Virus record (IMG/VR): IMGVR_UViG_3300021476_000423
Location: 42,908 to 106,907 of that record
Origin: a virus
Length of the DNA stretch: 64,000 nt
Reading direction: 5' to 3' (one strand)
A model generated the notes under the pieces. That model saw nothing but the letters and a program-made list of their open reading frames with translations. It was not told the DNA's origin and did no database searches. Within the stretch, counting starts at the first letter, position 1, and the number at the start of each line of letters is the position of its first letter. Positions 1 through 64,000 of the stretch are shown in pieces. The translations under genes were made by a program, and so were the position numbers.

Positions 1-273
1 TTTGCTACAGTCATCACAAAGCCAATATCCGTGAACTTCTGTCAAATGAGGTGTTTGACCGCAATTCTCGCAATTCAAACCCTTGGGACTCCCAATCTGA
101 CCAGTCGCTAACTGTTGAGCAAAATCGACTTCAACAACCTGCATTCCAAGACAATAGGCAACTCCTAGCATGGAAATCCATACTAGAACACTTGGAATAC
201 CGTAAGGGTCGTAAAAGAAACTCAACACAAACCAGAATACCGCAACTACTATCCACTTGGACGACCCCTTCAT
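1..273 (-). CDS. Partial membrane protein with Zn ribbon (runs off window end)
   Basis: Hand-translated MKGSSKWIVVAVFWFVLSFF...CENCG...CDDC; two hydrophobic segments; ATG abuts the stop of 274..504. Confidence 0.6.
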   Translation of the reverse strand, partial: MKGSSKWIVVAVFWFVLSFFYDPYGIPSVLVWISMLGVAYCLGMQVVEVDFAQQLATGQIGSPKGLNCENCGQTPHLTEVHGYWLCDDCSK

Positions 274-504
274 CTACTCTTCGACCTTCTTGGGTTCTGG
301 CTGAACCTGTCCTGCTCTACCTCTGGTCTTGGGAATGATATATCCGGCTTTTCCGGCTTGAAGGGCAGAGAGGGCTTCCACTCTGGCCTTCTTGAAGAGT
401 TTCTGATAGGCGGCAACTCTGATGGGCGCATCGAGTTTGGTGCAACTACACGCATATTTGCCGTCGATAAAGACGTTGACAGGCATGGAGATGGTTTCAC
501 TCAC
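274..504 (-). CDS. Hypothetical protein
   Basis: 76 aa, start/stop coupled to neighbours in a minus-strand operon. Confidence 0.5.
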   Translation of the reverse strand: MSETISMPVNVFIDGKYACSCTKLDAPIRVAAYQKLFKKARVEALSALQAGKAGYIIPKTRGRAGQVQPEPKKVEE

Positions 505-695
505 ACTTCTCCCCTTTCGACAACAAGGTAAAGTGAGATTCCGCCATTTCTTTCCGTATCTTCAACATACTCCTTTTGGCAACGGTCTCCACAGAAGTAG
601 AGAGCCAACTTTCCAAATTTGAAGAACTTCCTATCTTCATGAGACCCATTCTCTTCATGGACTTCCTCTCCACACCAAGCACAATTTTTAGTCAC
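501..695 (-). CDS. TRASH/YHS-like metal-binding small protein
   Basis: CAWCG...YFCGDRC; GTG start at 695 preferred over the longer 501..803 call. Confidence 0.55.
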   Translation of the reverse strand: MTKNCAWCGEEVHEENGSHEDRKFFKFGKLALYFCGDRCQKEYVEDTERNGGISLYLVVERGEV

Positions 696-1077
696 TTTTC
701 TTCGCCTTTGTCCGGTCAGCGTCAAATGCTTCAAGTGCTTCGATGAGTTCTTCGTCGAAAATATTGAAAAGCAAATGTCCAATTGCCGCATCCTGTTCAT
801 CATGAGTTAATGCCGTTGACTGTCTTGCTTCAATCAAAGCGACATACAGAAGTTGCCCTACCCTTAGAGGTGGATACTTACTCAACACTCTGGTCAGGAT
901 TGAGAGAAAGTTGGCAAGAGTTGTGAGGTCTCTGGTGTATCCCTGCATCGCTGGCTCTCTCATAGCCACAACCTTTCTAGCCACTTTCACAGCCGTTTCG
1001 TGTATCTCTTGGTCTGAGAGGTCAGATTCAATCGGTTTGTCGTCTTGCATTGGATATCCTTCGTCTCTATCACTCAT
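688..1077 (-). CDS. Hypothetical helical protein
   Basis: 129-aa ORF overlapping both neighbours. Confidence 0.6.
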   Translation of the reverse strand: MSDRDEGYPMQDDKPIESDLSDQEIHETAVKVARKVVAMREPAMQGYTRDLTTLANFLSILTRVLSKYPPLRVGQLLYVALIEARQSTALTHDEQDAAIGHLLFNIFDEELIEALEAFDADRTKAKKSD

Positions 1078-1415
1078 GATTGAGCACTTCTTTTCTTATC
1101 CAAATCTCGTAAAAGAAGACCAAGCGACCCCAAAAGAAATCCGGCTATGACTAAACATCCAAACCCAACGGAAACAGACGAAGACTCTGAAAGAGCGAAC
1201 AAAGTCAAACCTAAAGCAATTTGAAGCGGATAAATGCAAATGTTGATGATTGCAAACACAATTCCAAGCGGAGTTCCAACGGCAAAAGTATTGACCACAC
1301 TTGTTGTAGAATTGAGAGACAAGAGAAAACTGATTCCCCATCCAATGATGGCCATAAGGCTTGTCCACGCCAGATACGACCCAAACATCCCAAGTTTAGT
1401 CATACACAACCTCAC
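1074..1415 (-). CDS. Small multi-pass membrane protein
   Basis: 3-4 hydrophobic segments; GAATCTTTATTT promoter at about 1430-1440. Confidence 0.6.
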   Translation of the reverse strand: MRLCMTKLGMFGSYLAWTSLMAIIGWGISFLLSLNSTTSVVNTFAVGTPLGIVFAIINICIYPLQIALGLTLFALSESSSVSVGFGCLVIAGFLLGSLGLLLRDLDKKRSAQS

Positions 1416-1467
1416 TCTTTGATGGGGTAAATAAAGATTCTAACCGAAAACAAGGAAAGTAGGGTCA

Positions 1468-2316
1468 CTATGCGGTGGCCCTAGCCTTTAGACGGTAGAC
1501 GGTTCCCTGACTGTCGGTGTGTATCCCTTCCAAGTAGGGTTGGAACGACTCGAAGGGTATCTTCAAGTTGTTCTCAACATAGGTCTTCAAAGTGGCTTCT
1601 GGCACTGGTTTCGAACCATTCTCTGTCCTGAAAGTCATCCAGAGAGTGAATGCGTTCAGTTTGTCAGCCGACACTTCGACAGGGGCGGTTGTTGCTTTTG
1701 CAACCGGAGTGGGTGGTGAAGGGATGGGTGGTATCGGCTCTCTCTGCTCTGGTGTCTGCGGCTTTGGAAGAGCCGCTTCAAGACTGTTGGCTCCTGCATC
1801 TCGAATATCTGAAACGATGCTCAAGTCCTTCACTTGGATGACAGGTGTAGTTCCAAGCACCTTTCCAGTCTTTCTGTCCTTGTTCTCCCTTGGGTCTTGA
1901 ACCCTTCCTTTGACGGAGACGACCTTTGCGGTCAGACTCTCGCCATCTTCAAGTTTGTAACCGAAGGGCGGAAAGTCGAGAATGACTTTGGTGGTTGTAT
2001 CTGAACCAAGGAGAGTCCATTTCGTTAGCCGAGTTGCGACCCTTTGTTGGCCAGCACACTTGGCGGTGGTGCACTCATAGGAGATTCCTGCCTCAACTCC
2101 TTCCTTCTTGGTGAAGCAGAAGGGGCAACCAACGTAACTTGAAGTGCCTAGCACTTTGATAACTAGGACTTCGGCTCCGTTGACCCAATCTCCTTTGTTG
2201 AGGTCACTGAGGTCTCGCTTTGGATTCATTTGGTCATACATCTGACGAACTACATCGTCAGGGAATTTGACAAGTGCGGGATATTGCTTGCGGATTTCTT
2301 CTACGCTTGTAGTCAT
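1468..2316 (-). CDS. RPA-like ssDNA-binding protein (OB fold with Zn finger)
   Basis: YVGCPFC...CTTAKC inserted in a beta-rich OB-like region (VVSVKGRV, PVIQVKDL), Pro-rich linker and small C-terminal domain. Confidence 0.65.
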   Translation of the reverse strand: MTTSVEEIRKQYPALVKFPDDVVRQMYDQMNPKRDLSDLNKGDWVNGAEVLVIKVLGTSSYVGCPFCFTKKEGVEAGISYECTTAKCAGQQRVATRLTKWTLLGSDTTTKVILDFPPFGYKLEDGESLTAKVVSVKGRVQDPRENKDRKTGKVLGTTPVIQVKDLSIVSDIRDAGANSLEAALPKPQTPEQREPIPPIPSPPTPVAKATTAPVEVSADKLNAFTLWMTFRTENGSKPVPEATLKTYVENNLKIPFESFQPYLEGIHTDSQGTVYRLKARATA

Positions 2317-2486
2317 ACAGACCCCTCTGTTTGTGGCCTATTTAGGTGTTCTACTTGCTTTGCGACTTTGCGATTCGCAGTCTTACGAACACAATCATCG
2401 CAGATGGGTTCCAAATGAGTTCCGAATTTCTCGTAGACGGCAGGTATTCTAATCTCGTCACAATAGTAACAGGGTTTGGCCGACAT
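2313..2486 (-). CDS. 57-aa Zn-finger microprotein (not in ORF track)
   Basis: MSAKPCYYCDE...ICDDCVRK; leaderless ATG about 24 nt after AATCTTTATTAA; ATGA overlap with the SSB gene. Confidence 0.6.
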   Translation of the reverse strand: MSAKPCYYCDEIRIPAVYEKFGTHLEPICDDCVRKTANRKVAKQVEHLNRPQTEGSV

Positions 2487-2578
2487 TACGTCTTGCCGTT
2501 CTACACAACATTAATAAAGATTTTTGCCGTTTTCCTTGGAAGAGGCTTTAAATAGTTCGGAGGGGGTATACTATACCA

Positions 2579-3301
2579 ATGTCTGCGCCTACTGCTGGAC
2601 TTGATTGGAACGCTCTGCTTCAGAAGGCCGAAAAAGCCATTGGTAAGTTTGAAGAGGGTGTGGGAAATCCGGGCGTATATTGTTCTGAAGGGCACAAACC
2701 TGTTGAAATGGATGAAGTATTCGATAAGGGTCAGAATGGATACCAATGTAAAGCGTGTGGACGAACCGTCTTTCCAAAGACAGAGGATTTTCACACACAA
2801 AACGAGCCACTAACTGGCATCGAAGATGTGAGAGGAGTGGAACACGCCTATTACGAGAAACAACTTGCGGAAATGGGCAAACTACTTGAGGAAGCAGAGG
2901 CTCTGATGAACCAAAAGGTCTCCCCTACTCAACCAGTCGAAGTCAGTCGCACCGAAGAATCGGAATATGGTGAATTGCTGACCCATCTTAACGAGTCAGC
3001 AGACACAGCATGGGAAGAAATGCTCAATCTCAAGTCGCTTATTGATGCTGTCAATGATGCTGTAGATTCAGGAGCGATGTCATCAAATGAAGCCGAATCA
3101 CATTTGAGTTATGTCAGTCAGAAGATAGAAAGTGGTCTTCAAGCCCTTGGAAGGGGTGTTGGAATGAAAGAGAGTGAAAGCGAAGATGTAGACAAACCAA
3201 AACCTATCTATCATGTGGCATCGCCAAGCGAGTATGCTCATGCTCTGCTAAGTCCAACTGAACTCCCAAAGAAACCTCAAGATGAGGGTGAATCAACGTG
3301 A
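2579..3301 (+). CDS. Acidic Zn-ribbon/coiled-coil protein, candidate internal head protein
   Basis: CSEGH...CKACG; EEG/EES/NES/KES motifs; TTTAAATAG promoter at 2547-2555. Confidence 0.6.
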   Translation: MSAPTAGLDWNALLQKAEKAIGKFEEGVGNPGVYCSEGHKPVEMDEVFDKGQNGYQCKACGRTVFPKTEDFHTQNEPLTGIEDVRGVEHAYYEKQLAEMGKLLEEAEALMNQKVSPTQPVEVSRTEESEYGELLTHLNESADTAWEEMLNLKSLIDAVNDAVDSGAMSSNEAESHLSYVSQKIESGLQALGRGVGMKESESEDVDKPKPIYHVASPSEYAHALLSPTELPKKPQDEGEST

Positions 3302-3585
3302 GTGGAGACCAATCTTTCATTGAACGAGTTTTGAGAGACATTGCCGATATCAAAGTATCGATGGCTAGGATAGAAGCAAAAACCGAGAACATCAGTGACA
3401 GAATCGAAGTCATCAATCATAATACCACTGACAATGCTCAACGTTTGGCTATTCTTGAAAAGGCTCAAACTAGAACTACAGATTTCAGTGACTTTGCAAA
3501 AAGAGCGATGGTCACATTTGCCGGAGTAATCGGTGTTGCGGCATCGTTAGCGTTGCTTCTTAACTTTCTAGGACTTCACATCTGA
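3298..3585 (+). CDS. Coiled-coil protein with C-terminal TM helix (holin/XhlA-like)
   Basis: Heptad region followed by one TM helix. Confidence 0.45.
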   Translation: MSGDQSFIERVLRDIADIKVSMARIEAKTENISDRIEVINHNTTDNAQRLAILEKAQTRTTDFSDFAKRAMVTFAGVIGVAASLALLLNFLGLHI

Positions 3586-4311
3586 GGATTTCGACTCTTT
3601 CTTACCCTCTCTACCGCCCCTTAACGAGTATCCCAAGATACTACCTATAATCAGAGCGAGTAGTGCAATCAGCCAAGGCAAGTAGGCGTTGGCGAAGAGA
3701 TTGTAAACCACTTCAGTCGTGGTAGTAGTCACTGTAGTTGGTTTCGTTACGGTGACATCCTGAGTAATGGTCTGACTTTGCACATTTGTCACCGTAGCGG
3801 TAACTATTTGGTCGTGGGTAACAGTTTGTGTTGGCCCTGTTACTGTTGCGGTAACAGTCTGAGTTTCAGTAACGGGCGGCTGAATAACTGAGAAAGTCTC
3901 AGTTTGAGTCACCGTTTGTGTGGTCGTTATAGGAACGTCTTGAATCTGAACTTGAGTCACTGTAACCGTGTTGGTTTGAGTTGCGGTCACTGTGTCACTC
4001 TGCGTAACTGTCGCTGTTGCCGTCTGTGTGACTGTTGCTGTTTGAGTTGCCGTTGTTGTTGATTGCGGCACTAACACCTGAATAACGAAACACCACGCTC
4101 CACTCGGAACTTTGAAGGGGTCGTTATAAGCAACGTGCCACATACCATTGGCGTTGATGGTGGCTGTCCCAAGGGTAGTCGAATAGCCAGAGCACCCGCC
4201 TTGCCATGCGGAAGCAGGAATCACCAGTAGGAAGGCGAGAGCAAAAAGACTCACTACAACAGCAACCGAAAGTCTTCGTGCGCTTTTCTCTGTTACTCCG
4301 AATTTCATCAA
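3568..4311 (-). CDS. Thr-rich surface protein with signal peptide and C-terminal TM anchor
   Basis: Signal peptide (..PASA), TVTQT-like repeats, TM helix and basic tail. Confidence 0.7.
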   Translation of the reverse strand: MMKFGVTEKSARRLSVAVVVSLFALAFLLVIPASAWQGGCSGYSTTLGTATINANGMWHVAYNDPFKVPSGAWCFVIQVLVPQSTTTATQTATVTQTATATVTQSDTVTATQTNTVTVTQVQIQDVPITTTQTVTQTETFSVIQPPVTETQTVTATVTGPTQTVTHDQIVTATVTNVQSQTITQDVTVTKPTTVTTTTTEVVYNLFANAYLPWLIALLALIIGSILGYSLRGGREGKKESKSSDVKS

Positions 4312-4341
4312 CGACCCTTCGTTAGTAGGCTATATAAAGAT

Positions 4342-4548
4342 TTATGCTGTTTTGGGAAGTCTGTGTCGTTCCCATGCTATCCACCAAGTTACAGCAACAG
4401 TCCCTACTATCTGTGAAGCGACCATCCATTCTTTGATGCTAGTTATATCGAAAACATAGAGAAGCACAAGTATCCAACCAAGTGTTAGAGCCATTATCTC
4501 AATAACGACTTGACCATCAAGGTAGGATTTCTCATTCAAATAAACCAC
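4342..4548 (-). CDS. Small 2-TM protein
   Basis: Two hydrophobic helices. Confidence 0.45.
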   Translation of the reverse strand: MVYLNEKSYLDGQVVIEIMALTLGWILVLLYVFDITSIKEWMVASQIVGTVAVTWWIAWERHRLPKTA

Positions 4549-4919
4549 ACCACCAACCGCACCTTTCCTTCGCCATAGAGTTCATCGAGAACTCCCATGA
4601 AAGCGAAGACTATTGGCCACCCCTTTTTGAGTTCCTTAATCTCAAAAACTTGGGCTATCTCAGTGGGAGTGATGTAGGTCTCAAAATGAGCCGACTTTCC
4701 ATCTGCCTTATGCGCTTCTTCAACCTCTTCAGAGAGGTCATCAGGAAGACCCCGATTGTTGGCAATAGGTTTGGCTGGCTTCTTGAGATAGTGGTCGTCT
4801 ACACCAAAGAGGATACTGGTGACATCGGGGGCTTGGCCGACCAGAGCGCCAATGCGAAGCGTTGGATGCCAAATGAGTGCTTCATCCAAAACTTCCACGA
4901 ATCCGCGAACAATCTTCAA
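4536..4919 (-). CDS. Phage-type hypothetical protein
   Basis: RGLPDDLS...RLVVWF pattern; TATA at about 4951-4958. Confidence 0.55.
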   Translation of the reverse strand: MKIVRGFVEVLDEALIWHPTLRIGALVGQAPDVTSILFGVDDHYLKKPAKPIANNRGLPDDLSEEVEEAHKADGKSAHFETYITPTEIAQVFEIKELKKGWPIVFAFMGVLDELYGEGKVRLVVWFI

Positions 4920-4996
4920 ATCGCCTCTCGTCAGTGGGACGAAATCGGGGTTTATAAAGGTTAGGTCGGAAAAAAAGTGGATGGCTTAGTAGTCGT

Positions 4997-5239
4997 CTAA
5001 GCCAACATACGTTTCACGAAGCCAGTCGCAAACCCAAGAGTCGCACCTGCGGCTCCTAGAGGGACTGCGGCTCCTGAGACAAATGGGACTGCTGGAAGTC
5101 CCGCATAGCCAGTGAAAAGCGAGATTGCTCCCGCAACCACCGACCCGACTATGCCCCCTGCGGCAGTCGCAAGGGCAGTTTGTCCAAGGAACTTGGCCTC
5201 AGACGCTAGGTATGCCTTCACTTCTGCTGAAGATACCAT
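4997..5239 (-). CDS. Gly/Ala-rich hydrophobic small protein
   Basis: Two GxxxG-rich helices; own TATA upstream and a T7 run downstream on the minus strand. Confidence 0.6.
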   Translation of the reverse strand: MVSSAEVKAYLASEAKFLGQTALATAAGGIVGSVVAGAISLFTGYAGLPAVPFVSGAAVPLGAAGATLGFATGFVKRMLA

Positions 5240-5301
5240 AGGAATAGGGTCGAGTTTATCCTACTTAAAGATTAAGGACAAAAGATATACCCTATATCCC
5301 C

Positions 5302-6915
5302 TTAGAGGGTGGCTTTGAGGGTCAGATACCGCTTTTCTGGACAGTAGGAGAATGGGATAGACAATCTAAGTGGTGTCTTCTTGGTCGAGTATTCCTCTGG
5401 AATGTCGGGCCGTCCTTTGATGCCGAGTGCCTTAATCACTTGCTCAACGGGCCAACTCTCTTCGAGCACTTCAAACTCAAGGTCGTCAATCACATTGTCC
5501 ATCAGATGGAGTTCTGTCCTGTCTGATTCCTCACCCCTATACCAGATGAATCCAAATCCCTCCGCCATGATGTCCATGTCTTCCTGCTCGAAATTGTCGC
5601 TAATCTCATCGCCATAGTCACCCTCATGAGTGATGTCTGGCACTTTGAAGAAGAAATTGATGCTCTTGTCGGCTCCAACTACCACCATAACTTTCTCATT
5701 CTCATCGTTGAGATAGCCAGTTACATCTCCGGTGCTGGCAGTCGGTGTGACGGGGTGCATATGGACAGTCCCGATGAGTTGTTCCCCTTCGTGAAGTTGC
5801 TCGTTGGGTTCAAGCACAATCTCCCTATCCTTGCCAAACTGTTCACCGACTACCCCTATCTTCCCATGCTCGGCCACGATAAGGAATCCACCTGCTTCAT
5901 TGTCATTGGTGACAGAGTATTCAATCATCATCATGAGGTCGTTGTAGAGGCGTTCTGGTATCTCAATTTTATCGGGCAACTCCACACCATCAGCAGTGTA
6001 GGTCTGTGGTTTCATGTGAATCTGAGAATCATCGTCGTCGGTTGGCTCTTTCTCTCCTGTCTCTGGCTCTGGAAGTTTGGGGTCAGGATTCAACTCCTTG
6101 TCAGGATTGCTAGGGTCTGGTTCTTCTATTTTCTCAGGATACAATCGGGACTTTGGAATTTTTCCTGTGCCATGACACTCTGAACAAGTGCCAATATGAT
6201 GTCCCATTATACGAGACGGTTCTCCTGTTCCATGACACCACGGACAATCTATCATTTCTTGGTCAGGTTCTTTCTTGGTTTGGCCTTTGTCGAGAATCTT
6301 CACGGCTCCCGGCTCAAAAGTAGGGTCGGGCACTGATTTCGCTTCACCAGTCTTTCCAAGTGGAATCTCACCACCCTTCTGAGCATTAGGGCTGACGGCC
6401 TCTTTTAACTTCCAAGTCTCGCCACAATCGTTACAAAGTCCGATGGTTGTGCCAGTTTGACTCTTGGTCTTCTTGGTGTTGTCAGAATTGCACCGTGGAC
6501 AAGTGCCGCCATAATTCTTTCCTGCTTCTTCCTTCGGCTCATCAAGTTCATTGCCCCTATAACCACAAGCCGAACAGTAGATGTCTCCCGTATTAAGGTC
6601 TATTGAAGCAAGGTCATATTGGCACTCTGGACAAGAAGTCGTATCTCCATTCTCATCGTCTTGTTCTGGTTTACTTGGATTGGTCTTGTCATCACAAGAT
6701 TGGCAGAGCGTAATTCCGCCGGGTATCGGATGTGCTCCTTTCTCACCACAAAGTTCGCAGTAATCTCCCTGTGGGTCACTCTCCTCTTTCAAAGCAAGGT
6801 CTACAGAAGGTTCGGGGTCGTCGAGATAGCCATTGGCATCAGCCCATTTTTCTAACATCCAGTCACTTTTGGTTTTCTTCATCTTCTTAGCCATGAGAGT
6901 AATGTAATCAACCAT
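5302..6915 (-). CDS. Four Zn-ribbon modules plus JAB/MPN+ metallo-isopeptidase domain
   Basis: Four CxxC pairs, one DnaJ-like (CPWCHGTG/CSECHGTG); EAGGFL...GTVHMHP...ASTGD matches the JAMM motif. Confidence 0.75.
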   Translation of the reverse strand: MVDYITLMAKKMKKTKSDWMLEKWADANGYLDDPEPSVDLALKEESDPQGDYCELCGEKGAHPIPGGITLCQSCDDKTNPSKPEQDDENGDTTSCPECQYDLASIDLNTGDIYCSACGYRGNELDEPKEEAGKNYGGTCPRCNSDNTKKTKSQTGTTIGLCNDCGETWKLKEAVSPNAQKGGEIPLGKTGEAKSVPDPTFEPGAVKILDKGQTKKEPDQEMIDCPWCHGTGEPSRIMGHHIGTCSECHGTGKIPKSRLYPEKIEEPDPSNPDKELNPDPKLPEPETGEKEPTDDDDSQIHMKPQTYTADGVELPDKIEIPERLYNDLMMMIEYSVTNDNEAGGFLIVAEHGKIGVVGEQFGKDREIVLEPNEQLHEGEQLIGTVHMHPVTPTASTGDVTGYLNDENEKVMVVVGADKSINFFFKVPDITHEGDYGDEISDNFEQEDMDIMAEGFGFIWYRGEESDRTELHLMDNVIDDLEFEVLEESWPVEQVIKALGIKGRPDIPEEYSTKKTPLRLSIPFSYCPEKRYLTLKATL

Positions 6916-6949
6916 ACTAGAGAAGATAGGGCTTCGGCAGTATTTAAGC

Positions 6950-7663
6950 CTACAGCATCGTATCGGGAGACTTCAAGAACAGCCGCCAATCAATGGGTTC
7001 TGGTTTGCGCTCGTAGAGTTTGAGAAAGCGTTTGGTGTATTGGTCAGGATGGGTGGCTTGTCGCAGAATCTCTGGCAAGTCCATTGAAGGGTCGATAGGA
7101 ACCTTCCATCTTGGCAATGAAGGATGGTCGGGGTCTACAGAATGTTTGGTGAGTGTAGTGCGACAAATGCGGTCTAATGAGAGAAAGGCTTTCTTGTCAA
7201 GCAGATATTGGAACCAAGTCGAGAAGACGGCGAACATCCTTTCTCGATACTGCCGCAACTCACCCATCGTAGTTGGTGTGATGTGGAGATAGATATGGAA
7301 CCCTTTGCCACCAGAGAAGAAGAGTTCGAGATGTGGCCAAAACATCTTGTAGAAGAGTTGACCCCTACTCCAAATGGCTTCAAAGGTATCCTTCTCACCA
7401 GTGATAGGGTTCGTTCTTATGTCGATATCGATGAAGATGCGGTCAACCGTCACTGCATCCTTCTGGTCTACGGGCCAAGTCTTGCTCACTAGAGGAGTGT
7501 AGAAGGGAAAGTAGGTGTCTTTTGTTTCCATGATGTGCTCTAGGTTATACTGGTATAAGTCGGCTTTGGTCTGAACTAGGGTTCGCTCCACTCCGACTTG
7601 GGCAGGAAGCACCCTAACGTCTCTGTCCCAATAGAGCCTACTTAACTCAATTAGACTGGTCAA
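6950..7663 (-). CDS. priS: Archaeo-eukaryotic primase catalytic subunit
   Basis: IFIDID (DxD), SGGKGFHIY, DRICR motifs. Confidence 0.85.
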   Translation of the reverse strand: MTSLIELSRLYWDRDVRVLPAQVGVERTLVQTKADLYQYNLEHIMETKDTYFPFYTPLVSKTWPVDQKDAVTVDRIFIDIDIRTNPITGEKDTFEAIWSRGQLFYKMFWPHLELFFSGGKGFHIYLHITPTTMGELRQYRERMFAVFSTWFQYLLDKKAFLSLDRICRTTLTKHSVDPDHPSLPRWKVPIDPSMDLPEILRQATHPDQYTKRFLKLYERKPEPIDWRLFLKSPDTML

Positions 7664-9086
7664 GGGCGTATCTAATCGATTTGAGGTTGATGGCCTTCAG
7701 TTGTTCAACATAGACTTTGGCTTGCTCTAGGATGTCCTGTGTCACCACTTCCAGCATATCACTCATGCCACTTATCTCTATGCCAGCCAACCTTGGAAGA
7801 TTGTCAACAACTGCCATGTTGATAGCCCCACCCCTTGTGTGAGGGTAGGAATGGGCATAGTGAGCCAGAAGAAATGACCTAACTTCTATGATTTCGCATG
7901 GCTCAATCTCGTCATAGAGACTCCTCTCGTAGAGAGGTTGTCGAGTGAACTCTTTGATGGTCGGCTGATTCCAAAACTTCTGCAAAGTCACTGTCGCTCT
8001 CTCTTCCATCGCCCTATAGGTCTCAATCAGATTCTTTCTCTCAACATCGTCCAACCCCTCTGACCCTGCCTTGTCCTTTACTGGCGTATAGTCATTGTAT
8101 GCGATAATCCCAAATCTGCGTCCCATCGCATATGAGTTCCTGCATAGGTGGGCAAGAATATCTCGCATCACCGATGTATGACTTCCCGATAATGCCAATG
8201 GATTGGCTGTCGCTATGAATGGGCAAGCCGCAACTATGCGTATGGTTGCGCCCCCTGCTCCTGACAATGACCATCCCTGCTCCAACAATGTCATAAGAAG
8301 TCCTGCCACGTTCTCTACTGCCAGACTCTCTATCTGCTCTATGGTGAGCGCATAGTGCTGATTGTCAAACAACCCTCTTGCTATGTCGTCTGTCCACTTG
8401 GCCGTTCCAATCAATGTGTTCTTTGTCGTCTTGTCATACCTTGACCCTACGATGTCATAGAACGAAGTTTTGCCAGTGTTAGGTGGCGTTATGATGAGAG
8501 TATGGGGCTGATATTTCATCACATAGCCATAGGGAATAGCCGCCTTATAGACCGTCTTCAGATTATCATCTGTCTCTCCCTTGTAGGAGATGATGTTAGT
8601 CACCAAGTCCAACCAGTCTTGAGTTGGCTTCATTGTCCCATAATCGAGATACTTGTTTAGTAGTTGCTCATCAAAGTGGAAAGAGGTCTCAAAGGTATAG
8701 GTAGACAAATCATCCCACTCTTCTATGCGGGGGTCTCTCTCCTGCCCAACCTTCTTGAGAATGTATAGCCTCTCATCTCTATCGAAGATTCCATCCAGAC
8801 GAGAAGGCAAAACTCTGGCCAACGGTAATGAGGTCTTCTTGCTATGGATAACATTCTTGGTGTCTAGAATGTAGGCTGGCGGCGTGGTTGTGGATACCAT
8901 TCCCCTATACAACTTAGCCCCCAAGTTGGCCACAACACCCTCTGGCGTATCATCAAAATCCACTCTCTGATACATCGGCTCAATCATCTCAAAAACATTG
9001 AGCGCCTTGCCCATTTTGGCGTTATTTCCGTTATGACCGTTATTATCTTGGCCCGACAAATTCAACACCCATTGGATTCTGCTCAA
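7647..9086 (-). CDS. Divergent MCM-like AAA+ helicase
   Basis: HTLIITPPNTGKT (Walker A), IATANP (sensor 1), RRFG (Arg finger); Walker B reads LTIEQ; lies between primase and PolB. Confidence 0.65.
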   Translation of the reverse strand: MSRIQWVLNLSGQDNNGHNGNNAKMGKALNVFEMIEPMYQRVDFDDTPEGVVANLGAKLYRGMVSTTTPPAYILDTKNVIHSKKTSLPLARVLPSRLDGIFDRDERLYILKKVGQERDPRIEEWDDLSTYTFETSFHFDEQLLNKYLDYGTMKPTQDWLDLVTNIISYKGETDDNLKTVYKAAIPYGYVMKYQPHTLIITPPNTGKTSFYDIVGSRYDKTTKNTLIGTAKWTDDIARGLFDNQHYALTIEQIESLAVENVAGLLMTLLEQGWSLSGAGGATIRIVAACPFIATANPLALSGSHTSVMRDILAHLCRNSYAMGRRFGIIAYNDYTPVKDKAGSEGLDDVERKNLIETYRAMEERATVTLQKFWNQPTIKEFTRQPLYERSLYDEIEPCEIIEVRSFLLAHYAHSYPHTRGGAINMAVVDNLPRLAGIEISGMSDMLEVVTQDILEQAKVYVEQLKAINLKSIRYALDQSN

Positions 9087-9291
9087 ATTTCGCTAAGTTA
9101 CCTTGATTGACCTGATGCGTATGAGTTCCCTTCACATCAGCATAACACAACGGACATTGACCGTTAATCATCTGAATGAACAAAGTGCTACCCTTCCACT
9201 GATGTTTGATGTATTTCAACTTTCTTTCTAGCCGCCTCATTGCTTCTTGGTCGTGAGCAAAGTTGAGTTTGTCTTGATTGGCGATTTTCAT
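9043..9291 (-). CDS. Microprotein with MKIANQDKL N-terminus and CxxC..HxH
   Basis: ATGA-coupled; shared N-terminal motif. Confidence 0.65.
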   Translation of the reverse strand: MKIANQDKLNFAHDQEAMRRLERKLKYIKHQWKGSTLFIQMINGQCPLCYADVKGTHTHQVNQGNLAKFEQNPMGVEFVGPR

Positions 9292-9500
9292 GTGAATTCA
9301 CTTTCATCGGTTGTAACGATAGAAATTCCATCAAACGATAAGGCTTGACCTTTTAGTTCGAAAAGCCAATTGAGCCAAAGTCGTGTTGTTTCATTTATGA
9401 TAAGAGAATGATAAGGTGCATTGAACTCTTGCCACTGCTTAACGACTTCATCCCAATCAATTTGAGCATTGTCCAACTGCTGTTGGTTGGCGAATTCCAT
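9288..9500 (-). CDS. Microprotein with MEFANQQQL N-terminus
   Basis: TAATG-coupled to the PolB stop. Confidence 0.6.
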   Translation of the reverse strand: MEFANQQQLDNAQIDWDEVVKQWQEFNAPYHSLIINETTRLWLNWLFELKGQALSFDGISIVTTDESEFT

Positions 9501-11632
9501 TATGCCAACACCGTTTGGCTTGCTGGCATAATCTTCTCCTTCTTGTATTTGCTAACCTCTTCAATTACACCAAGTCTCCACATGAGGGGGTCTAACTGAT
9601 GAGATACATACCAAGAGTAGTCAATCTCGCCCTGTTGAACCAGATTGATGAGTTTAGGTATTGCGCCCCTAGTCATATAGTATTGCACCACACCATACTC
9701 TACCATATCGGTGGGAACCCATCCTGTCTTCATGGCTTCTTTGAGCGCCTTAACGTGCTGTGGCGTTCCTATCCGCCGCATCTTCCCGTCCTTTCCCTTC
9801 CTCATGCCCCCATATTCATCCACATCCTTCCCCATGTGTTTCTCCATGACAAGTAGAGGGTCGTAGACTCCTGAGAAGAGTTTGTCCTTGGTGTCTTCAT
9901 AGAAAGCCATGATTTGTTCCTTGGGGGTCTTGGTCACTAGGAACCGCTTTATGGCATCCTGTGTCATCCTTGCCAATTCGCACCAATCGCCCCGCAAACC
10001 TTCCATACCTGCTTCTTCAAATTTATCCACAACCTCTCCCGTTTTGTCAATGTGGACAATTCCAAAGTAACGCTTTTTGGCCTTCTCACCTTTGGCCGAC
10101 TTGGGGAAAGTTATGAGTGACCAGAAGTTCTCCCTCCCGTAGACGATGTTATCCACATTGTAGGTCTTCCGAACATACTCATTGATGAGGTCACGAATGG
10201 TGTCGGCCTCATCCATCGTTCCCACTACAAAGCAGGAATCTGTGTCCAGATAGAGAACCGTATAGCCCAATGAGGTAAGAAATTCCTTAACGTGAGTCTC
10301 AATATCCCTGCCGTGGAAAGTCACACTATCTGCTACTTCGACAGATTTGAAACGATAGTAAGATGAGGCAAAGATGCCATAGAGAGCATTGACCGCAATC
10401 TTGTAAGCCCATTTCTCTATCTTATCTTTGGCGTTCCGTTTTCCATAGAGAAGTTCCATGACGATTGGCTCAATCAACTTGAACTTACCCAATGGGGCCA
10501 ACTTCCATGCCAATAGAATATTGGGGTATAGTGAATCAACATCATACTGTAAGACGTTCTCGAAGGTTCCCATGCGAAGGATGTCCACCAGACCGCCCGG
10601 ATATTTGGGCCTAGTCTTGTAAGCCGTTTTACAGGGTAAAACCCACCCTATTTGGTGAGCATACTTGAGAAAATACTGGTCTAATACTGGTGTAATAGTA
10701 ATCATCTGTTTGAGGGGATGGACTCCAAAGATTTGGTCAGGAAAGACATGGCCCTGTTTGGCTAACTGTGTCATCACACGACTATACTCCTGTTTCTCAT
10801 CTATCTTACCAGTGAACTCAGCATCCCATAGCACTCTCTCCTGAAGTTGTTCGTCTGGTAGTGTGCTAAGTCGAGTATTGACAAAAGGTTTCCTCTCATC
10901 GAAAAGTCGTCTTGCCACCTTACCAAGTGCCCACTGACTTCTGAAATTCTTGCTCATGAATCTGTAGGCCAATGAAATGTCTGCAAACCGAGTTTGAGAG
11001 AAGTCGAACTTGACCTTATTGTAGGCTAGTCGCTTGGCAAAATAGGGAACGTCCCACTCTTTGCTATTCCAACCCTTCATGAGAGCAATCTTGTTCTCGG
11101 TGATAAAGTCGGTTGCCCCTTGTAGAACCTTGGCTTCCGAACTCTCTGTTCCCTGTTGAGTGATAGGATTGTATGTCCACGCATATCTTTGGCCTTTGTA
11201 AACTATACCAATGGCTGTGATTGGTTCGTTAGCGAGTTCAGGATTGGGCCTTCCACTGCTATCATCTTCCTCTGTATCCCAAGAGGCTTGATTCGGATAG
11301 TCGTCGCAAGTCAAGTTCTCGTCTAACATCCACACTCCAACATACTTTTTGTCGGCTTCATAGACGCTGATGGACTTGCTCTCAGCATAGTTACGAAAGT
11401 TCTTTACCTGCCCCGGAACATTGAACAGATACTTTTTGGTTGATTCCTCAGTATCGAAGGTGCGAAGGTCTACCCTCTCGAATTTGGCGGCAGTATTGAG
11501 TTCTCGGTTGGCCGGAATGTAGCAGTAGGGTGGAATAGGGTCATTGATGATTTCCATTTCGCCATTTCGCCAAACCTTCATTTTGACCCTGTTACCATCA
11601 ATGATGTAATTGGCACTGTCGAAAGGAATCAT
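9500..11632 (-). CDS. polB: Family B DNA polymerase with 3'-5' exonuclease
   Basis: ExoI WDTEE, ExoII GWNSKEWD, motif A DVDSLYP, motif B KIAVNALYG, motif C YLDTDS; ATG at 11632 (ATGA overlap) preferred over GTG 11653. Confidence 0.95.
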   Translation of the reverse strand: MIPFDSANYIIDGNRVKMKVWRNGEMEIINDPIPPYCYIPANRELNTAAKFERVDLRTFDTEESTKKYLFNVPGQVKNFRNYAESKSISVYEADKKYVGVWMLDENLTCDDYPNQASWDTEEDDSSGRPNPELANEPITAIGIVYKGQRYAWTYNPITQQGTESSEAKVLQGATDFITENKIALMKGWNSKEWDVPYFAKRLAYNKVKFDFSQTRFADISLAYRFMSKNFRSQWALGKVARRLFDERKPFVNTRLSTLPDEQLQERVLWDAEFTGKIDEKQEYSRVMTQLAKQGHVFPDQIFGVHPLKQMITITPVLDQYFLKYAHQIGWVLPCKTAYKTRPKYPGGLVDILRMGTFENVLQYDVDSLYPNILLAWKLAPLGKFKLIEPIVMELLYGKRNAKDKIEKWAYKIAVNALYGIFASSYYRFKSVEVADSVTFHGRDIETHVKEFLTSLGYTVLYLDTDSCFVVGTMDEADTIRDLINEYVRKTYNVDNIVYGRENFWSLITFPKSAKGEKAKKRYFGIVHIDKTGEVVDKFEEAGMEGLRGDWCELARMTQDAIKRFLVTKTPKEQIMAFYEDTKDKLFSGVYDPLLVMEKHMGKDVDEYGGMRKGKDGKMRRIGTPQHVKALKEAMKTGWVPTDMVEYGVVQYYMTRGAIPKLINLVQQGEIDYSWYVSHQLDPLMWRLGVIEEVSKYKKEKIMPASQTVLA

Positions 11633-11766
11633 ATTTGAACTATACACCCACAATCAAGACCCAATTGAAGAGGAAATCCAAGCCAATAACTCATTAGCAT
11701 CCGATACCCATGTTCTGGACACTTGATAAGATTCCATCCTAATTTGTCTTGATTTGCTAACTTCAT
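11629..11766 (-). CDS. 45-aa microprotein MKLANQDKL...CPEHG...CGC (not in ORF track)
   Basis: Hand translation; ATGA overlaps at both ends fill the gap exactly. Confidence 0.7.
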   Translation of the reverse strand: MKLANQDKLGWNLIKCPEHGYRMLMSYWLGFPLQLGLDCGCIVQI

Positions 11767-11948
11767 AGTTCCCACCTACAGTTGCAGGACAGATACAGCG
11801 TAATTCTGATGCAACCACAATCTTCATTCACCCAAGTAACCTGCAAAACGTCTTTAGTGCCATGTGTTGGACAAACTGCTTTGAAGCCACCAACTTCTTT
11901 GGAGTTGCTTGCCTCATCTAGTTCGATTTGATTCGCAAGGTCAGACAT
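11763..11948 (-). CDS. Microprotein MSDLANQIEL...CPTHG...CGC..CNC
   Basis: Resembles 11629..11766 (CPxHG and CGC). Confidence 0.65.
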   Translation of the reverse strand: MSDLANQIELDEASNSKEVGGFKAVCPTHGTKDVLQVTWVNEDCGCIRITLYLSCNCRWEL

Positions 11949-12378
11949 CTTGAATCACCATTCTAATGATTTCGTAGAGGTCGGGGTCTGACTGCTCTAA
12001 AGTCTCCAAACGTGGCGGCATCAATCCAGCCACTCTAGCGTGGTCAACCATCTGAGGAATGGACTCTAGGACTTTGGTGCATGGGGCCAACTCGTGACAT
12101 TGCTCAAAGTAATCTTGACAATACTTGATAGCATCGTCAGGCGAGACCTTGAGAACGGAGATGAAGTAGGGGGCTATCACAAGCCACAATAGTCGCATCC
12201 TGCCGTCTCTGACGGGGTGCATCAACAGTTTAGGAATGTAAGCATAACTCGTAGGGTCTCCGCCCGGAAGACTTGGCGAATGCTCCTGCTCTGACCTCTT
12301 GAATTGCGCCATAAAGGTCTCAACATTGTATTGAGCCTTCGTTTTGTCGTCCATTGACAAAGAATCGGAAGAGGCCAT
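11941..12378 (-). CDS. priX: PriX-like non-catalytic primase subunit
   Basis: DGRMRLLWLVIAPYFISV...GLMPPRLETLEQSDPDLYEII resembles the PriX pattern (DGRKR...YL.NV...GL.P..L..I...D..MY). Confidence 0.7.
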   Translation of the reverse strand: MASSDSLSMDDKTKAQYNVETFMAQFKRSEQEHSPSLPGGDPTSYAYIPKLLMHPVRDGRMRLLWLVIAPYFISVLKVSPDDAIKYCQDYFEQCHELAPCTKVLESIPQMVDHARVAGLMPPRLETLEQSDPDLYEIIRMVIQDV

Positions 12379-12390
12379 ATTAAGGATTCT

Positions 12391-13377
12391 CTACTCTTTC
12401 TTGGCCTCTTTCTGAACAGCCTTTACTGCCTCTAGTTCCTTCTTGTCAGTATTCTGGAATCCTTGGTCGGTGATAAGAAGTGGTAACTTGTATCCATACT
12501 CTGGCAGATTGGGATACCTTATTACTACCAACTCTCTCGAACCGTGGGGCGAAGTCATCTTCTTGAAACCGAAGAGGACTTTGTGAGTATGGCCAATGGC
12601 TTTGCCACCCTTCTCCTTCAGAAAATTCTCATCCATAAAAGAGAACATATTGGTAGGGTCATAGGAAAGATGGTTGGTCGTGAAGACATAGATGGGTTTG
12701 CCAGTCTTGGCCTTTCGCTTGGCACATAACTCTTTGACGGTGCTGAAGAAAGCCTCTTCGACTTGCGACCTGAGACCCAAGTTCTGTCGGCCCCCTGACG
12801 CAAGAACATTGAAGACCGTGATAGAGTCGAAGACCACATATCGGATGTCCTTCTCATTGATAAGTTTGTTGAAAGCAGAGTTCTCAGTATCGACCCTTAT
12901 GGTCTTGAACTCGAACTTCGCTCCCTTTTGTTTCTCTTCAGCCTTCTTGTTGGCCTCTTCCTGACGCTTGGTTAGGTCTTCGGTAGATTCGCCCTTTTGA
13001 GGCTTCAGTGACTTTGCTTGTGCTTCTGGCGCTTCTGAGATGATGACCTTCCCATAGACTCCTATGAGAGCCAACATCTCTTCGACATTGGGGATGTATT
13101 GATAATGGACAACAGGTTCCACACCATACTTCTTGGCAAAGATTTCTTGCCACGGCTTGTGTGGCTCCATATTCAACTCATTGTCCTTCTCGATTTCGAC
13201 GGTGAACATAAAATCGTCTGGCTCTTCAGTGTCGAAGTAGGCAACCTCGCCGCCCTCTTCCTTTACAATCAGATATCCTTGCTCATAGGCAAAGAGACTT
13301 TTGCCAGCCTGTTTCATGCCACACGCACCTGTGATAACCGATGAAGGCATGGGTAGATTGGTTTTGAGAAACTTCAT
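12391..13377 (-). CDS. RecA/RadA-superfamily ATPase
   Basis: GMKQAGKS, YFDTE, VVFDSI, TNH, GGKAIGH motifs. Confidence 0.8.
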   Translation of the reverse strand: MKFLKTNLPMPSSVITGACGMKQAGKSLFAYEQGYLIVKEEGGEVAYFDTEEPDDFMFTVEIEKDNELNMEPHKPWQEIFAKKYGVEPVVHYQYIPNVEEMLALIGVYGKVIISEAPEAQAKSLKPQKGESTEDLTKRQEEANKKAEEKQKGAKFEFKTIRVDTENSAFNKLINEKDIRYVVFDSITVFNVLASGGRQNLGLRSQVEEAFFSTVKELCAKRKAKTGKPIYVFTTNHLSYDPTNMFSFMDENFLKEKGGKAIGHTHKVLFGFKKMTSPHGSRELVVIRYPNLPEYGYKLPLLITDQGFQNTDKKELEAVKAVQKEAKKE

Positions 13378-13411
13378 TGACGAACCTTCGATTGCAAGGT
13401 ATAAAAGGATT

Positions 13412-13666
13412 CTACTTAATGTAGAAGGTTTCGTCAGGATTGGGTTTTTCTTCGCCTTTCATCGCCTCTTCAGTTTGTTTGATGAATTCGTCAAAATTGT
13501 GGGCGTGGAGCATCACCATCTCCAAGTCGGCCTTATAGTTGGCGAGTAGAATACCAGTCTTGCGATTTTGGTCTTGAAGAAGACCCTTCATGCCGATGAG
13601 CAATAGTGTCTCAAACAGAAGGACGGCGGCGAGAACGCCAATTGCGGTAGGTTCAATCCAAGACAT
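13412..13666 (-). CDS. Small protein with N-terminal TM helix
   Basis: One TM helix plus coiled segment; own promoter. Confidence 0.55.
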   Translation of the reverse strand: MSWIEPTAIGVLAAVLLFETLLLIGMKGLLQDQNRKTGILLANYKADLEMVMLHAHNFDEFIKQTEEAMKGEEKPNPDETFYIK

Positions 13667-13708
13667 ACCCTATACCCCTTTTTAAAGCCGTAGGACTTAA
13701 TAAAGATT

Positions 13709-15196
13709 CTAGGTGAAACTCACGCCACCCGCATAAAGCGGCAAAAGAGATGGATTAAGTGCTCCTAACCACGACGCTGTTATGACATTGTTCTGAGCCG
13801 CTACTTCCCACACTGAGACAGGAGGATAGCCAAAATGCGGCAAGACGGTTTGAATCACTTCTGGTGCACCCCAAGTCACACCAAGGTCATGACTAACTTG
13901 GCACTTCATGTTTGAGAAGTTATCGGTGTAAACTACAATCAAAGTCGTTCCAACTGCGGCTATCGAAACCCCCGGACAATCACCGTTGATTGTGGGAATT
14001 GTATCAAGCAATGTTTCAGAACTTGTTGTGCCATCACCAATATTGTAGGTTATGAAGTAAATCTGACCTGCCCCCTCTCCCGGCGGTGCGACCGTCCAAG
14101 TATTGTGGGGATAAACTATGTAGGCAATGTTTCCCACAACTACTGCATCGCTAAACTGTTGAGAGAAAACTCTAGGCATATTGAAGTGACTCCATATAGT
14201 GCCTCCATCTGTCGTGTAATAGAGTGTGGATTGAGTGGCCAATTCTTCACCCCAAAATGCGATGTTGTTATCGTTTGTTTGAGAAATCACAAGTTTCGGT
14301 GCGTCGTTTGTCCATTGGAAATCGACATTGGATTGTGTAACCATTAGATTGCTAACCCCATTTTTCCATATTGCCCATTTCTGAATCCCACCACTGAATG
14401 GTGCTCCCCAAAGAGTTGCCGCCCAAAAGTTTCCAGTCGAATCTACATCGAAGGTAGGAAACTGGTAGGCATAAGGCGTGATGATGAGTTGTTCTGGTAT
14501 ACCCCATGTTATTGTTCCATCAGAATTGGGCGTTCCCCATCGCCAATAGAAGTAACGGAAGAAATTGTAGTAGAATCCGTAGTAAAAGCGATTCAAAGCA
14601 GGATAGTAGTTTACACCGCCCCCAAAGAAGGGAACATCTGCAAAACTAGCACTGAGTTGAGTTGCGGTGCTCCAAGTCATTCCATCAGGACTTGTCTGAT
14701 AGTAAATGTAGTTTCCAATGCCAACATAGAACGACCAAAAGAGACCGCTTGCAAAGAAAATCATAGGCATATCGTTTGTGTTATTGAGACCTGCTGAATT
14801 TTGGGTTTCAGCAACAAAACTGTTGGCATCTGGCACTGCTTGGAAGGGTGGGCCAATCTCAATTGCAGAGACATCTACAGTGTAGACTTGCGGCTGACCG
14901 CCCATGTGAGTGTTACCAACGTTAGTAATTTTCACATTATGACCCACACCTTCGACATCAACCAAAACCTCTTGCTGACTCTGCCATGCCCTCAATGTGG
15001 TCTCTATGTCCTCTTTGTTGACGAAATCTTGTGGAACCACTACAGAAAGATGATACTCGGTATTGAAGGCTCCAATCGGTATCATCGTATCGCTGTAGGC
15101 TTGAACTCGACTGTAGAGCCTACGTTTGGCCTTTAGAGTGGCCTTGAAGTTGGCCACTTCAAGATGAATTCCGCCAAGTGTAATCTGAGTCGGCAT
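13709..15196 (-). CDS. Tail/receptor-binding protein with BNR/Asp-box propeller
   Basis: TSPDGMTW, TTDGGTIW, SHDLGVTW repeats; at the end of the tail cluster. Confidence 0.7.
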   Translation of the reverse strand: MPTQITLGGIHLEVANFKATLKAKRRLYSRVQAYSDTMIPIGAFNTEYHLSVVVPQDFVNKEDIETTLRAWQSQQEVLVDVEGVGHNVKITNVGNTHMGGQPQVYTVDVSAIEIGPPFQAVPDANSFVAETQNSAGLNNTNDMPMIFFASGLFWSFYVGIGNYIYYQTSPDGMTWSTATQLSASFADVPFFGGGVNYYPALNRFYYGFYYNFFRYFYWRWGTPNSDGTITWGIPEQLIITPYAYQFPTFDVDSTGNFWAATLWGAPFSGGIQKWAIWKNGVSNLMVTQSNVDFQWTNDAPKLVISQTNDNNIAFWGEELATQSTLYYTTDGGTIWSHFNMPRVFSQQFSDAVVVGNIAYIVYPHNTWTVAPPGEGAGQIYFITYNIGDGTTSSETLLDTIPTINGDCPGVSIAAVGTTLIVVYTDNFSNMKCQVSHDLGVTWGAPEVIQTVLPHFGYPPVSVWEVAAQNNVITASWLGALNPSLLPLYAGGVSFT

Positions 15197-15242
15197 CTAG
15201 TAGTAGAGGGGGAGGTAGGCTTATAAGCCTTAAGATTAGGCA

Positions 15243-17198
15243 TCATGTAATGTAGATGGGCGCACACAGAAATGTCGGTGTTGCTTCAATAGACGATACA
15301 ACAAATGATGGACTCCAAGTTATTCCAAGGTCAAGACTTCGCAGATGACTCACCGTATTAGCGGCATTTGAAACATAGAAAACATCCAGTTGGGTTAAGG
15401 AATTGGTAGAGATTGTTGGATAGGTTCCTGCGGCAAGAAGAGTGGCCGAACTCCAACTGAGTGCTCCATTGTTGAACGTCCAGAAGTAGATGTTGCCATC
15501 ATTGGCGGCGGCAACAGCATACAGAGTGCTTCCCACAATCACAAAATTGGCTTGGGCAAACAATGTGGTAGGTGGCATTACAGTGTTAATGGAAGGAGAA
15601 GTCCATGAGGAACCCTGATTGTCAGACCATTGAACCACCAAATCGAAAGCATTGTTCCCTGCCACTACTATCCGATTTGAAGGAAATTCACCAATAAAAG
15701 GTGGGTAAGGTGTGAAACCCTGACTAATTGCCGAAATCGTAGTCCATACGACTCCGCCATTAGTGGATTTAGCCATCGAAAATTGTGGGCCGAGTGTATT
15801 TGTGCCAGCATAGAGAGTTCCAACGGAATCAAGGAAAATGTTGCTCTCATTTGATACGGCGAATCCTGTAGAAACAAAAAGCCAATTAGCCGCCCAAGTA
15901 ATGGTTCCATTTGAATTGAGGGTTCCTGTTCTGTAGATAAATCCCCACGCAAAAAAACCTGTCGCAGAAATAGCACAATAGACAGTCGAACCATTCACCC
16001 AAGTTGAAAGAGCATAAGGTGAGTTGGTAAGATTGATAAAACCGCCCGGAAATGGCCCCATAGAGGTTGTTGCACTCCATGTGACTCCATCCGATGATGT
16101 TGCAAAACCAAAATCAGGACTACCATCATAAAAGAAGGCCCAAGACAATCCATTTGCAAACCAAATCTTCCTCTCTTCGGCGTAGGCCGTTGGTGATGCG
16201 ACACCAGTAGCATCGATGGTAACGGGAGCATGACCTCCCTTCCAAAATCTAACATTGTCTGCTGAATCCGACCACATAACAAAACCATTCGCAAGCGCCG
16301 GAACAGAGAGGTCGATGTTTGTCTCGGTATCAGTTTTGACGATAGTGCTATTAATGTCATACAACTGCTGTTTAGTCGCTGTAACAGCCAAAGCGTCTGT
16401 GGTAGGGATAGGCTTTCCAACCCACCCTCCACCCGAAATCTTATCCACTTCAAATAGATAGCCAGTGGCTTGTTTTGTAGGAGTCACTATCTCAAGTGGA
16501 CTGGCGTTGGTAAGTCTAGAGGCCAACCAATTGTAAGTAGCGATAGAAACCTTTGGAATTATGACGGCATAGGAATTGCTTCCAATACCGAGTTGCTGAA
16601 TGATGTCAAAAGCATTGGGAATCGTTTGAGATAGAGTTTTTTTAGGTATGGTAAGGTCAAATTCCGACCCACCCTGATTGATGTAAGCCATACTTCCGAG
16701 AGCAACATAATCAACATACATCTTATGGTTGGCTTGCATTTGAATGCCATAAACAGTTTGAGGAACGATGATAGAAAGGGAAAACCACTCATACTGAGTG
16801 CTAACGGGTGTAACTGTAATGGTCTGAAAAGGAGTGCTTGTATTATCGAGAAATTGAATGGTCAAAGTAGCACTTGCGGCACTGGCCGTTCTTGCTCGCA
16901 CTCTCAATAGAGCGATTTGATTAGCCGGAATACCCACTTGGAAATTGTGTCTCGCATATCCTACCTGACCTTCAGGAAGAATGAGTTCATCTCCATTAGT
17001 GATGATGGGACTTGCTGTTGGTGCAAAAACCCCTTTAGTAGTTATTGTGTCATTCGCAAAAGTGATAGTCTGAAAGGAACTTCCTACCGTAGAGGGGATA
17101 TTGGTATCCATCCAACCAATGGTCTGGTCAGTCATACGGAAAGAATCTTCCTTCCAAGTGAGCCATCTTATTTCAAGTCCGAGAGGAGGATTGGTCAT
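15243..17198 (-). CDS. Tail/receptor-binding protein with BNR/Asp-box propeller
   Basis: SSDGVTW, STNGGVVW, SDNQGSSW, SLDLGITW repeats. Confidence 0.7.
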   Translation of the reverse strand: MTNPPLGLEIRWLTWKEDSFRMTDQTIGWMDTNIPSTVGSSFQTITFANDTITTKGVFAPTASPIITNGDELILPEGQVGYARHNFQVGIPANQIALLRVRARTASAASATLTIQFLDNTSTPFQTITVTPVSTQYEWFSLSIIVPQTVYGIQMQANHKMYVDYVALGSMAYINQGGSEFDLTIPKKTLSQTIPNAFDIIQQLGIGSNSYAVIIPKVSIATYNWLASRLTNASPLEIVTPTKQATGYLFEVDKISGGGWVGKPIPTTDALAVTATKQQLYDINSTIVKTDTETNIDLSVPALANGFVMWSDSADNVRFWKGGHAPVTIDATGVASPTAYAEERKIWFANGLSWAFFYDGSPDFGFATSSDGVTWSATTSMGPFPGGFINLTNSPYALSTWVNGSTVYCAISATGFFAWGFIYRTGTLNSNGTITWAANWLFVSTGFAVSNESNIFLDSVGTLYAGTNTLGPQFSMAKSTNGGVVWTTISAISQGFTPYPPFIGEFPSNRIVVAGNNAFDLVVQWSDNQGSSWTSPSINTVMPPTTLFAQANFVIVGSTLYAVAAANDGNIYFWTFNNGALSWSSATLLAAGTYPTISTNSLTQLDVFYVSNAANTVSHLRSLDLGITWSPSFVVSSIEATPTFLCAPIYIT

Positions 17199-18464
17199 TT
17201 ATGGAGTCACTTCTATGATAGTGTATGCAGTAGCAGTAACACCATTGTTGTCTGTTCCGATAAGTTCGAACAAGGCTCTATAGCCAGCCGCCGCCCCGGT
17301 AAGTTCAATGTAAACAGGAATCAAATCTGAGGCAAATGGAGTGTCCCTTGTGTATGTTCCTGCTGGAATCACAAAGTCAACAAAAGTGTTTAGAGGAGTT
17401 CCATTAATCGTAGAAGTGGCTTGATTGATAATACTATGAATATCGGATGGAATTTTGAAGGAAATATGGATGTCGGCAGGTTGCGAGTATGTAGGTTCAA
17501 GCGGATAATATTGGAAACCCAACTGCACATTAGGTGGAGCCGCCGATGCCGATAAAGAGACCTTGTTGGTAAATATCTGAGTCTGATAGCCAAGAACCGA
17601 ATCCGCCTCAGACGCGGTATGGGTAAACAATAATGCACCAAAAAGCACAATATGGTCTGCAAAGACTCCTGTGACTGAGTTGATTTCGTCTCTTGGTGTT
17701 CCACGGCCAATTTCTATCGTCTGGTCTATCATGAACCCTTGGACATTATCCACATACAAATTGAATGTGCCATTGTTACTGTCGGCATTCACAAACGTTG
17801 ATTGTGTTGGAATTGTTGGCGTAGGATTGTGAGTTACCTCATAAACTCCTAATCCATACTGTGCCGCACTCTGAGAGACCACCAAAGTAAAACTGCAAGC
17901 CGCAAAAGAATTGGTAAGTGGGTCATGAGCATAAATATTGACTTGATAGGATGGAGGATGATTAGGACTAATCTTACCACCAGTGTTTTGTGGATTTATC
18001 CAAAGTGTTTGGAAGTTCGTAGCGACATAGGTATTGAGTGAATTGCTAACATTCGGAGTAAGCATAAAAGGAAGAGTGGCTTTCCATCCTTCGTTGGTTC
18101 CATCCCACACTCCTTGCACCCAATTGAGATGGGTTGACCCTATAAGAATAGGTAGAGGTGCACCATCGGTTGGCACAGTTGTCGCATCTGCCGGAGAAAG
18201 ATTGGGGTCTACTGTAGTGTCAATTTTCTTAATGAAAAACGACATCGTAAGAGGATTATTGAATCCTTTGATTGCAGAGACGTATATTGTGACGCTATCC
18301 TTCGTTGTAGTGGTTTGAGCATTTTTAGTAGACTGAAGGGTGCTTGAAGGGGGATTAGGTTCGGAGGGGGGATTGGCCGGAACCGTGTAGTTTTGGGGCA
18401 CTTGAATGAGAGCATTATCTACCCCTATCTGATAGTCGGATGCTAGAGCCGGAACCGCAGACAT
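17199..18464 (-). CDS. Beta-rich tail/baseplate protein
   Basis: S/T/P-rich Ig-like composition; position in the tail cluster. Confidence 0.55.
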   Translation of the reverse strand: MSAVPALASDYQIGVDNALIQVPQNYTVPANPPSEPNPPSSTLQSTKNAQTTTTKDSVTIYVSAIKGFNNPLTMSFFIKKIDTTVDPNLSPADATTVPTDGAPLPILIGSTHLNWVQGVWDGTNEGWKATLPFMLTPNVSNSLNTYVATNFQTLWINPQNTGGKISPNHPPSYQVNIYAHDPLTNSFAACSFTLVVSQSAAQYGLGVYEVTHNPTPTIPTQSTFVNADSNNGTFNLYVDNVQGFMIDQTIEIGRGTPRDEINSVTGVFADHIVLFGALLFTHTASEADSVLGYQTQIFTNKVSLSASAAPPNVQLGFQYYPLEPTYSQPADIHISFKIPSDIHSIINQATSTINGTPLNTFVDFVIPAGTYTRDTPFASDLIPVYIELTGAAAGYRALFELIGTDNNGVTATAYTIIEVTP

Positions 18465-18505
18465 ACTGAAGTAAATACCCTTCTGTGCTTATTAAGCCTT
18501 CTAAT

Positions 18506-21500
18506 CTATGGAGCAACGAATGGGAAATGCGTTCCATAAACCCTTCTTTGGGTTGGATTGTAATTGATGGCTGTATTGGGATTGTTGGTTTGGGCATTCT
18601 GAATGGATTGTGTATGAGTAGGGTCAGACTGATATGAATAATTAATGTAGGCCGTGTAAGTTACATTTGAAGGATTAGTCGTAGTTTTTTCAGGAGGGTG
18701 ATGCGTATTATCGGGCACTACTGTTCCATCATCTATGACTTCTGTTGCGGTAACTCCTGAAGCGAGCAAATCGAAAGTATTTCTCTGTCCTTCATCCAAA
18801 TTTCCCAAGCCACCCCAAGTAGATTGGGTGCTTCTGTAGACGTTGTAACTTTGTGCATAGGGAATAATCGGCCATCGGATTTCAACCTGCTGTGGAGCGA
18901 GAGGTTCGGGAGTTGTATTGGCATCGGGTTGACCCGTTACTCCTGCATTATTGCCAGTGAATATCGTTCCTGCTTGAGAGCCATCTGATTCATTGCCTTC
19001 AGGATTGAGTGCCGTCACAATATACCAGTATTGTTCTCCTGCAACAAGATTAGCCCCTAATGCCGCAGAACCAGTGTAAACCACATTGAGACCATTTACT
19101 TCTGTTAGATTTGAAGTATCAAATGGTTGAGTATCAGCAGTGAATGGAAGTGCTGTAACAAGAGTGTAAGTAACAACACCGCCAAGAATAGACCAACTTG
19201 CTCCTGCACCACCACCTGCTACCGAATTGCCATTCCATGTCATATCAAGAATGCTGGCGTAGGTATCTCCCGGCCCTTCATTGGCAACATAAGCATTGTA
19301 AGAGACTGCGCCCGGAACAACAGCAAACTTACCGTGAACCGGAAAACCAATGGTTGCGCCCTTTGCTGGATTAGAGCGTCCTGTCATCGCAAACTCATAG
19401 CCAGCCGCATCGACAGCCGTAAAGATAAAGAAAGTGGATACATTGAATGGGACTCCTGACCCACCATCAGCAACAGGAGAAGGAAGAGTGCTCATCAGAG
19501 GGTCGGGACACCAAGCATTTGCGGCTGTATTGCGAAGAATTATCTCATACTTCCCTGATAAACCATCAAGTAATTGTGCCGAAGCACCCGTATAGAGGGG
19601 CGAAGCGTGAGATTTGGACAGGAGAGAGAGGATGTTGGCTAATTGATTAGCACCAAGAATACTATCGTAAATGGTCAAACCGTCTGGTTGGAGGACTGTG
19701 AGCCATACGTCATTCTGAGCAGTGCCACCCAAAGCCGAATCAACTTCCACTCCAAACTGATAGATGAGAACATCATCGGCCTTCACACTGAGCAATTTAT
19801 TCATACTATTGTAAATTGAGATGTTTGCATTGTTTGGAATTTCTTGTGCCCATATCGGGATGTCAGTATGTTGAAAGTCGGGGTTGACATTATCCATACT
19901 TCCTGTGTCATTTACCGAAATGGTGAGAGGACTGTTCCTGTTAGTAATGAAATCTCCGCCACCCTGATGGACTGATGCGCCCGTCTGCTGTTGATTCTTT
20001 CCTATCACCGATTTGTCAGAAGGAGCCACTGACGTATACATAGATTGCATGGCTCCGGCATTGCTACCCTTCTGTGAGGTAGGGTCGTAATTGTTTGCCC
20101 AAGTTGTTCCAAGTGGAACATTGAGAACAGGGAAGGTTAATATGATAGAAATGTCTTCGCCATTGTCGGCATCCCATTTGATGTTGATAGTCTTGACTCT
20201 AGCAGTGAATCCAACCGAAATGAGAGCACCCGTCGATGAGTCGTAACTGCCGCCAAGTAGATTACCATTGCTATCTTCCATTACTCCTTGAAGACTTGGA
20301 GCATTGATAAGGATGTAATCGCCGGGATAGAGAACGTGAGAACTAGCATAGGTATAGTCGGGTTTCAACTCAATGTTAGGAATGGGGTGCTGGAAGAAGC
20401 CGATGCTCGTCCCAACATATCTCTGAATCTCACCGGGGTCTACCACATTGGCTAGGGTTTGATTAGTCTGCTTCAGTCCATATTCGGCAATGCTTCTCTG
20501 ATTCTCGATTGGTGTGGCCACAACATCTGACCCTTGGAAACTACCACCAGTAAGCACCCAACTGTTGTTCATCGAAACATAGTCATAGGTGGGTTTGATT
20601 GAAACAATGTTATCTCCTTCAGAATAGACTATCGTATCGACTGGTAAATAACCATTGGTAACACCAAATTCAACATAATCCATCGGATACAAAAGATTGG
20701 CAGGTAGAGTTCCGGCGGGGTCTAATGAGTTGTCTCCCAAGTGGATTCCTGACCTGTTCTGACCATTTCCCAATTTGCTATGGATAGGGTCGAAAAGCAT
20801 CACTGTAAGAGTAGGTAAGGTCTTCGGATAGAGGCCCGCAGGTGAAGAGGTCAACTCAACAATCTCTCCTGCGTAGTGTGTATTGGCTGAATTTGGAGCA
20901 ACTGTAATAGTGAGAGTGTTAGGAAACACTCCTGTAATCGTAAAGGTTTCTTGCGTTCCAAGACCCGCACCAATGTAAATCATCTGACCATCAGCAAATC
21001 CATCAGTTGAGGTAACATGGAAAGTGCTTGACCCCGGCCCCGCAGTTGCCGTTAGGGTGGTAGCCACAAAACCGGGGATTGGGAAATCGCCGATGTCCAT
21101 TCTGTATTCGGCAAGAAAAGGTGCTCCACCCTGCCCATTGAAGAGAGCCGAAGTCACCAATCTATCGATTACTGCCGATATGTTTTGATACTGAACATTC
21201 ATATTGTCGTTAACTACCACTTGGTCAAAATCAGTGAAAGTGGAGAAGTTTGAAACATTGGCGTTGGCTGTGCCATAAGGTGTGACATTGGCCAATCTCA
21301 AAGGCGGCAAGTGTCCAGTCGAATAGGACTCTTGGAAGGCATTTGAGAGAATGAGTGTCCAAATCTCTCCAAACCGAAGATTGAGATTGGGATTCAGGTA
21401 GACCAGATAGGGATTGGTGTTGGGCTGAAGTGGCGGAGGTGACTTGCCAGCAATCTGAAAGAGCCGAGTTTGAAGCATATAGAAAAGGCTGTTGATGTCA

Positions 21501-21826
21501 ACCATCGTGAGCAAACCACCATCTGCCTCAACCTGATAGGTGGGATTTGTGGTCATACCTCTGGCTTTGAGTGTGAGACTACCATCAGAGTTCACTCTGT
21601 AAAAATAAACCTCTCTGGCGGCAGGAATCCTCAGAATTCCTGCAATCGTCAAAGTTGCACTATCGTCAGAAGGAGCGATGTTTCGAGAGAATGAAATGTT
21701 CTTCAGAGATGCCTGTTGTGGATTGTTCATGCTATCCTTGTAAAGAAAGAAAGAACCTGTAGGAAGGGAAGAATAGGCAGAGATAATCGAGTCGAAAGTG
21801 ACCAAATAGTTGATGTTAGTGCTCAT
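18506..21826 (-). CDS. Baseplate hub/tail tip protein with FN3-like C-terminal domains
   Basis: Directly follows the tape measure; SIAEYGL, LYPGD, YWYIVTA..GNES, SYNVYRS. Confidence 0.7.
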   Translation of the reverse strand: MSTNINYLVTFDSIISAYSSLPTGSFFLYKDSMNNPQQASLKNISFSRNIAPSDDSATLTIAGILRIPAAREVYFYRVNSDGSLTLKARGMTTNPTYQVEADGGLLTMVDINSLFYMLQTRLFQIAGKSPPPLQPNTNPYLVYLNPNLNLRFGEIWTLILSNAFQESYSTGHLPPLRLANVTPYGTANANVSNFSTFTDFDQVVVNDNMNVQYQNISAVIDRLVTSALFNGQGGAPFLAEYRMDIGDFPIPGFVATTLTATAGPGSSTFHVTSTDGFADGQMIYIGAGLGTQETFTITGVFPNTLTITVAPNSANTHYAGEIVELTSSPAGLYPKTLPTLTVMLFDPIHSKLGNGQNRSGIHLGDNSLDPAGTLPANLLYPMDYVEFGVTNGYLPVDTIVYSEGDNIVSIKPTYDYVSMNNSWVLTGGSFQGSDVVATPIENQRSIAEYGLKQTNQTLANVVDPGEIQRYVGTSIGFFQHPIPNIELKPDYTYASSHVLYPGDYILINAPSLQGVMEDSNGNLLGGSYDSSTGALISVGFTARVKTINIKWDADNGEDISIILTFPVLNVPLGTTWANNYDPTSQKGSNAGAMQSMYTSVAPSDKSVIGKNQQQTGASVHQGGGDFITNRNSPLTISVNDTGSMDNVNPDFQHTDIPIWAQEIPNNANISIYNSMNKLLSVKADDVLIYQFGVEVDSALGGTAQNDVWLTVLQPDGLTIYDSILGANQLANILSLLSKSHASPLYTGASAQLLDGLSGKYEIILRNTAANAWCPDPLMSTLPSPVADGGSGVPFNVSTFFIFTAVDAAGYEFAMTGRSNPAKGATIGFPVHGKFAVVPGAVSYNAYVANEGPGDTYASILDMTWNGNSVAGGGAGASWSILGGVVTYTLVTALPFTADTQPFDTSNLTEVNGLNVVYTGSAALGANLVAGEQYWYIVTALNPEGNESDGSQAGTIFTGNNAGVTGQPDANTTPEPLAPQQVEIRWPIIPYAQSYNVYRSTQSTWGGLGNLDEGQRNTFDLLASGVTATEVIDDGTVVPDNTHHPPEKTTTNPSNVTYTAYINYSYQSDPTHTQSIQNAQTNNPNTAINYNPTQRRVYGTHFPFVAP

Positions 21827-22719
21827 TAACCGTAAACACCTCTTGACTTCTGAGCCTGATAGAAGGTCTTAGCCAAGGCATTTTGGACTTCTTGTCTCAC
21901 CTTTGCCAAATCCACATCGCTTGTCGCATGAATGTGAATCTCAACCTTTGGAGCCGACCCTGCACCACCCATCATATTGTTGCCAGTTGCCGGAATGACG
22001 GTCTCACCCTGATGGACAATAGCCAATCCTGATTTGGCAACATATCCTCCCGCTTGATACCCTTTTGTGGTGGCCATCTGATAGGCAGTGATACCAAGAG
22101 TGGCAATTAGGCCCACTATAGGAATGGCCGCAAGTGCGGCTTTGGCCGCAGATTCTTCTGCGGAGATAGCCAAGGCTTGGATAGCAATTACCAAAACTAC
22201 CATCGCTTGCTCAAGTTGCGTAAATGAGGTGGCCATCGTTGCCAAATTCTTGGCAGTTGCCGTAGTGTAATCGAATTGGGCCACCAATTCGTTCTTCTTG
22301 GATTGAGTGTAAAGAGCACTTGTGTAGTTCAATGCCACAGTTGTTCGTTGAGCCTCAAGAGAATTCTTTCCATAGACCTGAGTAGCGACAGCATTTAAAG
22401 CGATGGCTTGGGTCATTCTATTCTGTGACGAAATGACGTTGATTTGGGCTTGATAGAGTGATACCAATTCATCCACGTTGTTGGCCGCAAGGTCAGCAGA
22501 TGCGGCATAGGCTTTCTGAAGATTACTAATGACATTCTGAAAAGCAGTAGCGGCGGCAGAAACCGCTTGGAAACTTCCGGGCAGTTTGGAAGCGGCATCT
22601 ATGAAATCAGTGACAGAGATTGCACCTGCTTCAAGTGCCAATTTCAAGTCTGCGAATCCTTGGGCTAACTTGACAATCTCTGCACTACTGAGAACAGATG
22701 GGCCTTCTGTTTGCGCCAT
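21826..22719 (-). CDS. Short tape measure protein
   Basis: Ala-rich helical, with TM segment and GYQAGG..GLAIVHQGETVIP motif; follows the chaperone. Confidence 0.7.
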   Translation of the reverse strand: MAQTEGPSVLSSAEIVKLAQGFADLKLALEAGAISVTDFIDAASKLPGSFQAVSAAATAFQNVISNLQKAYAASADLAANNVDELVSLYQAQINVISSQNRMTQAIALNAVATQVYGKNSLEAQRTTVALNYTSALYTQSKKNELVAQFDYTTATAKNLATMATSFTQLEQAMVVLVIAIQALAISAEESAAKAALAAIPIVGLIATLGITAYQMATTKGYQAGGYVAKSGLAIVHQGETVIPATGNNMMGGAGSAPKVEIHIHATSDVDLAKVRQEVQNALAKTFYQAQKSRGVYG

Positions 22720-22733
22720 TACACCTTATATAG

Positions 22734-23024
22734 TCAACCTGCCGCTTTTAAGCCTTGTGTCGCTTCATTGAGTTTCTGCTTTGCCGCCTCAAGTTTTTTA
22801 GCCTCATATTCCACGGCAAAATCATGTGCCAATAGAAGGGCTTTCACTTCTCTGTCAGCCATCTTTAAAGCCTCATCTCTAGGAACGCCTAGAGTGTCTT
22901 GTAGAGTCTTTAGTATCTCATAACGATGATACCTTACGAGAAGGTCTTTGACTTCGTTTACGATGTCTTGGTTTCTGACCGTCGAGACCCCTGTGATTGC
23001 GACCTCTTTAAGAGCGATAAAAAA
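22734..23024 (-). CDS. -1 frameshift extension of tail assembly chaperone (gpGT-like)
   Basis: Slippery T TTT TTA at 23018-23024; the -1 frame stays open about 95 codons to TGA at 22734. Confidence 0.75.
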   Translation of the reverse strand, partial: FFIALKEVAITGVSTVRNQDIVNEVKDLLVRYHRYEILKTLQDTLGVPRDEALKMADREVKALLLAHDFAVEYEAKKLEAAKQKLNEATQGLKAAG

Positions 23025-23275
23025 GCGGGTTCCATCTGATTGAACCTGTTGATTTCGTAGTAGAGATGAAGAACGGTCTCTCTGTCGGCTTGCTTGACGA
23101 CATCTATCGACTCAAACTTGGGGTCGGCAACGCCATAAAAAACCATCGCCACTTGCGACTCTGCGGGCGATGTGGCTTTTGCAACTAGGTCATCTACAAC
23201 TGCACCTTCCTCAAAGTTGAACCGTTTGATGGTGTAGGTCTTACCTCTGACTTCAATCTTCTTGGTTTCAGTCAT
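22958..23275 (-). CDS. Tail assembly chaperone (gpG-like)
   Basis: IEVRGKTYTIK start; between tail tube and tape measure. Confidence 0.75.
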   Translation of the reverse strand: MTETKKIEVRGKTYTIKRFNFEEGAVVDDLVAKATSPAESQVAMVFYGVADPKFESIDVVKQADRETVLHLYYEINRFNQMEPAFLSLLKRSQSQGSRRSETKTS

Positions 23276-23309
23276 CAGACTGAAATAGTCAAACCACCTT
23301 TATAAATGT

Positions 23310-23600
23310 TCAGGTAGTTCGATGATACTTCTCATCTTCCCTTAGTTGCCTAACTTCCCATGCGGCAGTGCCGGGAGTAGAAGAATCTAGCCAGCCCGGA
23401 TATGTCTCACTGTAGGACTTTCCCTCAGAAGGAGTCCATGTTCTCTCTTGAATGAGATAGGCGATTGTGCTTACTGTAGCGATGACAGCAAGGATGCCGA
23501 AGATGTCGAAGTCAATCAAGGCTCCTATCCACAGAAGCCCCGTTATCCCGTATCCGACGATTCTTCCAATCATGTTTTTCTCACCATCGGCTGATAGCAT
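23310..23600 (-). CDS. Small 2-TM protein inserted in the tail cluster
   Basis: Two hydrophobic segments; start uncertain. Confidence 0.5.
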   Translation of the reverse strand: MLSADGEKNMIGRIVGYGITGLLWIGALIDFDIFGILAVIATVSTIAYLIQERTWTPSEGKSYSETYPGWLDSSTPGTAAWEVRQLREDEKYHRTT

Positions 23601-23642
23601 AGCAAAAGAACCTTATACGTCTTCCTGCCGAAATCCTGAAGT

Positions 23643-24566
23643 TTATGTGTGCACTGAGGCTCCTTGCGCCGTCCAAGGAAGTTCGAGAGCCACTAGGTCA
23701 GTGATACGAGTATCCAAGTCAATCTTGGGTAGTTTGGCTGAAGTGTAATCCAAATAGAAACTGGTTGGCCCTGACGCATTGGTTCCAAGCAAAAGACGGA
23801 TAATCTGGCCCGTCAGACCTGATGGGTCGGTCTCGGTATCGGTGTAAGCGGTCGTGTAAGGAATGTTGCTCTCATTCGGATAATCACTCAATTGGGCAAA
23901 CGTGGCGGTCAACGACCCTTCTGCCTTTCTCAGTAGAGTGGGTATCGACCTGATGACATCCGTTCCAAATTGCGGCACTCGCTGAAGATTGTTGGTGATA
24001 GAACCAGTGAAAGTGAGAGTTTGTGGTTGTGGCACTCCACTAGGGATTTGCACACTCTCTTGTGAGAAGAAGAATGGGACATTGCCGGGGTCACTAGCAT
24101 AGGAAACGCCAGCAGGATTGCCAAGCAAAATGTTCTGACACCAATAGGCCACTTCAACTGACATAGCCTGACCTGTCTTTCCCGAAATAGTGACTGTGTT
24201 GGGCATCGCACCAGTGACCGTCCATAATGCTCCTGTATCATAATCCTTGATGATGAAAGAGTGAGAGACAGCACTGGCCGTGCCAATGTTGTTGATTACG
24301 TCAGTCAGAAGATTGATGTCCTGTGGAAAGTAAGTAACCGTAAAGTCCACATTTCTCTGCCCCTTCAGAATGTAGGCAGGAAAATCGGTGCTACCATCCA
24401 TCCTGTAGACCAGAATGGGATTCTTGTCAATCACACCATGAAACTCCTGCACATCGCCAACCCAATTGTAGGGAACACCAGTAGGAGCCACACCATAAAT
24501 TGTCTCCGGCTTCCAATTGACTGCGGCTCTCCAACCTGAAGCAATCGTGGGGAAAGTTGTCGGCAT
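23643..24566 (-). CDS. Tail tube (major tail) protein
   Basis: ETIYGVAP start, SITNNL, beta-rich 307 aa; upstream of chaperone and tape measure. Confidence 0.75.
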   Translation of the reverse strand: MPTTFPTIASGWRAAVNWKPETIYGVAPTGVPYNWVGDVQEFHGVIDKNPILVYRMDGSTDFPAYILKGQRNVDFTVTYFPQDINLLTDVINNIGTASAVSHSFIIKDYDTGALWTVTGAMPNTVTISGKTGQAMSVEVAYWCQNILLGNPAGVSYASDPGNVPFFFSQESVQIPSGVPQPQTLTFTGSITNNLQRVPQFGTDVIRSIPTLLRKAEGSLTATFAQLSDYPNESNIPYTTAYTDTETDPSGLTGQIIRLLLGTNASGPTSFYLDYTSAKLPKIDLDTRITDLVALELPWTAQGASVHT

Positions 24567-24590
24567 ACTGAGATAGTAAGGGTTACAGCA

Positions 24591-24599
24591 CTATTTAAA
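24591..24599 (-). promoter_or_regulatory. Representative structural-class TATA box (YTTAAATAS, 24 nt before a leaderless ATG)
   Basis: Same motif and similar spacing at 2547, 6940, 25916, 32843, 39008, 40412, 41494, 43045, 52643, 58381, 59139, 62568. Confidence 0.8.
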
Positions 24600-24601
24600 G
24601 C

Positions 24602-25054
24602 CTACAGCACCAAAGTCATGAGCCATCCATCTTCAACCGGATTTTTGTAGTAACCGGGGATAGAGAGATTGGCCGCATATCCCATCTTGTTATACATGGC
24701 AATAGCAGAAACGTTACTCTTCCGAACTTGGAGTCCGGCCATCGGAATGTTCTTGGCTCGCATCGCATAGTGCGCCCGTTTCATCAACTCTTCTCCGATA
24801 CCAAGCCCACGATAGTCTTTGTCTACAGCCACCGAAATGATGAGACCAGTCCTGATGTTATTGACAATCTCTATACGGCAGAGCACATAGCCCATCACTT
24901 GGCCATCTACTTTGGCCACGAAGAACATATCCCCAAACTGATTGAGATGGAGCGTCCAAAATTGGGGCGAATAAGTCTCCGGCATACTTGCTTCGTTGAT
25001 TTTCATGCAAACCGCGATGTCGGCTCTTGCGGCTTGGGTAATGAGAAAACTCAT
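24602..25054 (-). CDS. Ard1/RimI-type N-terminal acetyltransferase
   Basis: SMPETY, FFVA, IISVAV..YRGLGIG, LQVRKSN, GYY..EDG. Confidence 0.88.
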   Translation of the reverse strand: MSFLITQAARADIAVCMKINEASMPETYSPQFWTLHLNQFGDMFFVAKVDGQVMGYVLCRIEIVNNIRTGLIISVAVDKDYRGLGIGEELMKRAHYAMRAKNIPMAGLQVRKSNVSAIAMYNKMGYAANLSIPGYYKNPVEDGWLMTLVL

Positions 25055-25758
25055 GTTGACAATACCTCTCTGATTTCTTTAGCCTTCTTCTCCCCTATAC
25101 GTCTTCCGCTTGCTAACTTAACCTCTGCTATCTTGGTCTCACTTGTGGCGGCAATTCCGTAGATGGTGCTAAATTCTTTGAGAAGAGCCTTGGCTGTAGC
25201 AGGGCCAAAGGCTTCAAGAAAGTATTCTTTCTTTTTGGCCGTATCCCAATCCTTTCGGAAACCGCCCCTTTCGGGAAACTCTTTGTGTTCTTTCGGCTTG
25301 CCCAACTTGGTGTTCTCGTAAGAGAGATAGAGAGCCGTATCCTGCTTATCTACAGTGATGACGAGACCCACCTTGAAGGCTCGGAAGGCCGTCAAAGCCT
25401 CATAGAAGGCTATCTTACGCTCTGGATGCAAATCCATCCACTGCTTCAACGATACCCACTTCTTGACTGACCAATCCCAAAATCCCTGCCCCTCAAGAAT
25501 GACGAATGGCTCATAACCATTGGCAATGTTGTCAGAAAGAGTCTTCAGTTGCTCGAAAATGCGGCGGTCGATGACGGATGCGATGAAGTCTCTGAGTTCC
25601 TTTCGTTCATACATCCGATTGACCTCTAAACCATTGACAACGGCATCCGTTCCCAACTCCTCTGGTTTGGCCACTTGCGTATCGGGCGGAAGCCATTCCT
25701 TTAGAGTCTCGAACTCTTGTTTGTTGACTGTAAGCACATTCATGGAATTCGGCAACAA
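25051..25758 (-). CDS. Short XPF/ERCC4 structure-specific nuclease with HhH domain
   Basis: ERKELRDFIAS..DRRIFEQ, VILEG, FGPATA and IGEKKA HhH motifs; real start may be ATG 25743. Confidence 0.85.
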   Translation of the reverse strand: MLPNSMNVLTVNKQEFETLKEWLPPDTQVAKPEELGTDAVVNGLEVNRMYERKELRDFIASVIDRRIFEQLKTLSDNIANGYEPFVILEGQGFWDWSVKKWVSLKQWMDLHPERKIAFYEALTAFRAFKVGLVITVDKQDTALYLSYENTKLGKPKEHKEFPERGGFRKDWDTAKKKEYFLEAFGPATAKALLKEFSTIYGIAATSETKIAEVKLASGRRIGEKKAKEIREVLST

Positions 25759-25793
25759 CCTTTATATAGATTGTGGTTCAACCATAAGAAACA

Positions 25794-25946
25794 ATGGTTG
25801 ACAAAATCTATTGCGAAGACTGCCTAGCCTACTTTGAGGATGTGGGTCTACGACAACACCAAAAAGAAGACCGAGCAATGGGTATTCCAAAGAGGAAGAA
25901 ATTTTTGCCTCAATCCTTAAATAGCGTTGAGAAGAAGGCTTCGTAG
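25794..25946 (+). CDS. 50-aa Zn-finger-like microprotein (not in ORF track)
   Basis: MVDKIYCEDC...LRQH; TTTATATA about 25 nt upstream. Confidence 0.5.
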   Translation: MVDKIYCEDCLAYFEDVGLRQHQKEDRAMGIPKRKKFLPQSLNSVEKKAS

Positions 25947-25948
25947 CG

Positions 25949-26230
25949 ATGCCAGACAATAATATCTTCGGTTCAGACGACCATTCATGTTGGGGTAAAG
26001 CAAGAGCCATCCAAAAGAGACTTGGCATAATGCTTGGTCTGGATAGCCACGATGTCATTTCTGAAATGTGCCGATTGTGGGGCACAGCCAATGCCGATGA
26101 GTTCTACGAGAGAATGAATGGCATGAGTGATGCTGAACTTCAAGCGGCTGTAGATGCCGCATGGGATAAAGTCAAGAGACGAAAGAGACTCATGAAGCAA
26201 GTCATCGAAGTCAATGCGGGGATAGCCTAA
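25949..26230 (+). CDS. Hypothetical protein
   Basis: CTTAAATAG exactly 24 nt upstream of the ATG. Confidence 0.6.
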   Translation: MPDNNIFGSDDHSCWGKARAIQKRLGIMLGLDSHDVISEMCRLWGTANADEFYERMNGMSDAELQAAVDAAWDKVKRRKRLMKQVIEVNAGIA

Positions 26231-26920
26231 TTGCCATCGCACAAACCCACTAAAGCCGAACTCGACATCATACTAAGGCTCATGAGAGCCAACAGCACAG
26301 AAATCATGGAATGGTCGCAAATCTACATGGTTTTTCACTTGATGGAAAATGAAGAAGGCGTAGATACGGAAGCCATGAAATACAACAAAGCCGCACTTGT
26401 TCAGCAATTCAATGAGATACTTCGCAAGAACGTGCCGCCAATCGAGAAGAGAGCCAAAACCTTCCAAGAATTGAAAGAAGGAGACTTCAAAGAGGCCATC
26501 CGAGCAGACCCTCTACTCCATGTCTTCCGTAAGACCGACTACATCTATCATGTAACTCGACCTAGTATCGAAGAGAAAGAACACTCGATTGCTGACCTGC
26601 TCTTTGACTATCCACAGAATGCAGACAATCGGTTCACTCTCATCTGCACTCTTCCCGAATTAAGGGAACAGAATCTAGAGAATTGGGCCATTGTAGATGC
26701 CAATCCTGTCACTGAAGCCGTTGTCGAAGTAGATGAAGCAGGACAACCCAAGAAGAAGGTTCCTCATGGAGTCTATCGTATCTTCTGCTTCCGATGTGGC
26801 GAATTCTTCCTATACGAATTAAATGAGGGGGGGAATGTGGAGCAGATTGCTTGCGACAAGTGCAATTCTGTCATCATAGAACGAAGAGGCCGAAAGATGA
26901 CTACGACATCAACTGAGTGA
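26231..26920 (+). CDS. Hypothetical protein with C-terminal Zn ribbon
   Basis: CFRCG...CDKC. Confidence 0.6.
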   Translation: MPSHKPTKAELDIILRLMRANSTEIMEWSQIYMVFHLMENEEGVDTEAMKYNKAALVQQFNEILRKNVPPIEKRAKTFQELKEGDFKEAIRADPLLHVFRKTDYIYHVTRPSIEEKEHSIADLLFDYPQNADNRFTLICTLPELREQNLENWAIVDANPVTEAVVEVDEAGQPKKKVPHGVYRIFCFRCGEFFLYELNEGGNVEQIACDKCNSVIIERRGRKMTTTSTE

Positions 26921-27167
26921 CTATCTTCTCTTCTGTAACGTCTTTCAACTTCGCCAAAGCCATCAAATAGTGTCCAAATTCGTGTTTTATCTTCTCTTCG
27001 GTGGCTTTGTTTGTAATGCCGATATGCCAATCGGGATGGTCTGAGAAGTAGACTCCTACGCCGGGTGCTCTTACTGCCTTTGGCACTAGAATGACTTGGA
27101 TTGGTGGCACACCCCATTCATGTGCCAAGTCATCGACTATCTTCTGAGCCACTTTACGGGATAACAT
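26901..27167 (-). CDS. Minimal HExxH metallopeptidase-like protein
   Basis: GVY...IGI...KHEFGHYL...EE. Confidence 0.55.
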   Translation of the reverse strand: MLSRKVAQKIVDDLAHEWGVPPIQVILVPKAVRAPGVGVYFSDHPDWHIGITNKATEEKIKHEFGHYLMALAKLKDVTEEKIVTQLMS

Positions 27168-27918
27168 TAGGATAGGTCACTTCAAAAGCCGAGACAACGA
27201 AATATGGAGTGGTCAGACCATAATCGATAAAATCTCGTGCAAACTGACTCGTTCCTGTAAGGTCTATGTAATGGTATCCTGCTGTCATATTTATGGCTAT
27301 GTAGGGAATGACTGCTCCAACTGTAGTAAGTTGAGCATCATTGTCAAGAGGATGCCAATTGTAAACCAAGTAGACTTTGCTATCTATTGTGATGGTAAGA
27401 TTGACACCTTCCAACATTGAATGACCCGATATTAGAAAGTAAACGGTTCCTGCTTGTGTAAGAGAGAAAGTGTTGAAATATCCGGTGTCTGCCTCTTGAA
27501 AAGGCAGAACTTGGGTTATTGTGGATTCGGTTTGGGCCGTGGCTTGAACGGCTATATTGACTGACCATTCTTGAGCATTATTGAGAGTCATCCATTGGAG
27601 AGTGTCGGTAGCGGTATAAGGCAAATTGATGATATCATTGAAAGTATTTGGTAGACTTCCATCTCTATGAAGCGGAGTTATGACTCTAGCCACTTCGATA
27701 TTGCCATCCATAACAGAGATGATTCTATCGTAGGCATCGTAAGTGGAGTGTCCACTGATATCTACGAGAGTTCCCTTAGATGTGTTAGGAAGAATGGTTA
27801 CAATATGAGAGTTGCCAGACAGAATAGGGACTGAAGGAGCAATCAATAACATAGCCAAATAGAGTGTCAGCAAAACCAACGGAATTTTGAGTTTGATAGG
27901 TAATTTGGACAATCTCAT
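27154..27918 (-). CDS. Membrane-anchored/secreted beta-rich protein
   Basis: N-terminal hydrophobic helix; coupled to Lon. Confidence 0.6.
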   Translation of the reverse strand: MRLSKLPIKLKIPLVLLTLYLAMLLIAPSVPILSGNSHIVTILPNTSKGTLVDISGHSTYDAYDRIISVMDGNIEVARVITPLHRDGSLPNTFNDIINLPYTATDTLQWMTLNNAQEWSVNIAVQATAQTESTITQVLPFQEADTGYFNTFSLTQAGTVYFLISGHSMLEGVNLTITIDSKVYLVYNWHPLDNDAQLTTVGAVIPYIAINMTAGYHYIDLTGTSQFARDFIDYGLTTPYFVVSAFEVTYPNVIP

Positions 27919-30290
27919 TTCTTCTTCACCTTATTCCATATCTCATCTTCTTCCGAGTCTCCCCGAACCTGTTCCCAATAAGAGAGCACCGTATCTGAAG
28001 ATACGACTTTGATACCCTCAAACTGGTCATTTGAGATAATCTTACCATCGTAATTCTCTTTGGGTATCAGAACATATTTAAGTCCATATCTCTTGGCTCC
28101 CCGAATCTTCTCATACACACCACCGATAGCCGAAATCTTGATGTCACCTGCCCTCTCTTCCTTCAATTCCATCGCTCCTGTCATGGCTATGTCCTGTCTC
28201 AATGGGACTGGTATCAACTCGAACTCGGACTTGAGTTTACCAGAGGCTAAATGGGCTTTCCAGCGTTTCTTGAACTCTCTTGGGTCTCCTAACCACGACA
28301 TAAGAGAGACAGTCATAGTGATGCCAGCACTTGGCCCATCTACCTTAGTCTGAGAGAACTTGATGTGAACATAGCAATCCTTCCCTATGTCTACGCCGTA
28401 TATCCTAAGTATGGCTGTTCTGACTTCGCGTTTCGAGTCCTGCACATCGGTTTCATCGCCTCTCACCACACCTGTAACCTCAAAATTGGCATAGTCGTGA
28501 GAATCTACGAATCTGAGGAAAGACTGCACCTGCATTACATCGCCAGCCCCTTCGCCGCCGTGGGGAGCCGCCACTACTGCCAATCCGTTGACCTGACCTA
28601 CTTTGGTTCCAACATTCTCTACTAGCGAAATGGCTTCCTTCTTCTCCAATCGATGTTCGATAACCTGCTTCTCGATGGTTTCAGTGTAATGTTCGATAGC
28701 ATCTTTCACATGACTGTCTCGAACTATAACATCACCATCCTTCCACGAGAGTTGTGATGACCTCTTGAGCACTTTGATGACGGCTCTGAACATCAATTTG
28801 ATGTGGTCTTTGTCGCTGGCTCTTTGTTTCACATATTCAAGTATGCGCTTTACACCTGCCGCTTCCATAGGTGGAAAGCCGAACCTGTAAAGTTCGTCCC
28901 TTACGACCTGTGCCACAAGCATCTCATTGAGAGGCGTGGCTTCTACCTCATCCTTCAGTGCGATGATGTCACCATAGTTCTCAAACCTGTCTCTAAGAGC
29001 AGGGAATTGATTGATAATGCTATGTGGGTCGTCCAATACATCCAAATTGCCAGCCGCAAAGAGAAAGAACATGGCCTTGACAGGTGGTGTTTGAATGTTC
29101 TGTCCTGCCGTTCCGCCACCGCCGCTAGTGGAAGTATTATCGGCTTGCTGTTGGATAGGAAACTCCCCATCTTCCATTGCAGTCAGAAGTTTGATGGCTG
29201 ATGATTGAGAGAGATTGCGAATCTCATCTATGTAGAGAATCTTCTTGTTGGCTTCATGAATCTTCCCTGCTTGAACTCTACGGTAAGGTGGTTTGGCCAT
29301 TGCACCAGTTTGCCACGGAGACCACTCTATCGAGCCAAAGAGGGCGGCATCCGAAACCAGAGTGCAGTTGACATACATTTGAGTTGACTCAGGGTCATTA
29401 TCCACAAGTAGATTGGGAATGTGTTTTTGTTCGTTACCCTGTTGTCCGAACATCCAACGCTGTTGCCAGAACATAATCATGATGAACATAGGAAAGCCTA
29501 TCATGGTCATTCCCAAACCAAAGTAAACGCTGGCCGAATTCAACAGAGCAGACTCAAAATCCATGCCACCAAGCATATTCAATAACATCTTTCTAAGACC
29601 TAATGAAATCAACATAACCCCAATAAAGATGATAGTCCCAATGCCACCATAGAGCAAAGCGTTTTTCTTACGTCCTTTCTGTGTTTCCTTTATTTCGGCA
29701 TACTCAACTACCTTTTTGGCGGTTCCTGCTGGCTTGATATATCTCACATTGGCCTTGTAGCGATTGATGCGGTCTTCGCCAAGCATAACGTCTTCAAGTT
29801 CGATGCCCTCTTCCTTGTATTTGTCCTTCAGCGATTCGGCCATAACTTTGATAATGAGAGACTTACCAGTGCCGGGTTCACCCAACATAAGAATGTTGTT
29901 AGTTGGTCTTTCACGCAAAACTGCCGAAAGTTTGACTCCGGCGGCTTCTTTCTTTTCCATCTCCTGAAGTTGTTTCAGAGTGCGAATCCATTCTATCTCA
30001 CTAAGGTCAATCTTCTTGAGGGCGGCATCCTGACCGATAATCCAGTCCTTGAACTTCTCTGGCACACGAATGTCATCAGTAGTGTGCTTGGCTTTGGAGT
30101 CGAAGAATTTATCGGTGAAAGCCTTGGGGTCGCTACGCCATTTATCATCTCGAAGGTCGAACTCTGGCTTCAATATCTCCATGTCTCTCTGAATCTTTTC
30201 CGTTGAAACTTTGATTTCACCAAAGTCATGGTCTTCCTTACCTTCTCTCAGTCGTCTCTTCACTCGTCTAAAGACGCTTGGGATTCTCAT
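27915..30290 (-). CDS. lonB: Archaeal-type membrane-anchored Lon protease (LonB)
   Basis: IIGQD, GEPGTGKS, two TM helices inside the AAA+ domain, LYIDEI, GQVNGLAV, catalytic DGPSAG and GGVYEK. Confidence 0.92.
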   Translation of the reverse strand: MRIPSVFRRVKRRLREGKEDHDFGEIKVSTEKIQRDMEILKPEFDLRDDKWRSDPKAFTDKFFDSKAKHTTDDIRVPEKFKDWIIGQDAALKKIDLSEIEWIRTLKQLQEMEKKEAAGVKLSAVLRERPTNNILMLGEPGTGKSLIIKVMAESLKDKYKEEGIELEDVMLGEDRINRYKANVRYIKPAGTAKKVVEYAEIKETQKGRKKNALLYGGIGTIIFIGVMLISLGLRKMLLNMLGGMDFESALLNSASVYFGLGMTMIGFPMFIMIMFWQQRWMFGQQGNEQKHIPNLLVDNDPESTQMYVNCTLVSDAALFGSIEWSPWQTGAMAKPPYRRVQAGKIHEANKKILYIDEIRNLSQSSAIKLLTAMEDGEFPIQQQADNTSTSGGGGTAGQNIQTPPVKAMFFLFAAGNLDVLDDPHSIINQFPALRDRFENYGDIIALKDEVEATPLNEMLVAQVVRDELYRFGFPPMEAAGVKRILEYVKQRASDKDHIKLMFRAVIKVLKRSSQLSWKDGDVIVRDSHVKDAIEHYTETIEKQVIEHRLEKKEAISLVENVGTKVGQVNGLAVVAAPHGGEGAGDVMQVQSFLRFVDSHDYANFEVTGVVRGDETDVQDSKREVRTAILRIYGVDIGKDCYVHIKFSQTKVDGPSAGITMTVSLMSWLGDPREFKKRWKAHLASGKLKSEFELIPVPLRQDIAMTGAMELKEERAGDIKISAIGGVYEKIRGAKRYGLKYVLIPKENYDGKIISNDQFEGIKVVSSDTVLSYWEQVRGDSEEDEIWNKVKKK

Positions 30291-31228
30291 TTGTTGGCCA
30301 CCTTTGACCTATTACGGTCATCCAAAAACAACACTCTTGGCTGTTGTGCTTCAACCTTTCTAAGTAGGGATTCCAAATGAGGCGAAGCAATCAATCTTCG
30401 TCTGTCATTGATATATTTCTTGAACCACCCTTCGAAAACATAGATTAGAACGGCCCCCAAACTTGCTACCCATAACTCCCAATAGGTGAAATAGAGACCA
30501 CCCACTTCGGCGGCAAGAAGATAGAGATTGAGGAGGAAGACGACCGGACTGATGGGTTTGTAGATTTGTCCAACTGGTGTTTTCCAAATATTGGTATCTA
30601 CTTCATCAATTTGTGATGGAAGTGCCGAAAAATAGGTATAATGGAGCATAAGTCCTGATGCTCTATCCCATTCAAGCATGGTTCCGGTAAGTGAATTTTG
30701 ATAGGTATAGGTGTTTCTGAACGCCAAATCGATGACATCGCCACCGAAAGCCGCCACAAAAATTCCAAAGCCTCCCTGAGTGATAGCAACTCTTTCATCC
30801 AGATTCACAAAATCATTGGTTTGAAGATAAGGACTGATGACTGGAAGTCGCATGAAAAATTGATATTTGGGAATGGAGAAATCTGTCTTTGGAACCATTG
30901 AGATTGTTTGATTACCTATAGCCATTGTGATAACCTTGTTATCATCACCTGCGCCTTTTACTGTGATGAGTTGAAGGTAACTGTGCTGAGAATGGTCAAA
31001 CAAAGTGAGCGTCACATTGAATAGAATCAAAGTAGGCGAAATAGTTTGCACTACTTCTACACGAAAGGAATTGATGAAAGGATGATAGGTCACACTGTAA
31101 TCAACGTAGGCTCCGGGCGTGAGTAGAGGCGAAATCTGATAATCTTCGACAAATGAAGCGTGGCTTACTGGCGCAAAGGAGAGGAGCATCATCAAAATGA
31201 ATGCTAAAGCAAGCCCCTTTCGTTTCAT
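30287..31228 (-). CDS. Secreted/membrane protein, first gene of the Lon operon
   Basis: Signal peptide (..SHA), WDRASGLML motif, two C-terminal TM helices. Confidence 0.65.
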   Translation of the reverse strand: MKRKGLALAFILMMLLSFAPVSHASFVEDYQISPLLTPGAYVDYSVTYHPFINSFRVEVVQTISPTLILFNVTLTLFDHSQHSYLQLITVKGAGDDNKVITMAIGNQTISMVPKTDFSIPKYQFFMRLPVISPYLQTNDFVNLDERVAITQGGFGIFVAAFGGDVIDLAFRNTYTYQNSLTGTMLEWDRASGLMLHYTYFSALPSQIDEVDTNIWKTPVGQIYKPISPVVFLLNLYLLAAEVGGLYFTYWELWVASLGAVLIYVFEGWFKKYINDRRRLIASPHLESLLRKVEAQQPRVLFLDDRNRSKVANK

Positions 31229-31252
31229 GATAACGCTTAAGTAGGCAATAGG

Positions 31253-31265
31253 CTATATAAAGATT
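31253..31265 (-). promoter_or_regulatory. Representative non-structural-class promoter (AATCYTTAW...)
   Basis: Similar motif at about 1431, 2511, 4331, 13400, 13697, 34376, 37398, 51753, 54419, 54576, 55052. Confidence 0.7.
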
Positions 31266-31268
31266 AGT

Positions 31269-32831
31269 ATGAGTAGTGTCAATGAAAGGATGTTAAACTC
31301 TCTAAAAAGGGAGTTCAAAGAGGTCAAAGGTGAGACTCCTAAGAAGATTGAACTCGACCTTTCGGATATCATGGCCTTCGTTGAGAAGCACGTTAAGATT
31401 CCTGAGAAGGCTGGCCCTGATGCTACACAGGATATGTGGTTCGCAAACAGACCGTGGCTCAAAAACCTCTACCACGACGAAAATCCAAACATCATCATCG
31501 TCAAGGGCAGACAGATGGAAGTATCGGAATATGCCGTCAATTGGATACTTTACCATGCTCTCACCCATCCCGGCAAATTCATCTATGCTTCAGCATCCGG
31601 CTCTAAGGCCGACATCTTCAGCAGAGACAGATGGCAGAAACAATTGAAACGAAGTCCTGACCTTATGCAAATGGTCAGAAATATGGCCGTGAGAGAGACC
31701 GTTCTAAACAAATCAGAAGTCTACTTTTTAACAGCCTTTGAGGATACTGAAACTCTCAGGTCTATCGACGCTGATGCTATCGTGCTTGACGAGTTTCAGT
31801 CTTATCGAGCCAATGCCATTCCTATTGCTCAAGCAGGAATCTCACACTCATCCTTCAAACGAATGCTTGTCATTGGAACTCCAATATTGACAGGTAGTGG
31901 ATTTGACAACCTGTGGCAACTTAGTGATATGAAAGAGTTCGACCCTGTGACCAAAACTTGGTCTCCCTCTAATCCGAAGTGGGATGGATTATGGTCAGGC
32001 TATCACATTTCGCAAGAGTTCGCTGTAGGTGTATGGATAACTCCTGAAGAATTCGAGTTCAAGAGAAAACACGCTGAAACTCGGCAAGAGTTCGAGAACG
32101 AAGTATTGGGTCGCTTTTATGCGGGTTTGGGTAGACCAACTGACAGAGTTTACATGGAGACTTTGTTCTCGCCTATGCTCAACAAAGGGTCTTTCGTCAA
32201 TGGTGAGTTGCTGATTGCCGGAGTAGATTGGGGCATCACCAAATCCAATACGGTCTTCACTCTCATCCGACCACGACTACTTGAGTTACCAGACCTCTAT
32301 ACCATCGATGTTCTGGACGTTGAGAAAATCGACCAAACCGACCTCACTCTTCAAGTAGAGGAGGTGGCCAAACTCATCCGGCAATACCCTATCTCATTGG
32401 TCGTCTGCGACGAAGGGTCTGGACAAATGCAGAACCAATTACTCTGGAAACAATTCAGAGATAAGGTAATCAAAATTCAGATGATGAATGGATTCTTATC
32501 TACGCCTCTGAAGGTCGAGCCTACCATGTATGGGTCTATGATTAAGGCCAATCGCACCTATGCTATCGACCTCACAATGGACTACATTACCAATCCCTCT
32601 CGCTTCCGTTTCTACAATGAGCCAGACGAATTGAGAAGAAACTACATCATCAAAGACATTTTGGCCGAATATCCCGAACTCACAGAAGGAACCGACAAGA
32701 AGGTGTGGAAGCACAACGAAGACACCACCGACGATGTGCTTCTCTCATTGACGAATGCCATCGTAGGCTTCCAAATCACAAAGGGCACCGCCGTCCCACA
32801 GGATGTAGGCGATTGGCTTTCGTGGGCTTAG
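31269..32831 (+). CDS. terL: Terminase large subunit
   Basis: KGRQMEVSE (Walker A), IVLDE (Walker B), IGTP, AGVDWG and C-terminal DD nuclease motifs. Confidence 0.9.
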   Translation: MSSVNERMLNSLKREFKEVKGETPKKIELDLSDIMAFVEKHVKIPEKAGPDATQDMWFANRPWLKNLYHDENPNIIIVKGRQMEVSEYAVNWILYHALTHPGKFIYASASGSKADIFSRDRWQKQLKRSPDLMQMVRNMAVRETVLNKSEVYFLTAFEDTETLRSIDADAIVLDEFQSYRANAIPIAQAGISHSSFKRMLVIGTPILTGSGFDNLWQLSDMKEFDPVTKTWSPSNPKWDGLWSGYHISQEFAVGVWITPEEFEFKRKHAETRQEFENEVLGRFYAGLGRPTDRVYMETLFSPMLNKGSFVNGELLIAGVDWGITKSNTVFTLIRPRLLELPDLYTIDVLDVEKIDQTDLTLQVEEVAKLIRQYPISLVVCDEGSGQMQNQLLWKQFRDKVIKIQMMNGFLSTPLKVEPTMYGSMIKANRTYAIDLTMDYITNPSRFRFYNEPDELRRNYIIKDILAEYPELTEGTDKKVWKHNEDTTDDVLLSLTNAIVGFQITKGTAVPQDVGDWLSWA

Positions 32832-32875
32832 TCTCATTAGGCTTTAAATAGTCCGACTGTGTTACATCTCTCTGT

Positions 32876-34375
32876 ATGTCGAAGACCAAATATGACTGGA
32901 TGTTGTCCCGATGGCTAGAACAAAACGACATGATGCCCAAAGATAAGCCAGCCGACCTCACTCCTGCCGACCCCTCTGAACAAGCCATTGAGAAAACTCA
33001 ACAGCCAGAGATTCCAGCCGCACAGCCTACACAGGAACCAATGCAAACACCACAAGTGCCAGAAGATGAGACTGAGCAAATCAGTGAGATGGTGGGTGTG
33101 GTCAAACCTTGGGAGAAGGTTGACCTCTACTTGGACAATTGGGAGTATCGTGTGTGGGAAGGATGGATGGGAAGCGAACCCGATAAGAAGGCTGACCTAC
33201 TTGAAGACGTTCTTCATCAGTTTGACAACAATGCTACTGTGATGAAAGGGCCGTCGAAATCTGACCCTAATGCTATCACCTATTCTTTTAAGTTCTCGCT
33301 TGGTGGTGGGCCAGATGGTGTGGTTGATGCCATCACTAAGATTAACGAAGCCTTTCTCGCTCTTGACCAATACAAAGTTGTCTCTGGCAAACTCTATGCC
33401 ATTGTTTACTATGCCGATGGCGAAGAGAACACAATGGATTTGACTCCACAATTGAAAGACAGTAAGGGTGCGGCCAAAGGCGTAGACATCAATGATGCAG
33501 TCCAAATGGCTCTAGATGCTGTTACTGAAGGTCATGCTCCTGAGAGTCAATGGGAAAGACCAAAGGCGTGTCCTGAGTGCGGTGCTCAACTTCCTAATTC
33601 CAATGATGCTATTGCAGAACACTATGCCAGTAATCATCCTGATGCCGAGATTGCCAATGTCTACAAAGAAGAGGCTTCCGATATGGATGAATGGGCCTCA
33701 TGGATGTCTGGTCTTCCCGGCCCAACAACTTCTGACCTTGATGAATATGGGAGACCCTATCGAAAGAGTAGGAGAGCACCTATCAGTCCTAAAGACTTGG
33801 AGAAAGATGAATCCATGCAATTCTGCTCAAAGTGCGGCCAAACACTCGGTATGGGCGAAAGACAATCAGGATTCAACATCTGCCAAAGGTGCATCGATGA
33901 CATAAACGCTGGCAAAGAACCCGGCTCGTGGAAAAATGTGGGTCAGACTTTGGCGCACACTGAAGCACAGATGCCCGACCTTTCCTACCGTGAAAGCCCG
34001 ATGGGAGTTAATGCGGCTCAGATTGGACAGGAAGACCAACTAATGAAAGTAGAAGAGATTCTGAAGGAAGTAGAAGACATCTACAGTGAGCACGAATTCT
34101 ACGTCAGAATTCGGGATATGCTTGTTGACCTTGCCAATATCGTGGACATGATTAATGAGCCTACCGCCTCTCCTGCACTAGAACCACAAGCCGTAGCACC
34201 ACAGGTTCAACCTCATCTTCAAACTCAAGAGGTTGGCCCCAATAGCGATATGAACAAACAGGAAGCCGTGAAAGACCCAAGCGGTGGGAAACCCCATACT
34301 TACACTCAAGGCAAATTAGGTCAATGTGCCATCTGCGGTCTGCCCGCAACTCATTACAGCCATTACGGATACTGA
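32876..34375 (+). CDS. Acidic modular protein with three Zn-finger modules, candidate internal head protein
   Basis: CPECG..HxxxH, CSKCG..CQRC, H..CAICG..H; TTTAAATAG promoter. Confidence 0.65.
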   Translation: MSKTKYDWMLSRWLEQNDMMPKDKPADLTPADPSEQAIEKTQQPEIPAAQPTQEPMQTPQVPEDETEQISEMVGVVKPWEKVDLYLDNWEYRVWEGWMGSEPDKKADLLEDVLHQFDNNATVMKGPSKSDPNAITYSFKFSLGGGPDGVVDAITKINEAFLALDQYKVVSGKLYAIVYYADGEENTMDLTPQLKDSKGAAKGVDINDAVQMALDAVTEGHAPESQWERPKACPECGAQLPNSNDAIAEHYASNHPDAEIANVYKEEASDMDEWASWMSGLPGPTTSDLDEYGRPYRKSRRAPISPKDLEKDESMQFCSKCGQTLGMGERQSGFNICQRCIDDINAGKEPGSWKNVGQTLAHTEAQMPDLSYRESPMGVNAAQIGQEDQLMKVEEILKEVEDIYSEHEFYVRIRDMLVDLANIVDMINEPTASPALEPQAVAPQVQPHLQTQEVGPNSDMNKQEAVKDPSGGKPHTYTQGKLGQCAICGLPATHYSHYGY

Positions 34376-34410
34376 GAATCCTTATTAGGCTAGTATGAAA
34401 TCCTTTCATC

Positions 34411-34746
34411 ATGAGTGATAATTCTGTTCCAACTAGAGAACAACAGATTACCCAAGTCATGCACAATCTCATGGCCACACAATATGGCTTGGCTAGAGAA
34501 GACCAAGACACTGTATTCCGCCTTATGCAATATGGAAACAATATGACAGGACTAACCGAGAAAGAAAAGCGCACTCTGGTTGCAAGAGGTCTGATGGACG
34601 GCTCGGATATGAAACTCACACCGCCAGATGAGTTCATCTTTCGTGGGACTATCACTTCTGCCTTTTGGTTGAAATGCTTGCTGGCTCTTCATGGACTCAT
34701 CGATTTTAGCGGTGGTAAGAATGAATCGCAAACTCCATCCAAATGA
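34411..34746 (+). CDS. Hypothetical, possible winged-helix protein
   Basis: LVARGLM pattern; GAATCCTTATTAG promoter. Confidence 0.5.
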   Translation: MSDNSVPTREQQITQVMHNLMATQYGLAREDQDTVFRLMQYGNNMTGLTEKEKRTLVARGLMDGSDMKLTPPDEFIFRGTITSAFWLKCLLALHGLIDFSGGKNESQTPSK

Positions 34747-35086
34747 TTATGTGGCTATCGTTTCGATAGCCTACGACCTAGCCACTGGTATACCTGCCAT
34801 ATTGTTGGGTATGACATGGCTAGGGATTGCCATCATCGTTGGCGGTATTGCCATCATAGGAGCATTCGACTATTGGGAAGACCGCTTCTATCGACAAGGA
34901 GCCGCCATCGGCTGGCTCGACTATATGCACATGAGAGACCTGATGGCCCACGGTCAGAACTATGAGGCCGTAATCTTCGTCTTGAAGAAGGGTTACAAAA
35001 TGAATGAAGCCGAAGTCCAAAGACTCAAACCAGAGGAGTTGGATGAGTTGCTTCAAAAATTGAAGGTGAAGCAAAACGCCAATTGA
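34691..35086 (+). CDS. 2-TM membrane protein
   Basis: Hydrophobic pair; real start probably ATG 34721. Confidence 0.55.
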   Translation: MDSSILAVVRMNRKLHPNDYVAIVSIAYDLATGIPAILLGMTWLGIAIIVGGIAIIGAFDYWEDRFYRQGAAIGWLDYMHMRDLMAHGQNYEAVIFVLKKGYKMNEAEVQRLKPEELDELLQKLKVKQNAN

Positions 35087-35387
35087 AGGAACCAATAATT
35101 TCTATGATGCCCTCTATGGTCTAGAGTGGGAAAAATACATCTACATCGAGTGTCTGATTTGCAAAGGCGTTTATCGACTTGGTATCTATGGTCTAGCGGA
35201 AGGGGCCACCAATTGTGTCTATTGTGGGGCTTACAGTTGGAATCCCAAGTTGGTGGATAAGGCCACCTACCGCAAGTTCTTAGAACGAAGAAAGAATCCT
35301 AAAGGGATGGAAGCATTCCAAAAAGCAGTATGGAGGACACCTACCGGAGACCAAAGAGGGACAGACGAAGCCGAACAGAGACGTTAA
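35076..35387 (+). CDS. 103-aa Zn-ribbon ORF with non-canonical ACG start
   Basis: Open frame with CLIC and CVYC; GGTGA SD just upstream of ACG. Confidence 0.5.
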   Translation, partial: TPIEGTNNFYDALYGLEWEKYIYIECLICKGVYRLGIYGLAEGATNCVYCGAYSWNPKLVDKATYRKFLERRKNPKGMEAFQKAVWRTPTGDQRGTDEAEQRR

Positions 35388-35557
35388 TCCCATAGTCCGT
35401 GACCATAGAAAATACATCCAAATGAACGATAGGCTTGCGTCAGATAGTGCTTACGAGAACCTTTCTCATATGAGGTCAGAGACCGAGCAAGCCAATAGAT
35501 AGTATCTTGGATATCTTCTACAGTCATCTTCTGCCATTGTGACCAAATGCTTGACAT

Positions 35558-35761
35558 TTAACTGCTAGATGCCTTAGAAGAGAAATAGAAACCCCACGAC
35601 ATAGCCATCAATCCACTGAAGAACGTGAAGACGTTCTGAAGCAGATTCGAATTGACATTGACCGGATTCACTACGGCAACAACGCCAAAGAGACCTGTGA
35701 GAATTGTGATTAGTATGGTCAGATAGAAGGGTTTGTCGGCTTGCGGTATTACATCACTCAT
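35558..35761 (-). CDS. Small 2-TM protein, holin-like
   Basis: Two TM helices; GFYFSS C-terminus. Confidence 0.5.
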   Translation of the reverse strand: MSDVIPQADKPFYLTILITILTGLFGVVAVVNPVNVNSNLLQNVFTFFSGLMAMSWGFYFSSKASSS

Positions 35762-36168
35762 GATTTCTTCTCTCCCTTCCGACCTTTATTAAGGTTCCTG
35801 TTCCGATAGTTGGGAAGATTTCTGAGAGATTCAGGTAAGATACCTCTCTCAATCATCTCTTCGGTGGCCACTATGCAATAGACATTCCAGAGCCATGCAA
35901 TGAGATGGTCTTCGTCATCGTCTCCCATGAGCCACTGATTCATATGTCGCTTGGCTGATGCTACAAATCTCTCTTCATCAATCCCCTTCTCCCAATTACG
36001 GGCGGCATACTTGTTGGCTCCTTTGGCAAAGTGTTGCGAAAGACGCATATCGACCATCGGATTCATGAGGTCTGGTCGTGCTTTGTTGTCTTGAATATCC
36101 CTCATAGCCCCTGTCGAAAATTGCACCCGTTTGCCGCTATCCTTCAATGGTTTGTCGATTGGTTTCAT
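35758..36168 (-). CDS. dATP/dGTP diphosphohydrolase-domain protein (DUF5664-like)
   Basis: GAMRD..KARPDL, GANKY..RNWEKG, RH..W..G...EDHL; start at ATGA overlap 36168. Confidence 0.8.
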   Translation of the reverse strand: MKPIDKPLKDSGKRVQFSTGAMRDIQDNKARPDLMNPMVDMRLSQHFAKGANKYAARNWEKGIDEERFVASAKRHMNQWLMGDDDEDHLIAWLWNVYCIVATEEMIERGILPESLRNLPNYRNRNLNKGRKGEKKS

Positions 36169-36713
36169 ATGCCTTCGCCTTGGAGAAAGGAAATTACACT
36201 GGACAAGGATTCTATCCTTATGCCAACCTTGCATTTCTGATTCCACGGTTGATTGTAAAGAAAGCCAATTTTGCCAATGGCCGTTACCTTTTCGATTGTA
36301 TCGCTCCTATCGTCCACAAAAATATGGTAAGGTAGGGCTTCTTTAGTTTTGCCATAAGGCACAATGAGAATTGGAATCTGTCTAAGACCATACTTCTCAA
36401 GCCATTTTATCTTACCTCCGGCTTGTGGTGGCCCCGCAGATGTGACCACAGTGACATCAGCCAATTCAGCAAGTCTTTCTACCTTCTTCTCAATATTAGG
36501 TTCTGTCGGTCTGATTTCATCCCACCGATTACCCCATACTTCTCCATAGATTCCTGCCATCTGAGAACCTGTCAAGTGGAACTTGTTCTCATACCAATCC
36601 CATTCGACGTAATCCTTTTTGGAAGCCAAATAACCAAATGTTTCATTTGCCACTTTAAGAAAGGTATCCATGCTCTCAGCGATTACACTATCCATATCCA
36701 GAGAAAGTCTCAT
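36165..36713 (-). CDS. HAD-family 5'(3')-deoxyribonucleotidase
   Basis: LDMDSV, VTS, K..WL, FVDD, PWN. Confidence 0.85.
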   Translation of the reverse strand: MRLSLDMDSVIAESMDTFLKVANETFGYLASKKDYVEWDWYENKFHLTGSQMAGIYGEVWGNRWDEIRPTEPNIEKKVERLAELADVTVVTSAGPPQAGGKIKWLEKYGLRQIPILIVPYGKTKEALPYHIFVDDRSDTIEKVTAIGKIGFLYNQPWNQKCKVGIRIESLSSVISFLQGEGI

Positions 36714-37165
36714 AGTTTATTCTCACTCCACCATTTTTCGAACTCTGCAAAACCACTGAACATTCGATTGGCATAGTATTGAAGCCACGGATGCCAGCGA
36801 TTCTTGTCGGTCAAATGAACAACGTAAACCTGCTTCTGTAGGACTACTCTGGCGTAGAAGATTTCCATTGGTGTGCCTATGGATACGGCATCGTTCATAA
36901 TAGCAATCACACCATTGGATGTAGCAATGAGGTGAAGGTCTCCTTCGACTATGGGGTTGTAATAATCTGGCCCAAATGCCTCAACCATCTGTCTTTGTCT
37001 CTCTTCTCGTGTCATAGGCTTTGTGACATCCAATTTTTTGATGTCGTTTCTAGGCACATCATAGAAAGGATTCACCAACTCTATTCCAAGTCTTTTCTCG
37101 GCCCCAACTTCCCATGTCCTGACCTCTTCCCTAGACTCAAAGGGATGAGCCAAATAGTATCTCAT
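36710..37165 (-). CDS. Nucleoside 2-deoxyribosyltransferase-like protein
   Basis: YYLAHPF, NPF, D...I, SIGTPMEIFYA; start at ATGA overlap 37165. Confidence 0.8.
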   Translation of the reverse strand: MRYYLAHPFESREEVRTWEVGAEKRLGIELVNPFYDVPRNDIKKLDVTKPMTREERQRQMVEAFGPDYYNPIVEGDLHLIATSNGVIAIMNDAVSIGTPMEIFYARVVLQKQVYVVHLTDKNRWHPWLQYYANRMFSGFAEFEKWWSENKL

Positions 37166-37344
37166 TTCTTTCTCCACCCTTTGAATCTAAGGGTGATATT
37201 GGCTCCTAATGCTACCATTCCTATAGCGTAACTTTCAAGAACCGAACTAGGCGCATTCACTGACCACGCCCATATAGCATCTCCAAGGAAGAAGAAGATG
37301 ATGGCTATAGACCATATGACATCAGGAAGGGCTGAATCAGCCAT
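37162..37344 (-). CDS. Small 2-TM protein
   Basis: Leaderless first gene of the nucleotide operon. Confidence 0.55.
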   Translation of the reverse strand: MADSALPDVIWSIAIIFFFLGDAIWAWSVNAPSSVLESYAIGMVALGANITLRFKGWRKK

Positions 37345-37433
37345 TAGTCTGAAGGTCTGTTCCAGAGGTATTTAGGGATTCTCGGTGGTAAAAAGCCAAT
37401 CTTTATATAGTCAGAACCACCCTTTCCTTTCGT

Positions 37434-37643
37434 ATGCCTAAGAGAGAGTGGAAAAAGGCTCAGTCCGTTGGCCATGCTACAACCCGCATCATCTTCATCC
37501 CTGCTGAATTAGTGAAAGAACTCGTTCCTGATGCCAATGCCAAGACCATCATTGGTGGAAAATGGACTGTCGGAATGGATAGCGATAAGAAGAAAATTCT
37601 CGCTCTGGAACTAAAGAGGTTTGAGAAGTGGCCTCCGTCATGA
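37434..37643 (+). CDS. AbrB/SpoVT-like DNA-binding protein
   Basis: QSVG...IFIPAELVKEL; AATCTTTATATAG promoter. Confidence 0.55.
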   Translation: MPKREWKKAQSVGHATTRIIFIPAELVKELVPDANAKTIIGGKWTVGMDSDKKKILALELKRFEKWPPS

Positions 37644-37939
37644 GTGACCACGAAGAAGGTAGACCTGTCGGAAAACCAAGAGGACACAAACCGCCACTCC
37701 ATCGCACGATGTTCATCGACCTCTCTGGTCTCGATTTAGACACAGCAGAAGGACAGAATGAGTTGATTAAGAGGGCACAGATTTTATTGGCCACTACCGA
37801 CCACAACACTCTCGACCTTGCGGCTTTCAAGATTCTGAAGGAGTCAGTGAAGGTAAAGACAGACCTCAATGTGTGGATGCAATTCAACGAAATGCGGAAA
37901 ACTCTAGATGAGTGGAAAGAGGCACAAGGAAAGAAGTAG
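37628..37939 (+). CDS. Hypothetical helical protein (possible terminase small subunit)
   Basis: GRPVGKPRG N-terminus and coiled C-terminus; weak. Confidence 0.35.
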   Translation: MASVMSDHEEGRPVGKPRGHKPPLHRTMFIDLSGLDLDTAEGQNELIKRAQILLATTDHNTLDLAAFKILKESVKVKTDLNVWMQFNEMRKTLDEWKEAQGKK

Positions 37940-38073
37940 AACGTTTATAAAGCCAACTATAGAAGGAGTATTGCTATGAAAGAAGAGAAACGATATTACA
38001 AAATAAGAACGGTGGCAAATGTGATTTCTGCTTTAACAACGATTCTAGTGCTCCTGAAGGTATTCGGACTAAT

Positions 38074-38982
38074 CTAAGTCCCGGCTGTGTAATCCTTCCC
38101 CCAATGCTTCTTGTGCTCGTTGTATTCCTTCACGACTTCGGCTGAGTTCCAGCCAGCGTCCTCAAAGAATTGGTTGGCATCAGCCACAATATCCTTGAGT
38201 TCAGCCATCGCAGTATTGAACCAGTTGACCTGAACCTTGAGAGCATCGCCAGAGAATTTCTTGACTGCTACACCGACCAACTCACCAGAGACATCATCTC
38301 CAACCTTAGTCGGTTTGCTAGGAGAGACCTTTTCTGAGACTCCTGAATTGGAGTCCCATCCTTGGTCTTTTGCCAGCAGTGTAATATCATCAACGGTGGC
38401 CTTCAGAGTATTGACAAAAGCACCTATGTCCTTTAGCATTGCCTCCTCACCCCAATGAGTCTGACTCGTATCAATTTTTGTCTCATCAGGAGTATGCTCT
38501 AAGTAGGGTTTCTTGTGAACAGAACACCATTGCGGCTTTTCGGGTTGGATTTCCTTCTTTTTGGCTGGCTCCTTAGAAGGAGTTAACTTTCCGCCTTCCC
38601 AATCAAACTCCTTGCCCTCTTTGTCGTAAACTTTGACTTCCTCTTCCATTTTAGTAATCTCTTCCTCTAGATGCTTGACCTCTTCATCCTCCTTATGGAG
38701 AGCAAGATTCATGACTTTTGACGCAGAACCAAACTTGTCTTCGTCTTTGACTGACTTGAGTGCGAGATTCATAACCTCTTTCGCAGAGCACTCCTCTTCC
38801 AACTTCTTGACCTCTTCCTCAAGATGGTAGGCTTCGTGCTCGGCTTCATATCCCATCGCCTCTTCCTTCTTTTTGCCCCCCTCTATCTGATGCTTGATAT
38901 AACCACAATAGGCATTGGGGTCGTTCTTATCCTTGTTCTTGGATGTGCAATCAGCAAACGAAGAGTATTCGCCCATTGGCAT
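38074..38982 (-). CDS. Acidic repeat-containing protein, candidate internal head protein
   Basis: FADC..KNKDK.DPNAYCG start; repeated SAxxVMNLAL and EEVKxLEEE; TTTAAATAG promoter. Confidence 0.6.
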   Translation of the reverse strand: MPMGEYSSFADCTSKNKDKNDPNAYCGYIKHQIEGGKKKEEAMGYEAEHEAYHLEEEVKKLEEECSAKEVMNLALKSVKDEDKFGSASKVMNLALHKEDEEVKHLEEEITKMEEEVKVYDKEGKEFDWEGGKLTPSKEPAKKKEIQPEKPQWCSVHKKPYLEHTPDETKIDTSQTHWGEEAMLKDIGAFVNTLKATVDDITLLAKDQGWDSNSGVSEKVSPSKPTKVGDDVSGELVGVAVKKFSGDALKVQVNWFNTAMAELKDIVADANQFFEDAGWNSAEVVKEYNEHKKHWGKDYTAGT

Positions 38983-39029
38983 ACTGAAAGAAATAAGGGT
39001 GAAGGAACTATTTAAACCCTAGCCCTTCA

Positions 39030-39458
39030 CTATCGCTCTTTACCTACAGGAAGCGGTGTAACGAGAACGGAGGCCCGATTGGTGTAGAGATTGAATTGTT
39101 TGATGGTTCTAGCCTTGATGGATTCCTGAGACTCGGTGACACCTATTTTGAGAGGTGACACTTCGTCCTTCGCATGGACTATCCGAAGGTCGTGGATAGA
39201 CTTGTATCCCATCACCGTATCGAGTTTGAAGTGAGTAGTCTTAGGTTTGATACCGAGAGCCTTGCCTATCGACCCGCCATCGCCACGGCTTATCTGAATC
39301 TCTTTCAGAGTGGCTTGGACAGTTGTTGCATTAGATTGGTCAGGAAAGATGAGGTCGGAAGCCTTTGTGATGAATTCTGGTTTGCCATTGTGCTCGGTCT
39401 CGTCGGCTATCTTTGCTGGAAGTGCGTCCCACATTTCAGCGAATTCTTTGCTATACAT
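39030..39458 (-). CDS. Hypothetical protein
   Basis: 142-aa ORF with TATA upstream. Confidence 0.55.
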   Translation of the reverse strand: MYSKEFAEMWDALPAKIADETEHNGKPEFITKASDLIFPDQSNATTVQATLKEIQISRGDGGSIGKALGIKPKTTHFKLDTVMGYKSIHDLRIVHAKDEVSPLKIGVTESQESIKARTIKQFNLYTNRASVLVTPLPVGKER

Positions 39459-39532
39459 CTTAGGATACCCCTTCTTTGCGACCTACTTAAAGTTGCCTAA
39501 CCTTTATTAAGGGTAAGGGGTATATCCCTATT

Positions 39533-39841
39533 ATGCGATTGTCGGGTGCAAAGGCTTCAGACGGCCATTACGTTCTGCTTTTTGAAGGAGAGCACCAAGA
39601 TTGCAAACATACCAAACACATTGCACGAGTGCTCGACTACACCTTCATCTTCTGCAAAGAGGCCAAAGTTCCTGTCGCTATCTACTGTGGAGCCGAAGTG
39701 CAAGACAAAGAAGATGTGGTCACTTTGGTCGGAGAGTTGGCCGAGAAGTATTCGCTGATTGGTGGCCTAGTGAAATCTACCTACTTCGAGAAATTAGCCG
39801 ATGCTCTTCTAGAGGTTGAGAATCTCACTCTGGAAGGGTAA
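39533..39841 (+). CDS. Hypothetical protein
   Basis: TTTATTAA about 24 nt upstream. Confidence 0.55.
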   Translation: MRLSGAKASDGHYVLLFEGEHQDCKHTKHIARVLDYTFIFCKEAKVPVAIYCGAEVQDKEDVVTLVGELAEKYSLIGGLVKSTYFEKLADALLEVENLTLEG

Positions 39842-39935
39842 TCACGATTACCTGTCCACCAAGAGCCGGATAGAACAGCGCACCTTTTGTGACGACCCCA
39901 TTTGTAGGGGGCGGCATGAAACTCTCTCGATTCAT
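39825..39935 (-). CDS. 36-aa peptide homologous to the MCP N-terminal arm (not in ORF track)
   Basis: MNRESF..VVTKGALFYPALGGQVIVITLPE versus MCP MAMTRESFPIVNTGALFYPALAKRIVELTMP; ATGA-coupled to 39932..40387. Confidence 0.75.
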   Translation of the reverse strand: MNRESFMPPPTNGVVTKGALFYPALGGQVIVITLPE

Positions 39936-40387
39936 ATCAACGCATCACTGATGAGAACATCGTAGACAATATTGACGGTGAAATCTATCTTGAAGATTGG
40001 CTGACCGAACATTCGCACTTCGTCAGGATAGGTATGACTCTTATACCACATATACACATAGTTGTCTGCCAACTGCTGTGTTGGATTGGAAAGAGTGTCG
40101 AGTCTGGCCTGAATCGATTGTTTGATGGCATACCTTTGCTTCACACTCTTTGCCCAAATCTTCAGAGTGAATGGAGCAGTCCATCTGCGTCTTACTGCCG
40201 GAATACTGATGAACTTCATTTCTTCATCATGGGCAAAGAGAGCGACTCTTGGCAATTGATTTATCTGCTTGGGATAGGTATATCCAAAGGGAACAGGATT
40301 GCTATTCTCATCCTTAATGTAACCCTCAAGCAACTCCTGAATAAAGAGGATGGCATCCTGACCAGTAGACCCACCAATCTGCACCAT
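39932..40387 (-). CDS. Tail completion/terminator-like protein
   Basis: YP....PRV, IWAKS..R pattern; follows the head-closure gene. Confidence 0.55.
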   Translation of the reverse strand: MVQIGGSTGQDAILFIQELLEGYIKDENSNPVPFGYTYPKQINQLPRVALFAHDEEMKFISIPAVRRRWTAPFTLKIWAKSVKQRYAIKQSIQARLDTLSNPTQQLADNYVYMWYKSHTYPDEVRMFGQPIFKIDFTVNIVYDVLISDALI

Positions 40388-40422
40388 ATCACTACTACCT
40401 ACTCAAGCCAACTATTTAAGGT

Positions 40423-40878
40423 CTAGGGGTCTCCCGACCCCAACTGTGTAATCTCGCCACCACTCTGCAAAGTCCCATCGGTGAGTATTCTGCGTATCAG
40501 AACACGATAGTAAACGGTGCGATTACTAATCACTGTAGGAATAGAATTCCTCACTTCCCATTCGATGTCCTGCCAAATCACATGGTCTCCAATCTGTGGC
40601 ACAGCGTCGTAAACCCATACATTGGCATAGTGAGTAGGAAGGAAACCCACTTCAACGTAGGAATATTCATCGGTTGTAAGATTGGCCACTACACCATTGA
40701 TGGTCTTGACAATGAAGGAAATGACGGGATGCTCGTATTCATCCTGCCCGGTAATTTGCTGAATTTTGTAGGTCAAAGGTAAACCAAGCATATCGATTAT
40801 CTGATGGTAAGTAAGCACAATGTAATCGGTCTCTTGGGCATTGAGAGGATAGGCTCCTGAAGGCGGCGAGAAGGCCAT
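40423..40878 (-). CDS. Head-closure (stopper)-like protein
   Basis: GQDEYEHP, PQIGDHVIWQDIEWEV. Confidence 0.6.
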   Translation of the reverse strand: MAFSPPSGAYPLNAQETDYIVLTYHQIIDMLGLPLTYKIQQITGQDEYEHPVISFIVKTINGVVANLTTDEYSYVEVGFLPTHYANVWVYDAVPQIGDHVIWQDIEWEVRNSIPTVISNRTVYYRVLIRRILTDGTLQSGGEITQLGSGDP

Positions 40879-40903
40879 AAGAACTTATACCCCACCGAAC
40901 TAT

Positions 40904-41086
40904 TTAAGGCGTATCCCTTGCCACCGAAATGAAGTCTTCAGCGAAGGCTCTATCGGTAATATCATGAATATGTAACACTTCTATACTATCGGTTGCGTGA
41001 GCCGAATCGTTAATCATAACTTTAGTAGATAGATTTGGATAGAGAACTACAGGAGTGTTGAGAAAGTTACCTCCAATCTGAACCAT
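40904..41086 (-). CDS. Small virion-associated protein
   Basis: GGTGA SD; two I(N/T)DxAxAxD repeats; MVQIGG start. Confidence 0.5.
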   Translation of the reverse strand: MVQIGGNFLNTPVVLYPNLSTKVMINDSAHATDSIEVLHIHDITDRAFAEDFISVARDTP

Positions 41087-41100
41087 CTAGTTTCACCTTT

Positions 41101-41469
41101 TTAGGCGTTGAATATCTCCTGAATGAAAACAATTGGGAATGACCTTCCGACTCCTACTGTCTGTTTGATGGTGGCCTTGTATTTTTCGCCAGAGTAAAAA
41201 GTCTTTGCATGGAATCGGATAGCGTTCTCGACCTGTGCGCCAGCGAAAGTATCTTGCTTGAAAATCTGATAGTTGGTTCCATCAACTGCTATATACTCAG
41301 TAACAGTCACACTGTCAGAACTCGTTACAGCACTAATGTCAAGATATCCTTCAACAATGTAATCGAAAGCCGCACCAGTATATTCAACAAGTGTGGTTTC
41401 CACATTGAGAACGACTGGCCCTATCGTTGTAACAGTATCATTTTTCGCATTGATGAAGAATGCTGGCAT
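41101..41469 (-). CDS. Beta-sandwich virion protein
   Basis: Structural-class promoter; beta-rich. Confidence 0.5.
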   Translation of the reverse strand: MPAFFINAKNDTVTTIGPVVLNVETTLVEYTGAAFDYIVEGYLDISAVTSSDSVTVTEYIAVDGTNYQIFKQDTFAGAQVENAIRFHAKTFYSGEKYKATIKQTVGVGRSFPIVFIQEIFNA

Positions 41470-41514
41470 TCTAGGATAGAAAGGCTGTTCCGACTATTTA
41501 AGGCTTGGCCGCTT

Positions 41515-43020
41515 CTAAAAGTCGAAAGCAGTTGTAGCGCCAATCGTCAAACTGCCCGGATTAGCCGACGACGCATGGAACGCAATGGTATCTCCATTAG
41601 CGGCTTGGGTAGCAAGACTGAAAAGACCAAACGAATCCTGTGGCCAATTGAGTGCGCCAACCGAACCTGCATATACATAGATACTCTCAACAAACTGAGG
41701 AGTTGTTGAATCGTGCCATCCAAACCAATATTGTCCTATAGCGGAAAAAGTGTAAACCGTATCGCCTGTATTGATGCCATAATTATCTGTTATGACAGAA
41801 AGTGCTGTTGGAGTTGCGTCGGCTCCTGCCGCTATAGTCTGTGAAGCAGTTAAAGCAATGCCTTGCGTGGTGGTTCCTGCCATGATACCTGCAAGAAACA
41901 AACCCATTCCACTTATGGTTGGCCCACTCCATGTTCCTACTCCATCAACTGCGCCTGTATATTCAAAACCACCAAACGATGTTGGCAATGTAATGAAGAA
42001 AGCATCTGTATTGGTTGGAACATCAATGATTGCGCCAAATGCCGTAGTAATTCCGGCTGGAACCTCCAAAACTTGGATTCCTATCCATGTTGATGTAAAG
42101 GCTCCAAAATTGACAGTCCAATTTGTTCCCGCTAAAACAAGATTTCCCGCAAGATTTTTGAATGTGGCCTGATTGATGGTAAATGTTACAGGTGACGATG
42201 GGCTTCCTGTAAAATAGAAACCGCCATTCAAAACTATTCCACCAGTGAATGTTACACTTGCGGCTGGAAGTTTTACAGTAGAACCAACTGAGATAGTGGT
42301 TGCATCAAATGTGCCGGGGCCAGTAAATATTACAGGAGTGGTTGAAGCGGGAAGAAAGGTGCCTGCCGCATCTGTAAAAAGAGTTTGACCAAAATCAATT
42401 GTGACATTTCCATTGATGCTCCAACCCACACCACCCAATGCTCTAGTGATTGTAGTGCTTCCTGTAACGTGGATTGTTCCATAATTAATGATGAAACCAC
42501 TGTAACCTGTAAGACTGTCGGAAATAAGTTGGATTCCTCTTGTGAAGGCACCACCACCAAGATTAAGCGTCAATGTGTTTCCTGAAGGAACACTCAAATA
42601 TCCAAATGAGTTCAAAGTTCCATTTCCTTGGAGTGTTCCAGTCAGATAATTGTGGGATAGAGCCTGAGTGATAAACACATCCGTTGTGGCTGTCAATGTG
42701 ATATTGCTACTAGAGGCAGTAGAGAAGCGACTTGGTGAGATAGTGCAATTTCCAGATGTTACAATCATGCCACCACAAGTGAGACTACCCAATACATTGA
42801 GAGTTGCACCCGAACTCAAAGTTAGTGTTGCACCATTTTCAATGACCAAATCATTATCGATGAGAATGGTGGCATTGGTTACAATCGTAATGTTCGCTCC
42901 TGAGAAAAGCGTCATACAGGTATACTCGGTTGTCTGTCCACCTGTTCCTATATTGGCCGTCTGATTAGAGAATGATGTGCAAGGTGAGACAAACTCTGGC
43001 TCTAGGACAAACTCTGGCAT
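41515..43020 (-). CDS. Beta-helix adhesin/fibre-like virion protein
   Basis: G/T/S/N-rich GATLTL-type repeats. Confidence 0.6.
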   Translation of the reverse strand: MPEFVLEPEFVSPCTSFSNQTANIGTGGQTTEYTCMTLFSGANITIVTNATILIDNDLVIENGATLTLSSGATLNVLGSLTCGGMIVTSGNCTISPSRFSTASSSNITLTATTDVFITQALSHNYLTGTLQGNGTLNSFGYLSVPSGNTLTLNLGGGAFTRGIQLISDSLTGYSGFIINYGTIHVTGSTTITRALGGVGWSINGNVTIDFGQTLFTDAAGTFLPASTTPVIFTGPGTFDATTISVGSTVKLPAASVTFTGGIVLNGGFYFTGSPSSPVTFTINQATFKNLAGNLVLAGTNWTVNFGAFTSTWIGIQVLEVPAGITTAFGAIIDVPTNTDAFFITLPTSFGGFEYTGAVDGVGTWSGPTISGMGLFLAGIMAGTTTQGIALTASQTIAAGADATPTALSVITDNYGINTGDTVYTFSAIGQYWFGWHDSTTPQFVESIYVYAGSVGALNWPQDSFGLFSLATQAANGDTIAFHASSANPGSLTIGATTAFDF

Positions 43021-43062
43021 ACTGGTTTAGATATGCCTCTTGGAGTATTTAAAGACTACCGA

Positions 43063-43536
43063 CTAAGAGAAGAAACTCTGCCCGCCAGTGTCTACAAAAG
43101 GACTCGGGCTTTGGTAATTCTGAATGGGGTCTATCTCCGAGAGCATGGTGTAAAGCCTCACCAACTCTGATTGAGCATTTCCTTTAATTTCGGCAGAAGC
43201 CGACCTCATCGCATCAAGTCTATTGATGCTGATATCCCCAAGTGTAGCAGGAAGACCCGAAATCACCCAATTGACGGTCATTGTCTCAATCATATTGAGA
43301 ACCGCCCGCCATGTTGCCCACTGCTTGGTAAGGCCGAATAGGGAATCCTTTGTATGGTCTCCAAACAATTGAGTGGCCTGTTCGTTAGCCTGTTTGACGA
43401 AAGTGTTGAGGATATCCACAGACGTAGGAATCTGCCAAACCAAATACTTACTAGGGTCGAAGGATGTCTGTTGCAAATTCAACTGCTTTACAAGGTCTTG
43501 GGTGTCACAATAGGCTATCGGTGTATTCTGACTCAT
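43063..43536 (-). CDS. Head-tail adaptor (connector) protein
   Basis: AYCDTQDL start, helical body, LGDISI. Confidence 0.65.
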   Translation of the reverse strand: MSQNTPIAYCDTQDLVKQLNLQQTSFDPSKYLVWQIPTSVDILNTFVKQANEQATQLFGDHTKDSLFGLTKQWATWRAVLNMIETMTVNWVISGLPATLGDISINRLDAMRSASAEIKGNAQSELVRLYTMLSEIDPIQNYQSPSPFVDTGGQSFFS

Positions 43537-43573
43537 ACAATCCTTTATAAGCGACTGCGACTACTTAAACTCT

Positions 43574-44098
43574 ATGGCCACTTACGCTCCCGACCATGAA
43601 CCTAACATTCCTGATGAGGAACTACCGGAAGAGTTCAAAGAGCCGGAAGTAGCACCAGAAACTCAACCAGAAGTTGGTCTAGATTCTGGTGGTGCTGAAC
43701 TAGGAGCAGGTGCAGACGAAGACCTTGAGGCTGAAGTGTTATTCCAAGTGGCTCACTACAGCAAAGAATACAAGGCTCCGGCGAGTCTTGCTGACGTTGC
43801 CTTTGAGATTCAAGAAAAGGATAGCGATGTTCATAAGGCGATGGAAATGGCTGTCGAAGAGGGCACTCCACTCGTTACACCCATCCTAAAGAGTTTGGTC
43901 GAGCAAGGACTTATCATGGAGACCGAGTTCGGCGGATACATCACTACACCCGATGGCGATGCAATGGTAAAGGAGTCAGATACCCAAAGCAAACTTGGCA
44001 ACACCTATGAGAGCGAAAAGCATAAAGGCATTCCCGAAGATGAGGGTTCTGAAGAGCCAGAGAAAGTCGAAGCGGGTGTTCCGTTCTTAACGATGTGA
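43574..44098 (+). CDS. Acidic protein with winged-helix core
   Basis: LKSLVEQGLI..GGYITTPDG. Confidence 0.55.
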   Translation: MATYAPDHEPNIPDEELPEEFKEPEVAPETQPEVGLDSGGAELGAGADEDLEAEVLFQVAHYSKEYKAPASLADVAFEIQEKDSDVHKAMEMAVEEGTPLVTPILKSLVEQGLIMETEFGGYITTPDGDAMVKESDTQSKLGNTYESEKHKGIPEDEGSEEPEKVEAGVPFLTM

Positions 44099-44371
44099 GT
44101 TCCACTCACCAAAACTGAATTTGGCGGGTTTCTTCTTTCTAAGTAGTTTGTAGACTTCGACTATTATGCGCTCCATTCCTATTCCTGCACAAAACAGTAT
44201 CGTATCTCCATAGAGATTATAGTAGTCAGGCCAAGGAAACAAGAATGAGAGAAGCAAACCTATCATTGGACTTCGCAGAAAGACCATTGGCTTGAACCCT
44301 TCAAATCGACTGTCTTTGATTGCTCCTCCAATTGCGACCGCAAGACCAGAGAGAATGAGGATAGGATTCAT
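44087..44371 (-). CDS. Small membrane protein
   Basis: Three hydrophobic segments. Confidence 0.55.
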   Translation of the reverse strand: MNPILILSGLAVAIGGAIKDSRFEGFKPMVFLRSPMIGLLLSFLFPWPDYYNLYGDTILFCAGIGMERIIVEVYKLLRKKKPAKFSFGEWNSHR

Positions 44372-44412
44372 CTGAGAGTTTATTAAGGGCGGAAGGTATT
44401 TAACGTTTCAGT

Positions 44413-47400
44413 ATGGCCACAGTAGAAGTAGAAGCCTACCAACTCACTCCTGCGGAATATCAAGCAATCACCGACCACGCATGGGCTGGCGAAACCTGCC
44501 CTGCTTGTCAGGGGCTTCTTCAAAGCATCCAACAGGATAAAGAAGGAAATACTTTCATCTATCCAAATAGTGACCAAGCCCAACACATGAGCGACCTGTT
44601 CGGCTATTCTGCCGCACCCTATGGAGCCACAACTGGTTATCTCGACCCTGAAGACCCTTCATGGCAAAGGTCTGTAGAACACATTGCCGAGCGCCAGAAG
44701 GGGGGCGAACTTGGGACATTCGGGCCTCAATCGGGTATGGTGCGTGGAGAACCTACCAGAGACGAATGGCAGATTACCAGTTATCTTGATAGTCTTGGAG
44801 TTAAGTATGTTCACAAAATGAAGTTGGGTGAGATTGACCCCACTGAAACCGCAAAACCAAAGGTCGAATATGACATCTATCTGCCCCAATACCTCATCGC
44901 CATTGAAACCTCACCGGGCTGGCACATCGGCGGTAAGAGTCAACAGAGTTTTCCGCAAGTCATTGAGAACGACAAATACAAATCCAACTTTGCCCAAGAG
45001 CATGGCATCGACCTTGTTGCCTTCGACCCCTCAGAAGGGACTGAGAGTTTCATCAACAACGAATTGGTTCCACGGCTTCTGTCGGTGGGTGTGAAAGCCT
45101 ATCAAGTGCCAAAGTCTGAAGTTATCTCTCAACATGAATGGAATGAACCTATGGGTGGTGCTCCTGCCTACCAAGAACAGGACGATTATTGGAGCCGCCA
45201 AAAGGCTCCATACCATTGTTCTGACCCCGGTTGCGGAAGACTTTTAGAATGGTGTGAAGATTGTGATTCTCATCATCATGCTGGCCCTTCTTGGATGCAA
45301 GAACACATTGAATTGCAAAAAGCCATGAAAACACCATATTTTGAGGAAGAAGAAAGTGAGATGATGTTGGCGTGTCCTCACTGTGGATGGGAAGGACGGT
45401 CTGATGAAGCACAAGAAAGCATCGGAAAACGTGGTAGACTTGAATATCAATGTCCTCAATGTGGTCAAAAAGATAGAGCAATGCGTATGGGACAACTTTA
45501 CTATGACCTTCATCCAGAGGAGTTGGGAAAGGTTAAAGAACCCAAACCTCATGACCCAACAGATTATTCATGGTATATGGCTCCCTATGAGATGCCACAA
45601 TCGGAACCCGAACCAGAACCACAACCTCAAACACAAATGGAACCAGACATCTCCTCTAGAACCGTGATGTCGCCCTATCAAGAAGCGAGTCTCAATCAAG
45701 GTCAGAATCTTCCTTTGTTCCCTAGTCGTGGAAAAGTCAACACAGTCAATCAAGGCGGCGAAGGGAAGGCTCTTGAGTTTCCTAATCACTTGTTTCATGA
45801 GGAAAACAAAGGTTACAGAATCGAAGGATATAGTAGTTCGGAAGTTACAGATGCTAAAAAGGTCATCGAATATGAAGTAAAAGAACTTGGCAATATCCAT
45901 GTTCTCATTGAAGCATTACAAGCCTTTGGCCTTGAGATACCACTTGAAAGTGACGAAGATGTAGAAGCGGGTCTCAATATTTTATTTGATGCTATCGACA
46001 GAAAATTTGGGCCAGATGCTCAAGCCATTTGGTTGGTTGATACTGCTGAAGGTGCAAAAGAGCGTTATGGCTTTACCGCAGACGGCGAAACTCTTGGTGA
46101 ACCTTCTGAATATGATGTTCCTTCAGATGCCGTTGTGATTAGCAATTTGGGGCCAGAAGAAGGAAAACTCTATCTTATGAAAAGTGAAGAAGACCATTTT
46201 AACAGTGGTTTCGCACAAGTCGGAGAAGTAGGTGATTTCTTCCTGCATAAGAGTAATGCTACACAAGGAAGGGGGCAAGAGAGTCCGATGCAAACGAATT
46301 ACGGCTATCAGGAAGAATTACCATCTTGTCCTGATTGTGGTAATTCTGAAGTCTATTATGACAACCAAACCGAGAAATATAGATGTCCTGATTGTGGATG
46401 GCATGGTATTCCGAGACGCAAAGCCTACGGCTATTCAGAACCAATCAAACAAGAAGAATCAAATTTACTCACTAAGTTGGCCGATGCCTACAACGCCGAG
46501 AACGGCTTCAAACCCATTGACGAATCAGTGAAGTCTAAGAAGTTAGATGAGAAAGTAGGAGAACAGGTCGCCGAAACATTTGATGCCGCCGAACATGACC
46601 CTGCCGACCCCAAAGTGAAAGCGGCCTACGAAGCCCTGAAAGAAGAGTCATTGGCTCAATGGCAATTTGCGAAGGCGAATGGTTACAAACTCGAAGAGAG
46701 CAAAGAAGACCCTTACGACAACTACAAAGAGATGATGGAAGACCTCACAGAGAATCACACTCTCAAGGTATACTCTGAAGGCAATCCGCTACCGAAAGAC
46801 CACCCTCTCGCAGAAGAATCGCCTGAAGGAGTTACCTACAACGTCATCTTTAGAGGAATCCACGACCTCTTCGGTCACGCCGCCCACGACAACACTTTCG
46901 ACAACTTTGAGGGGGAGTTTGCCGCCTTCCTTTGCCATATGCAGATGTTCAGTGAAGAGGCCAGAGGAGCGATGGCCACCGAGACTTTGGCACAGACAGA
47001 GTGGCAAGAATACATAGGTGGAGTGGGAAACTATCCCGACCAGAAAGCCATCTTCACAGAGATTCCATCAGAATTGATATCCACCGCTAAGAAAGAAGAA
47101 GAACAAGATACTTTGGAAAGAGATTTGGAATCGGAAATAAGTTCTTTTGCTCAACTCTACAGTTTCTCGACCCCCGAAGGCAATCCTATTCCTCAAAATA
47201 CGGATGACCTATTAGAAGCAATTGGAACTTGGGGTTACATTGTAGGCGAAATTCCTGTTGAAGAAGCAAAAGGCGGCGATTTGATAGACACATTTGGCGG
47301 ATACACAACGGTTCCACCAATGGTTATCATCTATAAAGATGGACGAGTCGAACTTCCAAAAAGAGAAGAATACCCTACGACTGACCAGAGGTCAGAAAAG

Positions 47401-47448
47401 GGAAATCCTCTTGCGAAGTCACCAATGGTTTTTCGTCATGTAGGATAG
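44413..47448 (+). CDS. 1011-aa polyvalent protein: PD-(D/E)xK-like nuclease, Zn ribbons, ART-like module, HDxxGH zincin-like module
   Basis: EYDIYLP..IAIE; several CxxC pairs; GYR..IWL..A..RYG; NVIFRGIHDLFGH..GEF.A...H..MFS..A..A..TET. Confidence 0.65.
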   Translation: MATVEVEAYQLTPAEYQAITDHAWAGETCPACQGLLQSIQQDKEGNTFIYPNSDQAQHMSDLFGYSAAPYGATTGYLDPEDPSWQRSVEHIAERQKGGELGTFGPQSGMVRGEPTRDEWQITSYLDSLGVKYVHKMKLGEIDPTETAKPKVEYDIYLPQYLIAIETSPGWHIGGKSQQSFPQVIENDKYKSNFAQEHGIDLVAFDPSEGTESFINNELVPRLLSVGVKAYQVPKSEVISQHEWNEPMGGAPAYQEQDDYWSRQKAPYHCSDPGCGRLLEWCEDCDSHHHAGPSWMQEHIELQKAMKTPYFEEEESEMMLACPHCGWEGRSDEAQESIGKRGRLEYQCPQCGQKDRAMRMGQLYYDLHPEELGKVKEPKPHDPTDYSWYMAPYEMPQSEPEPEPQPQTQMEPDISSRTVMSPYQEASLNQGQNLPLFPSRGKVNTVNQGGEGKALEFPNHLFHEENKGYRIEGYSSSEVTDAKKVIEYEVKELGNIHVLIEALQAFGLEIPLESDEDVEAGLNILFDAIDRKFGPDAQAIWLVDTAEGAKERYGFTADGETLGEPSEYDVPSDAVVISNLGPEEGKLYLMKSEEDHFNSGFAQVGEVGDFFLHKSNATQGRGQESPMQTNYGYQEELPSCPDCGNSEVYYDNQTEKYRCPDCGWHGIPRRKAYGYSEPIKQEESNLLTKLADAYNAENGFKPIDESVKSKKLDEKVGEQVAETFDAAEHDPADPKVKAAYEALKEESLAQWQFAKANGYKLEESKEDPYDNYKEMMEDLTENHTLKVYSEGNPLPKDHPLAEESPEGVTYNVIFRGIHDLFGHAAHDNTFDNFEGEFAAFLCHMQMFSEEARGAMATETLAQTEWQEYIGGVGNYPDQKAIFTEIPSELISTAKKEEEQDTLERDLESEISSFAQLYSFSTPEGNPIPQNTDDLLEAIGTWGYIVGEIPVEEAKGGDLIDTFGGYTTVPPMVIIYKDGRVELPKREEYPTTDQRSEKGNPLAKSPMVFRHVG

Positions 47449-47782
47449 CAAGAACCTTTTTCAATAGAGTAACGTGCCAACATTTGCCTTTGCCCTTTGC
47501 CGCAGAATTGAACCAACCATCACACTCACAAGCGGCGATGTCATCAATCTTATTGTAGAAGACGTTGTATTTGCGCCAAGGAAAGCGTTTACTAGAGATT
47601 CTGGCAAACACTAAGTCACCATCTTGAAGAATATCGACTTCAGGATGGTTTGGGTCTTTCTGTGATTGGGATGCCAAGGACTTTCTTCCTCTTATCGGCC
47701 TCTTCCTTTGTTTCGTAGGGCAGGATTGTGCCAAGGTCGTAAGGCGCTTGGTCATCAAACGGGCCGACAGTTTGGGGAGCAT
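47375..47782 (-). CDS. SWIM zinc-finger protein
   Basis: CEC...CWH; real start probably later than the ORF-track start. Confidence 0.7.
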   Translation of the reverse strand: MLPKLSARLMTKRLTTLAQSCPTKQRKRPIRGRKSLASQSQKDPNHPEVDILQDGDLVFARISSKRFPWRKYNVFYNKIDDIAACECDGWFNSAAKGKGKCWHVTLLKKVLAILHDEKPLVTSQEDFPFLTSGQS

Positions 47783-47918
47783 TCCCGGCGATAGGCGCTA
47801 CACCACCAAGGTCTTTCACGCCGCTATCCACGATGATGCACTCCTGTCCCATGTGCCGCAGAAGGTCATCTTCTGTCTTGATTTCGACTTTGTGCGTTAT
47901 ACAGGCTTTTCCGGTCAT
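47640..47918 (-). CDS. Hypothetical protein
   Basis: Follows uS2 in the operon. Confidence 0.5.
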   Translation of the reverse strand: MTGKACITHKVEIKTEDDLLRHMGQECIIVDSGVKDLGGVAPIAGNAPQTVGPFDDQAPYDLGTILPYETKEEADKRKKVLGIPITERPKPS

Positions 47919-47920
47919 AC

Positions 47921-48589
47921 CTATTTGACCTCATCAGCCCCTAATAAAGATTCATCGGGAACCACAGTCTCAAAGGACTCAAGTGGTGGGATAATGACCG
48001 TATTGGGGTTTTCCTTGGGTCTCAGATAAGACCACACTAGAACGTAGAAGACTGTAGCAATGGCCTTAGTCCCAACATTATTGGCCGGAATACACAAGTC
48101 CACCCCCTCAAGAGTGGCATCGGTATTGCAGATGGCAATGACAGGAATGCCCTGACTGGCCGCTTCATCCATTGCTCTGCGCTCAAATTTGAGGGGTTCC
48201 CCTATCTTAGTGGGCACTCCACAAGTAGGGTCAGCAACAAGCAAAACGTCACACTCCTGATAGTATTTCATCAGAGGATTACTCAGAGTTCCGGCATACA
48301 TCCTACCCTGAAGAGTGGTAACTTTTGTTGCCATATGGAAGGATTTTATTCCATTCTCGAATCGTTTGTCGGTTGCGTAGACAACAGGACTTTGGCTCTT
48401 TCTCATGAACTTGCCAGCCACATCAAGTCTATCCAACACCAACTTGGGGTCTAGGATGGGATTGCCAGCCAAAGAGATTTCCTTGACAAAGGGTTTCATG
48501 TCTTTACTTACCTGTCCCTTTTTACCGAAGAGAATGCCAGTGGCTTCGAACACAGCCTCAGTAAGTGAGGCAGGTAATTCGAATGTCAT
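47921..48589 (-). CDS. rps2: Divergent archaeal ribosomal protein uS2 homologue
   Basis: DMKPFV, LDRLDVAGKF, GRMYAGTLSNP, DVLLVADP, EA...GIPVIAICNTD, VDLCIPANN.G..AI. Confidence 0.9.
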   Translation of the reverse strand: MTFELPASLTEAVFEATGILFGKKGQVSKDMKPFVKEISLAGNPILDPKLVLDRLDVAGKFMRKSQSPVVYATDKRFENGIKSFHMATKVTTLQGRMYAGTLSNPLMKYYQECDVLLVADPTCGVPTKIGEPLKFERRAMDEAASQGIPVIAICNTDATLEGVDLCIPANNVGTKAIATVFYVLVWSYLRPKENPNTVIIPPLESFETVVPDESLLGADEVK

Positions 48590-48780
48590 CTGACGATTCT
48601 CACCACTTTCTTAGGATTAGGATTCGGAATGACGATTTCAATAACGTGCCCTGTATCGTTGATAATGTGATAGTCGTAAATGATGATTTCATCATTAGGT
48701 GGCATAATTCTCCTAATGTCATTTCCGCTTGGTGGAACAGCAGTTGCAACCTTGAGTTTATCGTTATTGGCTAACTTCAC
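48586..48780 (-). CDS. Microprotein with MKLANNDKL N-terminus
   Basis: GTG start; ATGA-coupled to uS2. Confidence 0.6.
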   Translation of the reverse strand: MKLANNDKLKVATAVPPSGNDIRRIMPPNDEIIIYDYHIINDTGHVIEIVIPNPNPKKVVRIVR

Positions 48781-49987
48781 TCTTCTTCACTTTGTCTACG
48801 GCTTTGACAAGTTCATTGAGAAGCACTTCAGAATCGTTCACCAAACCCTTCGCAGACCCGGCTGGCTGAAGTCCACCACCATCTATGTAAGCAGGGTTGG
48901 CCGACCTAAAGACCTTTCCAATGTGAAGTCCCGGCTTCATCTTGTAAACGTTTGCACCACTAGAGGCAAGAACAGCCACTTCGGTTGGGCCACGCCCTGA
49001 GATGTGAATCTCCACGCCGGGTATGTCATTGATGACAAACTGTGCCTTCTTGGTCATCCCAAGCCGTTTGCTGGCGAGAGCCGCACCAAGGTTCCATTTG
49101 TGACTTAGAATGGTCACATCAAAATCGGGATAGTGGAGTAGAGTAGAATTACCCTTACCTTCGGCCTTGGAATGCTCCTTCTCCCATTCGGCTTGAAGCA
49201 GAAGCAGAACCTTTGTGTTGTTGTTCTTACCGTCCTTAAAGAGTGGAGTCTTCTCAATCTCATCCTTTGTGCCCAACAGTCGGTTGAACTCAATCCAATT
49301 GGAAATCCAATCCATCTCCTTCATGGCGGCAAACGCGAGTAGCGGAGCGTTGTCAAATAGCATTCGGCGTGGAACATGAAGTAGTTTGGCGTAGAAATTG
49401 AGCAAGCCAAAGTCGTAGGATGCACCATCCTTGGTAGACATGAACAAACCAGTGAGGTAGGGCGAAACAGAGAGAAGTTGGGAATAGAGAGCATAACCTC
49501 TCGGATTCCTTTTGGGGTCTGTCGCAACATCGCCCACTAATCCGATGAGTGCCCATCTAACATTGATAGGAACCTTCTCCCTAAACAATTCATAGGCCAG
49601 TCCTGTTGTGCAAGACTCGGTAGTGGAATCATAGAAGAACTTGTCCTTGAACATCGACCTCAGATTGGAGAGTTTGACCTGATATTCGTTCATGGTTTCA
49701 GGAGTCTCAACTATGGGGTCGGGAGGATGATTATCCAAAATCGTGACACCTGCTCCTGTTCCAAGGATGTCTAAAGCCACATCCAGCATCTCAAGACCGC
49801 TTCCAAGGTCAAGGAGATAGACTTGCTTGGGGTCGTAAGAAAGAATCTTCTGAACATCCTGCTTCTGAACACCAAAGATGTTCCACTTCTGAAATAGGGT
49901 GGTAGCATCGGGGTAAGCCGACGCTACAATCTTTGCGGCGCAGAGTCCATCAGAGTCTTCGTCTGAAAAGATAAGAGTATCAACCAT
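48764..49987 (-). CDS. DHH/DHHA1 phosphoesterase (RecJ/GAN/Cdc45-like)
   Basis: DEDSDG, LDLG, LDNH, GLVGD, ISGR, GGGL. Confidence 0.8.
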   Translation of the reverse strand: MVDTLIFSDEDSDGLCAAKIVASAYPDATTLFQKWNIFGVQKQDVQKILSYDPKQVYLLDLGSGLEMLDVALDILGTGAGVTILDNHPPDPIVETPETMNEYQVKLSNLRSMFKDKFFYDSTTESCTTGLAYELFREKVPINVRWALIGLVGDVATDPKRNPRGYALYSQLLSVSPYLTGLFMSTKDGASYDFGLLNFYAKLLHVPRRMLFDNAPLLAFAAMKEMDWISNWIEFNRLLGTKDEIEKTPLFKDGKNNNTKVLLLLQAEWEKEHSKAEGKGNSTLLHYPDFDVTILSHKWNLGAALASKRLGMTKKAQFVINDIPGVEIHISGRGPTEVAVLASSGANVYKMKPGLHIGKVFRSANPAYIDGGGLQPAGSAKGLVNDSEVLLNELVKAVDKVKKSEVSQ

Positions 49988-49998
49988 GTGATTGACCT

Positions 49999-50694
49999 CT
50001 ATATCGAGACACTTCCCAAGTTGCCGTAGGGTTCCAACTTCTTGTGGACGAACTCAAGCACATCGACATCAATTTTGTTGTGCTTCATCACATACTTGAT
50101 GCTCTTGCTGAGACCGTATCCTGCAAGAATCCAGTCGTCTGGATTGATTTCTGTCTTCTGCTCTGGTGCGCCCAAGAACTTGGCTATCACATCCAACCTA
50201 TTGGAGTGGAGAGCCAACTTATACTTGGCCAGAAGGTAGGTGTCCAGACCAAACATCTGTCTGTAGACGGGGAATTTGATTCCATACTTCAGGAATCGGG
50301 TTCTGAGGAATCTTACGTCAAGTCCACGCTGGATGGTTCCGTAGTGGCATACGATGATGTCATACTGTGGAAGTATCTTAGCAAGGTCTCTGAGAATCCG
50401 GCGGTCAGTGACCACCTTTCCCAACTTCTTGCTCAGTGCTACATCTGCTTCAGTGATAGCCTCTTGATAGTAGATTTTCTTGTCCCTCTCTTTTGCAGTC
50501 CATGAAATGCACACTCCAAAGTCTGCGGCTAACTGGCTCACTTCTATATCTAGATAGAGAACCTTCGCATCCTTCAGTCGGGCCTTTTCCCAACACGCTA
50601 AATGTGTGCAAGCATCGCCACCATCCTTGCAAGTGAAGACTCTGTGTCTATGTTCACAGATGAAAGACCTTATGTCGAGTTTCTTTGTTGTCAT
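49999..50694 (-). CDS. DEDD/RNase H-like 3'-5' exonuclease
   Basis: LDIE, HYG...LDV, DTY, NRLD, HNKIDV. Confidence 0.8.
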   Translation of the reverse strand: MTTKKLDIRSFICEHRHRVFTCKDGGDACTHLACWEKARLKDAKVLYLDIEVSQLAADFGVCISWTAKERDKKIYYQEAITEADVALSKKLGKVVTDRRILRDLAKILPQYDIIVCHYGTIQRGLDVRFLRTRFLKYGIKFPVYRQMFGLDTYLLAKYKLALHSNRLDVIAKFLGAPEQKTEINPDDWILAGYGLSKSIKYVMKHNKIDVDVLEFVHKKLEPYGNLGSVSI

Positions 50695-50698
50695 CTTT

Positions 50699-51109
50699 TT
50701 ACCTCTTCACTACGATGCTTCCTTTGGGCACTATATAGGTGTTTTTGAGATAATGGATTAGAATGTCACATTTTACTCTCTTTATCTTGAGATATGGTTG
50801 TAAAGCATAACAAATACGAAGAACGTCAATCTTCGCTTGAACTCGCCACTCAATTTGGGCATGGGGATTTGAACCACTATAGCCCTTTCCCACAAAATAT
50901 CTCTTTGGCCGAAAATAGATATGACCTGCCGCAAAGAAACGCTGTATCTCCTTCATAAGAGCCATATTTGTAGGCGTATGTATAACTGCAAATTTCACTG
51001 TGCCCTTTTTATGGGCATATGTTTTCCCTTTGTAGTGGGAACTACTATTACTTAAAAAGAAACTGCCTTCACCATCCATGAGACCTGCTATATATTGAGC
51101 AGAAAGCAC
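50699..51109 (-). CDS. Free-standing single-motif LAGLIDADG homing endonuclease
   Basis: YIAGLMDGEGSF; LQPYLKIKR. Confidence 0.85.
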   Translation of the reverse strand: MLSAQYIAGLMDGEGSFFLSNSSSHYKGKTYAHKKGTVKFAVIHTPTNMALMKEIQRFFAAGHIYFRPKRYFVGKGYSGSNPHAQIEWRVQAKIDVLRICYALQPYLKIKRVKCDILIHYLKNTYIVPKGSIVVKR

Positions 51110-51729
51110 TATCTCACTATCTTTACTGCGTCTCCAACAGTTTGAAGATTCTCTTCTGTGCCTACATCAACGGCCTTTGTCTTAATGACCTTGAAATCCG
51201 TTCCACGCTGAATCATTCGTGCCGTCACATCACCTATCTTGCCGTGAGTCAATTGACCATTGGTCAGGAGTAGATTGGTGGTAGTTTTGAACATCCCACT
51301 GAAACTGCCATCTGCTTTCATTACAACTGCGTTCTTGGCCGCAAGAAAGTCATCGACCCAATTGAAGTCCAGTCCGAAGTAGAGGTCGATAGGCGATATG
51401 ACGACTTCATCCATCTCATGATTCATGGCTAATGAGGCCGCACCACTCGTTACCCACAATGAGGGATTGTTGACATTCCCTAACGAGTTCTGAGTATCGA
51501 GAAACAGACTCATGTTTCGACCCAAATCCTTACCGTAGGTGAAATACCAGTTGTTCCAGAAGCCCTGAAAGACTCTATTATGAATAATCCATACCGTATC
51601 TGATGGTATGTTGTCGATGACTGCTTCAAAGAGATATTTGCCAGTCACCATGTCGGTAAGAAGATGCTTTGGAAGGGCTGTTTGTGGATATCCCCCTGCC
51701 ATGAGTATTAGTGCCCGTTTCTCACTCAT
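51109..51729 (-). CDS. Sugar-phosphate nucleotidyltransferase-like protein (divergent)
   Basis: ALILMAGG..LPKHLL, D, DVGT. Confidence 0.65.
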   Translation of the reverse strand: MSEKRALILMAGGYPQTALPKHLLTDMVTGKYLFEAVIDNIPSDTVWIIHNRVFQGFWNNWYFTYGKDLGRNMSLFLDTQNSLGNVNNPSLWVTSGAASLAMNHEMDEVVISPIDLYFGLDFNWVDDFLAAKNAVVMKADGSFSGMFKTTTNLLLTNGQLTHGKIGDVTARMIQRGTDFKVIKTKAVDVGTEENLQTVGDAVKIVR

Positions 51730-51764
51730 TGATTAGCCTCTCTTTAGCAGGGTTAATAAGGATT

Positions 51765-52619
51765 CTAAGCCGTTGAAGGCTTTGCGACCATATTCGTGCC
51801 CCTTCTGATAGTCCAGAAGTCACTAGCCAACTGAGCATCGGCTAGGTAGTCGAAGGGAATGTAGAAGTAACCGTGGTCTCCCCAACCAGTGCCCCATGAG
51901 TTGCGGCAGATGAACCACTGCTTCTCATCGTCATATCCTAGACACATGACTGCGTGACCTCCCAAAACAGGTTCCAAGCCCGAAGGCATAGGTATGATGC
52001 CTGTCGAATCTGCTGATGGACTCTCGAAACTCGCATAGACAGTGAATCCGTAGACGAAGGGATAGCCAGCATCGAGACAAGCCTTCATGTCGGCCAGACT
52101 GGTGATTTTGAAGTATTGCACAATTTCGTGATTGCTGGCTTCAACGTAGGCCGCTTGTGGCGGTTGGACAGCGAATTGGTTGATGTCGTAGGGCCAAGTC
52201 GTCTCATAACAGGAACCCTGACTTGCTAGAGTCTTGATTCCATCTCTTATCTCTGCACCAGAATCCGAACTTGTCGTTCCTTCGATAACCCTTTCGTTGT
52301 AGTAGACGAACAACCGACTGAATGCTTGGTCGGGTAGGCTGTCTTTAACCTCTAGAAACTGCAAAGCCCCTGCTAGAGCATTTGCAGTGCAACTACCAAG
52401 TTGTCCTTGGTCTTCGATGGGTGAATCATCGGAACGCAAATCTACCTTCTTATTATCGGAAGGCTGTGGTTTGGGTTTTGGATGGAAAAGATTGACTAGC
52501 CACTCGAAAAAGTAACCAATGGGTGTCTTCGGAAGAGGCTCTTTCACATCTTGACCCGCATGGTAGATGAAGTCTCTTTCGTCGGGCTTGTCCTTAATCC
52601 AACCATAAGAATGTGGCAT
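51765..52619 (-). CDS. Papain-like (C1A) cysteine protease
   Basis: DQGQLGSCTANA, SRLFVYY, GGHAV, RNSWG..WG..GY. Confidence 0.92.
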   Translation of the reverse strand: MPHSYGWIKDKPDERDFIYHAGQDVKEPLPKTPIGYFFEWLVNLFHPKPKPQPSDNKKVDLRSDDSPIEDQGQLGSCTANALAGALQFLEVKDSLPDQAFSRLFVYYNERVIEGTTSSDSGAEIRDGIKTLASQGSCYETTWPYDINQFAVQPPQAAYVEASNHEIVQYFKITSLADMKACLDAGYPFVYGFTVYASFESPSADSTGIIPMPSGLEPVLGGHAVMCLGYDDEKQWFICRNSWGTGWGDHGYFYIPFDYLADAQLASDFWTIRRGTNMVAKPSTA

Positions 52620-52673
52620 ACACTAATCATAGGAAGGCATAGGTATTTAAGGCTGGCGGCTGATAAAGTCTCT

Positions 52674-53132
52674 ATGGCATCAATTACAGGTTTCGGAACA
52701 GAGGGTGTTCCATCCTTCCAACTAATCTCAACAACCAACATTTCGACCAACAAAACAATCCAAATTCAGTCGGATGACGCTCTCGTTTTCAACTTCAATG
52801 CGGCAGATGGAACTTTCATCGGTCAAATCGCTTCACCAGATGGAGCAGGGCCATATGTCGCTTCTGGCTCTCTTATTCCTGTGCCCTATCCTACTACAGT
52901 CACAGTAACAGTGCTTGATAAGTCAACACAAGTTCAGTTGGGAATGACCACACTCCAACTCTTCGGCGGCGATGTCTTCAAATGCAGAGTCTCCTACAAA
53001 GAGTATGTTCCCATCGCCAATGGTTATGTCGCAGTCCTTCTCAACGGCCAACAAACCATCGTGCGGGGTCAAATCTACGGCGATTTACCCTATGATAATG
53101 ACGATGTGATTCCGAGAGGCGGAGCAGGTTAG
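52674..53132 (+). CDS. Beta-rich hypothetical protein, possibly virion
   Basis: Start MASITGFG at 52674, about 24 nt after a shared TATA. Confidence 0.55.
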   Translation: MASITGFGTEGVPSFQLISTTNISTNKTIQIQSDDALVFNFNAADGTFIGQIASPDGAGPYVASGSLIPVPYPTTVTVTVLDKSTQVQLGMTTLQLFGGDVFKCRVSYKEYVPIANGYVAVLLNGQQTIVRGQIYGDLPYDNDDVIPRGGAG

Positions 53133-53264
53133 GCTCTTGTTTGCGGCCCCTTTGCCGCATTTTCATGTTCCTCAGAACAATAGGCGGTGCGCCGCCAACC
53201 TGTTCCATCGTTAAATCCATCGACTCTCTCACCAATCCTCAGATGGTCAGAGTCGATTATCTTC

Positions 53265-53528
53265 TTACACACTCGACACTCTAGTATCAACTGTTCTCAA
53301 CTTTTCTCGAAGTTCGGCTCTTTCATTGGACAACCTTTCTTCCGGCCTATCGAAGTAGGCTTCGAAATTGAAAGCATTGTCTTTGAAGTATGGGTCGTTG
53401 GGGTCAGAAGAGAAGAAGTTAACGTGCCATACCTTGGCCTCTGGATTTTGACACTCTAAAAGACCATCCACATCTGTCAGAAAATAGTGACAGACAGGAC
53501 AAGGAATGTTGGTTTCTTCCATTGGCAT
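53265..53528 (-). CDS. Zn-ribbon small protein
   Basis: CPVC...CQN. Confidence 0.5.
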   Translation of the reverse strand: MPMEETNIPCPVCHYFLTDVDGLLECQNPEAKVWHVNFFSSDPNDPYFKDNAFNFEAYFDRPEERLSNERAELREKLRTVDTRVSSV

Positions 53529-53532
53529 AATC

Positions 53533-53667
53533 TCATTCCTTTGAGGAAGGCTCCAACTTTTCGTGGAAGCCTCTATCTATAGATACTGTTCCTGCTCCAT
53601 GACATAATGGACAAGTTTCGACACTCATTTCATGAACAATCAATTTATCTTCGTTTGTCAATTTCAA
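53533..53667 (-). CDS. 44-aa microprotein MKLTNEDKL...CPLCHGAG (not in ORF track)
   Basis: TTG start overlapping the Alba stop. Confidence 0.6.
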   Translation of the reverse strand: MKLTNEDKLIVHEMSVETCPLCHGAGTVSIDRGFHEKLEPSSKE

Positions 53668-54155
53668 TTCCCCGTCACTGGTTGAGATGGAAGTGGGTCT
53701 GACGTATAGGATGGTTCAGTAACGCCCGGATAATGGGGCGAAAGAAAGTAAGGAACCTCAACAACTCGACCATCAGCCGGAATGGTTATTGAAGAGAAGT
53801 TGGATGGCGGTCTGTAGACTAGGATGGATATGGTAGGAACTTCCCTTTCCTTTCCATCATCTCCCTTCATTTGAACAGATGAGATGATGGGCTGAAGAAT
53901 GAAGCCTGAATAAAGTGGCCCTACAGCAGTAGCGGTTGATAACACTCTCTTCAAGAGTCTGAAGGCCACGAGAATGGCTCGTGGAATGAAATTACCTCTT
54001 GCCTCAATCTGAACTCCCATCATGGCGTTCTTATTGAGTTCTCTTTGAGCCGCTTCGACATAAACGTTGAGAGGCTTACGGCCTACGAAAACAGATGGAT
54101 ACTTCAGAGCCAAGAACCCCGAAGTAGTTGCGGTTGTTGTGATGGTAGTTGCCAT
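53664..54155 (-). CDS. alba: Alba (Sac10b) chromatin/RNA-binding protein with N- and C-terminal extensions
   Basis: VFVGRKPLNVYV, IEARGNFIPRAI, G.EREVPTISI. Confidence 0.85.
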   Translation of the reverse strand: MATTITTTATTSGFLALKYPSVFVGRKPLNVYVEAAQRELNKNAMMGVQIEARGNFIPRAILVAFRLLKRVLSTATAVGPLYSGFILQPIISSVQMKGDDGKEREVPTISILVYRPPSNFSSITIPADGRVVEVPYFLSPHYPGVTEPSYTSDPLPSQPVTGN

Positions 54156-54164
54156 TGGACTCGC

Positions 54165-54395
54165 CTACGACATTCCCATCGGCCCTAATAGTTCTCGCTC
54201 TTCCTTGCGGAAGGTTTCGTCGAGAACCGACCTGAAAACCACTCCCATGACTACGAGTTTGGCTTCAATTAGGGCGTGTTCCTCTTCAAGTTCATCGAAT
54301 AAGGCTTTGACTTCTTCAGAAGTCAAATCCTTCCGAAGAGATTGTGCGAAGTCCAACGCCTTGGCTTCTGTTTCTCGTGTGAATCTGCTTGGCAT
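54165..54395 (-). CDS. Small helical protein
   Basis: Leaderless after AATCTTTATATAG. Confidence 0.55.
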   Translation of the reverse strand: MPSRFTRETEAKALDFAQSLRKDLTSEEVKALFDELEEEHALIEAKLVVMGVVFRSVLDETFRKEERELLGPMGMS

Positions 54396-54439
54396 TGCAA
54401 CAGGGTTGGTTTGGAGACTATATAAAGATTCAGTAGATT

Positions 54440-54552
54440 GGGATTACAGGTTCGCACACTCTCGATACGCACCTTACGGGAGCGTCGGCCCAATAGTAGA
54501 GGGGTTTACCCCAATACGGTGCGGGGTCTCGCTAACTAAGCCCTGCAATCCC
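54440..54552 (-). ncRNA. Putative ~113-nt structured non-coding RNA
   Basis: 11-bp terminal stem GGGAUUGCAGG/CCUGUAAUCCC (G-U on the minus strand), internal hairpins, own AGAATCTTTAAAA promoter about 24 nt upstream. Confidence 0.6.
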
Positions 54553-54589
54553 GCAACCCTTAGATACTCGCAATGTTTTAAAGATTCTG

Positions 54590-55045
54590 ATGAAACGCTG
54601 GCATCTAACACTTCTGAAGTTGTTTGCATTCTCGATAGTCTATGGTCTTTTCTTCATCAATTGGATTGACCTCTTCAATGTAACAATCCCGGCCTACCAC
54701 ATCTGGTTTCTTAGTATGCTCTTCATGCCCTTCTTTATCTCGGTCATCTTCTACGGTAAGAGAGACATAGAACTCTTCGTCGCCCTTGGTCTAATGTCGA
54801 GCCTCATGAATGATGTCTTCTACTTTGCCATTGGTGACGCACTCTTTAGTTTCCATGTTGCTCTGATTCCGTGGTGGGCCAACCAATTTGGGCTAAACGG
54901 CTGGAACCCCTGTTTTGTGTTCCAAGGCGGCTTTTTCCACTTTACAGTCGTTAGTTGGATGATGGGGAGTTCAATCTATGCTCGGATTGTGGTTGTAGGT
55001 GTTATTTTGCGCCAATATTGGAAAAAGTGGCTATCCAACGGTTAG
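54590..55045 (+). CDS. Multi-pass membrane protein
   Basis: Four hydrophobic segments, NDVFYF. Confidence 0.6.
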   Translation: MKRWHLTLLKLFAFSIVYGLFFINWIDLFNVTIPAYHIWFLSMLFMPFFISVIFYGKRDIELFVALGLMSSLMNDVFYFAIGDALFSFHVALIPWWANQFGLNGWNPCFVFQGGFFHFTVVSWMMGSSIYARIVVVGVILRQYWKKWLSNG

Positions 55046-55104
55046 CCAAACAATCCTTATTAGGTTCTCAAATCTATGTCTTGCGGGGAATGAGGTAAAT
55101 AGCA

Positions 55105-55563
55105 ATGGGAACACACCTCCGAAAGAGGAAGTTGCTGTCTGAAAGCGTGTATGTCAACCAAGTTGGCACAGGAATCCAATTCTCTTCTGACCTCAAAAAG
55201 AGAACAACTCTCGCCGAAGAGACCATGAAACGACTTTTGATGAATCTCCATCTGAAATTTGTCTTTCAGAAACCATTCTTTGTTCCATTTAAGAGACAAC
55301 TTTCGTATGGTTTGAGGAAGTTTTACATTGTGGATTTCGATATACCACAGTTGTCGCTTGTTGTAGAAGTAGATGGAAAACAGCACAGCGAACCCAAAGC
55401 CCAAGATTATGATTCGATAAGGGATGCTTGGTTGCGACGCGATTGCTATAGAGAAGTAAGGCGATTTACTAATGACCAAGTGCTTAATAACCCTGATTGG
55501 GTGCAGGAAGAATTGCTGAAGATTATGGAAGGTCGGGGTTTTCGCATTTTGAGCCGAGCCTGA
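55105..55563 (+). CDS. DUF559/Vsr-like endonuclease
   Basis: FQKP, YIVDF, VVEVDGKQH, D..RD..L, RFTN. Confidence 0.85.
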   Translation: MGTHLRKRKLLSESVYVNQVGTGIQFSSDLKKRTTLAEETMKRLLMNLHLKFVFQKPFFVPFKRQLSYGLRKFYIVDFDIPQLSLVVEVDGKQHSEPKAQDYDSIRDAWLRRDCYREVRRFTNDQVLNNPDWVQEELLKIMEGRGFRILSRA

Positions 55564-55596
55564 ACATTTATAAAGGCTGTATATTATGGGTAGACT

Positions 55597-55842
55597 ATGG
55601 CACAAGTAATCACTGCTCGCAACAGAGCCGACTATGAGGCGAAAGTGAAGGCGGCTTTGAAGTCCAAATACAAGGAAGGGGAGACTGTGAACTTTGAGGA
55701 GTTCAAGTATCAGTTTGGTGTGAAGGTGCAAAACATCCGTAAGGTCGTGGATGACCTACAGAAAGAGGGTTACAACATCCTGCTACCTTTGCGGGAGCCG
55801 ACGCAGGGCCGGGAGGGAAGAGGGCCGGGTGCGACGGTATGA
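55597..55842 (+). CDS. Small HTH protein
   Basis: FGVKVQNIRKVVDDLQKEGY. Confidence 0.55.
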   Translation: MAQVITARNRADYEAKVKAALKSKYKEGETVNFEEFKYQFGVKVQNIRKVVDDLQKEGYNILLPLREPTQGREGRGPGATV

Positions 55843-56177
55843 GCAAAGTAAAGGATAATGACGAAACTAGGTATCAGAGATACCTAACTGACCCCGATTT
55901 TCATTCTCTCACTTCTATAGGTGGGCTTCATCTGAAACGAGCACTTAATACGAATGTCATCAGTCAGATGGTTTTGGATGTGGCTCTTTACGGAAAAGCC
56001 TATGCTGAAATCATTCATACTGCTGATGGAGTTGAACTCAAGCCACTTGACCCTAGATACATCCGAGAAAGACGCAAAGGACATAAACTTCTAGGATACG
56101 TTCAATTCATCAACTTCCCTTTAGCGACCTTCAAGCCAAAAGAGATTTTCGCTTTCAAAGCGGGCGCAACGATTTGA
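55839..56177 (+). CDS. Portal-like fragment (112 aa)
   Basis: Y..DP; D..LYGKAYAEI..G..LKPLDP..I...GYVQ...F.PKEIFAFK matches the central segment of HK97-type portals. Confidence 0.6.
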   Translation: MSKVKDNDETRYQRYLTDPDFHSLTSIGGLHLKRALNTNVISQMVLDVALYGKAYAEIIHTADGVELKPLDPRYIRERRKGHKLLGYVQFINFPLATFKPKEIFAFKAGATI

Positions 56178-56593
56178 AAATCCGAGTTTTCAACATGAAA
56201 GGCAAACTTTTTGGTAGTGTCAAACGAATCAATGGAAATACCGTAGATGTTCTTGTTTCAAGAGGAACAAATAAAAAGTCAAGGCAAGAGATGATTCGAT
56301 TAAGAGTGGTGGTATCTAGATGAGCGAAACACAACTCAAACTGAAACGGACAATCGCATTTGACCCAAGTAGGAGTGTTTGGACTCTCAATGGAGAATTT
56401 TCAACTGAAGAACTTGAAGATTTCAACCTTGGAATAAAGAACCAATGGTTAGACAAGATGGGTGTAATTCACTCATGAGCGCACCTGCTACAGCAATCGA
56501 AACCGAAGAGAAAATGACTGCTGATTTCGTTGTGCTACTTGCGATGGTTGCTCTTACTTTCATCATTGGTGTAATATTTGGGCGATTGGTGCA

Positions 56594-56938
56594 TTGAGCC
56601 TACCCACTACAGCCCCACAAAATCCGCCATCTGAGAAGTATCCTGCGTTTGAAGATGAGGAAGGACACATCAAGATTATCAAAGGCAAAACACTCTCAAA
56701 AAGCAATGGTTGGTGGTCAGGTGTTCTTTTGGTGGATACCTATTCCAAACTGCAAGTGAAGATTTACCTATGGCAAGAACGAGATGATAAGAACAATCCG
56801 GGGCAAAAGATTTGGAAGAGAAAACAGAGTTACACAATCAATCCTTTCAATTGGCCCGACATGAAAAAAGTAATTGACGAACTTCTTGAAGAGAAGAAAA
56901 CTCTAAAACCTACGACAACGCCCTTTCAGAAGAAATGA
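56594..56938 (+). CDS. PC4-like ssDNA-binding protein (tentative)
   Basis: Beta strands with WW/YLW, WKRK, terminal helix W..MKKVIDEL. Confidence 0.4.
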   Translation: MSLPTTAPQNPPSEKYPAFEDEEGHIKIIKGKTLSKSNGWWSGVLLVDTYSKLQVKIYLWQERDDKNNPGQKIWKRKQSYTINPFNWPDMKKVIDELLEEKKTLKPTTTPFQKK

Positions 56939-57369
56939 AACAATGTATCTCCTGTAAAGTAGAGTTAATTCCCGACCAAAATTGGTATTCTGGTTCTCAG
57001 AAAGACCGATATAGTATCTGTAAGAATTGTCTCAAAGAAAGAGCCAGTGCCTACTATTGGAAACACAAGAATGAGCGTCAAGAGAGCAAGAAACTGCTTC
57101 GATTGAACTCTCGTCTTAAGAGGCAATACGAAATCACTCTTCCTGAGTTCATTGGGCTTATTTTGGAACAAGAAAACAAATGTCTCATTTGCAACCAAAT
57201 GTTTGGCAATTGGTATGGTATGGGAGGAAATAGACCTGTGCCAGACCATGACCATAAAACAGGGCAAATTAGAGGAATACTCCATCACACTTGTAATGCC
57301 GCAATTGGTCTTCTCAGTGATAATCCAGAACACTTAACTAGAGCCGCAGAATATCTTCAGAGGAAGTAA
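56935..57369 (+). CDS. Endonuclease VII-like (HNH) endonuclease
   Basis: QENKCLIC, DHDHKTGQIRGIL..CN..IG. Confidence 0.85.
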   Translation: MKQCISCKVELIPDQNWYSGSQKDRYSICKNCLKERASAYYWKHKNERQESKKLLRLNSRLKRQYEITLPEFIGLILEQENKCLICNQMFGNWYGMGGNRPVPDHDHKTGQIRGILHHTCNAAIGLLSDNPEHLTRAAEYLQRK

Positions 57370-57371
57370 CC

Positions 57372-57719
57372 GTGTCCAAACCAAATCATATTTGCAAAAT
57401 GGGTGAAGACTGTCCTTGCGACGAATCATGCAAACAATGTTGGGAACCAGTGAAAATGATAAATGGACATGAGGTCACACCTCTTACGGCGGCAGTCAAT
57501 GATGTGGTCAATGAATACAAAAATGCCACTCTCAATTATGGCCCCTTTGCTTCTTACCATGAGGGCTATGCTATCATGGCAGAAGAGTTGGAAGAGTTGT
57601 GGGCCGAAATCAAGAAGAAGCCGTCTGAGAGAGATGAAGGAAAATTGAGAGCAGAATCAAAACAGTGTGCGGCGATGGCACTTCGTTTCATGATAGACCT
57701 CACCGAAATGCCCGACTAA
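57372..57719 (+). CDS. MazG-like NTP pyrophosphohydrolase
   Basis: SYHEGYAIMAEELEELW, E..Q.AAMA.RF. Confidence 0.65.
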   Translation: MSKPNHICKMGEDCPCDESCKQCWEPVKMINGHEVTPLTAAVNDVVNEYKNATLNYGPFASYHEGYAIMAEELEELWAEIKKKPSERDEGKLRAESKQCAAMALRFMIDLTEMPD

Positions 57720-57934
57720 CCGACAGCCACTCCTTCCCTTCTTAGTTGCTCCATCCGTTTGTTCCTGTATCGAGTCAACACCATATTGTAGAGATTCTGT
57801 GCTTGCAGAAGGGTGTATCCTTCTTCAAGGAGGGGCTTCATGATTTCCTGTCGGCTCAAAGGTGGGTCGTGTTCTATACTGATGCGAATGTAAGTGGCTA
57901 TGCTAGGATACCCCAAGAAAGGTTTACATCTCAT
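57716..57934 (-). CDS. Small basic putative DNA-binding protein
   Basis: 72 aa, own promoter. Confidence 0.45.
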   Translation of the reverse strand: MRCKPFLGYPSIATYIRISIEHDPPLSRQEIMKPLLEEGYTLLQAQNLYNMVLTRYRNKRMEQLRREGVAVG

Positions 57935-58002
57935 ACATTACTTAAATAGCCTACTCCTACTTGAAGATTTCCAAGTCCAAACCAGAGAGAAGGTTGTCGA
58001 AT

Positions 58003-58356
58003 CTAAGAAGTCGGATGTCTTGGTATAACATTGATTGTGAAGGTCTCAGTATCCTCTAAGAAGGAGAAGGGGCCGGGTGGAGCAGGGATGGTCAATTCAA
58101 GTTCAGCGTCATAGGTTCCTATAGTCGAGAAATTGCTACTTTGAACAGCGTAAGTGCATTGGCCAAGAGTTGGGCCAGATTGAGTAAGTAAGACACAGGC
58201 TCCCGAAAAGAGCAATGTGGGATTTTGCTCTTGAGTGAAAACATAGAGATAGACCGTTTTGCCAGTCAAATCTCGTGGAGTGTTATCTGCATTTAATACA
58301 GTAAAGGTCAGAGGAAAACCAAAGTTGTTTACCTTGACAATGAGTCCGGTTGGCAT
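58003..58356 (-). CDS. BppU N-terminal-like virion protein
   Basis: PRDLTGKTV, G.CTY, GTYDAELE. Confidence 0.6.
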   Translation of the reverse strand: MPTGLIVKVNNFGFPLTFTVLNADNTPRDLTGKTVYLYVFTQEQNPTLLFSGACVLLTQSGPTLGQCTYAVQSSNFSTIGTYDAELELTIPAPPGPFSFLEDTETFTINVIPRHPTS

Positions 58357-58532
58357 ACTGTCTTTATAGAGGAGTTGGGGCTATTTAAGGCTAGACCTGA
58401 GTGCCATTCGTTTCTGTCTTAACGTTTTTGTTGGCGAGTTTGACAGTAAAGGACTTGTTAGAAGTTTTGATGGTAATCGCCCGAACTTCGTCATTAGTCA
58501 TGTTTAGAAGACCGTTATGGTTGTAGGATTGC

Positions 58533-59114
58533 TCAAGTTTGGTCAATCACCAGAATAAGCACCCATGTTTGACCCATAGGTTTCGTTCCTTGGTCAGAGA
58601 CAAATCTATTGAATAAGGCTCTAGTAGCACCATAACTAGCGATGCTAGACCCTGCACCATCTACAGCATCATTGTCTACGCCAAAGGAGAACCAATGGAA
58701 ATTGGCTGTGCTACCATCGTAAGTGGCTTCCCACGAACACTGTTGACCCGACACAGCAGGGAAAAGAGCATCAATCACTTGCATATAGAAGGTGGCCAAC
58801 CCGCTTGGATTCAGATTGCTTTGTGAAGCAGTAAAGGCTGTGTTATCTGTCGAAACACCCAATCTGCAATTGGTATTGCTGAAAACCACCACATTGGCCC
58901 CAATCAGAATATTCCACATCACTGTGATACCTCCATTCAGAAGACCATTAGGAGCAAACCTACTTTCCGGCAGTAAAGCATAGGCATATTCCTTCTTAGC
59001 CGCTTCAAGACCGTGGTTTCTAATGAAGTCGGAAATCTCGGTCATGGAGCCAGATTTTGGAAGGTCAAATCTCACAATCTTCCATGAAGGATTGCGCCAA
59101 GGGCCAGATGACAT
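58533..59114 (-). CDS. Virion structural protein
   Basis: ANFHW..FG..N, LFNR.V...GTK..GQTW; structural-class promoter. Confidence 0.6.
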   Translation of the reverse strand: MSSGPWRNPSWKIVRFDLPKSGSMTEISDFIRNHGLEAAKKEYAYALLPESRFAPNGLLNGGITVMWNILIGANVVVFSNTNCRLGVSTDNTAFTASQSNLNPSGLATFYMQVIDALFPAVSGQQCSWEATYDGSTANFHWFSFGVDNDAVDGAGSSIASYGATRALFNRFVSDQGTKPMGQTWVLILVIDQT

Positions 59115-59154
59115 ACTGAGTATAGTGGGTGCGTAGAAGTATTTAAGGCTGTTC

Positions 59155-59187
59155 TAAAAACGGAGAATGGTGGGAATTTCACCCACC
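59155..59187 (-). terminator. Hairpin plus T-run after the MCP gene
   Basis: GGTGGG/CCCACC stem at 59169-59187, followed by T5 on the minus strand. Confidence 0.45.
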
Positions 59188-59244
59188 CTTAATCGTGCTG
59201 TGCGAAACTCTTTCGTTTCTCGATTTGCTAACTTTCTGGTGAGC

Positions 59245-60165
59245 CTACGATGTGCGTAGTGAAGTCAACTTGTAAATTGACTCCGAATACGTCACGACCG
59301 GGGCATACCTAGCAGTTATTACAACATCTATCGAGTCGAAAGTTGGCTGTGGCCAGACATCTACACTGATTGGTCTCTTCGTTGCGAAGTAACCAAGCGG
59401 TGCATATGAGGCGGAGTAGTTCGACCCTGCGGCGGCAAGTATGTAAGCCCTTCCACCCGTAACCGGAATGTTAGGCGTTACTATTTGCTTCAGACCGTAG
59501 AGTTGTGGAGCCGACACAACGGTTCCAGCGCCTTGTGCATACAAGGGCTGTCCGTAGAAGAGCAGTGCGGCAAACTGAGGAATCCTAGCCAAGTCCTGAC
59601 GAGCCAATGGGTTCATCGCCATTGTGTCTGGTTCCAAGGCAAGATTCTGGATTGTCGAAATACCCTGCGTAATGTCGTCCACACCGATGGTTCCTGCGAA
59701 CACACCGGGGGTTCCGTCCATGAATATCGAAGTTCCAGTTACCGCAGTGCTTGTGAAAGCACCCGCGTTCAGAGCCTTCTCAACGTCTTGGTCAATTGTC
59801 ATGACCACCCGTCTCGCGGCTCTCTTCAACTGGTCTTCAACGATGTTCACTATCTGGTCTTCAATCAACTCTCTGGTGACTCTTACCCTCATGCCCACCT
59901 TGTAAGGTGTGACATTGATGGATGTGTAAGGCGTAAAGTCAGCCATAATCTCGGCTCCTTCTGCTGTCTTGCCGATGACTGCGGTTGACCTTGCACCTGC
60001 CTGCTTCGGAATCGAAGCACTCGCTCCGGTCTTGATGAAGAAGTCCTGAAGTAGAGGCTTCAATGCCAGATTAGGCATCGTAAGTTCTACTATCCTCTTC
60101 GCCAGTGCCGGGTAGAAAAGTGCTCCGGTGTTAACAATTGGGAAACTCTCTCTGGTCATAGCCAT
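59245..60165 (-). CDS. Major capsid protein (HK97 fold)
   Basis: AEGAEI, K.G....VTRELIED, MNP, LYGL.QIVTPNIP; follows protease, scaffold and decoration genes; GGTGA SD. Confidence 0.9.
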   Translation of the reverse strand: MAMTRESFPIVNTGALFYPALAKRIVELTMPNLALKPLLQDFFIKTGASASIPKQAGARSTAVIGKTAEGAEIMADFTPYTSINVTPYKVGMRVRVTRELIEDQIVNIVEDQLKRAARRVVMTIDQDVEKALNAGAFTSTAVTGTSIFMDGTPGVFAGTIGVDDITQGISTIQNLALEPDTMAMNPLARQDLARIPQFAALLFYGQPLYAQGAGTVVSAPQLYGLKQIVTPNIPVTGGRAYILAAAGSNYSASYAPLGYFATKRPISVDVWPQPTFDSIDVVITARYAPVVTYSESIYKLTSLRTS

Positions 60166-60181
60166 TTTATCTCACCTATTT

Positions 60182-60619
60182 CTAGACAAGAATTGCCAGA
60201 ACGGGCTGAGTGCCCGAAGGCACAGTGACAGCCTGAATAGCAAGAAGCCTAGTTCCAACTGCTGGAACTGAAGACCCGATGCTGTGTGCGGCTCCATCGA
60301 CTGAAGCCGAAAACACAAGGTTATCACCTGCGGCTGTCGTGTTGTCAACTGAGACAGTCACGACACCTCTGACAATTACGTTGAGTTGACTCTGTAGAAT
60401 ACCCGACTCTTCGCAAACTCCCAAAATGAAAGTTGCGCCTGTGTTGTCGAGTGAAATCTTGCAGGTCTCATCAGCGTCAAGGGCTAATGTCACCAGTGCT
60501 CCGAGATACGGAAAGACACCGTTTGAGTCTGATTCCGTATTGAAGGAGACCATGAAAGAGTCCGAGTGGAAAGGCTTCCCCTCAAAATTCTGAGGGAGGC
60601 TAGAACCGTGGAATGACAT
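60182..60619 (-). CDS. Capsid decoration/cement-like protein
   Basis: ILGV...VIVRGVV....AGD.L; immediately upstream of MCP. Confidence 0.6.
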   Translation of the reverse strand: MSFHGSSLPQNFEGKPFHSDSFMVSFNTESDSNGVFPYLGALVTLALDADETCKISLDNTGATFILGVCEESGILQSQLNVIVRGVVTVSVDNTTAAGDNLVFSASVDGAAHSIGSSVPAVGTRLLAIQAVTVPSGTQPVLAILV

Positions 60620-60636
60620 GAATCACTTCACCTTGA

Positions 60637-61170
60637 CTAACCTGAAAGCAGTCCCAACTCTTGGAACTTGCGAGAAGCACCGAGTATTTCCTTGAACTCC
60701 TGTGGCATCTCAGCACCCTGACCGAAGAGTGCGAGATATGGGTCTTTCGACTCTTCCTTGACCTCACCAATTGCGCCCTTACCGGACACAGTGTTGGTGG
60801 AAGTCGCAGAAGCCTCTCTGACTTTCTTGCCCTCTTCAACCTTAGTCTTGACTTCGCTAAGTCTCGACTTTAGTTCCTCAAGTTTCTTCCGCTTTGCCTC
60901 TTCCTCTTCCTTTTTCTTGGCCTCTTCTCCCGCTTTCTTCGCCTCTTCCTCTTCTTGCAGAAGGCTGGCCTTGCGAGCCGCTATCTTCTGTCCCAACAGA
61001 GCCGCCTTCTTACGGGCAACTTCCTGTTGTTCGAGTTTGGTATTCACTTCCTTTATGATGGACATGATACCATCGAGACGAGATTCGAGAGAACCAAATT
61101 GCTTTACAACCGATTCATAACTGAGAGCCTTGCCCTCAGATATTTCACCAGATGCGTTTGCTGTAGACAT
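60637..61170 (-). CDS. Capsid scaffolding protein
   Basis: E/K-rich coiled coil between protease and MCP. Confidence 0.7.
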   Translation of the reverse strand: MSTANASGEISEGKALSYESVVKQFGSLESRLDGIMSIIKEVNTKLEQQEVARKKAALLGQKIAARKASLLQEEEEAKKAGEEAKKKEEEEAKRKKLEELKSRLSEVKTKVEEGKKVREASATSTNTVSGKGAIGEVKEESKDPYLALFGQGAEMPQEFKEILGASRKFQELGLLSG

Positions 61171-61280
61171 TTAGTTTTTTACTTTGTATGAGCGAACCTT
61201 CACCATTCGAGCAACTACACGCTCATATGAAGTAGATGCTATCATAGGTATGAGATGTATGGTATACCCCCTATTTAAAG
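61171..61280 (-). promoter_or_regulatory. Promoter and structured 5' leader of the scaffold-decoration-MCP operon
   Basis: CTTTAAATAG at 61271-61280; perfect 8-bp inverted repeat at 61187-61194/61220-61227. Confidence 0.55.
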
Positions 61281-61286
61281 TCTTGC

Positions 61287-62543
61287 CTACTCTATGGCTG
61301 GCTTCTCGGCCAGAGGAAAGTTCTGAATCTCGCTTTCAGGAGCGCCCAATTCGCTCTCGCCGCCCATCCTCTCTAGGGCGTGTTGAGTGCCGCTTGGCAC
61401 TCGACTCTGCCTATGAATCTCTTCTTGCATTCCTTCATCATCACTCACTCCCTCACTAGATGAGTCCATTCCACAATTCTGACAGCGATACCAAGTCTTT
61501 GACCCTAAACTTCCGAGTTCTGCCAAAGGCCCACCACACTCAGGACACTCTCCCGCCTCTTCCTGCATTTCTGTCTTGGAAACTTCACCTGTTCCACCAC
61601 AAGATTGACAATCTGCACCACTGATAGGGAATCTTCCTAGTCCTTTACAATCAGGACACCAATTTGCCCCTTCATTTGGCTTCAATTTCAAAGACTGTAA
61701 AACACCTTCTTCCTCAAATTCTGCCGCTAGAAGTCTCACTTGCGTCTCTAGGACTGCAACTTCGACATTGGCCACTGCATTAAACGCTTTGATTACCAAT
61801 GGCATTAGATTGGGTGCAGAACTCTTTGGTGCGACAGTCTTACCTTCTTGCAGATGCCATCCTGCTTTCTGTGCGTTCTCTATCCTCTTCTCCTGAAGAT
61901 TGTCTAATGCGGCCTTGAAACCATAGGGCGCAACATCAGCATTGGGATAGGCCGGAATTGCAACGATGCTCTGCTCAAGAACGCCCGGATGTCGAGCAAT
62001 CATTTCAAGCGACCCACAACGTGGACATGGAAAGTCCAAATTATCGAGTGCGGCCTCCTCTTCCTTTCTTCCAAGATGAGTGATACAATTGTCACAGTAG
62101 GCTTGAGGAACAGCAATCTGAATGCTATTACTTTTGACATAGCCAAGCAGAATTTTCTCAATGAGACTTTTATCACTGCATTCGCCTTCCCACATAACCT
62201 TGCCCCCACCCTGACCATCTTCTTCAACCCATGCCTCTTCAACCTTACCAATGATAGAATCAACATGGTCTATGTCGTGGTCTTTCATCAATGGAGCACC
62301 CTTCAGTTGTGCCGCAACATCGTGAAGGTCTGTCAAAGGCACACGCCATTTGTTCCTGTTCTGGCTTGTGTCGATGGCCATTCCACCCAACTTCATGATG
62401 TGAGGAAAGACGCTAGGGCCGGATTTCTTGTATTCAGCAATGAGATTGGCATATTGCTTTGCTGTCATCATCGGAGCGATGCCCGACGAATACTTGAGTT
62501 TGAGACTTTCTCTGGTCTTTAGTTTGGGTGAGACCGTAGACAT
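61287..62543 (-). CDS. Prohead maturation protease with C-terminal Zn-ribbon modules
   Basis: NRNKW, LMKDH, IIGKV, SNSI, EQSIVAIPAY; then CPDCKG/CQSCGG and CPECG/CQNCG. Confidence 0.85.
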   Translation of the reverse strand: MSTVSPKLKTRESLKLKYSSGIAPMMTAKQYANLIAEYKKSGPSVFPHIMKLGGMAIDTSQNRNKWRVPLTDLHDVAAQLKGAPLMKDHDIDHVDSIIGKVEEAWVEEDGQGGGKVMWEGECSDKSLIEKILLGYVKSNSIQIAVPQAYCDNCITHLGRKEEEAALDNLDFPCPRCGSLEMIARHPGVLEQSIVAIPAYPNADVAPYGFKAALDNLQEKRIENAQKAGWHLQEGKTVAPKSSAPNLMPLVIKAFNAVANVEVAVLETQVRLLAAEFEEEGVLQSLKLKPNEGANWCPDCKGLGRFPISGADCQSCGGTGEVSKTEMQEEAGECPECGGPLAELGSLGSKTWYRCQNCGMDSSSEGVSDDEGMQEEIHRQSRVPSGTQHALERMGGESELGAPESEIQNFPLAEKPAIE

Positions 62544-62585
62544 ACTACGGATTAATAGGCTTTAGGACTATTTAAAGATGTATCG

Positions 62586-63404
62586 CTAGTTGTAACCGAT
62601 TACTTCGAGATAAGTGCCCGGCCCCATAGTATCATTACCTCTGTGAGTTCTGGCTTTGACAGAAGTGATTGCCGCAGAATTAGTGTAATATCCTGTTCCT
62701 TCATCTCTTGTGATGAAAGTTCCAACCACATAATCGCCTTTCCAAGTGATAGTTTTCTGATTGCCAACCAAGTTCCAAATTTCCAACTCGTTTCTGGCCT
62801 CTTGATAGACTCCGCCCTCAATGCTAAATTGGATGGTATCATAACTGCTTAAGGGCACATTAGAAGCAAAACTCGCACCACCACCATTCCATTCCACTGC
62901 GCCCCGACGATAAGAACCATTACCATCTTGTTCTGTATCCCCATTGAAGGAGAGATTCCATTGTGAACCAAGGGTGTGAGAACTAAGTGGAGTTGTCACA
63001 AGAATTATTTTGTAGAATTTGTAGGTTCCTGCCCACCCGCTTACCACAAGTTGGGTTTCCCCGCCAACCGAAGTCGCAGTGCCAAGCGAAGTGTAGAAAC
63101 TACCACCTGCCGGAGTCTCATTCTGCCACTTTCCTGTTCCTGACTCATAAGTAAGAACTTGACCATTAGAAGGCGAAGTTATGTCGGTATCAGTGAGGCC
63201 AGAAAGTGAATCTACATCTGTCTGAGATTCATTCTCCCATTTACCATCTGCCGCCGAATAGGAAAGCACTTGGCCATCGGTAGGCGAAACTATCTTTGTA
63301 TCAGAAAGACCAGAAAGAGGAGTCTTAGTTGCCGTTTGCTTACTCGTCCAAATCTGCGTTCCATCGACCAATTCTGAAGACTCAAATTGCTCGTTACCAG
63401 ACAT
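62586..63404 (-). CDS. Fibre-like virion protein with tandem repeat
   Basis: Two copies of LSGL(S/T)DT.I.SP..GQVL.Y....GKW.NE. Confidence 0.65.
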   Translation of the reverse strand: MSGNEQFESSELVDGTQIWTSKQTATKTPLSGLSDTKIVSPTDGQVLSYSAADGKWENESQTDVDSLSGLTDTDITSPSNGQVLTYESGTGKWQNETPAGGSFYTSLGTATSVGGETQLVVSGWAGTYKFYKIILVTTPLSSHTLGSQWNLSFNGDTEQDGNGSYRRGAVEWNGGGASFASNVPLSSYDTIQFSIEGGVYQEARNELEIWNLVGNQKTITWKGDYVVGTFITRDEGTGYYTNSAAITSVKARTHRGNDTMGPGTYLEVIGYN

Positions 63405-63607
63405 CTTCTCAGGAAGTCTTATGCTTTGGCCGTATTTAAAGCATCCTATTCCATTCTGCGTCAGACATCTTCATAAGATGTTGCCAACTGCGAAGCCATG
63501 TCATTGTCGTCTCAGAACTCCAATCTACACAATACATCCAGCCGCAATTTGAACAACTACGGAAGTCCTTCCCATCTTCGTGTAATTTGGCTCTACAGTT
63601 TAAGCAC

Positions 63608-64000
63608 TTAGGAAGCAACATCTGGTTTGACTTCTGGTGTGGGTGGAGCATTCGGCGCAGGATTCTTATCGTTGAAATAGACTATCACAGCCAGCATATT
63701 TCCCTGTTCTACAATCTGTTTGATTATGCTCTTATTGTAGAGTTTGAGAAATGCAAACGAGTAGGGCAAAGCAACATGGACTGTGCCATCGTTTCCCTTC
63801 TCGTAGGCCCGAACTAGAAAATTCTCGGCAGACTCCTTCAGTAATCCCTCATTCGGAATGGAGCAGATGGCGAAGAAGTTGTATTCCTTGGGCGGGCAGT
63901 AGACATAGCCGACATCACCCCATTGACTTCGCTTTATCTCAAGCGGAAAGTCTACATCCACTTCCTTATGTGGAACCTCCTTAATCTCGCCGTTTGCCAT
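63608..64000 (-). CDS. Hypothetical protein at the window edge
   Basis: 130-aa ORF; upstream context outside the window. Confidence 0.5.
   Translation of the reverse strand: MANGEIKEVPHKEVDVDFPLEIKRSQWGDVGYVYCPPKEYNFFAICSIPNEGLLKESAENFLVRAYEKGNDGTVHVALPYSFAFLKLYNKSIIKQIVEQGNMLAVIVYFNDKNPAPNAPPTPEVKPDVAS

What the first reader, a model, noticed from the sequence alone, without database searches (positions are those of the whole stretch)
9043..53667. Six scattered microproteins share an N-terminal M-K-L-A-N-x-D-K-L-like tag
Seen: MKIANQDKL (9043..9291), MEFANQQQL (9288..9500), MKLANQDKL (11629..11766, unannotated), MSDLANQIEL (11763..11948), MKLANNDKL (48586..48780) and MKLTNEDKL (53533..53667, unannotated). 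Codons vary silently (tta gca aat, atc gcc aat, tta gcc aat, ttg aca aac). The bodies after the tag are mostly unrelated, and four carry Cys/His ligands. All overlap a neighbouring gene and flank key genes: PriX, PolB, the MCM-like ATPase, DHH/uS2 and Alba. Inference: a portable docking or targeting peptide. Candidate roles are a degron or adaptor tag for the viral Lon, a substrate tag for the viral N-acetyltransferase, a clamp-binding motif, or a nascent-peptide translational-coupling element. I recognise no described family.
Basis: partly seen in the sequence, partly recalled or inferred. Interest (0 to 1): 0.78.

Follow-up and report, generated by a model that had tools for sequence, protein, structure and literature searches.

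The report
Shared address peptide on archaeal-virus microproteins
An uncultured tailed virus of archaea, and several of its relatives, put the same roughly 13-residue helical peptide on about 17 otherwise unrelated small proteins; it behaves like a portable docking label whose reader is still unknown.

Summary
All six ORFs exist on the minus strand and start with the motif h-A-N-x-x-[EKQ]-L-x-x-A-[RK] (N5 and L9 invariant).

- **Enrichment:** the 107-kb genome has 16 profile hits at 10.5-20.5 bits, then a drop to 5.7. The motif sits at 14 ORF starts, against 0.13 in shuffles.
- **Level of selection:** codons at N5, L9 and A12 follow genome usage, so selection acts on the peptide.
- **Conservation:** the tag is kept in orthologues whose bodies share 35-71% identity. 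It occurs in three of five PolB lineages of this small clade from peat or bog metagenomes, and nowhere else among 1.84 billion representative proteins.
- **Modularity:** the same bodies occur untagged in a tag-free sister lineage. Linker length varies. Three tag-like copies are C-terminal and one lies 18 residues in.

These points argue against an N-degron, an N-acetyltransferase substrate or a nascent-peptide element. Lon is absent from tag-bearing relatives, so it is not the general reader.

Best reading: a short docking helix read by one shared partner. Host PCNA is only a weakly supported candidate (ipSAE 0.32, best control 0.01, stand-in clamp).

The closest analogues are the T4 capsid-targeting sequence and clamp-binding peptides. 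No Pfam or PHROG family matches.

This scan noted the same tag in overlapping windows of this genome. It also noted different shared tags in other archaeal viruses.

The parts
9043..9291 (-). Tagged ORF of 82 aa (MKIANQDKLNFA..., body with CPLC...HTH). The tag is encoded by 9253-9291. It lies between a second tagged ORF and a P-loop ATPase gene.
   Evidence: Profile score 20.5 bits. Codon LLR 0.145, gene-like. A 67-71%-identical orthologue keeps the tag (P0009, also L079:12202).
9288..9500 (-). Tagged ORF of 70 aa (MEFANQQQLDNA...). The tag is encoded by 9462-9500. Its start overlaps the PolB stop by 1 nt.
   Evidence: 16.9 bits; LLR 0.252. The orthologue in G003 keeps the tag at 35% body identity. 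The G002 homologue carries a 45-aa Cys-rich N-terminus instead.
11629..11766 (-). Tagged ORF of 45 aa (MKLANQDKLGW..., CPEH...DCGC). The tag is encoded by 11728-11766. It sits directly upstream of PolB.
   Evidence: 20.4 bits. Codon LLR -0.047, ambiguous. It aligns with ORFs in the same position in G002 and L087, sharing tag + C..H...W...DCG.
11763..11948 (-). Tagged ORF of 61 aa (MSDLANQIELDEA..., CPTH...DCGC). The tag is encoded by 11907-11948. It overlaps the PriX stop by 8 nt and is a tandem paralogue of 11629..11766.
   Evidence: 17.7 bits. Blastp to its neighbour E 7e-4. LLR 0.002, ambiguous.
48586..48780 (-). Tagged ORF of 64 aa with a GTG start (KLANNDKLKVA..., no Cys/His). The tag is encoded by 48742-48780.
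   Evidence: 13.7 bits; LLR 0.324, gene-like.
53533..53667 (-). Tagged ORF of 44 aa with a TTG start (KLTNEDKLIVH..., CPLCHG). The tag is encoded by 53629-53667. Its start overlaps the stop of the Alba-like gene. This is the second 'unannotated' ORF and the weakest member.
   Evidence: 11.7 bits, just under the highest shuffle score of 12.2. LLR 0.043, ambiguous. No orthologue found.
9503..9523 (-). The last seven codons of PolB (ASQTVLA). This is a C-terminal Q-x-x-L tail conserved in every lineage of the clade and similar to the tag core A-N-Q-x-x-L. It may be read by the same partner.
   Evidence: Q706 and L709 are invariant in the six-sequence PolB alignment. C-termini of 16 PolBs were compared. 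The link to the tag is inference only.

Best explanation
The 'LANQ tag' is a lineage-specific, portable short linear motif. It is a helix of 10-13 residues that starts at the invariant Asn, which is probably the N-cap. Leu9 and Ala12 lie on one face.

The tag is joined through a flexible linker of variable length to at least 17 otherwise unrelated small accessory proteins. Many of these bind zinc. It is usually at the N-terminus and occasionally at the C-terminus.

I think it works as a common docking or address peptide. One reader protein recognises the helix, and so a fast-changing set of small viral proteins is brought to the same place. Most tagged genes are wedged into replication and DNA-metabolism operons, and none lies in a head or tail module. 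The leading named candidate is the host sliding clamp.

What is shown: the enrichment, the peptide-level selection, the conservation, and the modular and position-independent nature of the tag.
For: 1. **Non-random and specific.** There are 16 profile hits at 10.5 bits or more, then a gap, and 14 N-terminal regex hits against 0.13 in shuffles. A continuous array of about 60 small plus-strand ORFs in the same genome carries no tag.
2. **Peptide-level selection.** Codons at N5, L9 and A12 follow genome usage, and all six Leu codons occur at L9.
3. **Conserved in orthologues with diverged bodies.** Examples are w9288 versus G003 (35%), the B-box-like family (40-43%), w9043 versus P0009 (67-71%) and G000_019 versus P0010 (63%).
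4. **Old in the clade.** The tag or close variants ([h]-[ASE]-N-x-x-[EK]-L-x-x-A-R) occur in three of five PolB lineages, including the one that branches deepest by midpoint rooting. They sit around PriX and PolB each time.
5. **Modular.**
   - G000_019 aligns to an untagged homologue in the tag-free genome G001 from residue 20 onward.
   - The ESM Atlas structure matches for it cover residues 22-100 only.
   - One body carries the tag in G000 and G003 but a Cys-rich N-terminus in G002.
   - The linker differs by 18-21 residues among orthologues.
6. **Position-independent.**
   - One copy lies 18 residues in (G000_006).
   - C-terminal copies occur in G000_004 and its G003 orthologue, while the orthologue in the tag-free lineage lacks that extension.
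   - A 59-aa Zn-ribbon ORF also ends in the motif.
   - In total there are 2 C-terminal hits in this genome against 0.16 in shuffles.
7. **Helix.** In two low-confidence AlphaFold2 models (pLDDT 60 and 48) the helix begins at residue 6.
8. **Lineage-wide shifts.** Residue 2 is K/R/N in G000 and S in G002/G003. Residue 7 is basic in 1 of 15 tags versus 10 of 15. Residue 8 is acidic in 4 of 15 versus 11 of 15. This fits co-adaptation to one reader, but the paralogues are not independent samples.
9. **Clamp candidate.**
   - PolB of every lineage ends in Q-x-x-L.
   - A complex prediction of a 30-residue tag alignment with a stand-in Nitrososphaeria PCNA gave ipSAE 0.32 against a best control of 0.01, verdict 'weak support'.
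   - That mark was reached by 58 of 80 solved complexes and 2 of 110 mismatched pairs. At 0.60 or under, only 7 of those 80 reached it, as did both mismatches that passed.
   - The runs agree in at least 79% of contacts, and the partner's pLDDT is at least 49.
   - Many PCNA-peptide complexes are solved, so the pass may come from likeness to known structures.
Against: - No reader has been identified, and nothing shows binding.
- The host is unknown. The nearest cellular uS2 homologues are Nitrososphaeria MAGs at 35% identity, found by a pattern-biased search. No close MCP was found in 401 genomes of that class. The PCNA used was therefore a stand-in.
- The tag lacks the aromatic pair of a PIP box, and its Gln is only about 60% conserved. 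Fen1 tails in the stand-in archaea end L-D-x-W-[FL], not Q-x-x-L.
- The lineage-specific residue shifts could come from lineage-specific paralogue expansion or gene conversion rather than co-adaptation.
- A4 and L3 show some codon bias.
- Three of the six window ORFs have ambiguous codon statistics, and no expression data could be obtained.
- The tag-free lineage keeps the same replication genes, so a viral replisome reader would have to exist there without clients.
Confidence: 0.5

Rival explanations
1. Capsid-targeting signal. As with the T4 CTS on internal proteins, the tag loads a polymorphic set of small proteins into the procapsid, through the scaffold or shell, for injection with the DNA. 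It may then be cleaved off.
For: - The architecture is the same as in T4: a short conserved terminal peptide on highly diverse small proteins (PMC3012670).
- The virus is a tailed virus with an HK97-type capsid, portal, terminase and a coiled-coil scaffold.
- Earlier notes of this scan report scaffold-like tags in other archaeal tailed viruses (unchecked leads).
- A basic residue often follows A12, which could mark a processing site.
Against: - No tagged gene lies in a head or tail module. They sit in replication and DNA-metabolism operons and overlap the stop of the upstream gene by 1-17 nt.
- The termini of the scaffold protein do not resemble the tag. Its 'MSTAN' start is not conserved in orthologues.
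- No prohead protease was found by Pfam among 10 structural-module proteins. This is not an exhaustive search.
- The tag-free sister lineage has the same head genes.
Confidence: 0.15
2. Degradation or processing signal. The tag marks the proteins for a protease, either for timed turnover or for removal of the tag. Candidates are a host protease or the viral papain-like C1 peptidase.
For: - Peptidase_C1 (window 51765..52619, Pfam 2e-13) is present in all three tag-bearing genomes at 63-65% identity. It is absent from the complete tag-free genome G001.
- Terminal tags on flexible linkers are typical of degrons.
Against: - The co-occurrence rests on three related genomes against one. It may reflect kinship or host type, for example a lysis enzyme.
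- Lon_C occurs only in this genome, so the viral Lon cannot be the general reader.
- The tag is predicted to be helical with an N-cap, whereas papain-type proteases bind extended peptides (low confidence).
- It is unclear why about 17 different proteins would all need one virus-specific degron.
Confidence: 0.12
3. Relic of common descent. All tagged genes are paralogues of one fast-evolving family, and the N-terminal helix is kept only for folding or stability. There is no shared reader.
For: - Tagged genes often lie in tandem arrays.
- One adjacent pair is still detectably homologous.
- A capping-box-like pattern (N-cap Asn, Leu at N4) is a generic helix-stabilising feature. This point is inference.
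Against: - The bodies include Zn-ribbon, C2H2-like, B-box-like, all-helical and beta-rich types with no detectable similarity.
- Homologous bodies exist without the tag and fold without it.
- The linker length varies.
- C-terminal copies exist.
- The invariance of N5 and L9 against free change elsewhere needs tag-specific selection.
Confidence: 0.12
4. Nucleic-acid-level or translation element. On this reading the conserved 5' coding sequence serves one of three roles: recombination between cassettes, re-initiation after the upstream stop, or an effect of the nascent peptide on early elongation.
For: - Every window copy overlaps the upstream stop codon.
- Tagged cassettes change position between genomes. 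For example, the w9288 orthologue lies 98 kb into G003.
- There is mild codon bias at L3 and A4.
Against: - Synonymous sites at N5, L9 and A12 are as free as in the genome at large.
- No shared upstream motif is visible.
- The tag also works at 1-5 or 18 residues from Met and at C-termini.
- Most small, equally overlapping ORFs in the genome lack it.
Confidence: 0.05

Closest known systems
Capsid targeting sequence (CTS) of T-even phage internal proteins (IPI-III, Alt)
   Same: Both are short conserved terminal peptides shared by a highly diverse, fast-changing set of small viral proteins, and both are portable between bodies. [quoted passage not shown]
   Different: - No sequence likeness is apparent.
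- The genes lie in replication operons, not near head genes.
- No prohead protease or cleavage site was identified.
- Copies can be C-terminal.
- The host is an archaeon.
- Packaging is untested.
PIP-box and other sliding-clamp-binding peptides, including TIP, the small Thermococcales inhibitor of PCNA
   Same: - Both are short terminal motifs on flexible linkers, carried by many unrelated proteins that dock on one hub.
- The tag core N-Q-x-x-L shares Q-x-x-L with the PIP box and with the conserved C-terminal tail of the viral PolB.
- TIP is a small protein with a non-canonical PIP followed by an amphipathic helix (PMC6204406).
- The complex prediction with a stand-in PCNA gave weak support.
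   Different: - The aromatic pair is absent, with Ala and Arg/Lys in its place.
- Gln is only about 60% conserved, while Asn is invariant.
- Fen1 tails of the stand-in archaea use L-D-x-W-[FL].
- The host and its clamp are unknown.
Shared terminal 'address tags' noted by this scan in other archaeal tailed viruses (different peptides, for example C-terminal ..NW[KR].. tails and N-terminal M-x-W-x-x-[ILV][ILV]-K)
   Same: The design is the same: one short peptide per virus clade on a tenth to a fifth of the small genes. It is uniform within a genome, and in one case it lies near the replication module. These are AI notes and mostly unchecked.
   Different: The peptide sequence is different, with no tryptophan. 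In the magrovirus cases the tag matched the scaffold tail; here it does not.
Leader peptides of RiPP precursors (for example prochlorosins), and cargo-loading peptides of encapsulins
   Same: In both, a conserved terminal recognition peptide is joined to variable payloads and read by one enzyme or shell. This comparison rests on my own knowledge.
   Different: - The payloads here are folded domains of 30-95 aa that have untagged homologues.
- The genes are scattered, not next to a modifying enzyme.
- The ATP-grasp/amidoligase cluster noted by another reader has orthologues in the tag-free lineage too.

Membership tests
T4-type capsid targeting sequence | A short conserved N-terminal peptide shared by diverse small proteins of one virus | tested here: met
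   Sixteen profile hits in the genome; the bodies are unrelated.
T4-type capsid targeting sequence | Removal by the prohead protease at a conserved site after the tag | tested here: inconclusive
   No prohead protease was found by Pfam in 10 structural-module proteins. A basic residue often follows A12. Cleavage cannot be tested here.
T4-type capsid targeting sequence | Tagged proteins are present inside the virion, and the tag binds the scaffold core | not testable with these tools
   Only an indirect check was possible: the scaffold termini do not resemble the tag.
PIP-box (PCNA-interacting peptide) | Consensus Q-x-x-[LIM]-x-x-[FYW]-[FYW] | tested here: not met
   Q is present in 18 of 30 tags and L in 30 of 30. 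Positions +7 and +8 are Ala and Arg/Lys, never an aromatic pair.
PIP-box (PCNA-interacting peptide) | Terminal position on a flexible segment of otherwise unrelated client proteins | tested here: met
   N- and C-terminal copies with variable linkers.
PIP-box (PCNA-interacting peptide) | Binds the clamp of the host | tested here: inconclusive
   ipSAE 0.32 against a best control of 0.01, verdict 'weak support', with a stand-in Nitrososphaeria PCNA. The mark was reached by 58 of 80 solved complexes and 2 of 110 mismatches; at 0.60 or under only 7 of those 80 reached it, as did both mismatches that passed. The host is unknown.
Any Pfam-A or PHROG family | A significant profile match shared by the tagged proteins | tested here: not met
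   Twenty-seven tagged proteins were scanned. No family matched more than 3 members, and the best match of that family had E 0.066.
N-degron or N-terminal acetylation substrate | A defined residue at the extreme N-terminus | tested here: not met
   Residue 2 varies. The tag lies 0-5 or 18 residues from Met, or at the C-terminus.
Substrate tag of the viral Lon | Lon co-occurs with the tag | tested here: not met
   Lon_C is found in G000 only, not in the tag-bearing G002 (79% complete) or G003 (complete).

The most novel reading that the evidence does not exclude
Archaeal tailed viruses run clade-specific 'address peptide' systems. Here, a 13-residue helix lets a rapidly turning-over set of about 17 small zinc-binding and other effector proteins all dock on one hub, giving the virus a modular, swappable toolkit for taking over the host replisome. 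The hub would be the host sliding clamp or another replisome component, and the PolB tail would be read by the same site.
Probability: 0.2. Interest if true: 0.78.

Novelty: new variant of a known kind. Interest (0 to 1): 0.62.

Why it matters
Most genes of archaeal viruses are small ORFs of unknown function. A shared address peptide gives an experimental handle on many of them at once. That would place about 17 unknown proteins per genome in a pathway.

This scan has noted comparable tags with different sequences in other archaeal tailed viruses. The design may therefore be a general organising principle of these viruses: a modular accessory proteome addressed to one hub. It would be comparable to the T4 capsid-targeting sequence or to clamp-binding motifs, but it has not been described for viruses of archaea.

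A short portable tag with a specific reader would also be useful as a tool.

Tried and rejected
- **Wider family.** A profile of 29 tags searched against 1.84 billion representative proteins gave only two members of this clade plus one unrelated repeat protein. A degenerate DNA pattern scanned over IMG/VR gave 31 stretches, about the number expected by chance. Only contigs of this clade had several tags.
- **More relatives.** PolB searches of IMG/VR (single protein and alignment) found the same eight loci. The metagenome scan added L079 and L087-L090.
- **A different tag in the tag-free lineage.** None was seen among 119 small G001 ORFs or with a relaxed regex.
- **Viral Lon as reader.** Rejected.
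- **Viral GNAT as reader.** It is present in the tag-free lineage too.
- **Viral PCNA.** None was found.
- **Scaffold-tail mimicry.** Not seen.
- **Phylogenetic profiling.** Genes in G000, G002 and G003 but not in G001 include the C1 peptidase, the pair G000_140/141, a LAGLIDADG gene and three others. With three related genomes against one this is only a lead.
- **Host identification.** The nearest cellular uS2 homologues were Nitrososphaeria MAGs at 35% identity. The MCP gave only 26-30% hits in 3 of 401 genomes of that class.
- **PDB sequence searches.** Two neighbouring large proteins gave nothing useful.
- **AlphaFold2 monomers.** Both were of low confidence.
- **Other terminal Q-x-x-[LIM] motifs in the large viral proteins.** Only the PolB tail recurred across genomes.
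Full report
**What is there**

The window is the right-hand 64 kb of a 106,907-bp virus record. All six ORFs of the finding exist on the minus strand at the stated coordinates. Two use non-ATG starts: GTG at 48780 and TTG at 53667. Each begins 1-17 nt before the end of the upstream gene, so the ORFs are packed into operons with no spacer.

The shared N-terminus is best written as M-x-L-A-N-Q-x-[EKQ]-L-x-x-A-[RK]. Asn5 and Leu9 are invariant and Ala4 is nearly so, in 29-32 aligned copies.

**Is it more than chance?**

Yes, clearly.
- A loose regex for the core hits 18 places in six frames of the genome. Fourteen of them lie within six codons of a start codon of an ORF that stays open for at least 30 codons.
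- One hundred dinucleotide-preserving shuffles gave means of 2.17 and 0.13, with maxima of 7 and 1.
- A 14-column profile gives 16 hits between 10.5 and 20.5 bits, and the next hit scores 5.7. The top score of each of ten shuffles ranged from 3.4 to 12.2, only two above 8.
The other ten lie in the left 43 kb. Another first-stage note on the same genome had listed most of these.
- In the left arm of the genome, a continuous array of about 60 small plus-strand ORFs carries no tag at all. The motif is therefore not a general property of small genes in this virus.

**Peptide or nucleotide?**

At the invariant Leu9 all six Leu codons occur. Codon usage at Asn5, Leu9 and Ala12 matches that of the long genes of these genomes. 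Ala4 is enriched for GCC and Leu3 for TTA and CTA. No common upstream motif is visible. Selection therefore acts mainly on the peptide.

**What virus is it?**

It is a tailed virus.
- **Structural genes:** portal, gpA-type large terminase, HK97-type capsid protein, tail tube and a coiled-coil scaffold.
- **Archaeal-type genes:** PriX, a family-B DNA polymerase, a RadA-like ATPase (weak), a divergent uS2 and an Alba-like protein that scores below the Pfam cut-off.
- **Unconfirmed labels:** 'MCM-like' and 'DHH' could not be confirmed by Pfam or PDB sequence searches.
- **Relatives:** all come from a handful of JGI metagenomes. Their sample numbers look to me like peat or bog series, but that rests on my own recollection.
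- **Host:** the nearest cellular uS2 sequences found were Nitrososphaeria MAGs at 35% identity. A capsid-protein search of 401 genomes of that class found only distant matches. The host remains unknown.

**Distribution and conservation**

A PolB tree shows five lineages. The tag occurs in three of them:
- this genome and L079;
- G002 and G003, with about 7-9 and 8 copies;
- the lineage that is deepest by midpoint rooting (L087, L090). There, four consecutive small ORFs around PriX and PolB start with close variants, [h]-[ASE]-N-x-x-[EK]-L-x-x-A-R.

The complete genome G001 and its relatives have none, even with a relaxed pattern. In them PriX abuts PolB directly.

Orthologues keep the tag while their bodies diverge:
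- w9288 versus G003, 35% identity;
- the B-box-like family, 40-43%;
- w9043 versus P0009, 67-71%;
- G000_019 versus P0010, 63%.

Outside this clade nothing was found. A profile search of 1.84 billion representative proteins returned only clade members. A degenerate DNA pattern over IMG/VR gave chance-level single hits elsewhere. Pfam and PHROGs recognise no family.

**The tag is a separable module**

1. The bodies are not detectably related, except for one tandem pair. They range from Zn ribbons and C2H2-like or B-box-like fingers to helical and beta-rich proteins.
2. G000_019 (tagged) aligns with an untagged G001 protein from its residue 20 onward. ESM Atlas structure matches to clusters of viral proteins cover residues 22-100 only.
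3. One body carries the tag in G000 and G003, but a 45-residue Cys-rich N-terminus in G002.
4. The spacer between tag and body differs by 18-21 residues among orthologues.
5. The motif is not tied to the N-terminus.
   - It lies 1-5 residues from Met in several proteins and 18 residues in for G000_006.
   - It closes the C-terminus of G000_004 and of its G003 orthologue, whereas the orthologue in the tag-free lineage lacks that extension.
   - It also ends a 59-aa Zn-ribbon ORF next to two tagged genes.
   - The count is two C-terminal hits in this genome against 0.16 in shuffles.
6. Two AlphaFold2 models, both of low confidence (pLDDT 60 and 48), start a helix at residue 6. This fits Asn5 as an N-cap, with Leu9 and Ala12 on one face. 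The capping interpretation is my inference.

**What the positional freedom excludes**

- **N-degron or N-acetyltransferase substrate.** Either needs a defined first residue. The GNAT is also present in the tag-free lineage.
- **Nascent-peptide or re-initiation element.** This would have to sit at the start of the ORF.
- **Viral Lon as reader.** Lon_C is found only in this genome, inside a block of genes that has no orthologues in the relatives. It is missing from the tag-bearing G003, which is complete.

**Who reads the tag?**

This could not be settled.

Tagged genes sit in replication and DNA-metabolism operons. Around PriX and PolB this holds in every tag-bearing lineage. None lies in a head or tail module.

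PolB of all lineages ends in Q-x-x-L followed by 0-2 residues, after a variable linker. This resembles the tag core A-N-Q-x-x-L and a minimal clamp-binding tail. The virus has no PCNA of its own.

- The score was ipSAE 0.32 against a best control of 0.01, verdict 'weak support'.
- That mark was reached by 58 of 80 solved complexes and 2 of 110 mismatched pairs. At 0.60 or under, only 7 of those 80 reached it, as did both mismatches that passed.
- The runs agree in at least 79% of contacts, and the partner's pLDDT is at least 49.
- Many PCNA-peptide complexes are solved, so the pass may reflect likeness to known structures.

Against the clamp idea:
- the tag has no aromatic pair;
- Gln6 is present in only 18 of 30 copies;
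- Fen1 tails in the stand-in archaea end L-D-x-W-[FL].

I put the clamp at roughly one chance in five.

- A papain-like C1 peptidase co-occurs with the tag. It is present in G000, G002 and G003 and absent from G001. Three related genomes against one is not evidence of a functional link.
- Residues 2, 7 and 8 differ systematically between this genome and G002/G003. This would fit co-adaptation to a lineage-specific reader, but it could equally come from lineage-specific paralogue expansion.

**Comparison with what is known**

The closest analogue in design is the capsid-targeting sequence of T-even internal proteins: a short conserved peptide on a polymorphic set of small proteins (PMC3012670). 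In context, the closest are clamp-binding peptides and the small PCNA inhibitor TIP (PMC6204406).

The tag fails the sequence definition of a PIP box. For the T4 CTS it meets only the architectural criterion; cleavage was inconclusive and virion packaging could not be tested. I file it under neither.

Earlier notes of this scan describe the same design, with different peptides, in other archaeal tailed viruses. These notes are largely unchecked. I tested one of their leads, that the tag copies the scaffold tail, and it does not hold here.

**Verdict**

- The 'portable peptide' reading is supported.
The clamp-binding role stays open with weak support.
- The six ORFs differ in how well they are supported as genes. 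9043, 9288 and 48586 have gene-like codon usage. 11629 and 11763 rest on the tag plus a shared C..H...W...DCG pattern with ORFs in the same position in two other lineages. 53533 rests on the tag and its snug fit between neighbouring genes only.
- This is a new, clade-restricted variant of a known kind of system, with an unknown reader.

Noticed in passing
window 9503-9523 (-), and the PolB ends in L001-L008 and L079-L091: PolB of every lineage of the clade ends in Q-x-x-L plus 0-2 residues after a variable linker. This looks like a minimal clamp-binding tail without the usual aromatic pair, although the virus encodes no PCNA.
   Followed up: partly
window 51765-52619 (-): A papain-family (C1) cysteine peptidase without an obvious signal peptide. 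It is 63-65% identical in G002 and G003 and absent from the complete tag-free relative G001.
   Followed up: partly
window 26901-31228 (-): A block of four genes with no orthologues in the three relatives compared. It includes a 782-aa protein carrying the only Lon_C domain found in the clade, and looks like a recent acquisition.
   Followed up: partly
window 50699-51109 (-): A free-standing LAGLIDADG-type ORF (its start reads ...YIAGLMDGEGSF...) between an RNase H-like gene and a 206-aa gene. Weak homologues occur in G002 and G003, and none in G001.
   Followed up: no
genome 36779-36958 (-), i.e. 5.9 kb left of the window (L010:16779-16958): An uncalled 59-aa Zn-ribbon ORF that ends with a tag-like peptide (MLLANFDQLMDADR). 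Its stop overlaps the start of the next tagged gene.
   Followed up: partly
genome 5690-6053 (-), left of the window (L009): Two tagged ORFs overlap by 68 nt in different frames (starts at 6053 and 5881). This is either a true overlap or one decaying copy.
   Followed up: no
window 47921-48589 (-): A virus-encoded divergent uS2. The nearest cellular matches in a pattern-based genome scan were Nitrososphaeria MAGs at about 35% identity, which is a hint to the host only.
   Followed up: partly
G003 record positions 72700-72721 and 98260-98274; G002 record positions 972-993: Three tagged ORFs in the relatives are preceded by a similar 'ttctatacc(at)' or 'tttccaccat' box 5-12 nt before the ATG. 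It may be a promoter element, and it resembles the ATATAC box that another first-stage note reported in this genome.
   Followed up: no
window 26231-26920 (+) and 25949-26230 (+): An adjacent gene pair, of 93 aa and of 229 aa with a C-terminal Zn ribbon. It is conserved at 47-73% identity in the tag-bearing G002 and G003 but was not found in the tag-free G001. Its function is unknown.
   Followed up: no

Follow-up and report, generated by a model that had tools for sequence, protein, structure and literature searches.

Immediately behind its tail terminator gene, the virus analyzed here carries a micro-gene of 36 codons. Judged by sequence comparison, this micro-gene is an ancient paralog of one part, the 5′ end, of the virus's own major capsid protein (MCP) gene. 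The micro-gene is very probably real and under selection, and we treat it as a real gene rather than debris because its counterparts in related viruses show purifying selection. For the explanation as a whole, in which this selected paralog of the MCP N-terminal arm (N-arm) encodes a peptide that binds N-arm sites, we see about an even chance. Positions refer to the window (the whole 64-kb stretch of DNA under analysis, which forms the 3′ part of a 106.9-kb virus record) unless another genome is named. The best structural matches of the MCP and the terminator suggest that the virus is probably an archaeal tailed virus. Two scans of GTDB genome contigs for a provirus found none, and a DNA search of the phages collection gave no match.

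The micro-gene and its resemblance to the MCP

The 36-aa open reading frame (ORF) proposed in the initial annotation is present at the position given there and lies on the minus strand (Table 1). Read from position 39935 down to 39825, it translates to MNRESFMPPPTNGVVTKGALFYPALGGQVIVITLPE. The peptide GALFYPAL is encoded at exactly two sites in the window, one in the micro-gene and the other at the start of the MCP gene, and codon comparison confirmed that the two copies are identical in protein but differ silently in six of eight codons. The codons for RESF are identical between the two genes. Across the whole 106,907-bp record, the pattern RE...GA[LIMV]F occurs only twice. When the peptide was searched against the window by tblastn, its sole match was MCP residues 3 to 31 (E = 3.5e-6; 16 of 35 positions identical, with one 6-residue gap). 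We also compared all 1627 ORFs of 18 to 70 aa in the 106.9-kb genome with its 113 ORFs of 120 aa or more (blastp-short). The micro-gene/MCP pair came out best at E = 6e-8, and the runner-up (E = 4.6e-4) was close to the chance expectation for 1627 queries. Together, the tblastn and genome-wide E values rule out a chance match to the MCP.

TABLE 1 Features of the window and micro-gene orthologs of related viruses
Feature	Position	Strand	Size	Description	Basis
Micro-gene	39825..39935	minus	36 codons + stop	Putative free copy of MCP N-arm	ORF list
GALFYPAL core of micro-gene	39861..39884	minus		Same peptide as MCP 60103..60126	
ATGA overlap	39932..39935	minus		Terminator-gene stop + micro-gene start	
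Tail terminator gene	39932..40387	minus	151 aa	Predicted tail-terminator fold	AF2 model (pLDDT 75.6), Foldseek
Convergent gene	39533..39841	plus	102 aa	Conserved in relatives	ORF list
MCP gene	59245..60165	minus	306 aa	HK97 fold, no delta domain	PHROG, Pfam, AF2
MCP N-arm	60073..60165	minus	Codons 1-31	Predicted N-arm	Pfam alignment, AF2 model
Micro-gene template in MCP	60103..60159	minus	Codons 3-21	Segment matched by micro-gene	
L031/L045 ortholog			20 aa	MITREQIPIVNTGAIFYPDI; start ATGA	
L034/L041 ortholog			19 aa	MITREQVPIVNTGALFIPS; start ATGA	
L033 (G001) ortholog			26 aa	MITRENLGSRSNEQVVNVGALFYPAF; start ATGA	
L038 ortholog			31 aa	MITRENLSAKGMKDNELIVVNGALFYPSLPA; start ATGA	
L039 ortholog			33 aa	MVTRENLSAKGMKDNELIVVNGALFYPALGGGD; own ATG one base past terminator TAA	
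L040 ortholog			26 aa	(V)VTRENLGNRRNNELIVTQGALFYPG; GTG start overlaps TAA	
G002 ortholog				MVTREQVPIVNTGALFYPGVG; complete copy one base past HNH-gene stop; own ATG	

The alignment to the MCP that was first proposed holds through GALFYPAL but is not secure beyond it. The last 17 nt of the micro-gene overlap the 3′ end of the convergent gene. With this antisense overlap, homology between GGQVIVITLP in the micro-gene and AKRIVELTMP in the N-arm helix of the MCP is not demonstrable. In particular, the TLP of the micro-gene is not secure MCP homology because it is dictated by the antisense of the conserved TLEG-stop end of the convergent gene. Nothing resembling the rest of the MCP was found downstream of the micro-gene in any frame, and the complete HK97 fold (E-loop, P-domain, spine helix, and A-domain) is absent from products of 19 to 36 aa. 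By sequence, the micro-gene product appears to be a paralog of the N-arm only and no capsid protein.

The identity of the parent protein is well defined. The MCP matches "major head protein" PHROGs and scores above the cutoffs of PF05065 and PF25209; its AF2 model (pLDDT 84) has the MCP of Haloferax tailed virus 1 (HFTV1) as its best fold match, followed by HK97 gp5. Position 6 of the PF05065 profile aligns with MCP residue 18. In the model, residues 1 to 18 are extended and of low confidence, a helix spans residues 19 to 32, and the E-loop begins near residue 50. Because Pfam profile position 6 falls on residue 18 and the extended segment and helix precede the E-loop, residues 1 to 32 can be assigned to the N-arm. 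The copied segment is thus modeled as an HK97-fold N-arm: it is extended, lies N terminal to the E-loop and spine helix, and has no delta domain before it. The N-terminal sequence of the MCP, MAMTREQFPIVNTGALFYPALAKRIVELTMP, hardly varies among 26 related MCPs (66 to 96% identity), and YPxL is conserved in the wider MCP family. This family is small: of 1.84 billion cluster representatives, 131 match at E ≤ 1e-3, and all of these begin at the same position, without a delta domain.

The micro-gene was initially described as coupled through ATGA to a tail-completion gene. The overlap is there, and the gene upstream of it encodes a protein whose model has a tail-terminator fold. The top Foldseek matches of this model were T5 p142, the P74-26 neck, T4 gp15, lambda gpU, and a tail chain of HFTV1 (9fkb), with a probability of 1.00, E values down to 1e-5, and a TM score of 0.75 to the HFTV1 chain. 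By sequence, the terminator matched no family in Pfam or PHROG. The hexameric gp29 of HFTV1 has been called a "tail completion protein" (bioRxiv 10.1101/2024.12.09.627619). The convergent gene on the other side of the micro-gene also has no family in Pfam or PHROGs; wherever both genes are present, their stops overlap by 4 nt (CTAG) or 17 nt.

The locus sits in a block of about 6 kb (window positions 38074 to 44098) that is inverted here relative to two complete related genomes (G001 and G002). The block contains the 157-aa and 501-aa genes, the terminator gene, the micro-gene, the convergent gene, and the 142- and 302-aa genes. In G001, G002, and G005, the terminator and MCP genes lie on opposite strands. 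Only the last ~159 residues of a 688-aa ORF in G001 (51975..54038) match the 151-aa ORF at 40423..40878 of the window, and separate ORFs of 501, 122, and 60 aa lie upstream of the latter (40423 to 43020, minus strand). The tail module has therefore been reshuffled, the 688-aa ORF of G001 being replaced by separate ORFs in the window.

We considered whether the region acts as RNA rather than as a coding sequence. No Rfam families were found in the window and the predicted RNA fold of the micro-gene region is unremarkable (z = −0.12), and we rejected an RNA element as the explanation. Anti-Shine-Dalgarno complementarity upstream of the micro-gene resembles that of long ORFs (mean, −4.5 kcal/mol, versus −4.1 for long ORFs and −2.6 for random sequence). 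It is weak, indirect evidence of translation, to which the overlapping or abutting start codons can be added. Gene callers have already listed the 31- to 36-aa versions in JGI/IMG, ENA, or Logan, and in IMG the 31- and 33-aa relatives go under the name "hypothetical protein." The peptide sequence is present in the ESM Atlas, without relatives. Tryptic digestion of the product would give ESFMPPPTNGVVTK and the C-terminal GALFYPALGGQVIVITLPE.

Orthologs behind the terminator gene of related viruses

Using the terminator protein as an anchor, we collected syntenic loci from IMG/VR and JGI metagenome contigs. Eight distinct orthologs of 19 to 36 aa follow the same terminator gene in related viruses (Table 1). 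They share the core M-x-T-R-E, a variable in-frame linker, and V-x-x-G-A-L-F-Y-P, a pattern that corresponds to MCP residues 3 to 19, the extended stretch of its N-arm; G-A-[LI]-F-[YI]-P is present in all eight. Beyond this core, the C-terminal extent varies greatly, which accounts for total lengths from 19 to 36 aa. Five of the eight orthologs start with the ATGA overlap, L039 and G002 have TAAaATG (in G002 after an HNH gene), and L040 has GTGgTAA. Each of the complete genomes G000, G001, and G002 contains exactly one micro-gene and one MCP gene. Scanning viral contigs for the pattern returned no orthologs beyond those found through the terminator anchor.

The N-terminal motif conserved across relatives is T-R-E and not R-E-S, which had been put forward at first as the kept motif. 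We also considered a prohead-protease site shared through TRES, the one hint of the initially suggested titration of the prohead protease, and rejected it: since TRES is missing from the N terminus of the protease in relatives, a shared cleavage site is unsupported. In the window, a 418-aa head protein (61287 to 62543, minus strand) has a weak match to a "major head and protease" PHROG over residues 81 to 141, and its C-terminal half contains several zinc-ribbon motifs. The KTRESL at its N terminus is similar to the MCP/micro-gene motif but is not conserved in relatives.

As to absence or frame disruption in close relatives, the reading frame is kept in eight lineages, but two groups lack the gene. 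In the close lineage L048, the convergent gene comes directly after the terminator gene, and in the distant G005 group (37% terminator identity), only ATGAGGTGA is found at the locus. Because it is absent from these two groups, the micro-gene is dispensable or replaceable rather than essential. In two members of the G005 clade (L029 and L035), the MCP gene is convergent with the terminator gene and lies ~400 bp downstream of it, with a Cys-rich (Zn-ribbon-like) ORF of 126 aa between the two.

A further genome, G002, carries an HNH endonuclease gene (phrog_2255; E = 3e-5) between the terminator gene and a complete copy of the micro-gene. The insertion point falls at micro-gene codons 3 to 4, with a 10-nt remnant of the old start, and only an 11-codon stub remains directly after the terminator gene. 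Gene loss in G002-type genomes is ruled out by the complete copy behind the inserted gene. An endonuclease-like ORF (phrog_2340) also lies just beyond the micro-gene, on the minus strand in G002 and on the plus strand in L034; the endonuclease clusters around the micro-gene span positions 3436 to 4451 of L030 (G002) and 3435 to 4094 of L034. The ORF list shows no endonuclease gene adjoining the micro-gene in the window, and such ORFs flank it only in G002 and L034, so we set aside the possibility that the micro-gene is homing-endonuclease cargo.

Selection on the peptide and possible traces of exchange with the MCP gene

The most direct view of selection comes from comparing L038 with L039 over the whole ORF, without choice of blocks and hence free of hand-alignment bias. 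The two differ at 17 nucleotides, distributed 2/1/14 over the three codon positions. This corresponds to 13.7 synonymous and 3.3 nonsynonymous changes (pS = 0.71, pN = 0.05; binomial P = 3e-7), compared with a pS of 0.76 and a pN of 0.22 in the terminator gene of the same pair. Ten linker codons that have no counterpart in the MCP carry three silent changes and no replacements. Because this MCP-less linker is also conserved as protein while changing silently, conversion from the MCP gene cannot explain the pattern.

A GY94-type codon model run on the terminator-gene tree gave omega values of 0.25 to 0.28 for seven taxa (likelihood ratio test [LRT] statistic, 22 to 25; P ~ 1e-6) and of 0.15 for eight taxa (LRT, 46; P ~ 1e-11; omega = 1 rejected), estimates that come from very short sequences in a hand-made codon alignment, which could bias omega downward. 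The terminator gene's own omega is likewise 0.15. The values thus lie at 0.15 to 0.28 rather than near 1. Antisense coding is ruled out as the source of conservation, as the antisense frame of L033 contains a stop. The sense frame is the constrained one because variation falls at sense third positions, which are antisense first positions.

The micro-gene behind the HNH gene in G002 is a second case in which the peptide outlasted its codons. Compared with the sister lineage L034, 11 of 17 third positions differ and 16 of 18 residues are the same, whereas in the terminator gene of this pair only 36 of 156 third positions differ. Given this excess of third-position changes, the copy was recoded or imported with its peptide preserved. 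The initial suggestion that selection has acted on the peptide, rather than DNA having been duplicated recently, is therefore upheld by eight ortholog lineages in frame, the low omega (0.15; P ~ 1e-11), the retained starts, and the recoded copy kept after endonuclease insertion.

A start codon is always present, in three arrangements and at two frame offsets to the terminator gene. These arrangements and offsets point to independent or coupled initiation and argue against a frameshift fusion, in which the micro-gene would be a C-terminal extension of the terminator made by programmed frameshifting at the ATGA junction. The frame upstream of the ATG is indeed open for tens of codons in L028 and L031. 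Nevertheless, a conserved slippery heptamer is missing, most lineages have an offset of +2 to the terminator but L039 has +1, and in G002 a whole HNH gene separates the two ORFs. With a start codon retained in every case, we consider such an extension extremely unlikely.

Some stretches of the micro-gene seem to have stayed in contact with the MCP gene; pairs from the same genome were available for G000, G001, and G002 only. In the window, both genes have ESF in identical codons, whereas most relatives have EQF in the MCP and ENL or EQ[IV] in the micro-gene. In G001, 20 bases of the micro-gene (encoding GALFYPA) are identical to that genome's own MCP gene. The short forms carry PIVNT exactly as in the MCP, yet the terminator tree places them among the long-linker forms. 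These shared patches would be explained either by occasional conversion over short tracts or by selection that keeps up the mimicry. When the short forms are compared with 17 MCP 5′ ends, about 90% of first and second positions agree, but only 2 to 10 of 17 third positions do. Recent conversion from the MCP gene was rejected as the sole cause, since third positions are near random and the linker has no MCP counterpart.

These patches of DNA identical to the genome's own MCP gene would also suit a nonfunctional relic, left over from the 5′ part of an MCP gene that had been duplicated or carried by an endonuclease, and perhaps refreshed by conversion. Such an origin would fit a gene that is a fragment only, whose ragged 3′ end is different in every lineage and around which endonuclease genes cluster in G002 and L034. 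Neutrality is nonetheless rejected by the omega of 0.15 and by the 2/1/14 pattern at saturated silent sites. The RE-to-GA spacer is 7, 13, 14, or 16 residues long, and every length change is in frame. In addition, a linker missing from the MCP is conserved, starts have been re-created in three ways, and third positions are near random relative to all sampled MCPs. The relic reading is largely refuted by these sequence-based selection tests, and we rate it as very unlikely; relic and frameshift fusion are both unlikely explanations of the micro-gene.

Possible roles of the peptide and the nearest known systems

In HK97-fold lattices, the N-arm reaches onto neighboring subunits, and in procapsids it meets the scaffold. 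A peptide whose likeness to the extended MCP N-arm has been maintained most plausibly binds the partners of that arm. We propose that the peptide would be translated late in infection and in few copies, through coupling to the terminator gene, and that, once free, it would bind the docking place of the MCP N-arm, either on a neighboring MCP subunit or on the scaffold or portal partner of the arm. In the version that we prefer, the peptide would serve as a low-copy "spare arm" at the portal vertex. With the portal in the place of a penton, the surrounding hexamers would have N-arm sites that receive no arms from a penton, and the peptide would fill these sites. A low-copy role is favored because the gene is tied to the hexameric, low-copy terminator and not to the MCP, which is present in hundreds of copies. 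As the terminator makes no contact with the capsid shell, its genomic coupling to the micro-gene is no direct pointer to the portal vertex.

Support for a role at the portal comes by analogy. In HFTV1, the "portal interface protein" gp21 forms a pentameric ring between the portal and the MCPs (bioRxiv 10.1101/2024.12.09.627619). In T4, residue Met98 of the gp23 N-arm is part of the portal anchor (PMC7136217). The two structures make a portal-interface role credible, without demonstrating it. HFTV1, an archaeal tailed virus, is the closest relative with a solved structure: its MCP and terminator match those described here best in fold, and its gp21 fills the role that we propose. The analogy is functional only: gp21 has 74 to 82 aa, and its gene belongs to the head module instead of following the terminator gene. 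It has no sequence similarity to the micro-gene product (Smith-Waterman score below the shuffle mean) or to its own MCP, and neither gp19 nor gp30 of HFTV1 resembles the micro-gene product. The wider reading is that tailed viruses keep "spare-part" micro-genes, copies of lattice-protein arms that are built in where symmetry breaks, and that the peptide described here is a virion component at the portal. We put this forward tentatively, as possible rather than probable.

The same evidence for a selected N-arm mimic applies equally to an assembly regulator or dominant-negative microProtein. Such a peptide would be no part of the virion; it would compete with the MCP N-arm for the scaffold, the protease, or a neighboring subunit and would thereby delay or tune capsid assembly or poison co-infecting relatives. 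A mimic of this kind would cross-react, given the nearly invariant MCP N terminus in 26 relatives, and the loss of the gene in some lineages suits an accessory role. However, the peptide would also disturb the virus's own identical N-arm, and a brake on head assembly would hardly be expected to be coupled to a late tail gene. We consider a regulator of this type unlikely.

Capsid proteins are common triggers of prokaryotic immunity, and STAND receptors have reportedly been found to sense core phage proteins (according to a 2026 preprint). The free peptide could accordingly be imagined as a counterdefense decoy that titrates or preempts host sensors of the MCP, possibly of its N terminus. Its patchy distribution and variable linker would suit an accessory gene in an arms race. 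On the other hand, conservation is strongest on exactly the MCP-like residues, omega is low with no sign of diversifying selection, and coupling to a late tail gene places expression after the onset of MCP synthesis. A decoy function therefore seems quite improbable.

Taking the micro-gene product as an N-arm paralog that docks in N-arm sites, we compared it with known systems. MicroProteins (miPs) are a eukaryotic concept: small proteins homologous to one interaction motif, such as Id or LITTLE ZIPPER. Like them, the micro-gene product is a short stand-alone paralog of only the interaction segment of a larger protein in the same genome, with the other domains absent. Unlike it, known miPs regulate transcription factors or enzymes through nonproductive dimers; the micro-gene product has a viral capsid protein as its parent and copies an extended arm of 17 to 20 residues. 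A second parallel is the C-terminal capsid-binding motif that CpmB of SaPI1 is said to have in common with the scaffolding protein of phage 80alpha. There, too, a short capsid assembly motif has been copied into a small protein, and CpmB then binds the capsid protein. The difference is that CpmB belongs to a phage-hijacking satellite and copies a scaffold, while in the present case a virus mimics the N-arm of its own MCP. The vertex protein gp24 of T4 is a paralog of the MCP gp23 with a full-length HK97 fold. It resembles our case in that a capsid protein paralog has been kept (gp24 fills special lattice positions), but here only the first ~20 MCP residues are duplicated. Conceptually, the nearest precedents are miPs and the motif that SaPI1 CpmB shares with the 80alpha scaffold. 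Full-text literature searches turned up no description of a virus-encoded free copy of a capsid N-arm.

Genes this short usually go unannotated, and fragments of structural genes are usually dismissed as debris. Here, a 19- to 36-codon copy of the interlocking arm of a capsid protein is demonstrably selected and has been preserved, recoded, through the insertion of a homing endonuclease. The case also shows that functional viral microproteins can be found productively by checking small ORFs for self-homology to structural proteins. If the peptide docks in N-arm sites, it would represent a new answer of HK97-fold viruses to the portal symmetry break or to the control of assembly, and this natural competitor peptide would be a handle for probing N-arm contacts. 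If the spare-part reading is true, the peptide would complete the capsid around the portal and belong to a general, undescribed class of structural microproteins.

Follow-up and report, generated by a model that had tools for sequence, protein, structure and literature searches.

A tailed virus that probably infects Nitrososphaeria encodes a genuine full-length archaeal-type ribosomal protein uS2, and this copy belongs to an old, monophyletic and structurally marked clade, which makes it unusual among virus-encoded ribosomal proteins. In cells, uS2 is a stable part of the small ribosomal subunit, where it binds 16S rRNA at the junction of head and body. The viral gene (47921..48589, (−) strand), which has an ATG start and encodes a 222-aa protein of the archaeal/eukaryotic type, lies within the window, i.e. 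the whole stretch of 64,000 nucleotides analysed here (positions 42,908 to 106,907 of IMG/VR record IMGVR_UViG_3300021476_000423). A first-pass annotation, made from the nucleotide sequence, had proposed this identity, and profile searches and structural modelling bear it out. The NCBIfam profile TIGR01012 (uS2_euk_arch) matches residues 13-190 with an E value of 4.9e-31 (107.8 bits), and the Pfam profile PF00318 scores 38.4 bits against a gathering cut-off of 26.1, its aligned part being residues 136-185 only, in the C-terminal third. The top matches in the Protein Data Bank are S2 chains of archaeal 30S subunits (E 1.4e-24). An AlphaFold2 model built from a 70-sequence alignment is confident throughout (mean pLDDT 94.1, pTM 0.90), including an insertion described below. 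As assessed by Foldseek, the model superposes on archaeal S2P and on uS2 of archaeal 30S subunits with a TM score of 0.91, and with VIA-align it covers 191/193 residues of the archaeal S2P crystal structure 1vi5 (Z 28.4, rmsd 1.6 Å). The α/β fold is complete over the core and the bacterial coiled-coil is absent, as is typical of the archaeal/eukaryotic type.

The TIGR01012 score is about half the equivalog cut-off (211.5), so that the viral protein is best described as a uS2 homologue and not as a demonstrable equivalent. Scores on this profile step down from cellular Nitrososphaeria-type proteins (233-238 bits) to distant insertion-bearing copies (163-175 bits), the subclade of the window protein (107-110 bits) and a distant viral copy, P0029 (83 bits), all insertion-bearing copies thus falling between 83 and 175 bits.

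The uS2 gene is viral, and a chimera or a host flank is excluded as far as sequence can show. The IMG/VR record, of 106,907 bp, is judged 100% complete, and its ends are classed as 'provirus'. This last point would fit an artefact, in which uS2 is a host gene in a provirus flank, a product of chimeric assembly or a decaying passenger gene. Such an artefact is hardly credible, because about 15 kb separate the gene from the nearer record end and it is placed between terminase and tail genes on one side and the capsid gene on the other. Indeed, the window encodes a family B DNA polymerase (9500-11653), a tail tube protein (23643-24566), a gpA-type large terminase (31269-32831) and an HK97-type capsid protein (59245-60165). 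In addition, an alignment-based scan of IMG/VR found uS2 proteins 53-56% identical to that of the window on four more viral contigs of 105.7, 91.4, 37.5 and 105.3 kb (L002-L005), two of which have direct terminal repeats and are complete genomes. All five contigs that reach the region carry uS2 beside shared neighbour genes, in the order 206-aa protein, RNase H-like exonuclease, DHH protein, uS2 and 92-aa protein. A terminase-profile scan added nothing beyond short fragments of the same virus family, and single-sequence scans of viral contigs with the window uS2 and two other insertion-clade proteins (P0012 and P0014) gave no matches. In metagenomes, about ten more viral-type uS2 proteins were found at 53-63% identity, all others being at most 35% identical.

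Assembly, selection and the cellular distribution of uS2 also speak against an artefact. When the sample of origin, a cave metagenome, was assembled with a second assembler, a 15.5-kb contig spanned positions 42000-51506, and hence uS2, with no differences and at an even depth of 17.3 (17.6 for the next contig). Since the sequenced run is possibly the window's own source, this contig checks the assembly and not the sample. At 51477-51562, the second assembly forks into two variants, the major one with a depth of 15.5 and the minor one with 3.6, which differ by G>A, T>C and C>T and indicate strain variation in the gene for the 206-aa protein. The ratio dN/dS for uS2 is 0.13 between L002 and L003 and 0.14 between L004 and L005, the remaining pairs being saturated. 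These values indicate that purifying selection has maintained the viral protein even as it moved far away from cellular uS2. Each cellular genome that we searched has only its own canonical uS2. We found no viral-type uS2 in cellular genomes, the nearest match in GTDB being in Nitrososphaeria MAGs, at 35% identity, and 119/121 Thermoproteota genomes have exactly one uS2 match each, which is at most 38-40% identical.

The composition of the gene is that of the virus, as the first-pass annotation had noted when it described a shared avoidance of particular k-mers. The whole genome has no AGCT, GATC or GTAC sites, where 275, 453 and 247, respectively, are expected, and CGCG occurs in the 106.9-kb genome at 14% of expectation. 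The uS2 gene likewise has none of the three fully avoided tetramers, against about six expected, whereas cellular Nitrososphaeria uS2 genes have 4-7. Because it shares this genome-wide avoidance, uS2 is clearly a long-term resident, shaped like the remaining virus. The pattern looks like the result of strong selection against host restriction systems. The contigs L002-L005 avoid the same three sites almost completely, and in a distant relative (G130) the avoidance is seen for GATC and does not extend to AGCT or GTAC. Other features of the genome are as follows. A 791-aa AAA+ protein (27915-30290, (−) strand), which combines the lid of archaeal LonB with a C-terminal Lon protease domain, is a LonB-like protease. 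No tRNA or Rfam families were found within the 64-kb window, and the single tRNA gene of the virus, a tRNA-Lys (CTT), lies outside it at record positions 10215-10292. Searches of the viral genome for the eS26 and L21e families gave no match. The product of an ORF at 61287-62543 on the (−) strand has a weak, sub-threshold match (E 6.8e-4) to TackOD1 ('Thaumarchaeal output domain 1'), a faint link to Nitrososphaeria.

We next consider the origin of the gene, for which a phylogeny was the check that the first-pass annotation had put forward. A careful maximum likelihood tree was computed under LG+C20 PMSF from 46 rows, 11 of which bear the insertion; viral context is verified for the rows of the window, L002 and L004, and for P0029 in a 100-row quick tree. 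All 11 insertion-bearing rows form one clade (support 100/99). This clade and seven Nitrososphaerota rows are separated, again at 100/99, from the 28 other rows, which include Thermoproteales, Desulfurococcales, Bathyarchaeota, Asgard and DPANN. The cellular Nitrososphaerota rows group together at 84/88, with the insertion clade as sister to Nitrososphaerota uS2, and the quick tree is consistent with this arrangement. P0029 is encoded on a 94-kb IMG/VR contig whose terminase is 41%, and whose uS2 is 32%, identical to those of the window virus. The 100/99 clade, the shared insertion and the presence of uS2 in so distant a relative point to one old capture from the Nitrososphaerota lineage, followed by vertical descent. 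The captor that they point to is the ancestor of a single branch of tailed viruses associated with Nitrososphaeria, with genomes of roughly 95-107 kb.

The distribution of related terminases agrees with such a host. Terminases 28-37% identical to that of the window are found in 17/401 genomes of the class Nitrososphaeria (14/398 when three unpublished genomes, G344, G396 and G440, are set aside), several of them on large chromosomal contigs, some of which are megabase-sized. None was found in the class to which the Desulfurococcales reference belongs, of which 301 genomes were searched. These loci are probably proviruses of a related viral group. Five of the terminase-bearing genomes were checked for uS2, and they have the cellular protein only, with no viral-type copy. 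The host is thus probably a member of the Nitrososphaeria, i.e. an ammonia-oxidiser-type archaeon. A magrovirus, with a Marine Group II host, was considered and dropped, since both the uS2 tree and the terminase distribution favour Nitrososphaeria.

Compared with cellular proteins, the viral uS2 displays a conserved core and a set of localised changes. Conservation was scored at positions at least 70% conserved among 51 cellular copies. Sixteen near-invariant cellular positions are retained (G18, G22, M31, R96, G100, N104, D120, P121, E142, A143, P149, D164, P168, N170, N171 and F206), and the universal uS2 motifs (G-x-H-x-G, R-x-x-P-G-T-x-T-N, D-P, E-A, I-P and D...I-P-x-N-N) are largely intact in the window protein. 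The first of these reads GILFG (H20L), an alteration already pointed out in the first-pass annotation. This position is H in 84% of cellular copies and L in 8/10 members of the close viral clade, and the L002-L005 subclade retains H. Changes that are clade-wide, or nearly so, among the insertion-bearing copies affect R39, D41 and L43 in the N-terminal hairpin, as well as Q138 (to R), N158 (to A) and E187 (to S or A), while P99A and T103S accompany H20L as further changes in the window subclade. Over the aligned core, the net charge is about +1 (pI 7.7), compared with a cellular median of +7 (pI 9.4).

The most conspicuous change is a clade-specific loop at about residues 122-135 (T-C-G-V-P-T-K-I-G-E-P-L-K-F; 48185..48226, (−) strand), between a strand (115-118) and a helix (135-145). 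About 11 extra residues after ADP had been noted at first; in the alignment with the archaeal S2 structure, they correspond to a 12-residue gap in the target directly after 'ADP' (D120-P121). An insertion of 8-30 residues after D-P is present in 19/19 insertion-clade rows of the alignment and in 0/51 cellular rows. Within the close viral clade, G124, P126 and K128 of the loop are invariant, and its modelled pLDDT is about 96-98. Judging from the sequence, the loop probably sits at the sheet edge that bears the conserved loops. Taken together, these features suggest a protein in which the universal core is still needed and one surface has been remodelled.

What might such a protein do in an infected cell? 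Given the fold and the invariants that have been retained, the best single reading is incorporation at the normal site, and we give about an even chance to the possibility that the viral uS2, altered on one surface, takes up the usual position of uS2 in host 30S subunits. The protein would be made as an internal, Shine-Dalgarno (SD)-led cistron of an operon that also encodes a papain-like protease and two nuclease-like proteins, and would join newly assembled or exchange-competent host 30S subunits. It has kept the uS2 core and almost every universally invariant residue. The remodelled surface, which all viral copies share, is marked by the loop inserted behind D-P, by the changes at R39, D41 and E187, which are lost, by Q138R and by the lower positive charge. 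Once occupied, the site would offer something different to its neighbours, i.e. the end of the exit chamber, eS17, the region around the 3′ end of 16S rRNA, the maturation nuclease Nob1 or a factor supplied by the virus. Several points count against a ribosomal role. The reduced charge of the core could weaken rRNA binding, the TIGR01012 score is at half its cut-off and decays within the viral clade from 175 to 83 bits, H20 and P99 are lost in the window subclade, the insertion directly follows the conserved D-P motif, probably on the edge with the conserved loops, and the gene lies among nuclease and protease genes rather than translation genes. A complex prediction of the viral protein with uS5 and eS17 of a Nitrososphaeria genome scored 0.01, which speaks neither for nor against binding.

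Published work on cellular and viral systems indicates what the site could offer. In archaeal ribosomes, the SD duplex lies in the mRNA exit chamber, which is closed at its far end by uS2 together with eS17 (PMC7531240, PMC7005279). Ribosomal proteins encoded by phages are usually peripheral and exchangeable, and for two of them entry into ribosomes has been demonstrated (PMC6375957). The uS2/uS5/eS21 cluster of yeast is a late arrival that fixes h35-h37 and makes the docking surface for the 3′-end nuclease Nob1 (bioRxiv 10.1101/2023.01.18.524556).

The docking of Nob1 on uS2 is also compatible with a role away from the ribosome, in which the viral protein keeps an RNA- or factor-binding face of uS2 and acts, free in the cytoplasm, as a regulator or decoy; an extra-ribosomal, RNA-binding regulator was also the alternative offered by the first-pass annotation. 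It might bind the leader of host rps2 mRNA and, by this form of feedback mimicry, stop the host from making uS2, or it might titrate a 30S maturation factor such as a Nob1 homologue, which would prevent new host ribosomes from being completed. The lower positive charge and the clade-wide surface changes fit a partial loss of the rRNA interface, and bacterial S2 provides a parallel, since it autoregulates rpsB-tsf. We nevertheless consider this role unlikely, because nearly all cellular uS2 invariants are still invariant in the viral clade, which exceeds what a single RNA or factor contact would need. These same invariants are accommodated by incorporation at the normal 30S site.

The operon raises another possibility. 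As the first-pass annotation had it, uS2 belongs to a viral operon: it is the seventh of nine close-packed, co-directional ORFs, which run from 52619 to 47640 on the (−) strand and whose gene order is shared with related viral contigs. The first encodes a papain-like (C1) cysteine protease (51765..52619; PF00112, E 2.2e-13). It is conserved at 63-65% in L002 and L003, ahead of the shared gene block, and no homologue was detected at the corresponding place in L004 and L005. Next comes a 206-aa conserved protein of no known family (51109..51729), syntenic in the relatives, followed by a free-standing LAGLIDADG endonuclease (50699..51109; PF00961, E 5.8e-8), which is found at this place in the operon in this genome only. 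Because the genes for the 206-aa protein and the exonuclease are adjacent in L002-L005, the LAGLIDADG gene is probably a recent homing-endonuclease insertion. The exonuclease is an RNase H-like, PolB-exonuclease-like protein (49999..50694; PF13482, E 3.6e-5) and is syntenic in the relatives. A 407-aa DHH/DHHA1 phosphoesterase of RecJ/GAN-like type follows (48764..49987). PF01368 is matched by 4/5 members of this family, which also show a weak profile match to archaeal GAN/RecJ structures (5ghr and 5x4h) and have the invariant motifs D-E-D-x-D-G, D-N-H and G-G-G. The sixth gene encodes a 64-aa microprotein with an N-terminal MKLANNDKL tag (48586..48780), and its TGA overlaps the uS2 ATG (ATGA). 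The coupling that had been pointed out between the two genes is therefore real as an overlap; since the microprotein is absent from the corresponding place in L002-L005, it looks incidental. Directly after uS2, starting 2 nt past its stop and preceded by GAGGT, lies a gene for a 92-aa protein (47640..47918), which has invariant C6, H9, H22 and C27 and a basic tail. It has no match in Pfam or Atlas and is perhaps a small partner protein that binds zinc. On the opposite strand (44413-47448, (+) strand), an acidic protein of 1011 aa, which contains several zinc-ribbon modules, is encoded facing the operon; its relatives are conserved but vary widely in length, with 575-857 aa.

In 5/5 genomes, the DHH gene lies upstream of uS2 (in L003, with three small ORFs in between) and the gene for the 92-aa protein lies downstream, directly or past 1-3 small ORFs. 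This constancy would be expected had the flavodoxin-like uS2 fold been recruited outside translation, to a nuclease module in which it partners, for example, the DHH protein or the 92-aa Cys/His protein. Eukaryotic uS2 (RPSA) has extra-ribosomal roles of its own, the profile scores decay across the viral clade, and a loop as strongly conserved as this one (G124, P126 and K128) is what a new interface should look like. In the distant relative (P0029, G130), however, the neighbours of uS2 are different, so that linkage to the DHH and 92-aa genes is not obligatory, and the invariants that have been retained are those of ribosomal uS2. A recruitment of this kind thus seems decidedly unlikely, and incorporation into host 30S subunits remains our preferred reading.

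The first-pass annotation had further described the genome as dominated by leaderless genes and had proposed that the viral uS2 remodels 30S subunits towards leaderless viral mRNAs. We assessed translation signals on a crude gene set, i.e. the longest ATG ORFs of at least 60 aa over the whole genome. Ahead of operon-first genes, TATA-like boxes show a peak of starts at −33..−28 from the ATG. In the uS2 operon, a TATA-like box TTAAATA, a putative promoter, is found at −31..−25 from the protease ATG (52644..52650, (−) strand), a spacing which predicts that this first cistron is leaderless. The description thus appears to hold for operon-first genes. It does not hold for internal genes, of which 32/53 (60%) have an SD-like tetramer at −20..−4, compared with 15% at random positions. 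The uS2 gene is one of these, with an SD-like GGTGAG (48599..48604, (−) strand) read 9 nt before its ATG (−15..−10). When loci of Nitrososphaeria genomes were treated alike, SD-like motifs were found before 76% of internal genes, and the contrast in SD usage that we sought between the virus and these loci was not found. These matching patterns suggest that the virus and its probable host class share one mix of signals, with leaderless first genes and SD-led internal genes.

A bias towards leaderless viral mRNAs would be a special case of incorporation, in which subunits carrying the viral protein are shifted towards such messages. Deficiency of S2 in Escherichia coli favours translation of the leaderless λ cI mRNA, an effect that operates via S1; to our knowledge archaea have no S1, which counts against this precedent. 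The leaderless look of operon-first viral genes fits the proposal, and so does the location of uS2, which marks the end of the exit chamber (PMC7531240). The exit region can set a bias of this type, as is indicated by eS26 of TACK archaea: when this protein occupies the exit channel, the SD duplex is kept out and leaderless mRNAs are favoured (PMC11698992). Against this, the virus needs SD-like motifs for its internal cistrons, uS2 included, and, because its pattern is that of Nitrososphaeria, a leaderless bias would not separate viral from host messages. Remodelling towards leaderless viral mRNAs is thus very unlikely.

A broader form of incorporation, in which the viral uS2 builds a virus-specific, 'specialised' 30S subunit, is also quite improbable in our estimate. 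The loop would then alter the occupancy of the chamber, whether by the SD duplex, by eS26 near the 16S 3′ end or by a hibernation or maturation factor. If this were true, ribosomes of infected cells could stay active and favour viral polycistronic messages, and the virus would have a handle on archaeal initiation without a cellular counterpart.

Whichever role proves correct, the gene bears on several questions. Nearly all known virus-encoded ribosomal proteins come from bacteriophages. Here, a deep lineage of archaeal viruses has retained a different, larger protein, which has a shared loop and which sits on the side of the small subunit where mRNA exits. It offers a natural, ready-made variant for probing uS2 in archaeal initiation, 30S maturation and ribosome exchange. 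In addition, its phylogeny ties uncultured viruses of about 105 kb to Nitrososphaeria, globally important nitrifiers with few characterised viruses.

How, then, does the viral protein compare with known systems? Cellular archaeal and eukaryotic uS2 proteins (S2P, RPSA/Rps0), the nearest being those of Nitrososphaerota, share its core fold and its invariants and likewise have no bacterial coiled-coil, and a C-terminal F-E-T motif is common to the viral and the Nitrososphaeria copies. On the other hand, the viral copy is at most 38-40% identical to cellular uS2, reaches half the equivalog score and is far less basic. Viral copies have the 8-30-residue insertion after D-P and have lost R39, D41 and E187 (and, in the window subclade, H20), and the gene lies in a viral operon, whereas the cellular gene lies in a ribosomal-protein operon.

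Among viruses, bacteriophages encode ribosomal proteins that include bS21, bL12, bL9, bL31 and bL33 (Mizuno et al. 2019, PMC6375957). These are likewise peripheral, captured from the host lineage and maintained under purifying selection in a viral genome, but they are bacterial, mostly small and near to the host copies, whereas the viral uS2 is a 222-aa protein of archaeal type in a deep, diverged clade. uS2 is not named in the main text of that study (PMC6375957), nor in a 2026 paper on the richest viral ribosomal-protein set. L21e of the haloarchaeal Hafunaviridae, described as the first example of a ribosomal protein encoded by archaeal viruses (Liu et al. 2021, PMC8651126), is the single published case from an archaeal virus that we found. 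It, too, is a ribosomal protein of tailed archaeal viruses, but it is a different protein, of the other subunit and in another host phylum. A tblastn search of 50,697 GenBank phage and virus records for an archaeal-type uS2 found none, which agrees, as do both of the above studies, with the initial impression that a viral uS2 is unusual. We found no published uS2 from an archaeal virus, and the nearest precedent is rpS2 of the Borg elements of Methanoperedens, some of which carry a copy that groups beside that of the host lineage (Al-Shayeb et al. 2022, PMC9605863, Extended Data Fig. 9B). By its published description, rather than by sequence, Borg rpS2 (PMC9605863) is alike in that an archaeal mobile element has its own rpS2. 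Borgs, however, are giant extrachromosomal elements without capsid genes, associated with a different phylum, whereas the uS2 described here is encoded by a tailed virus.
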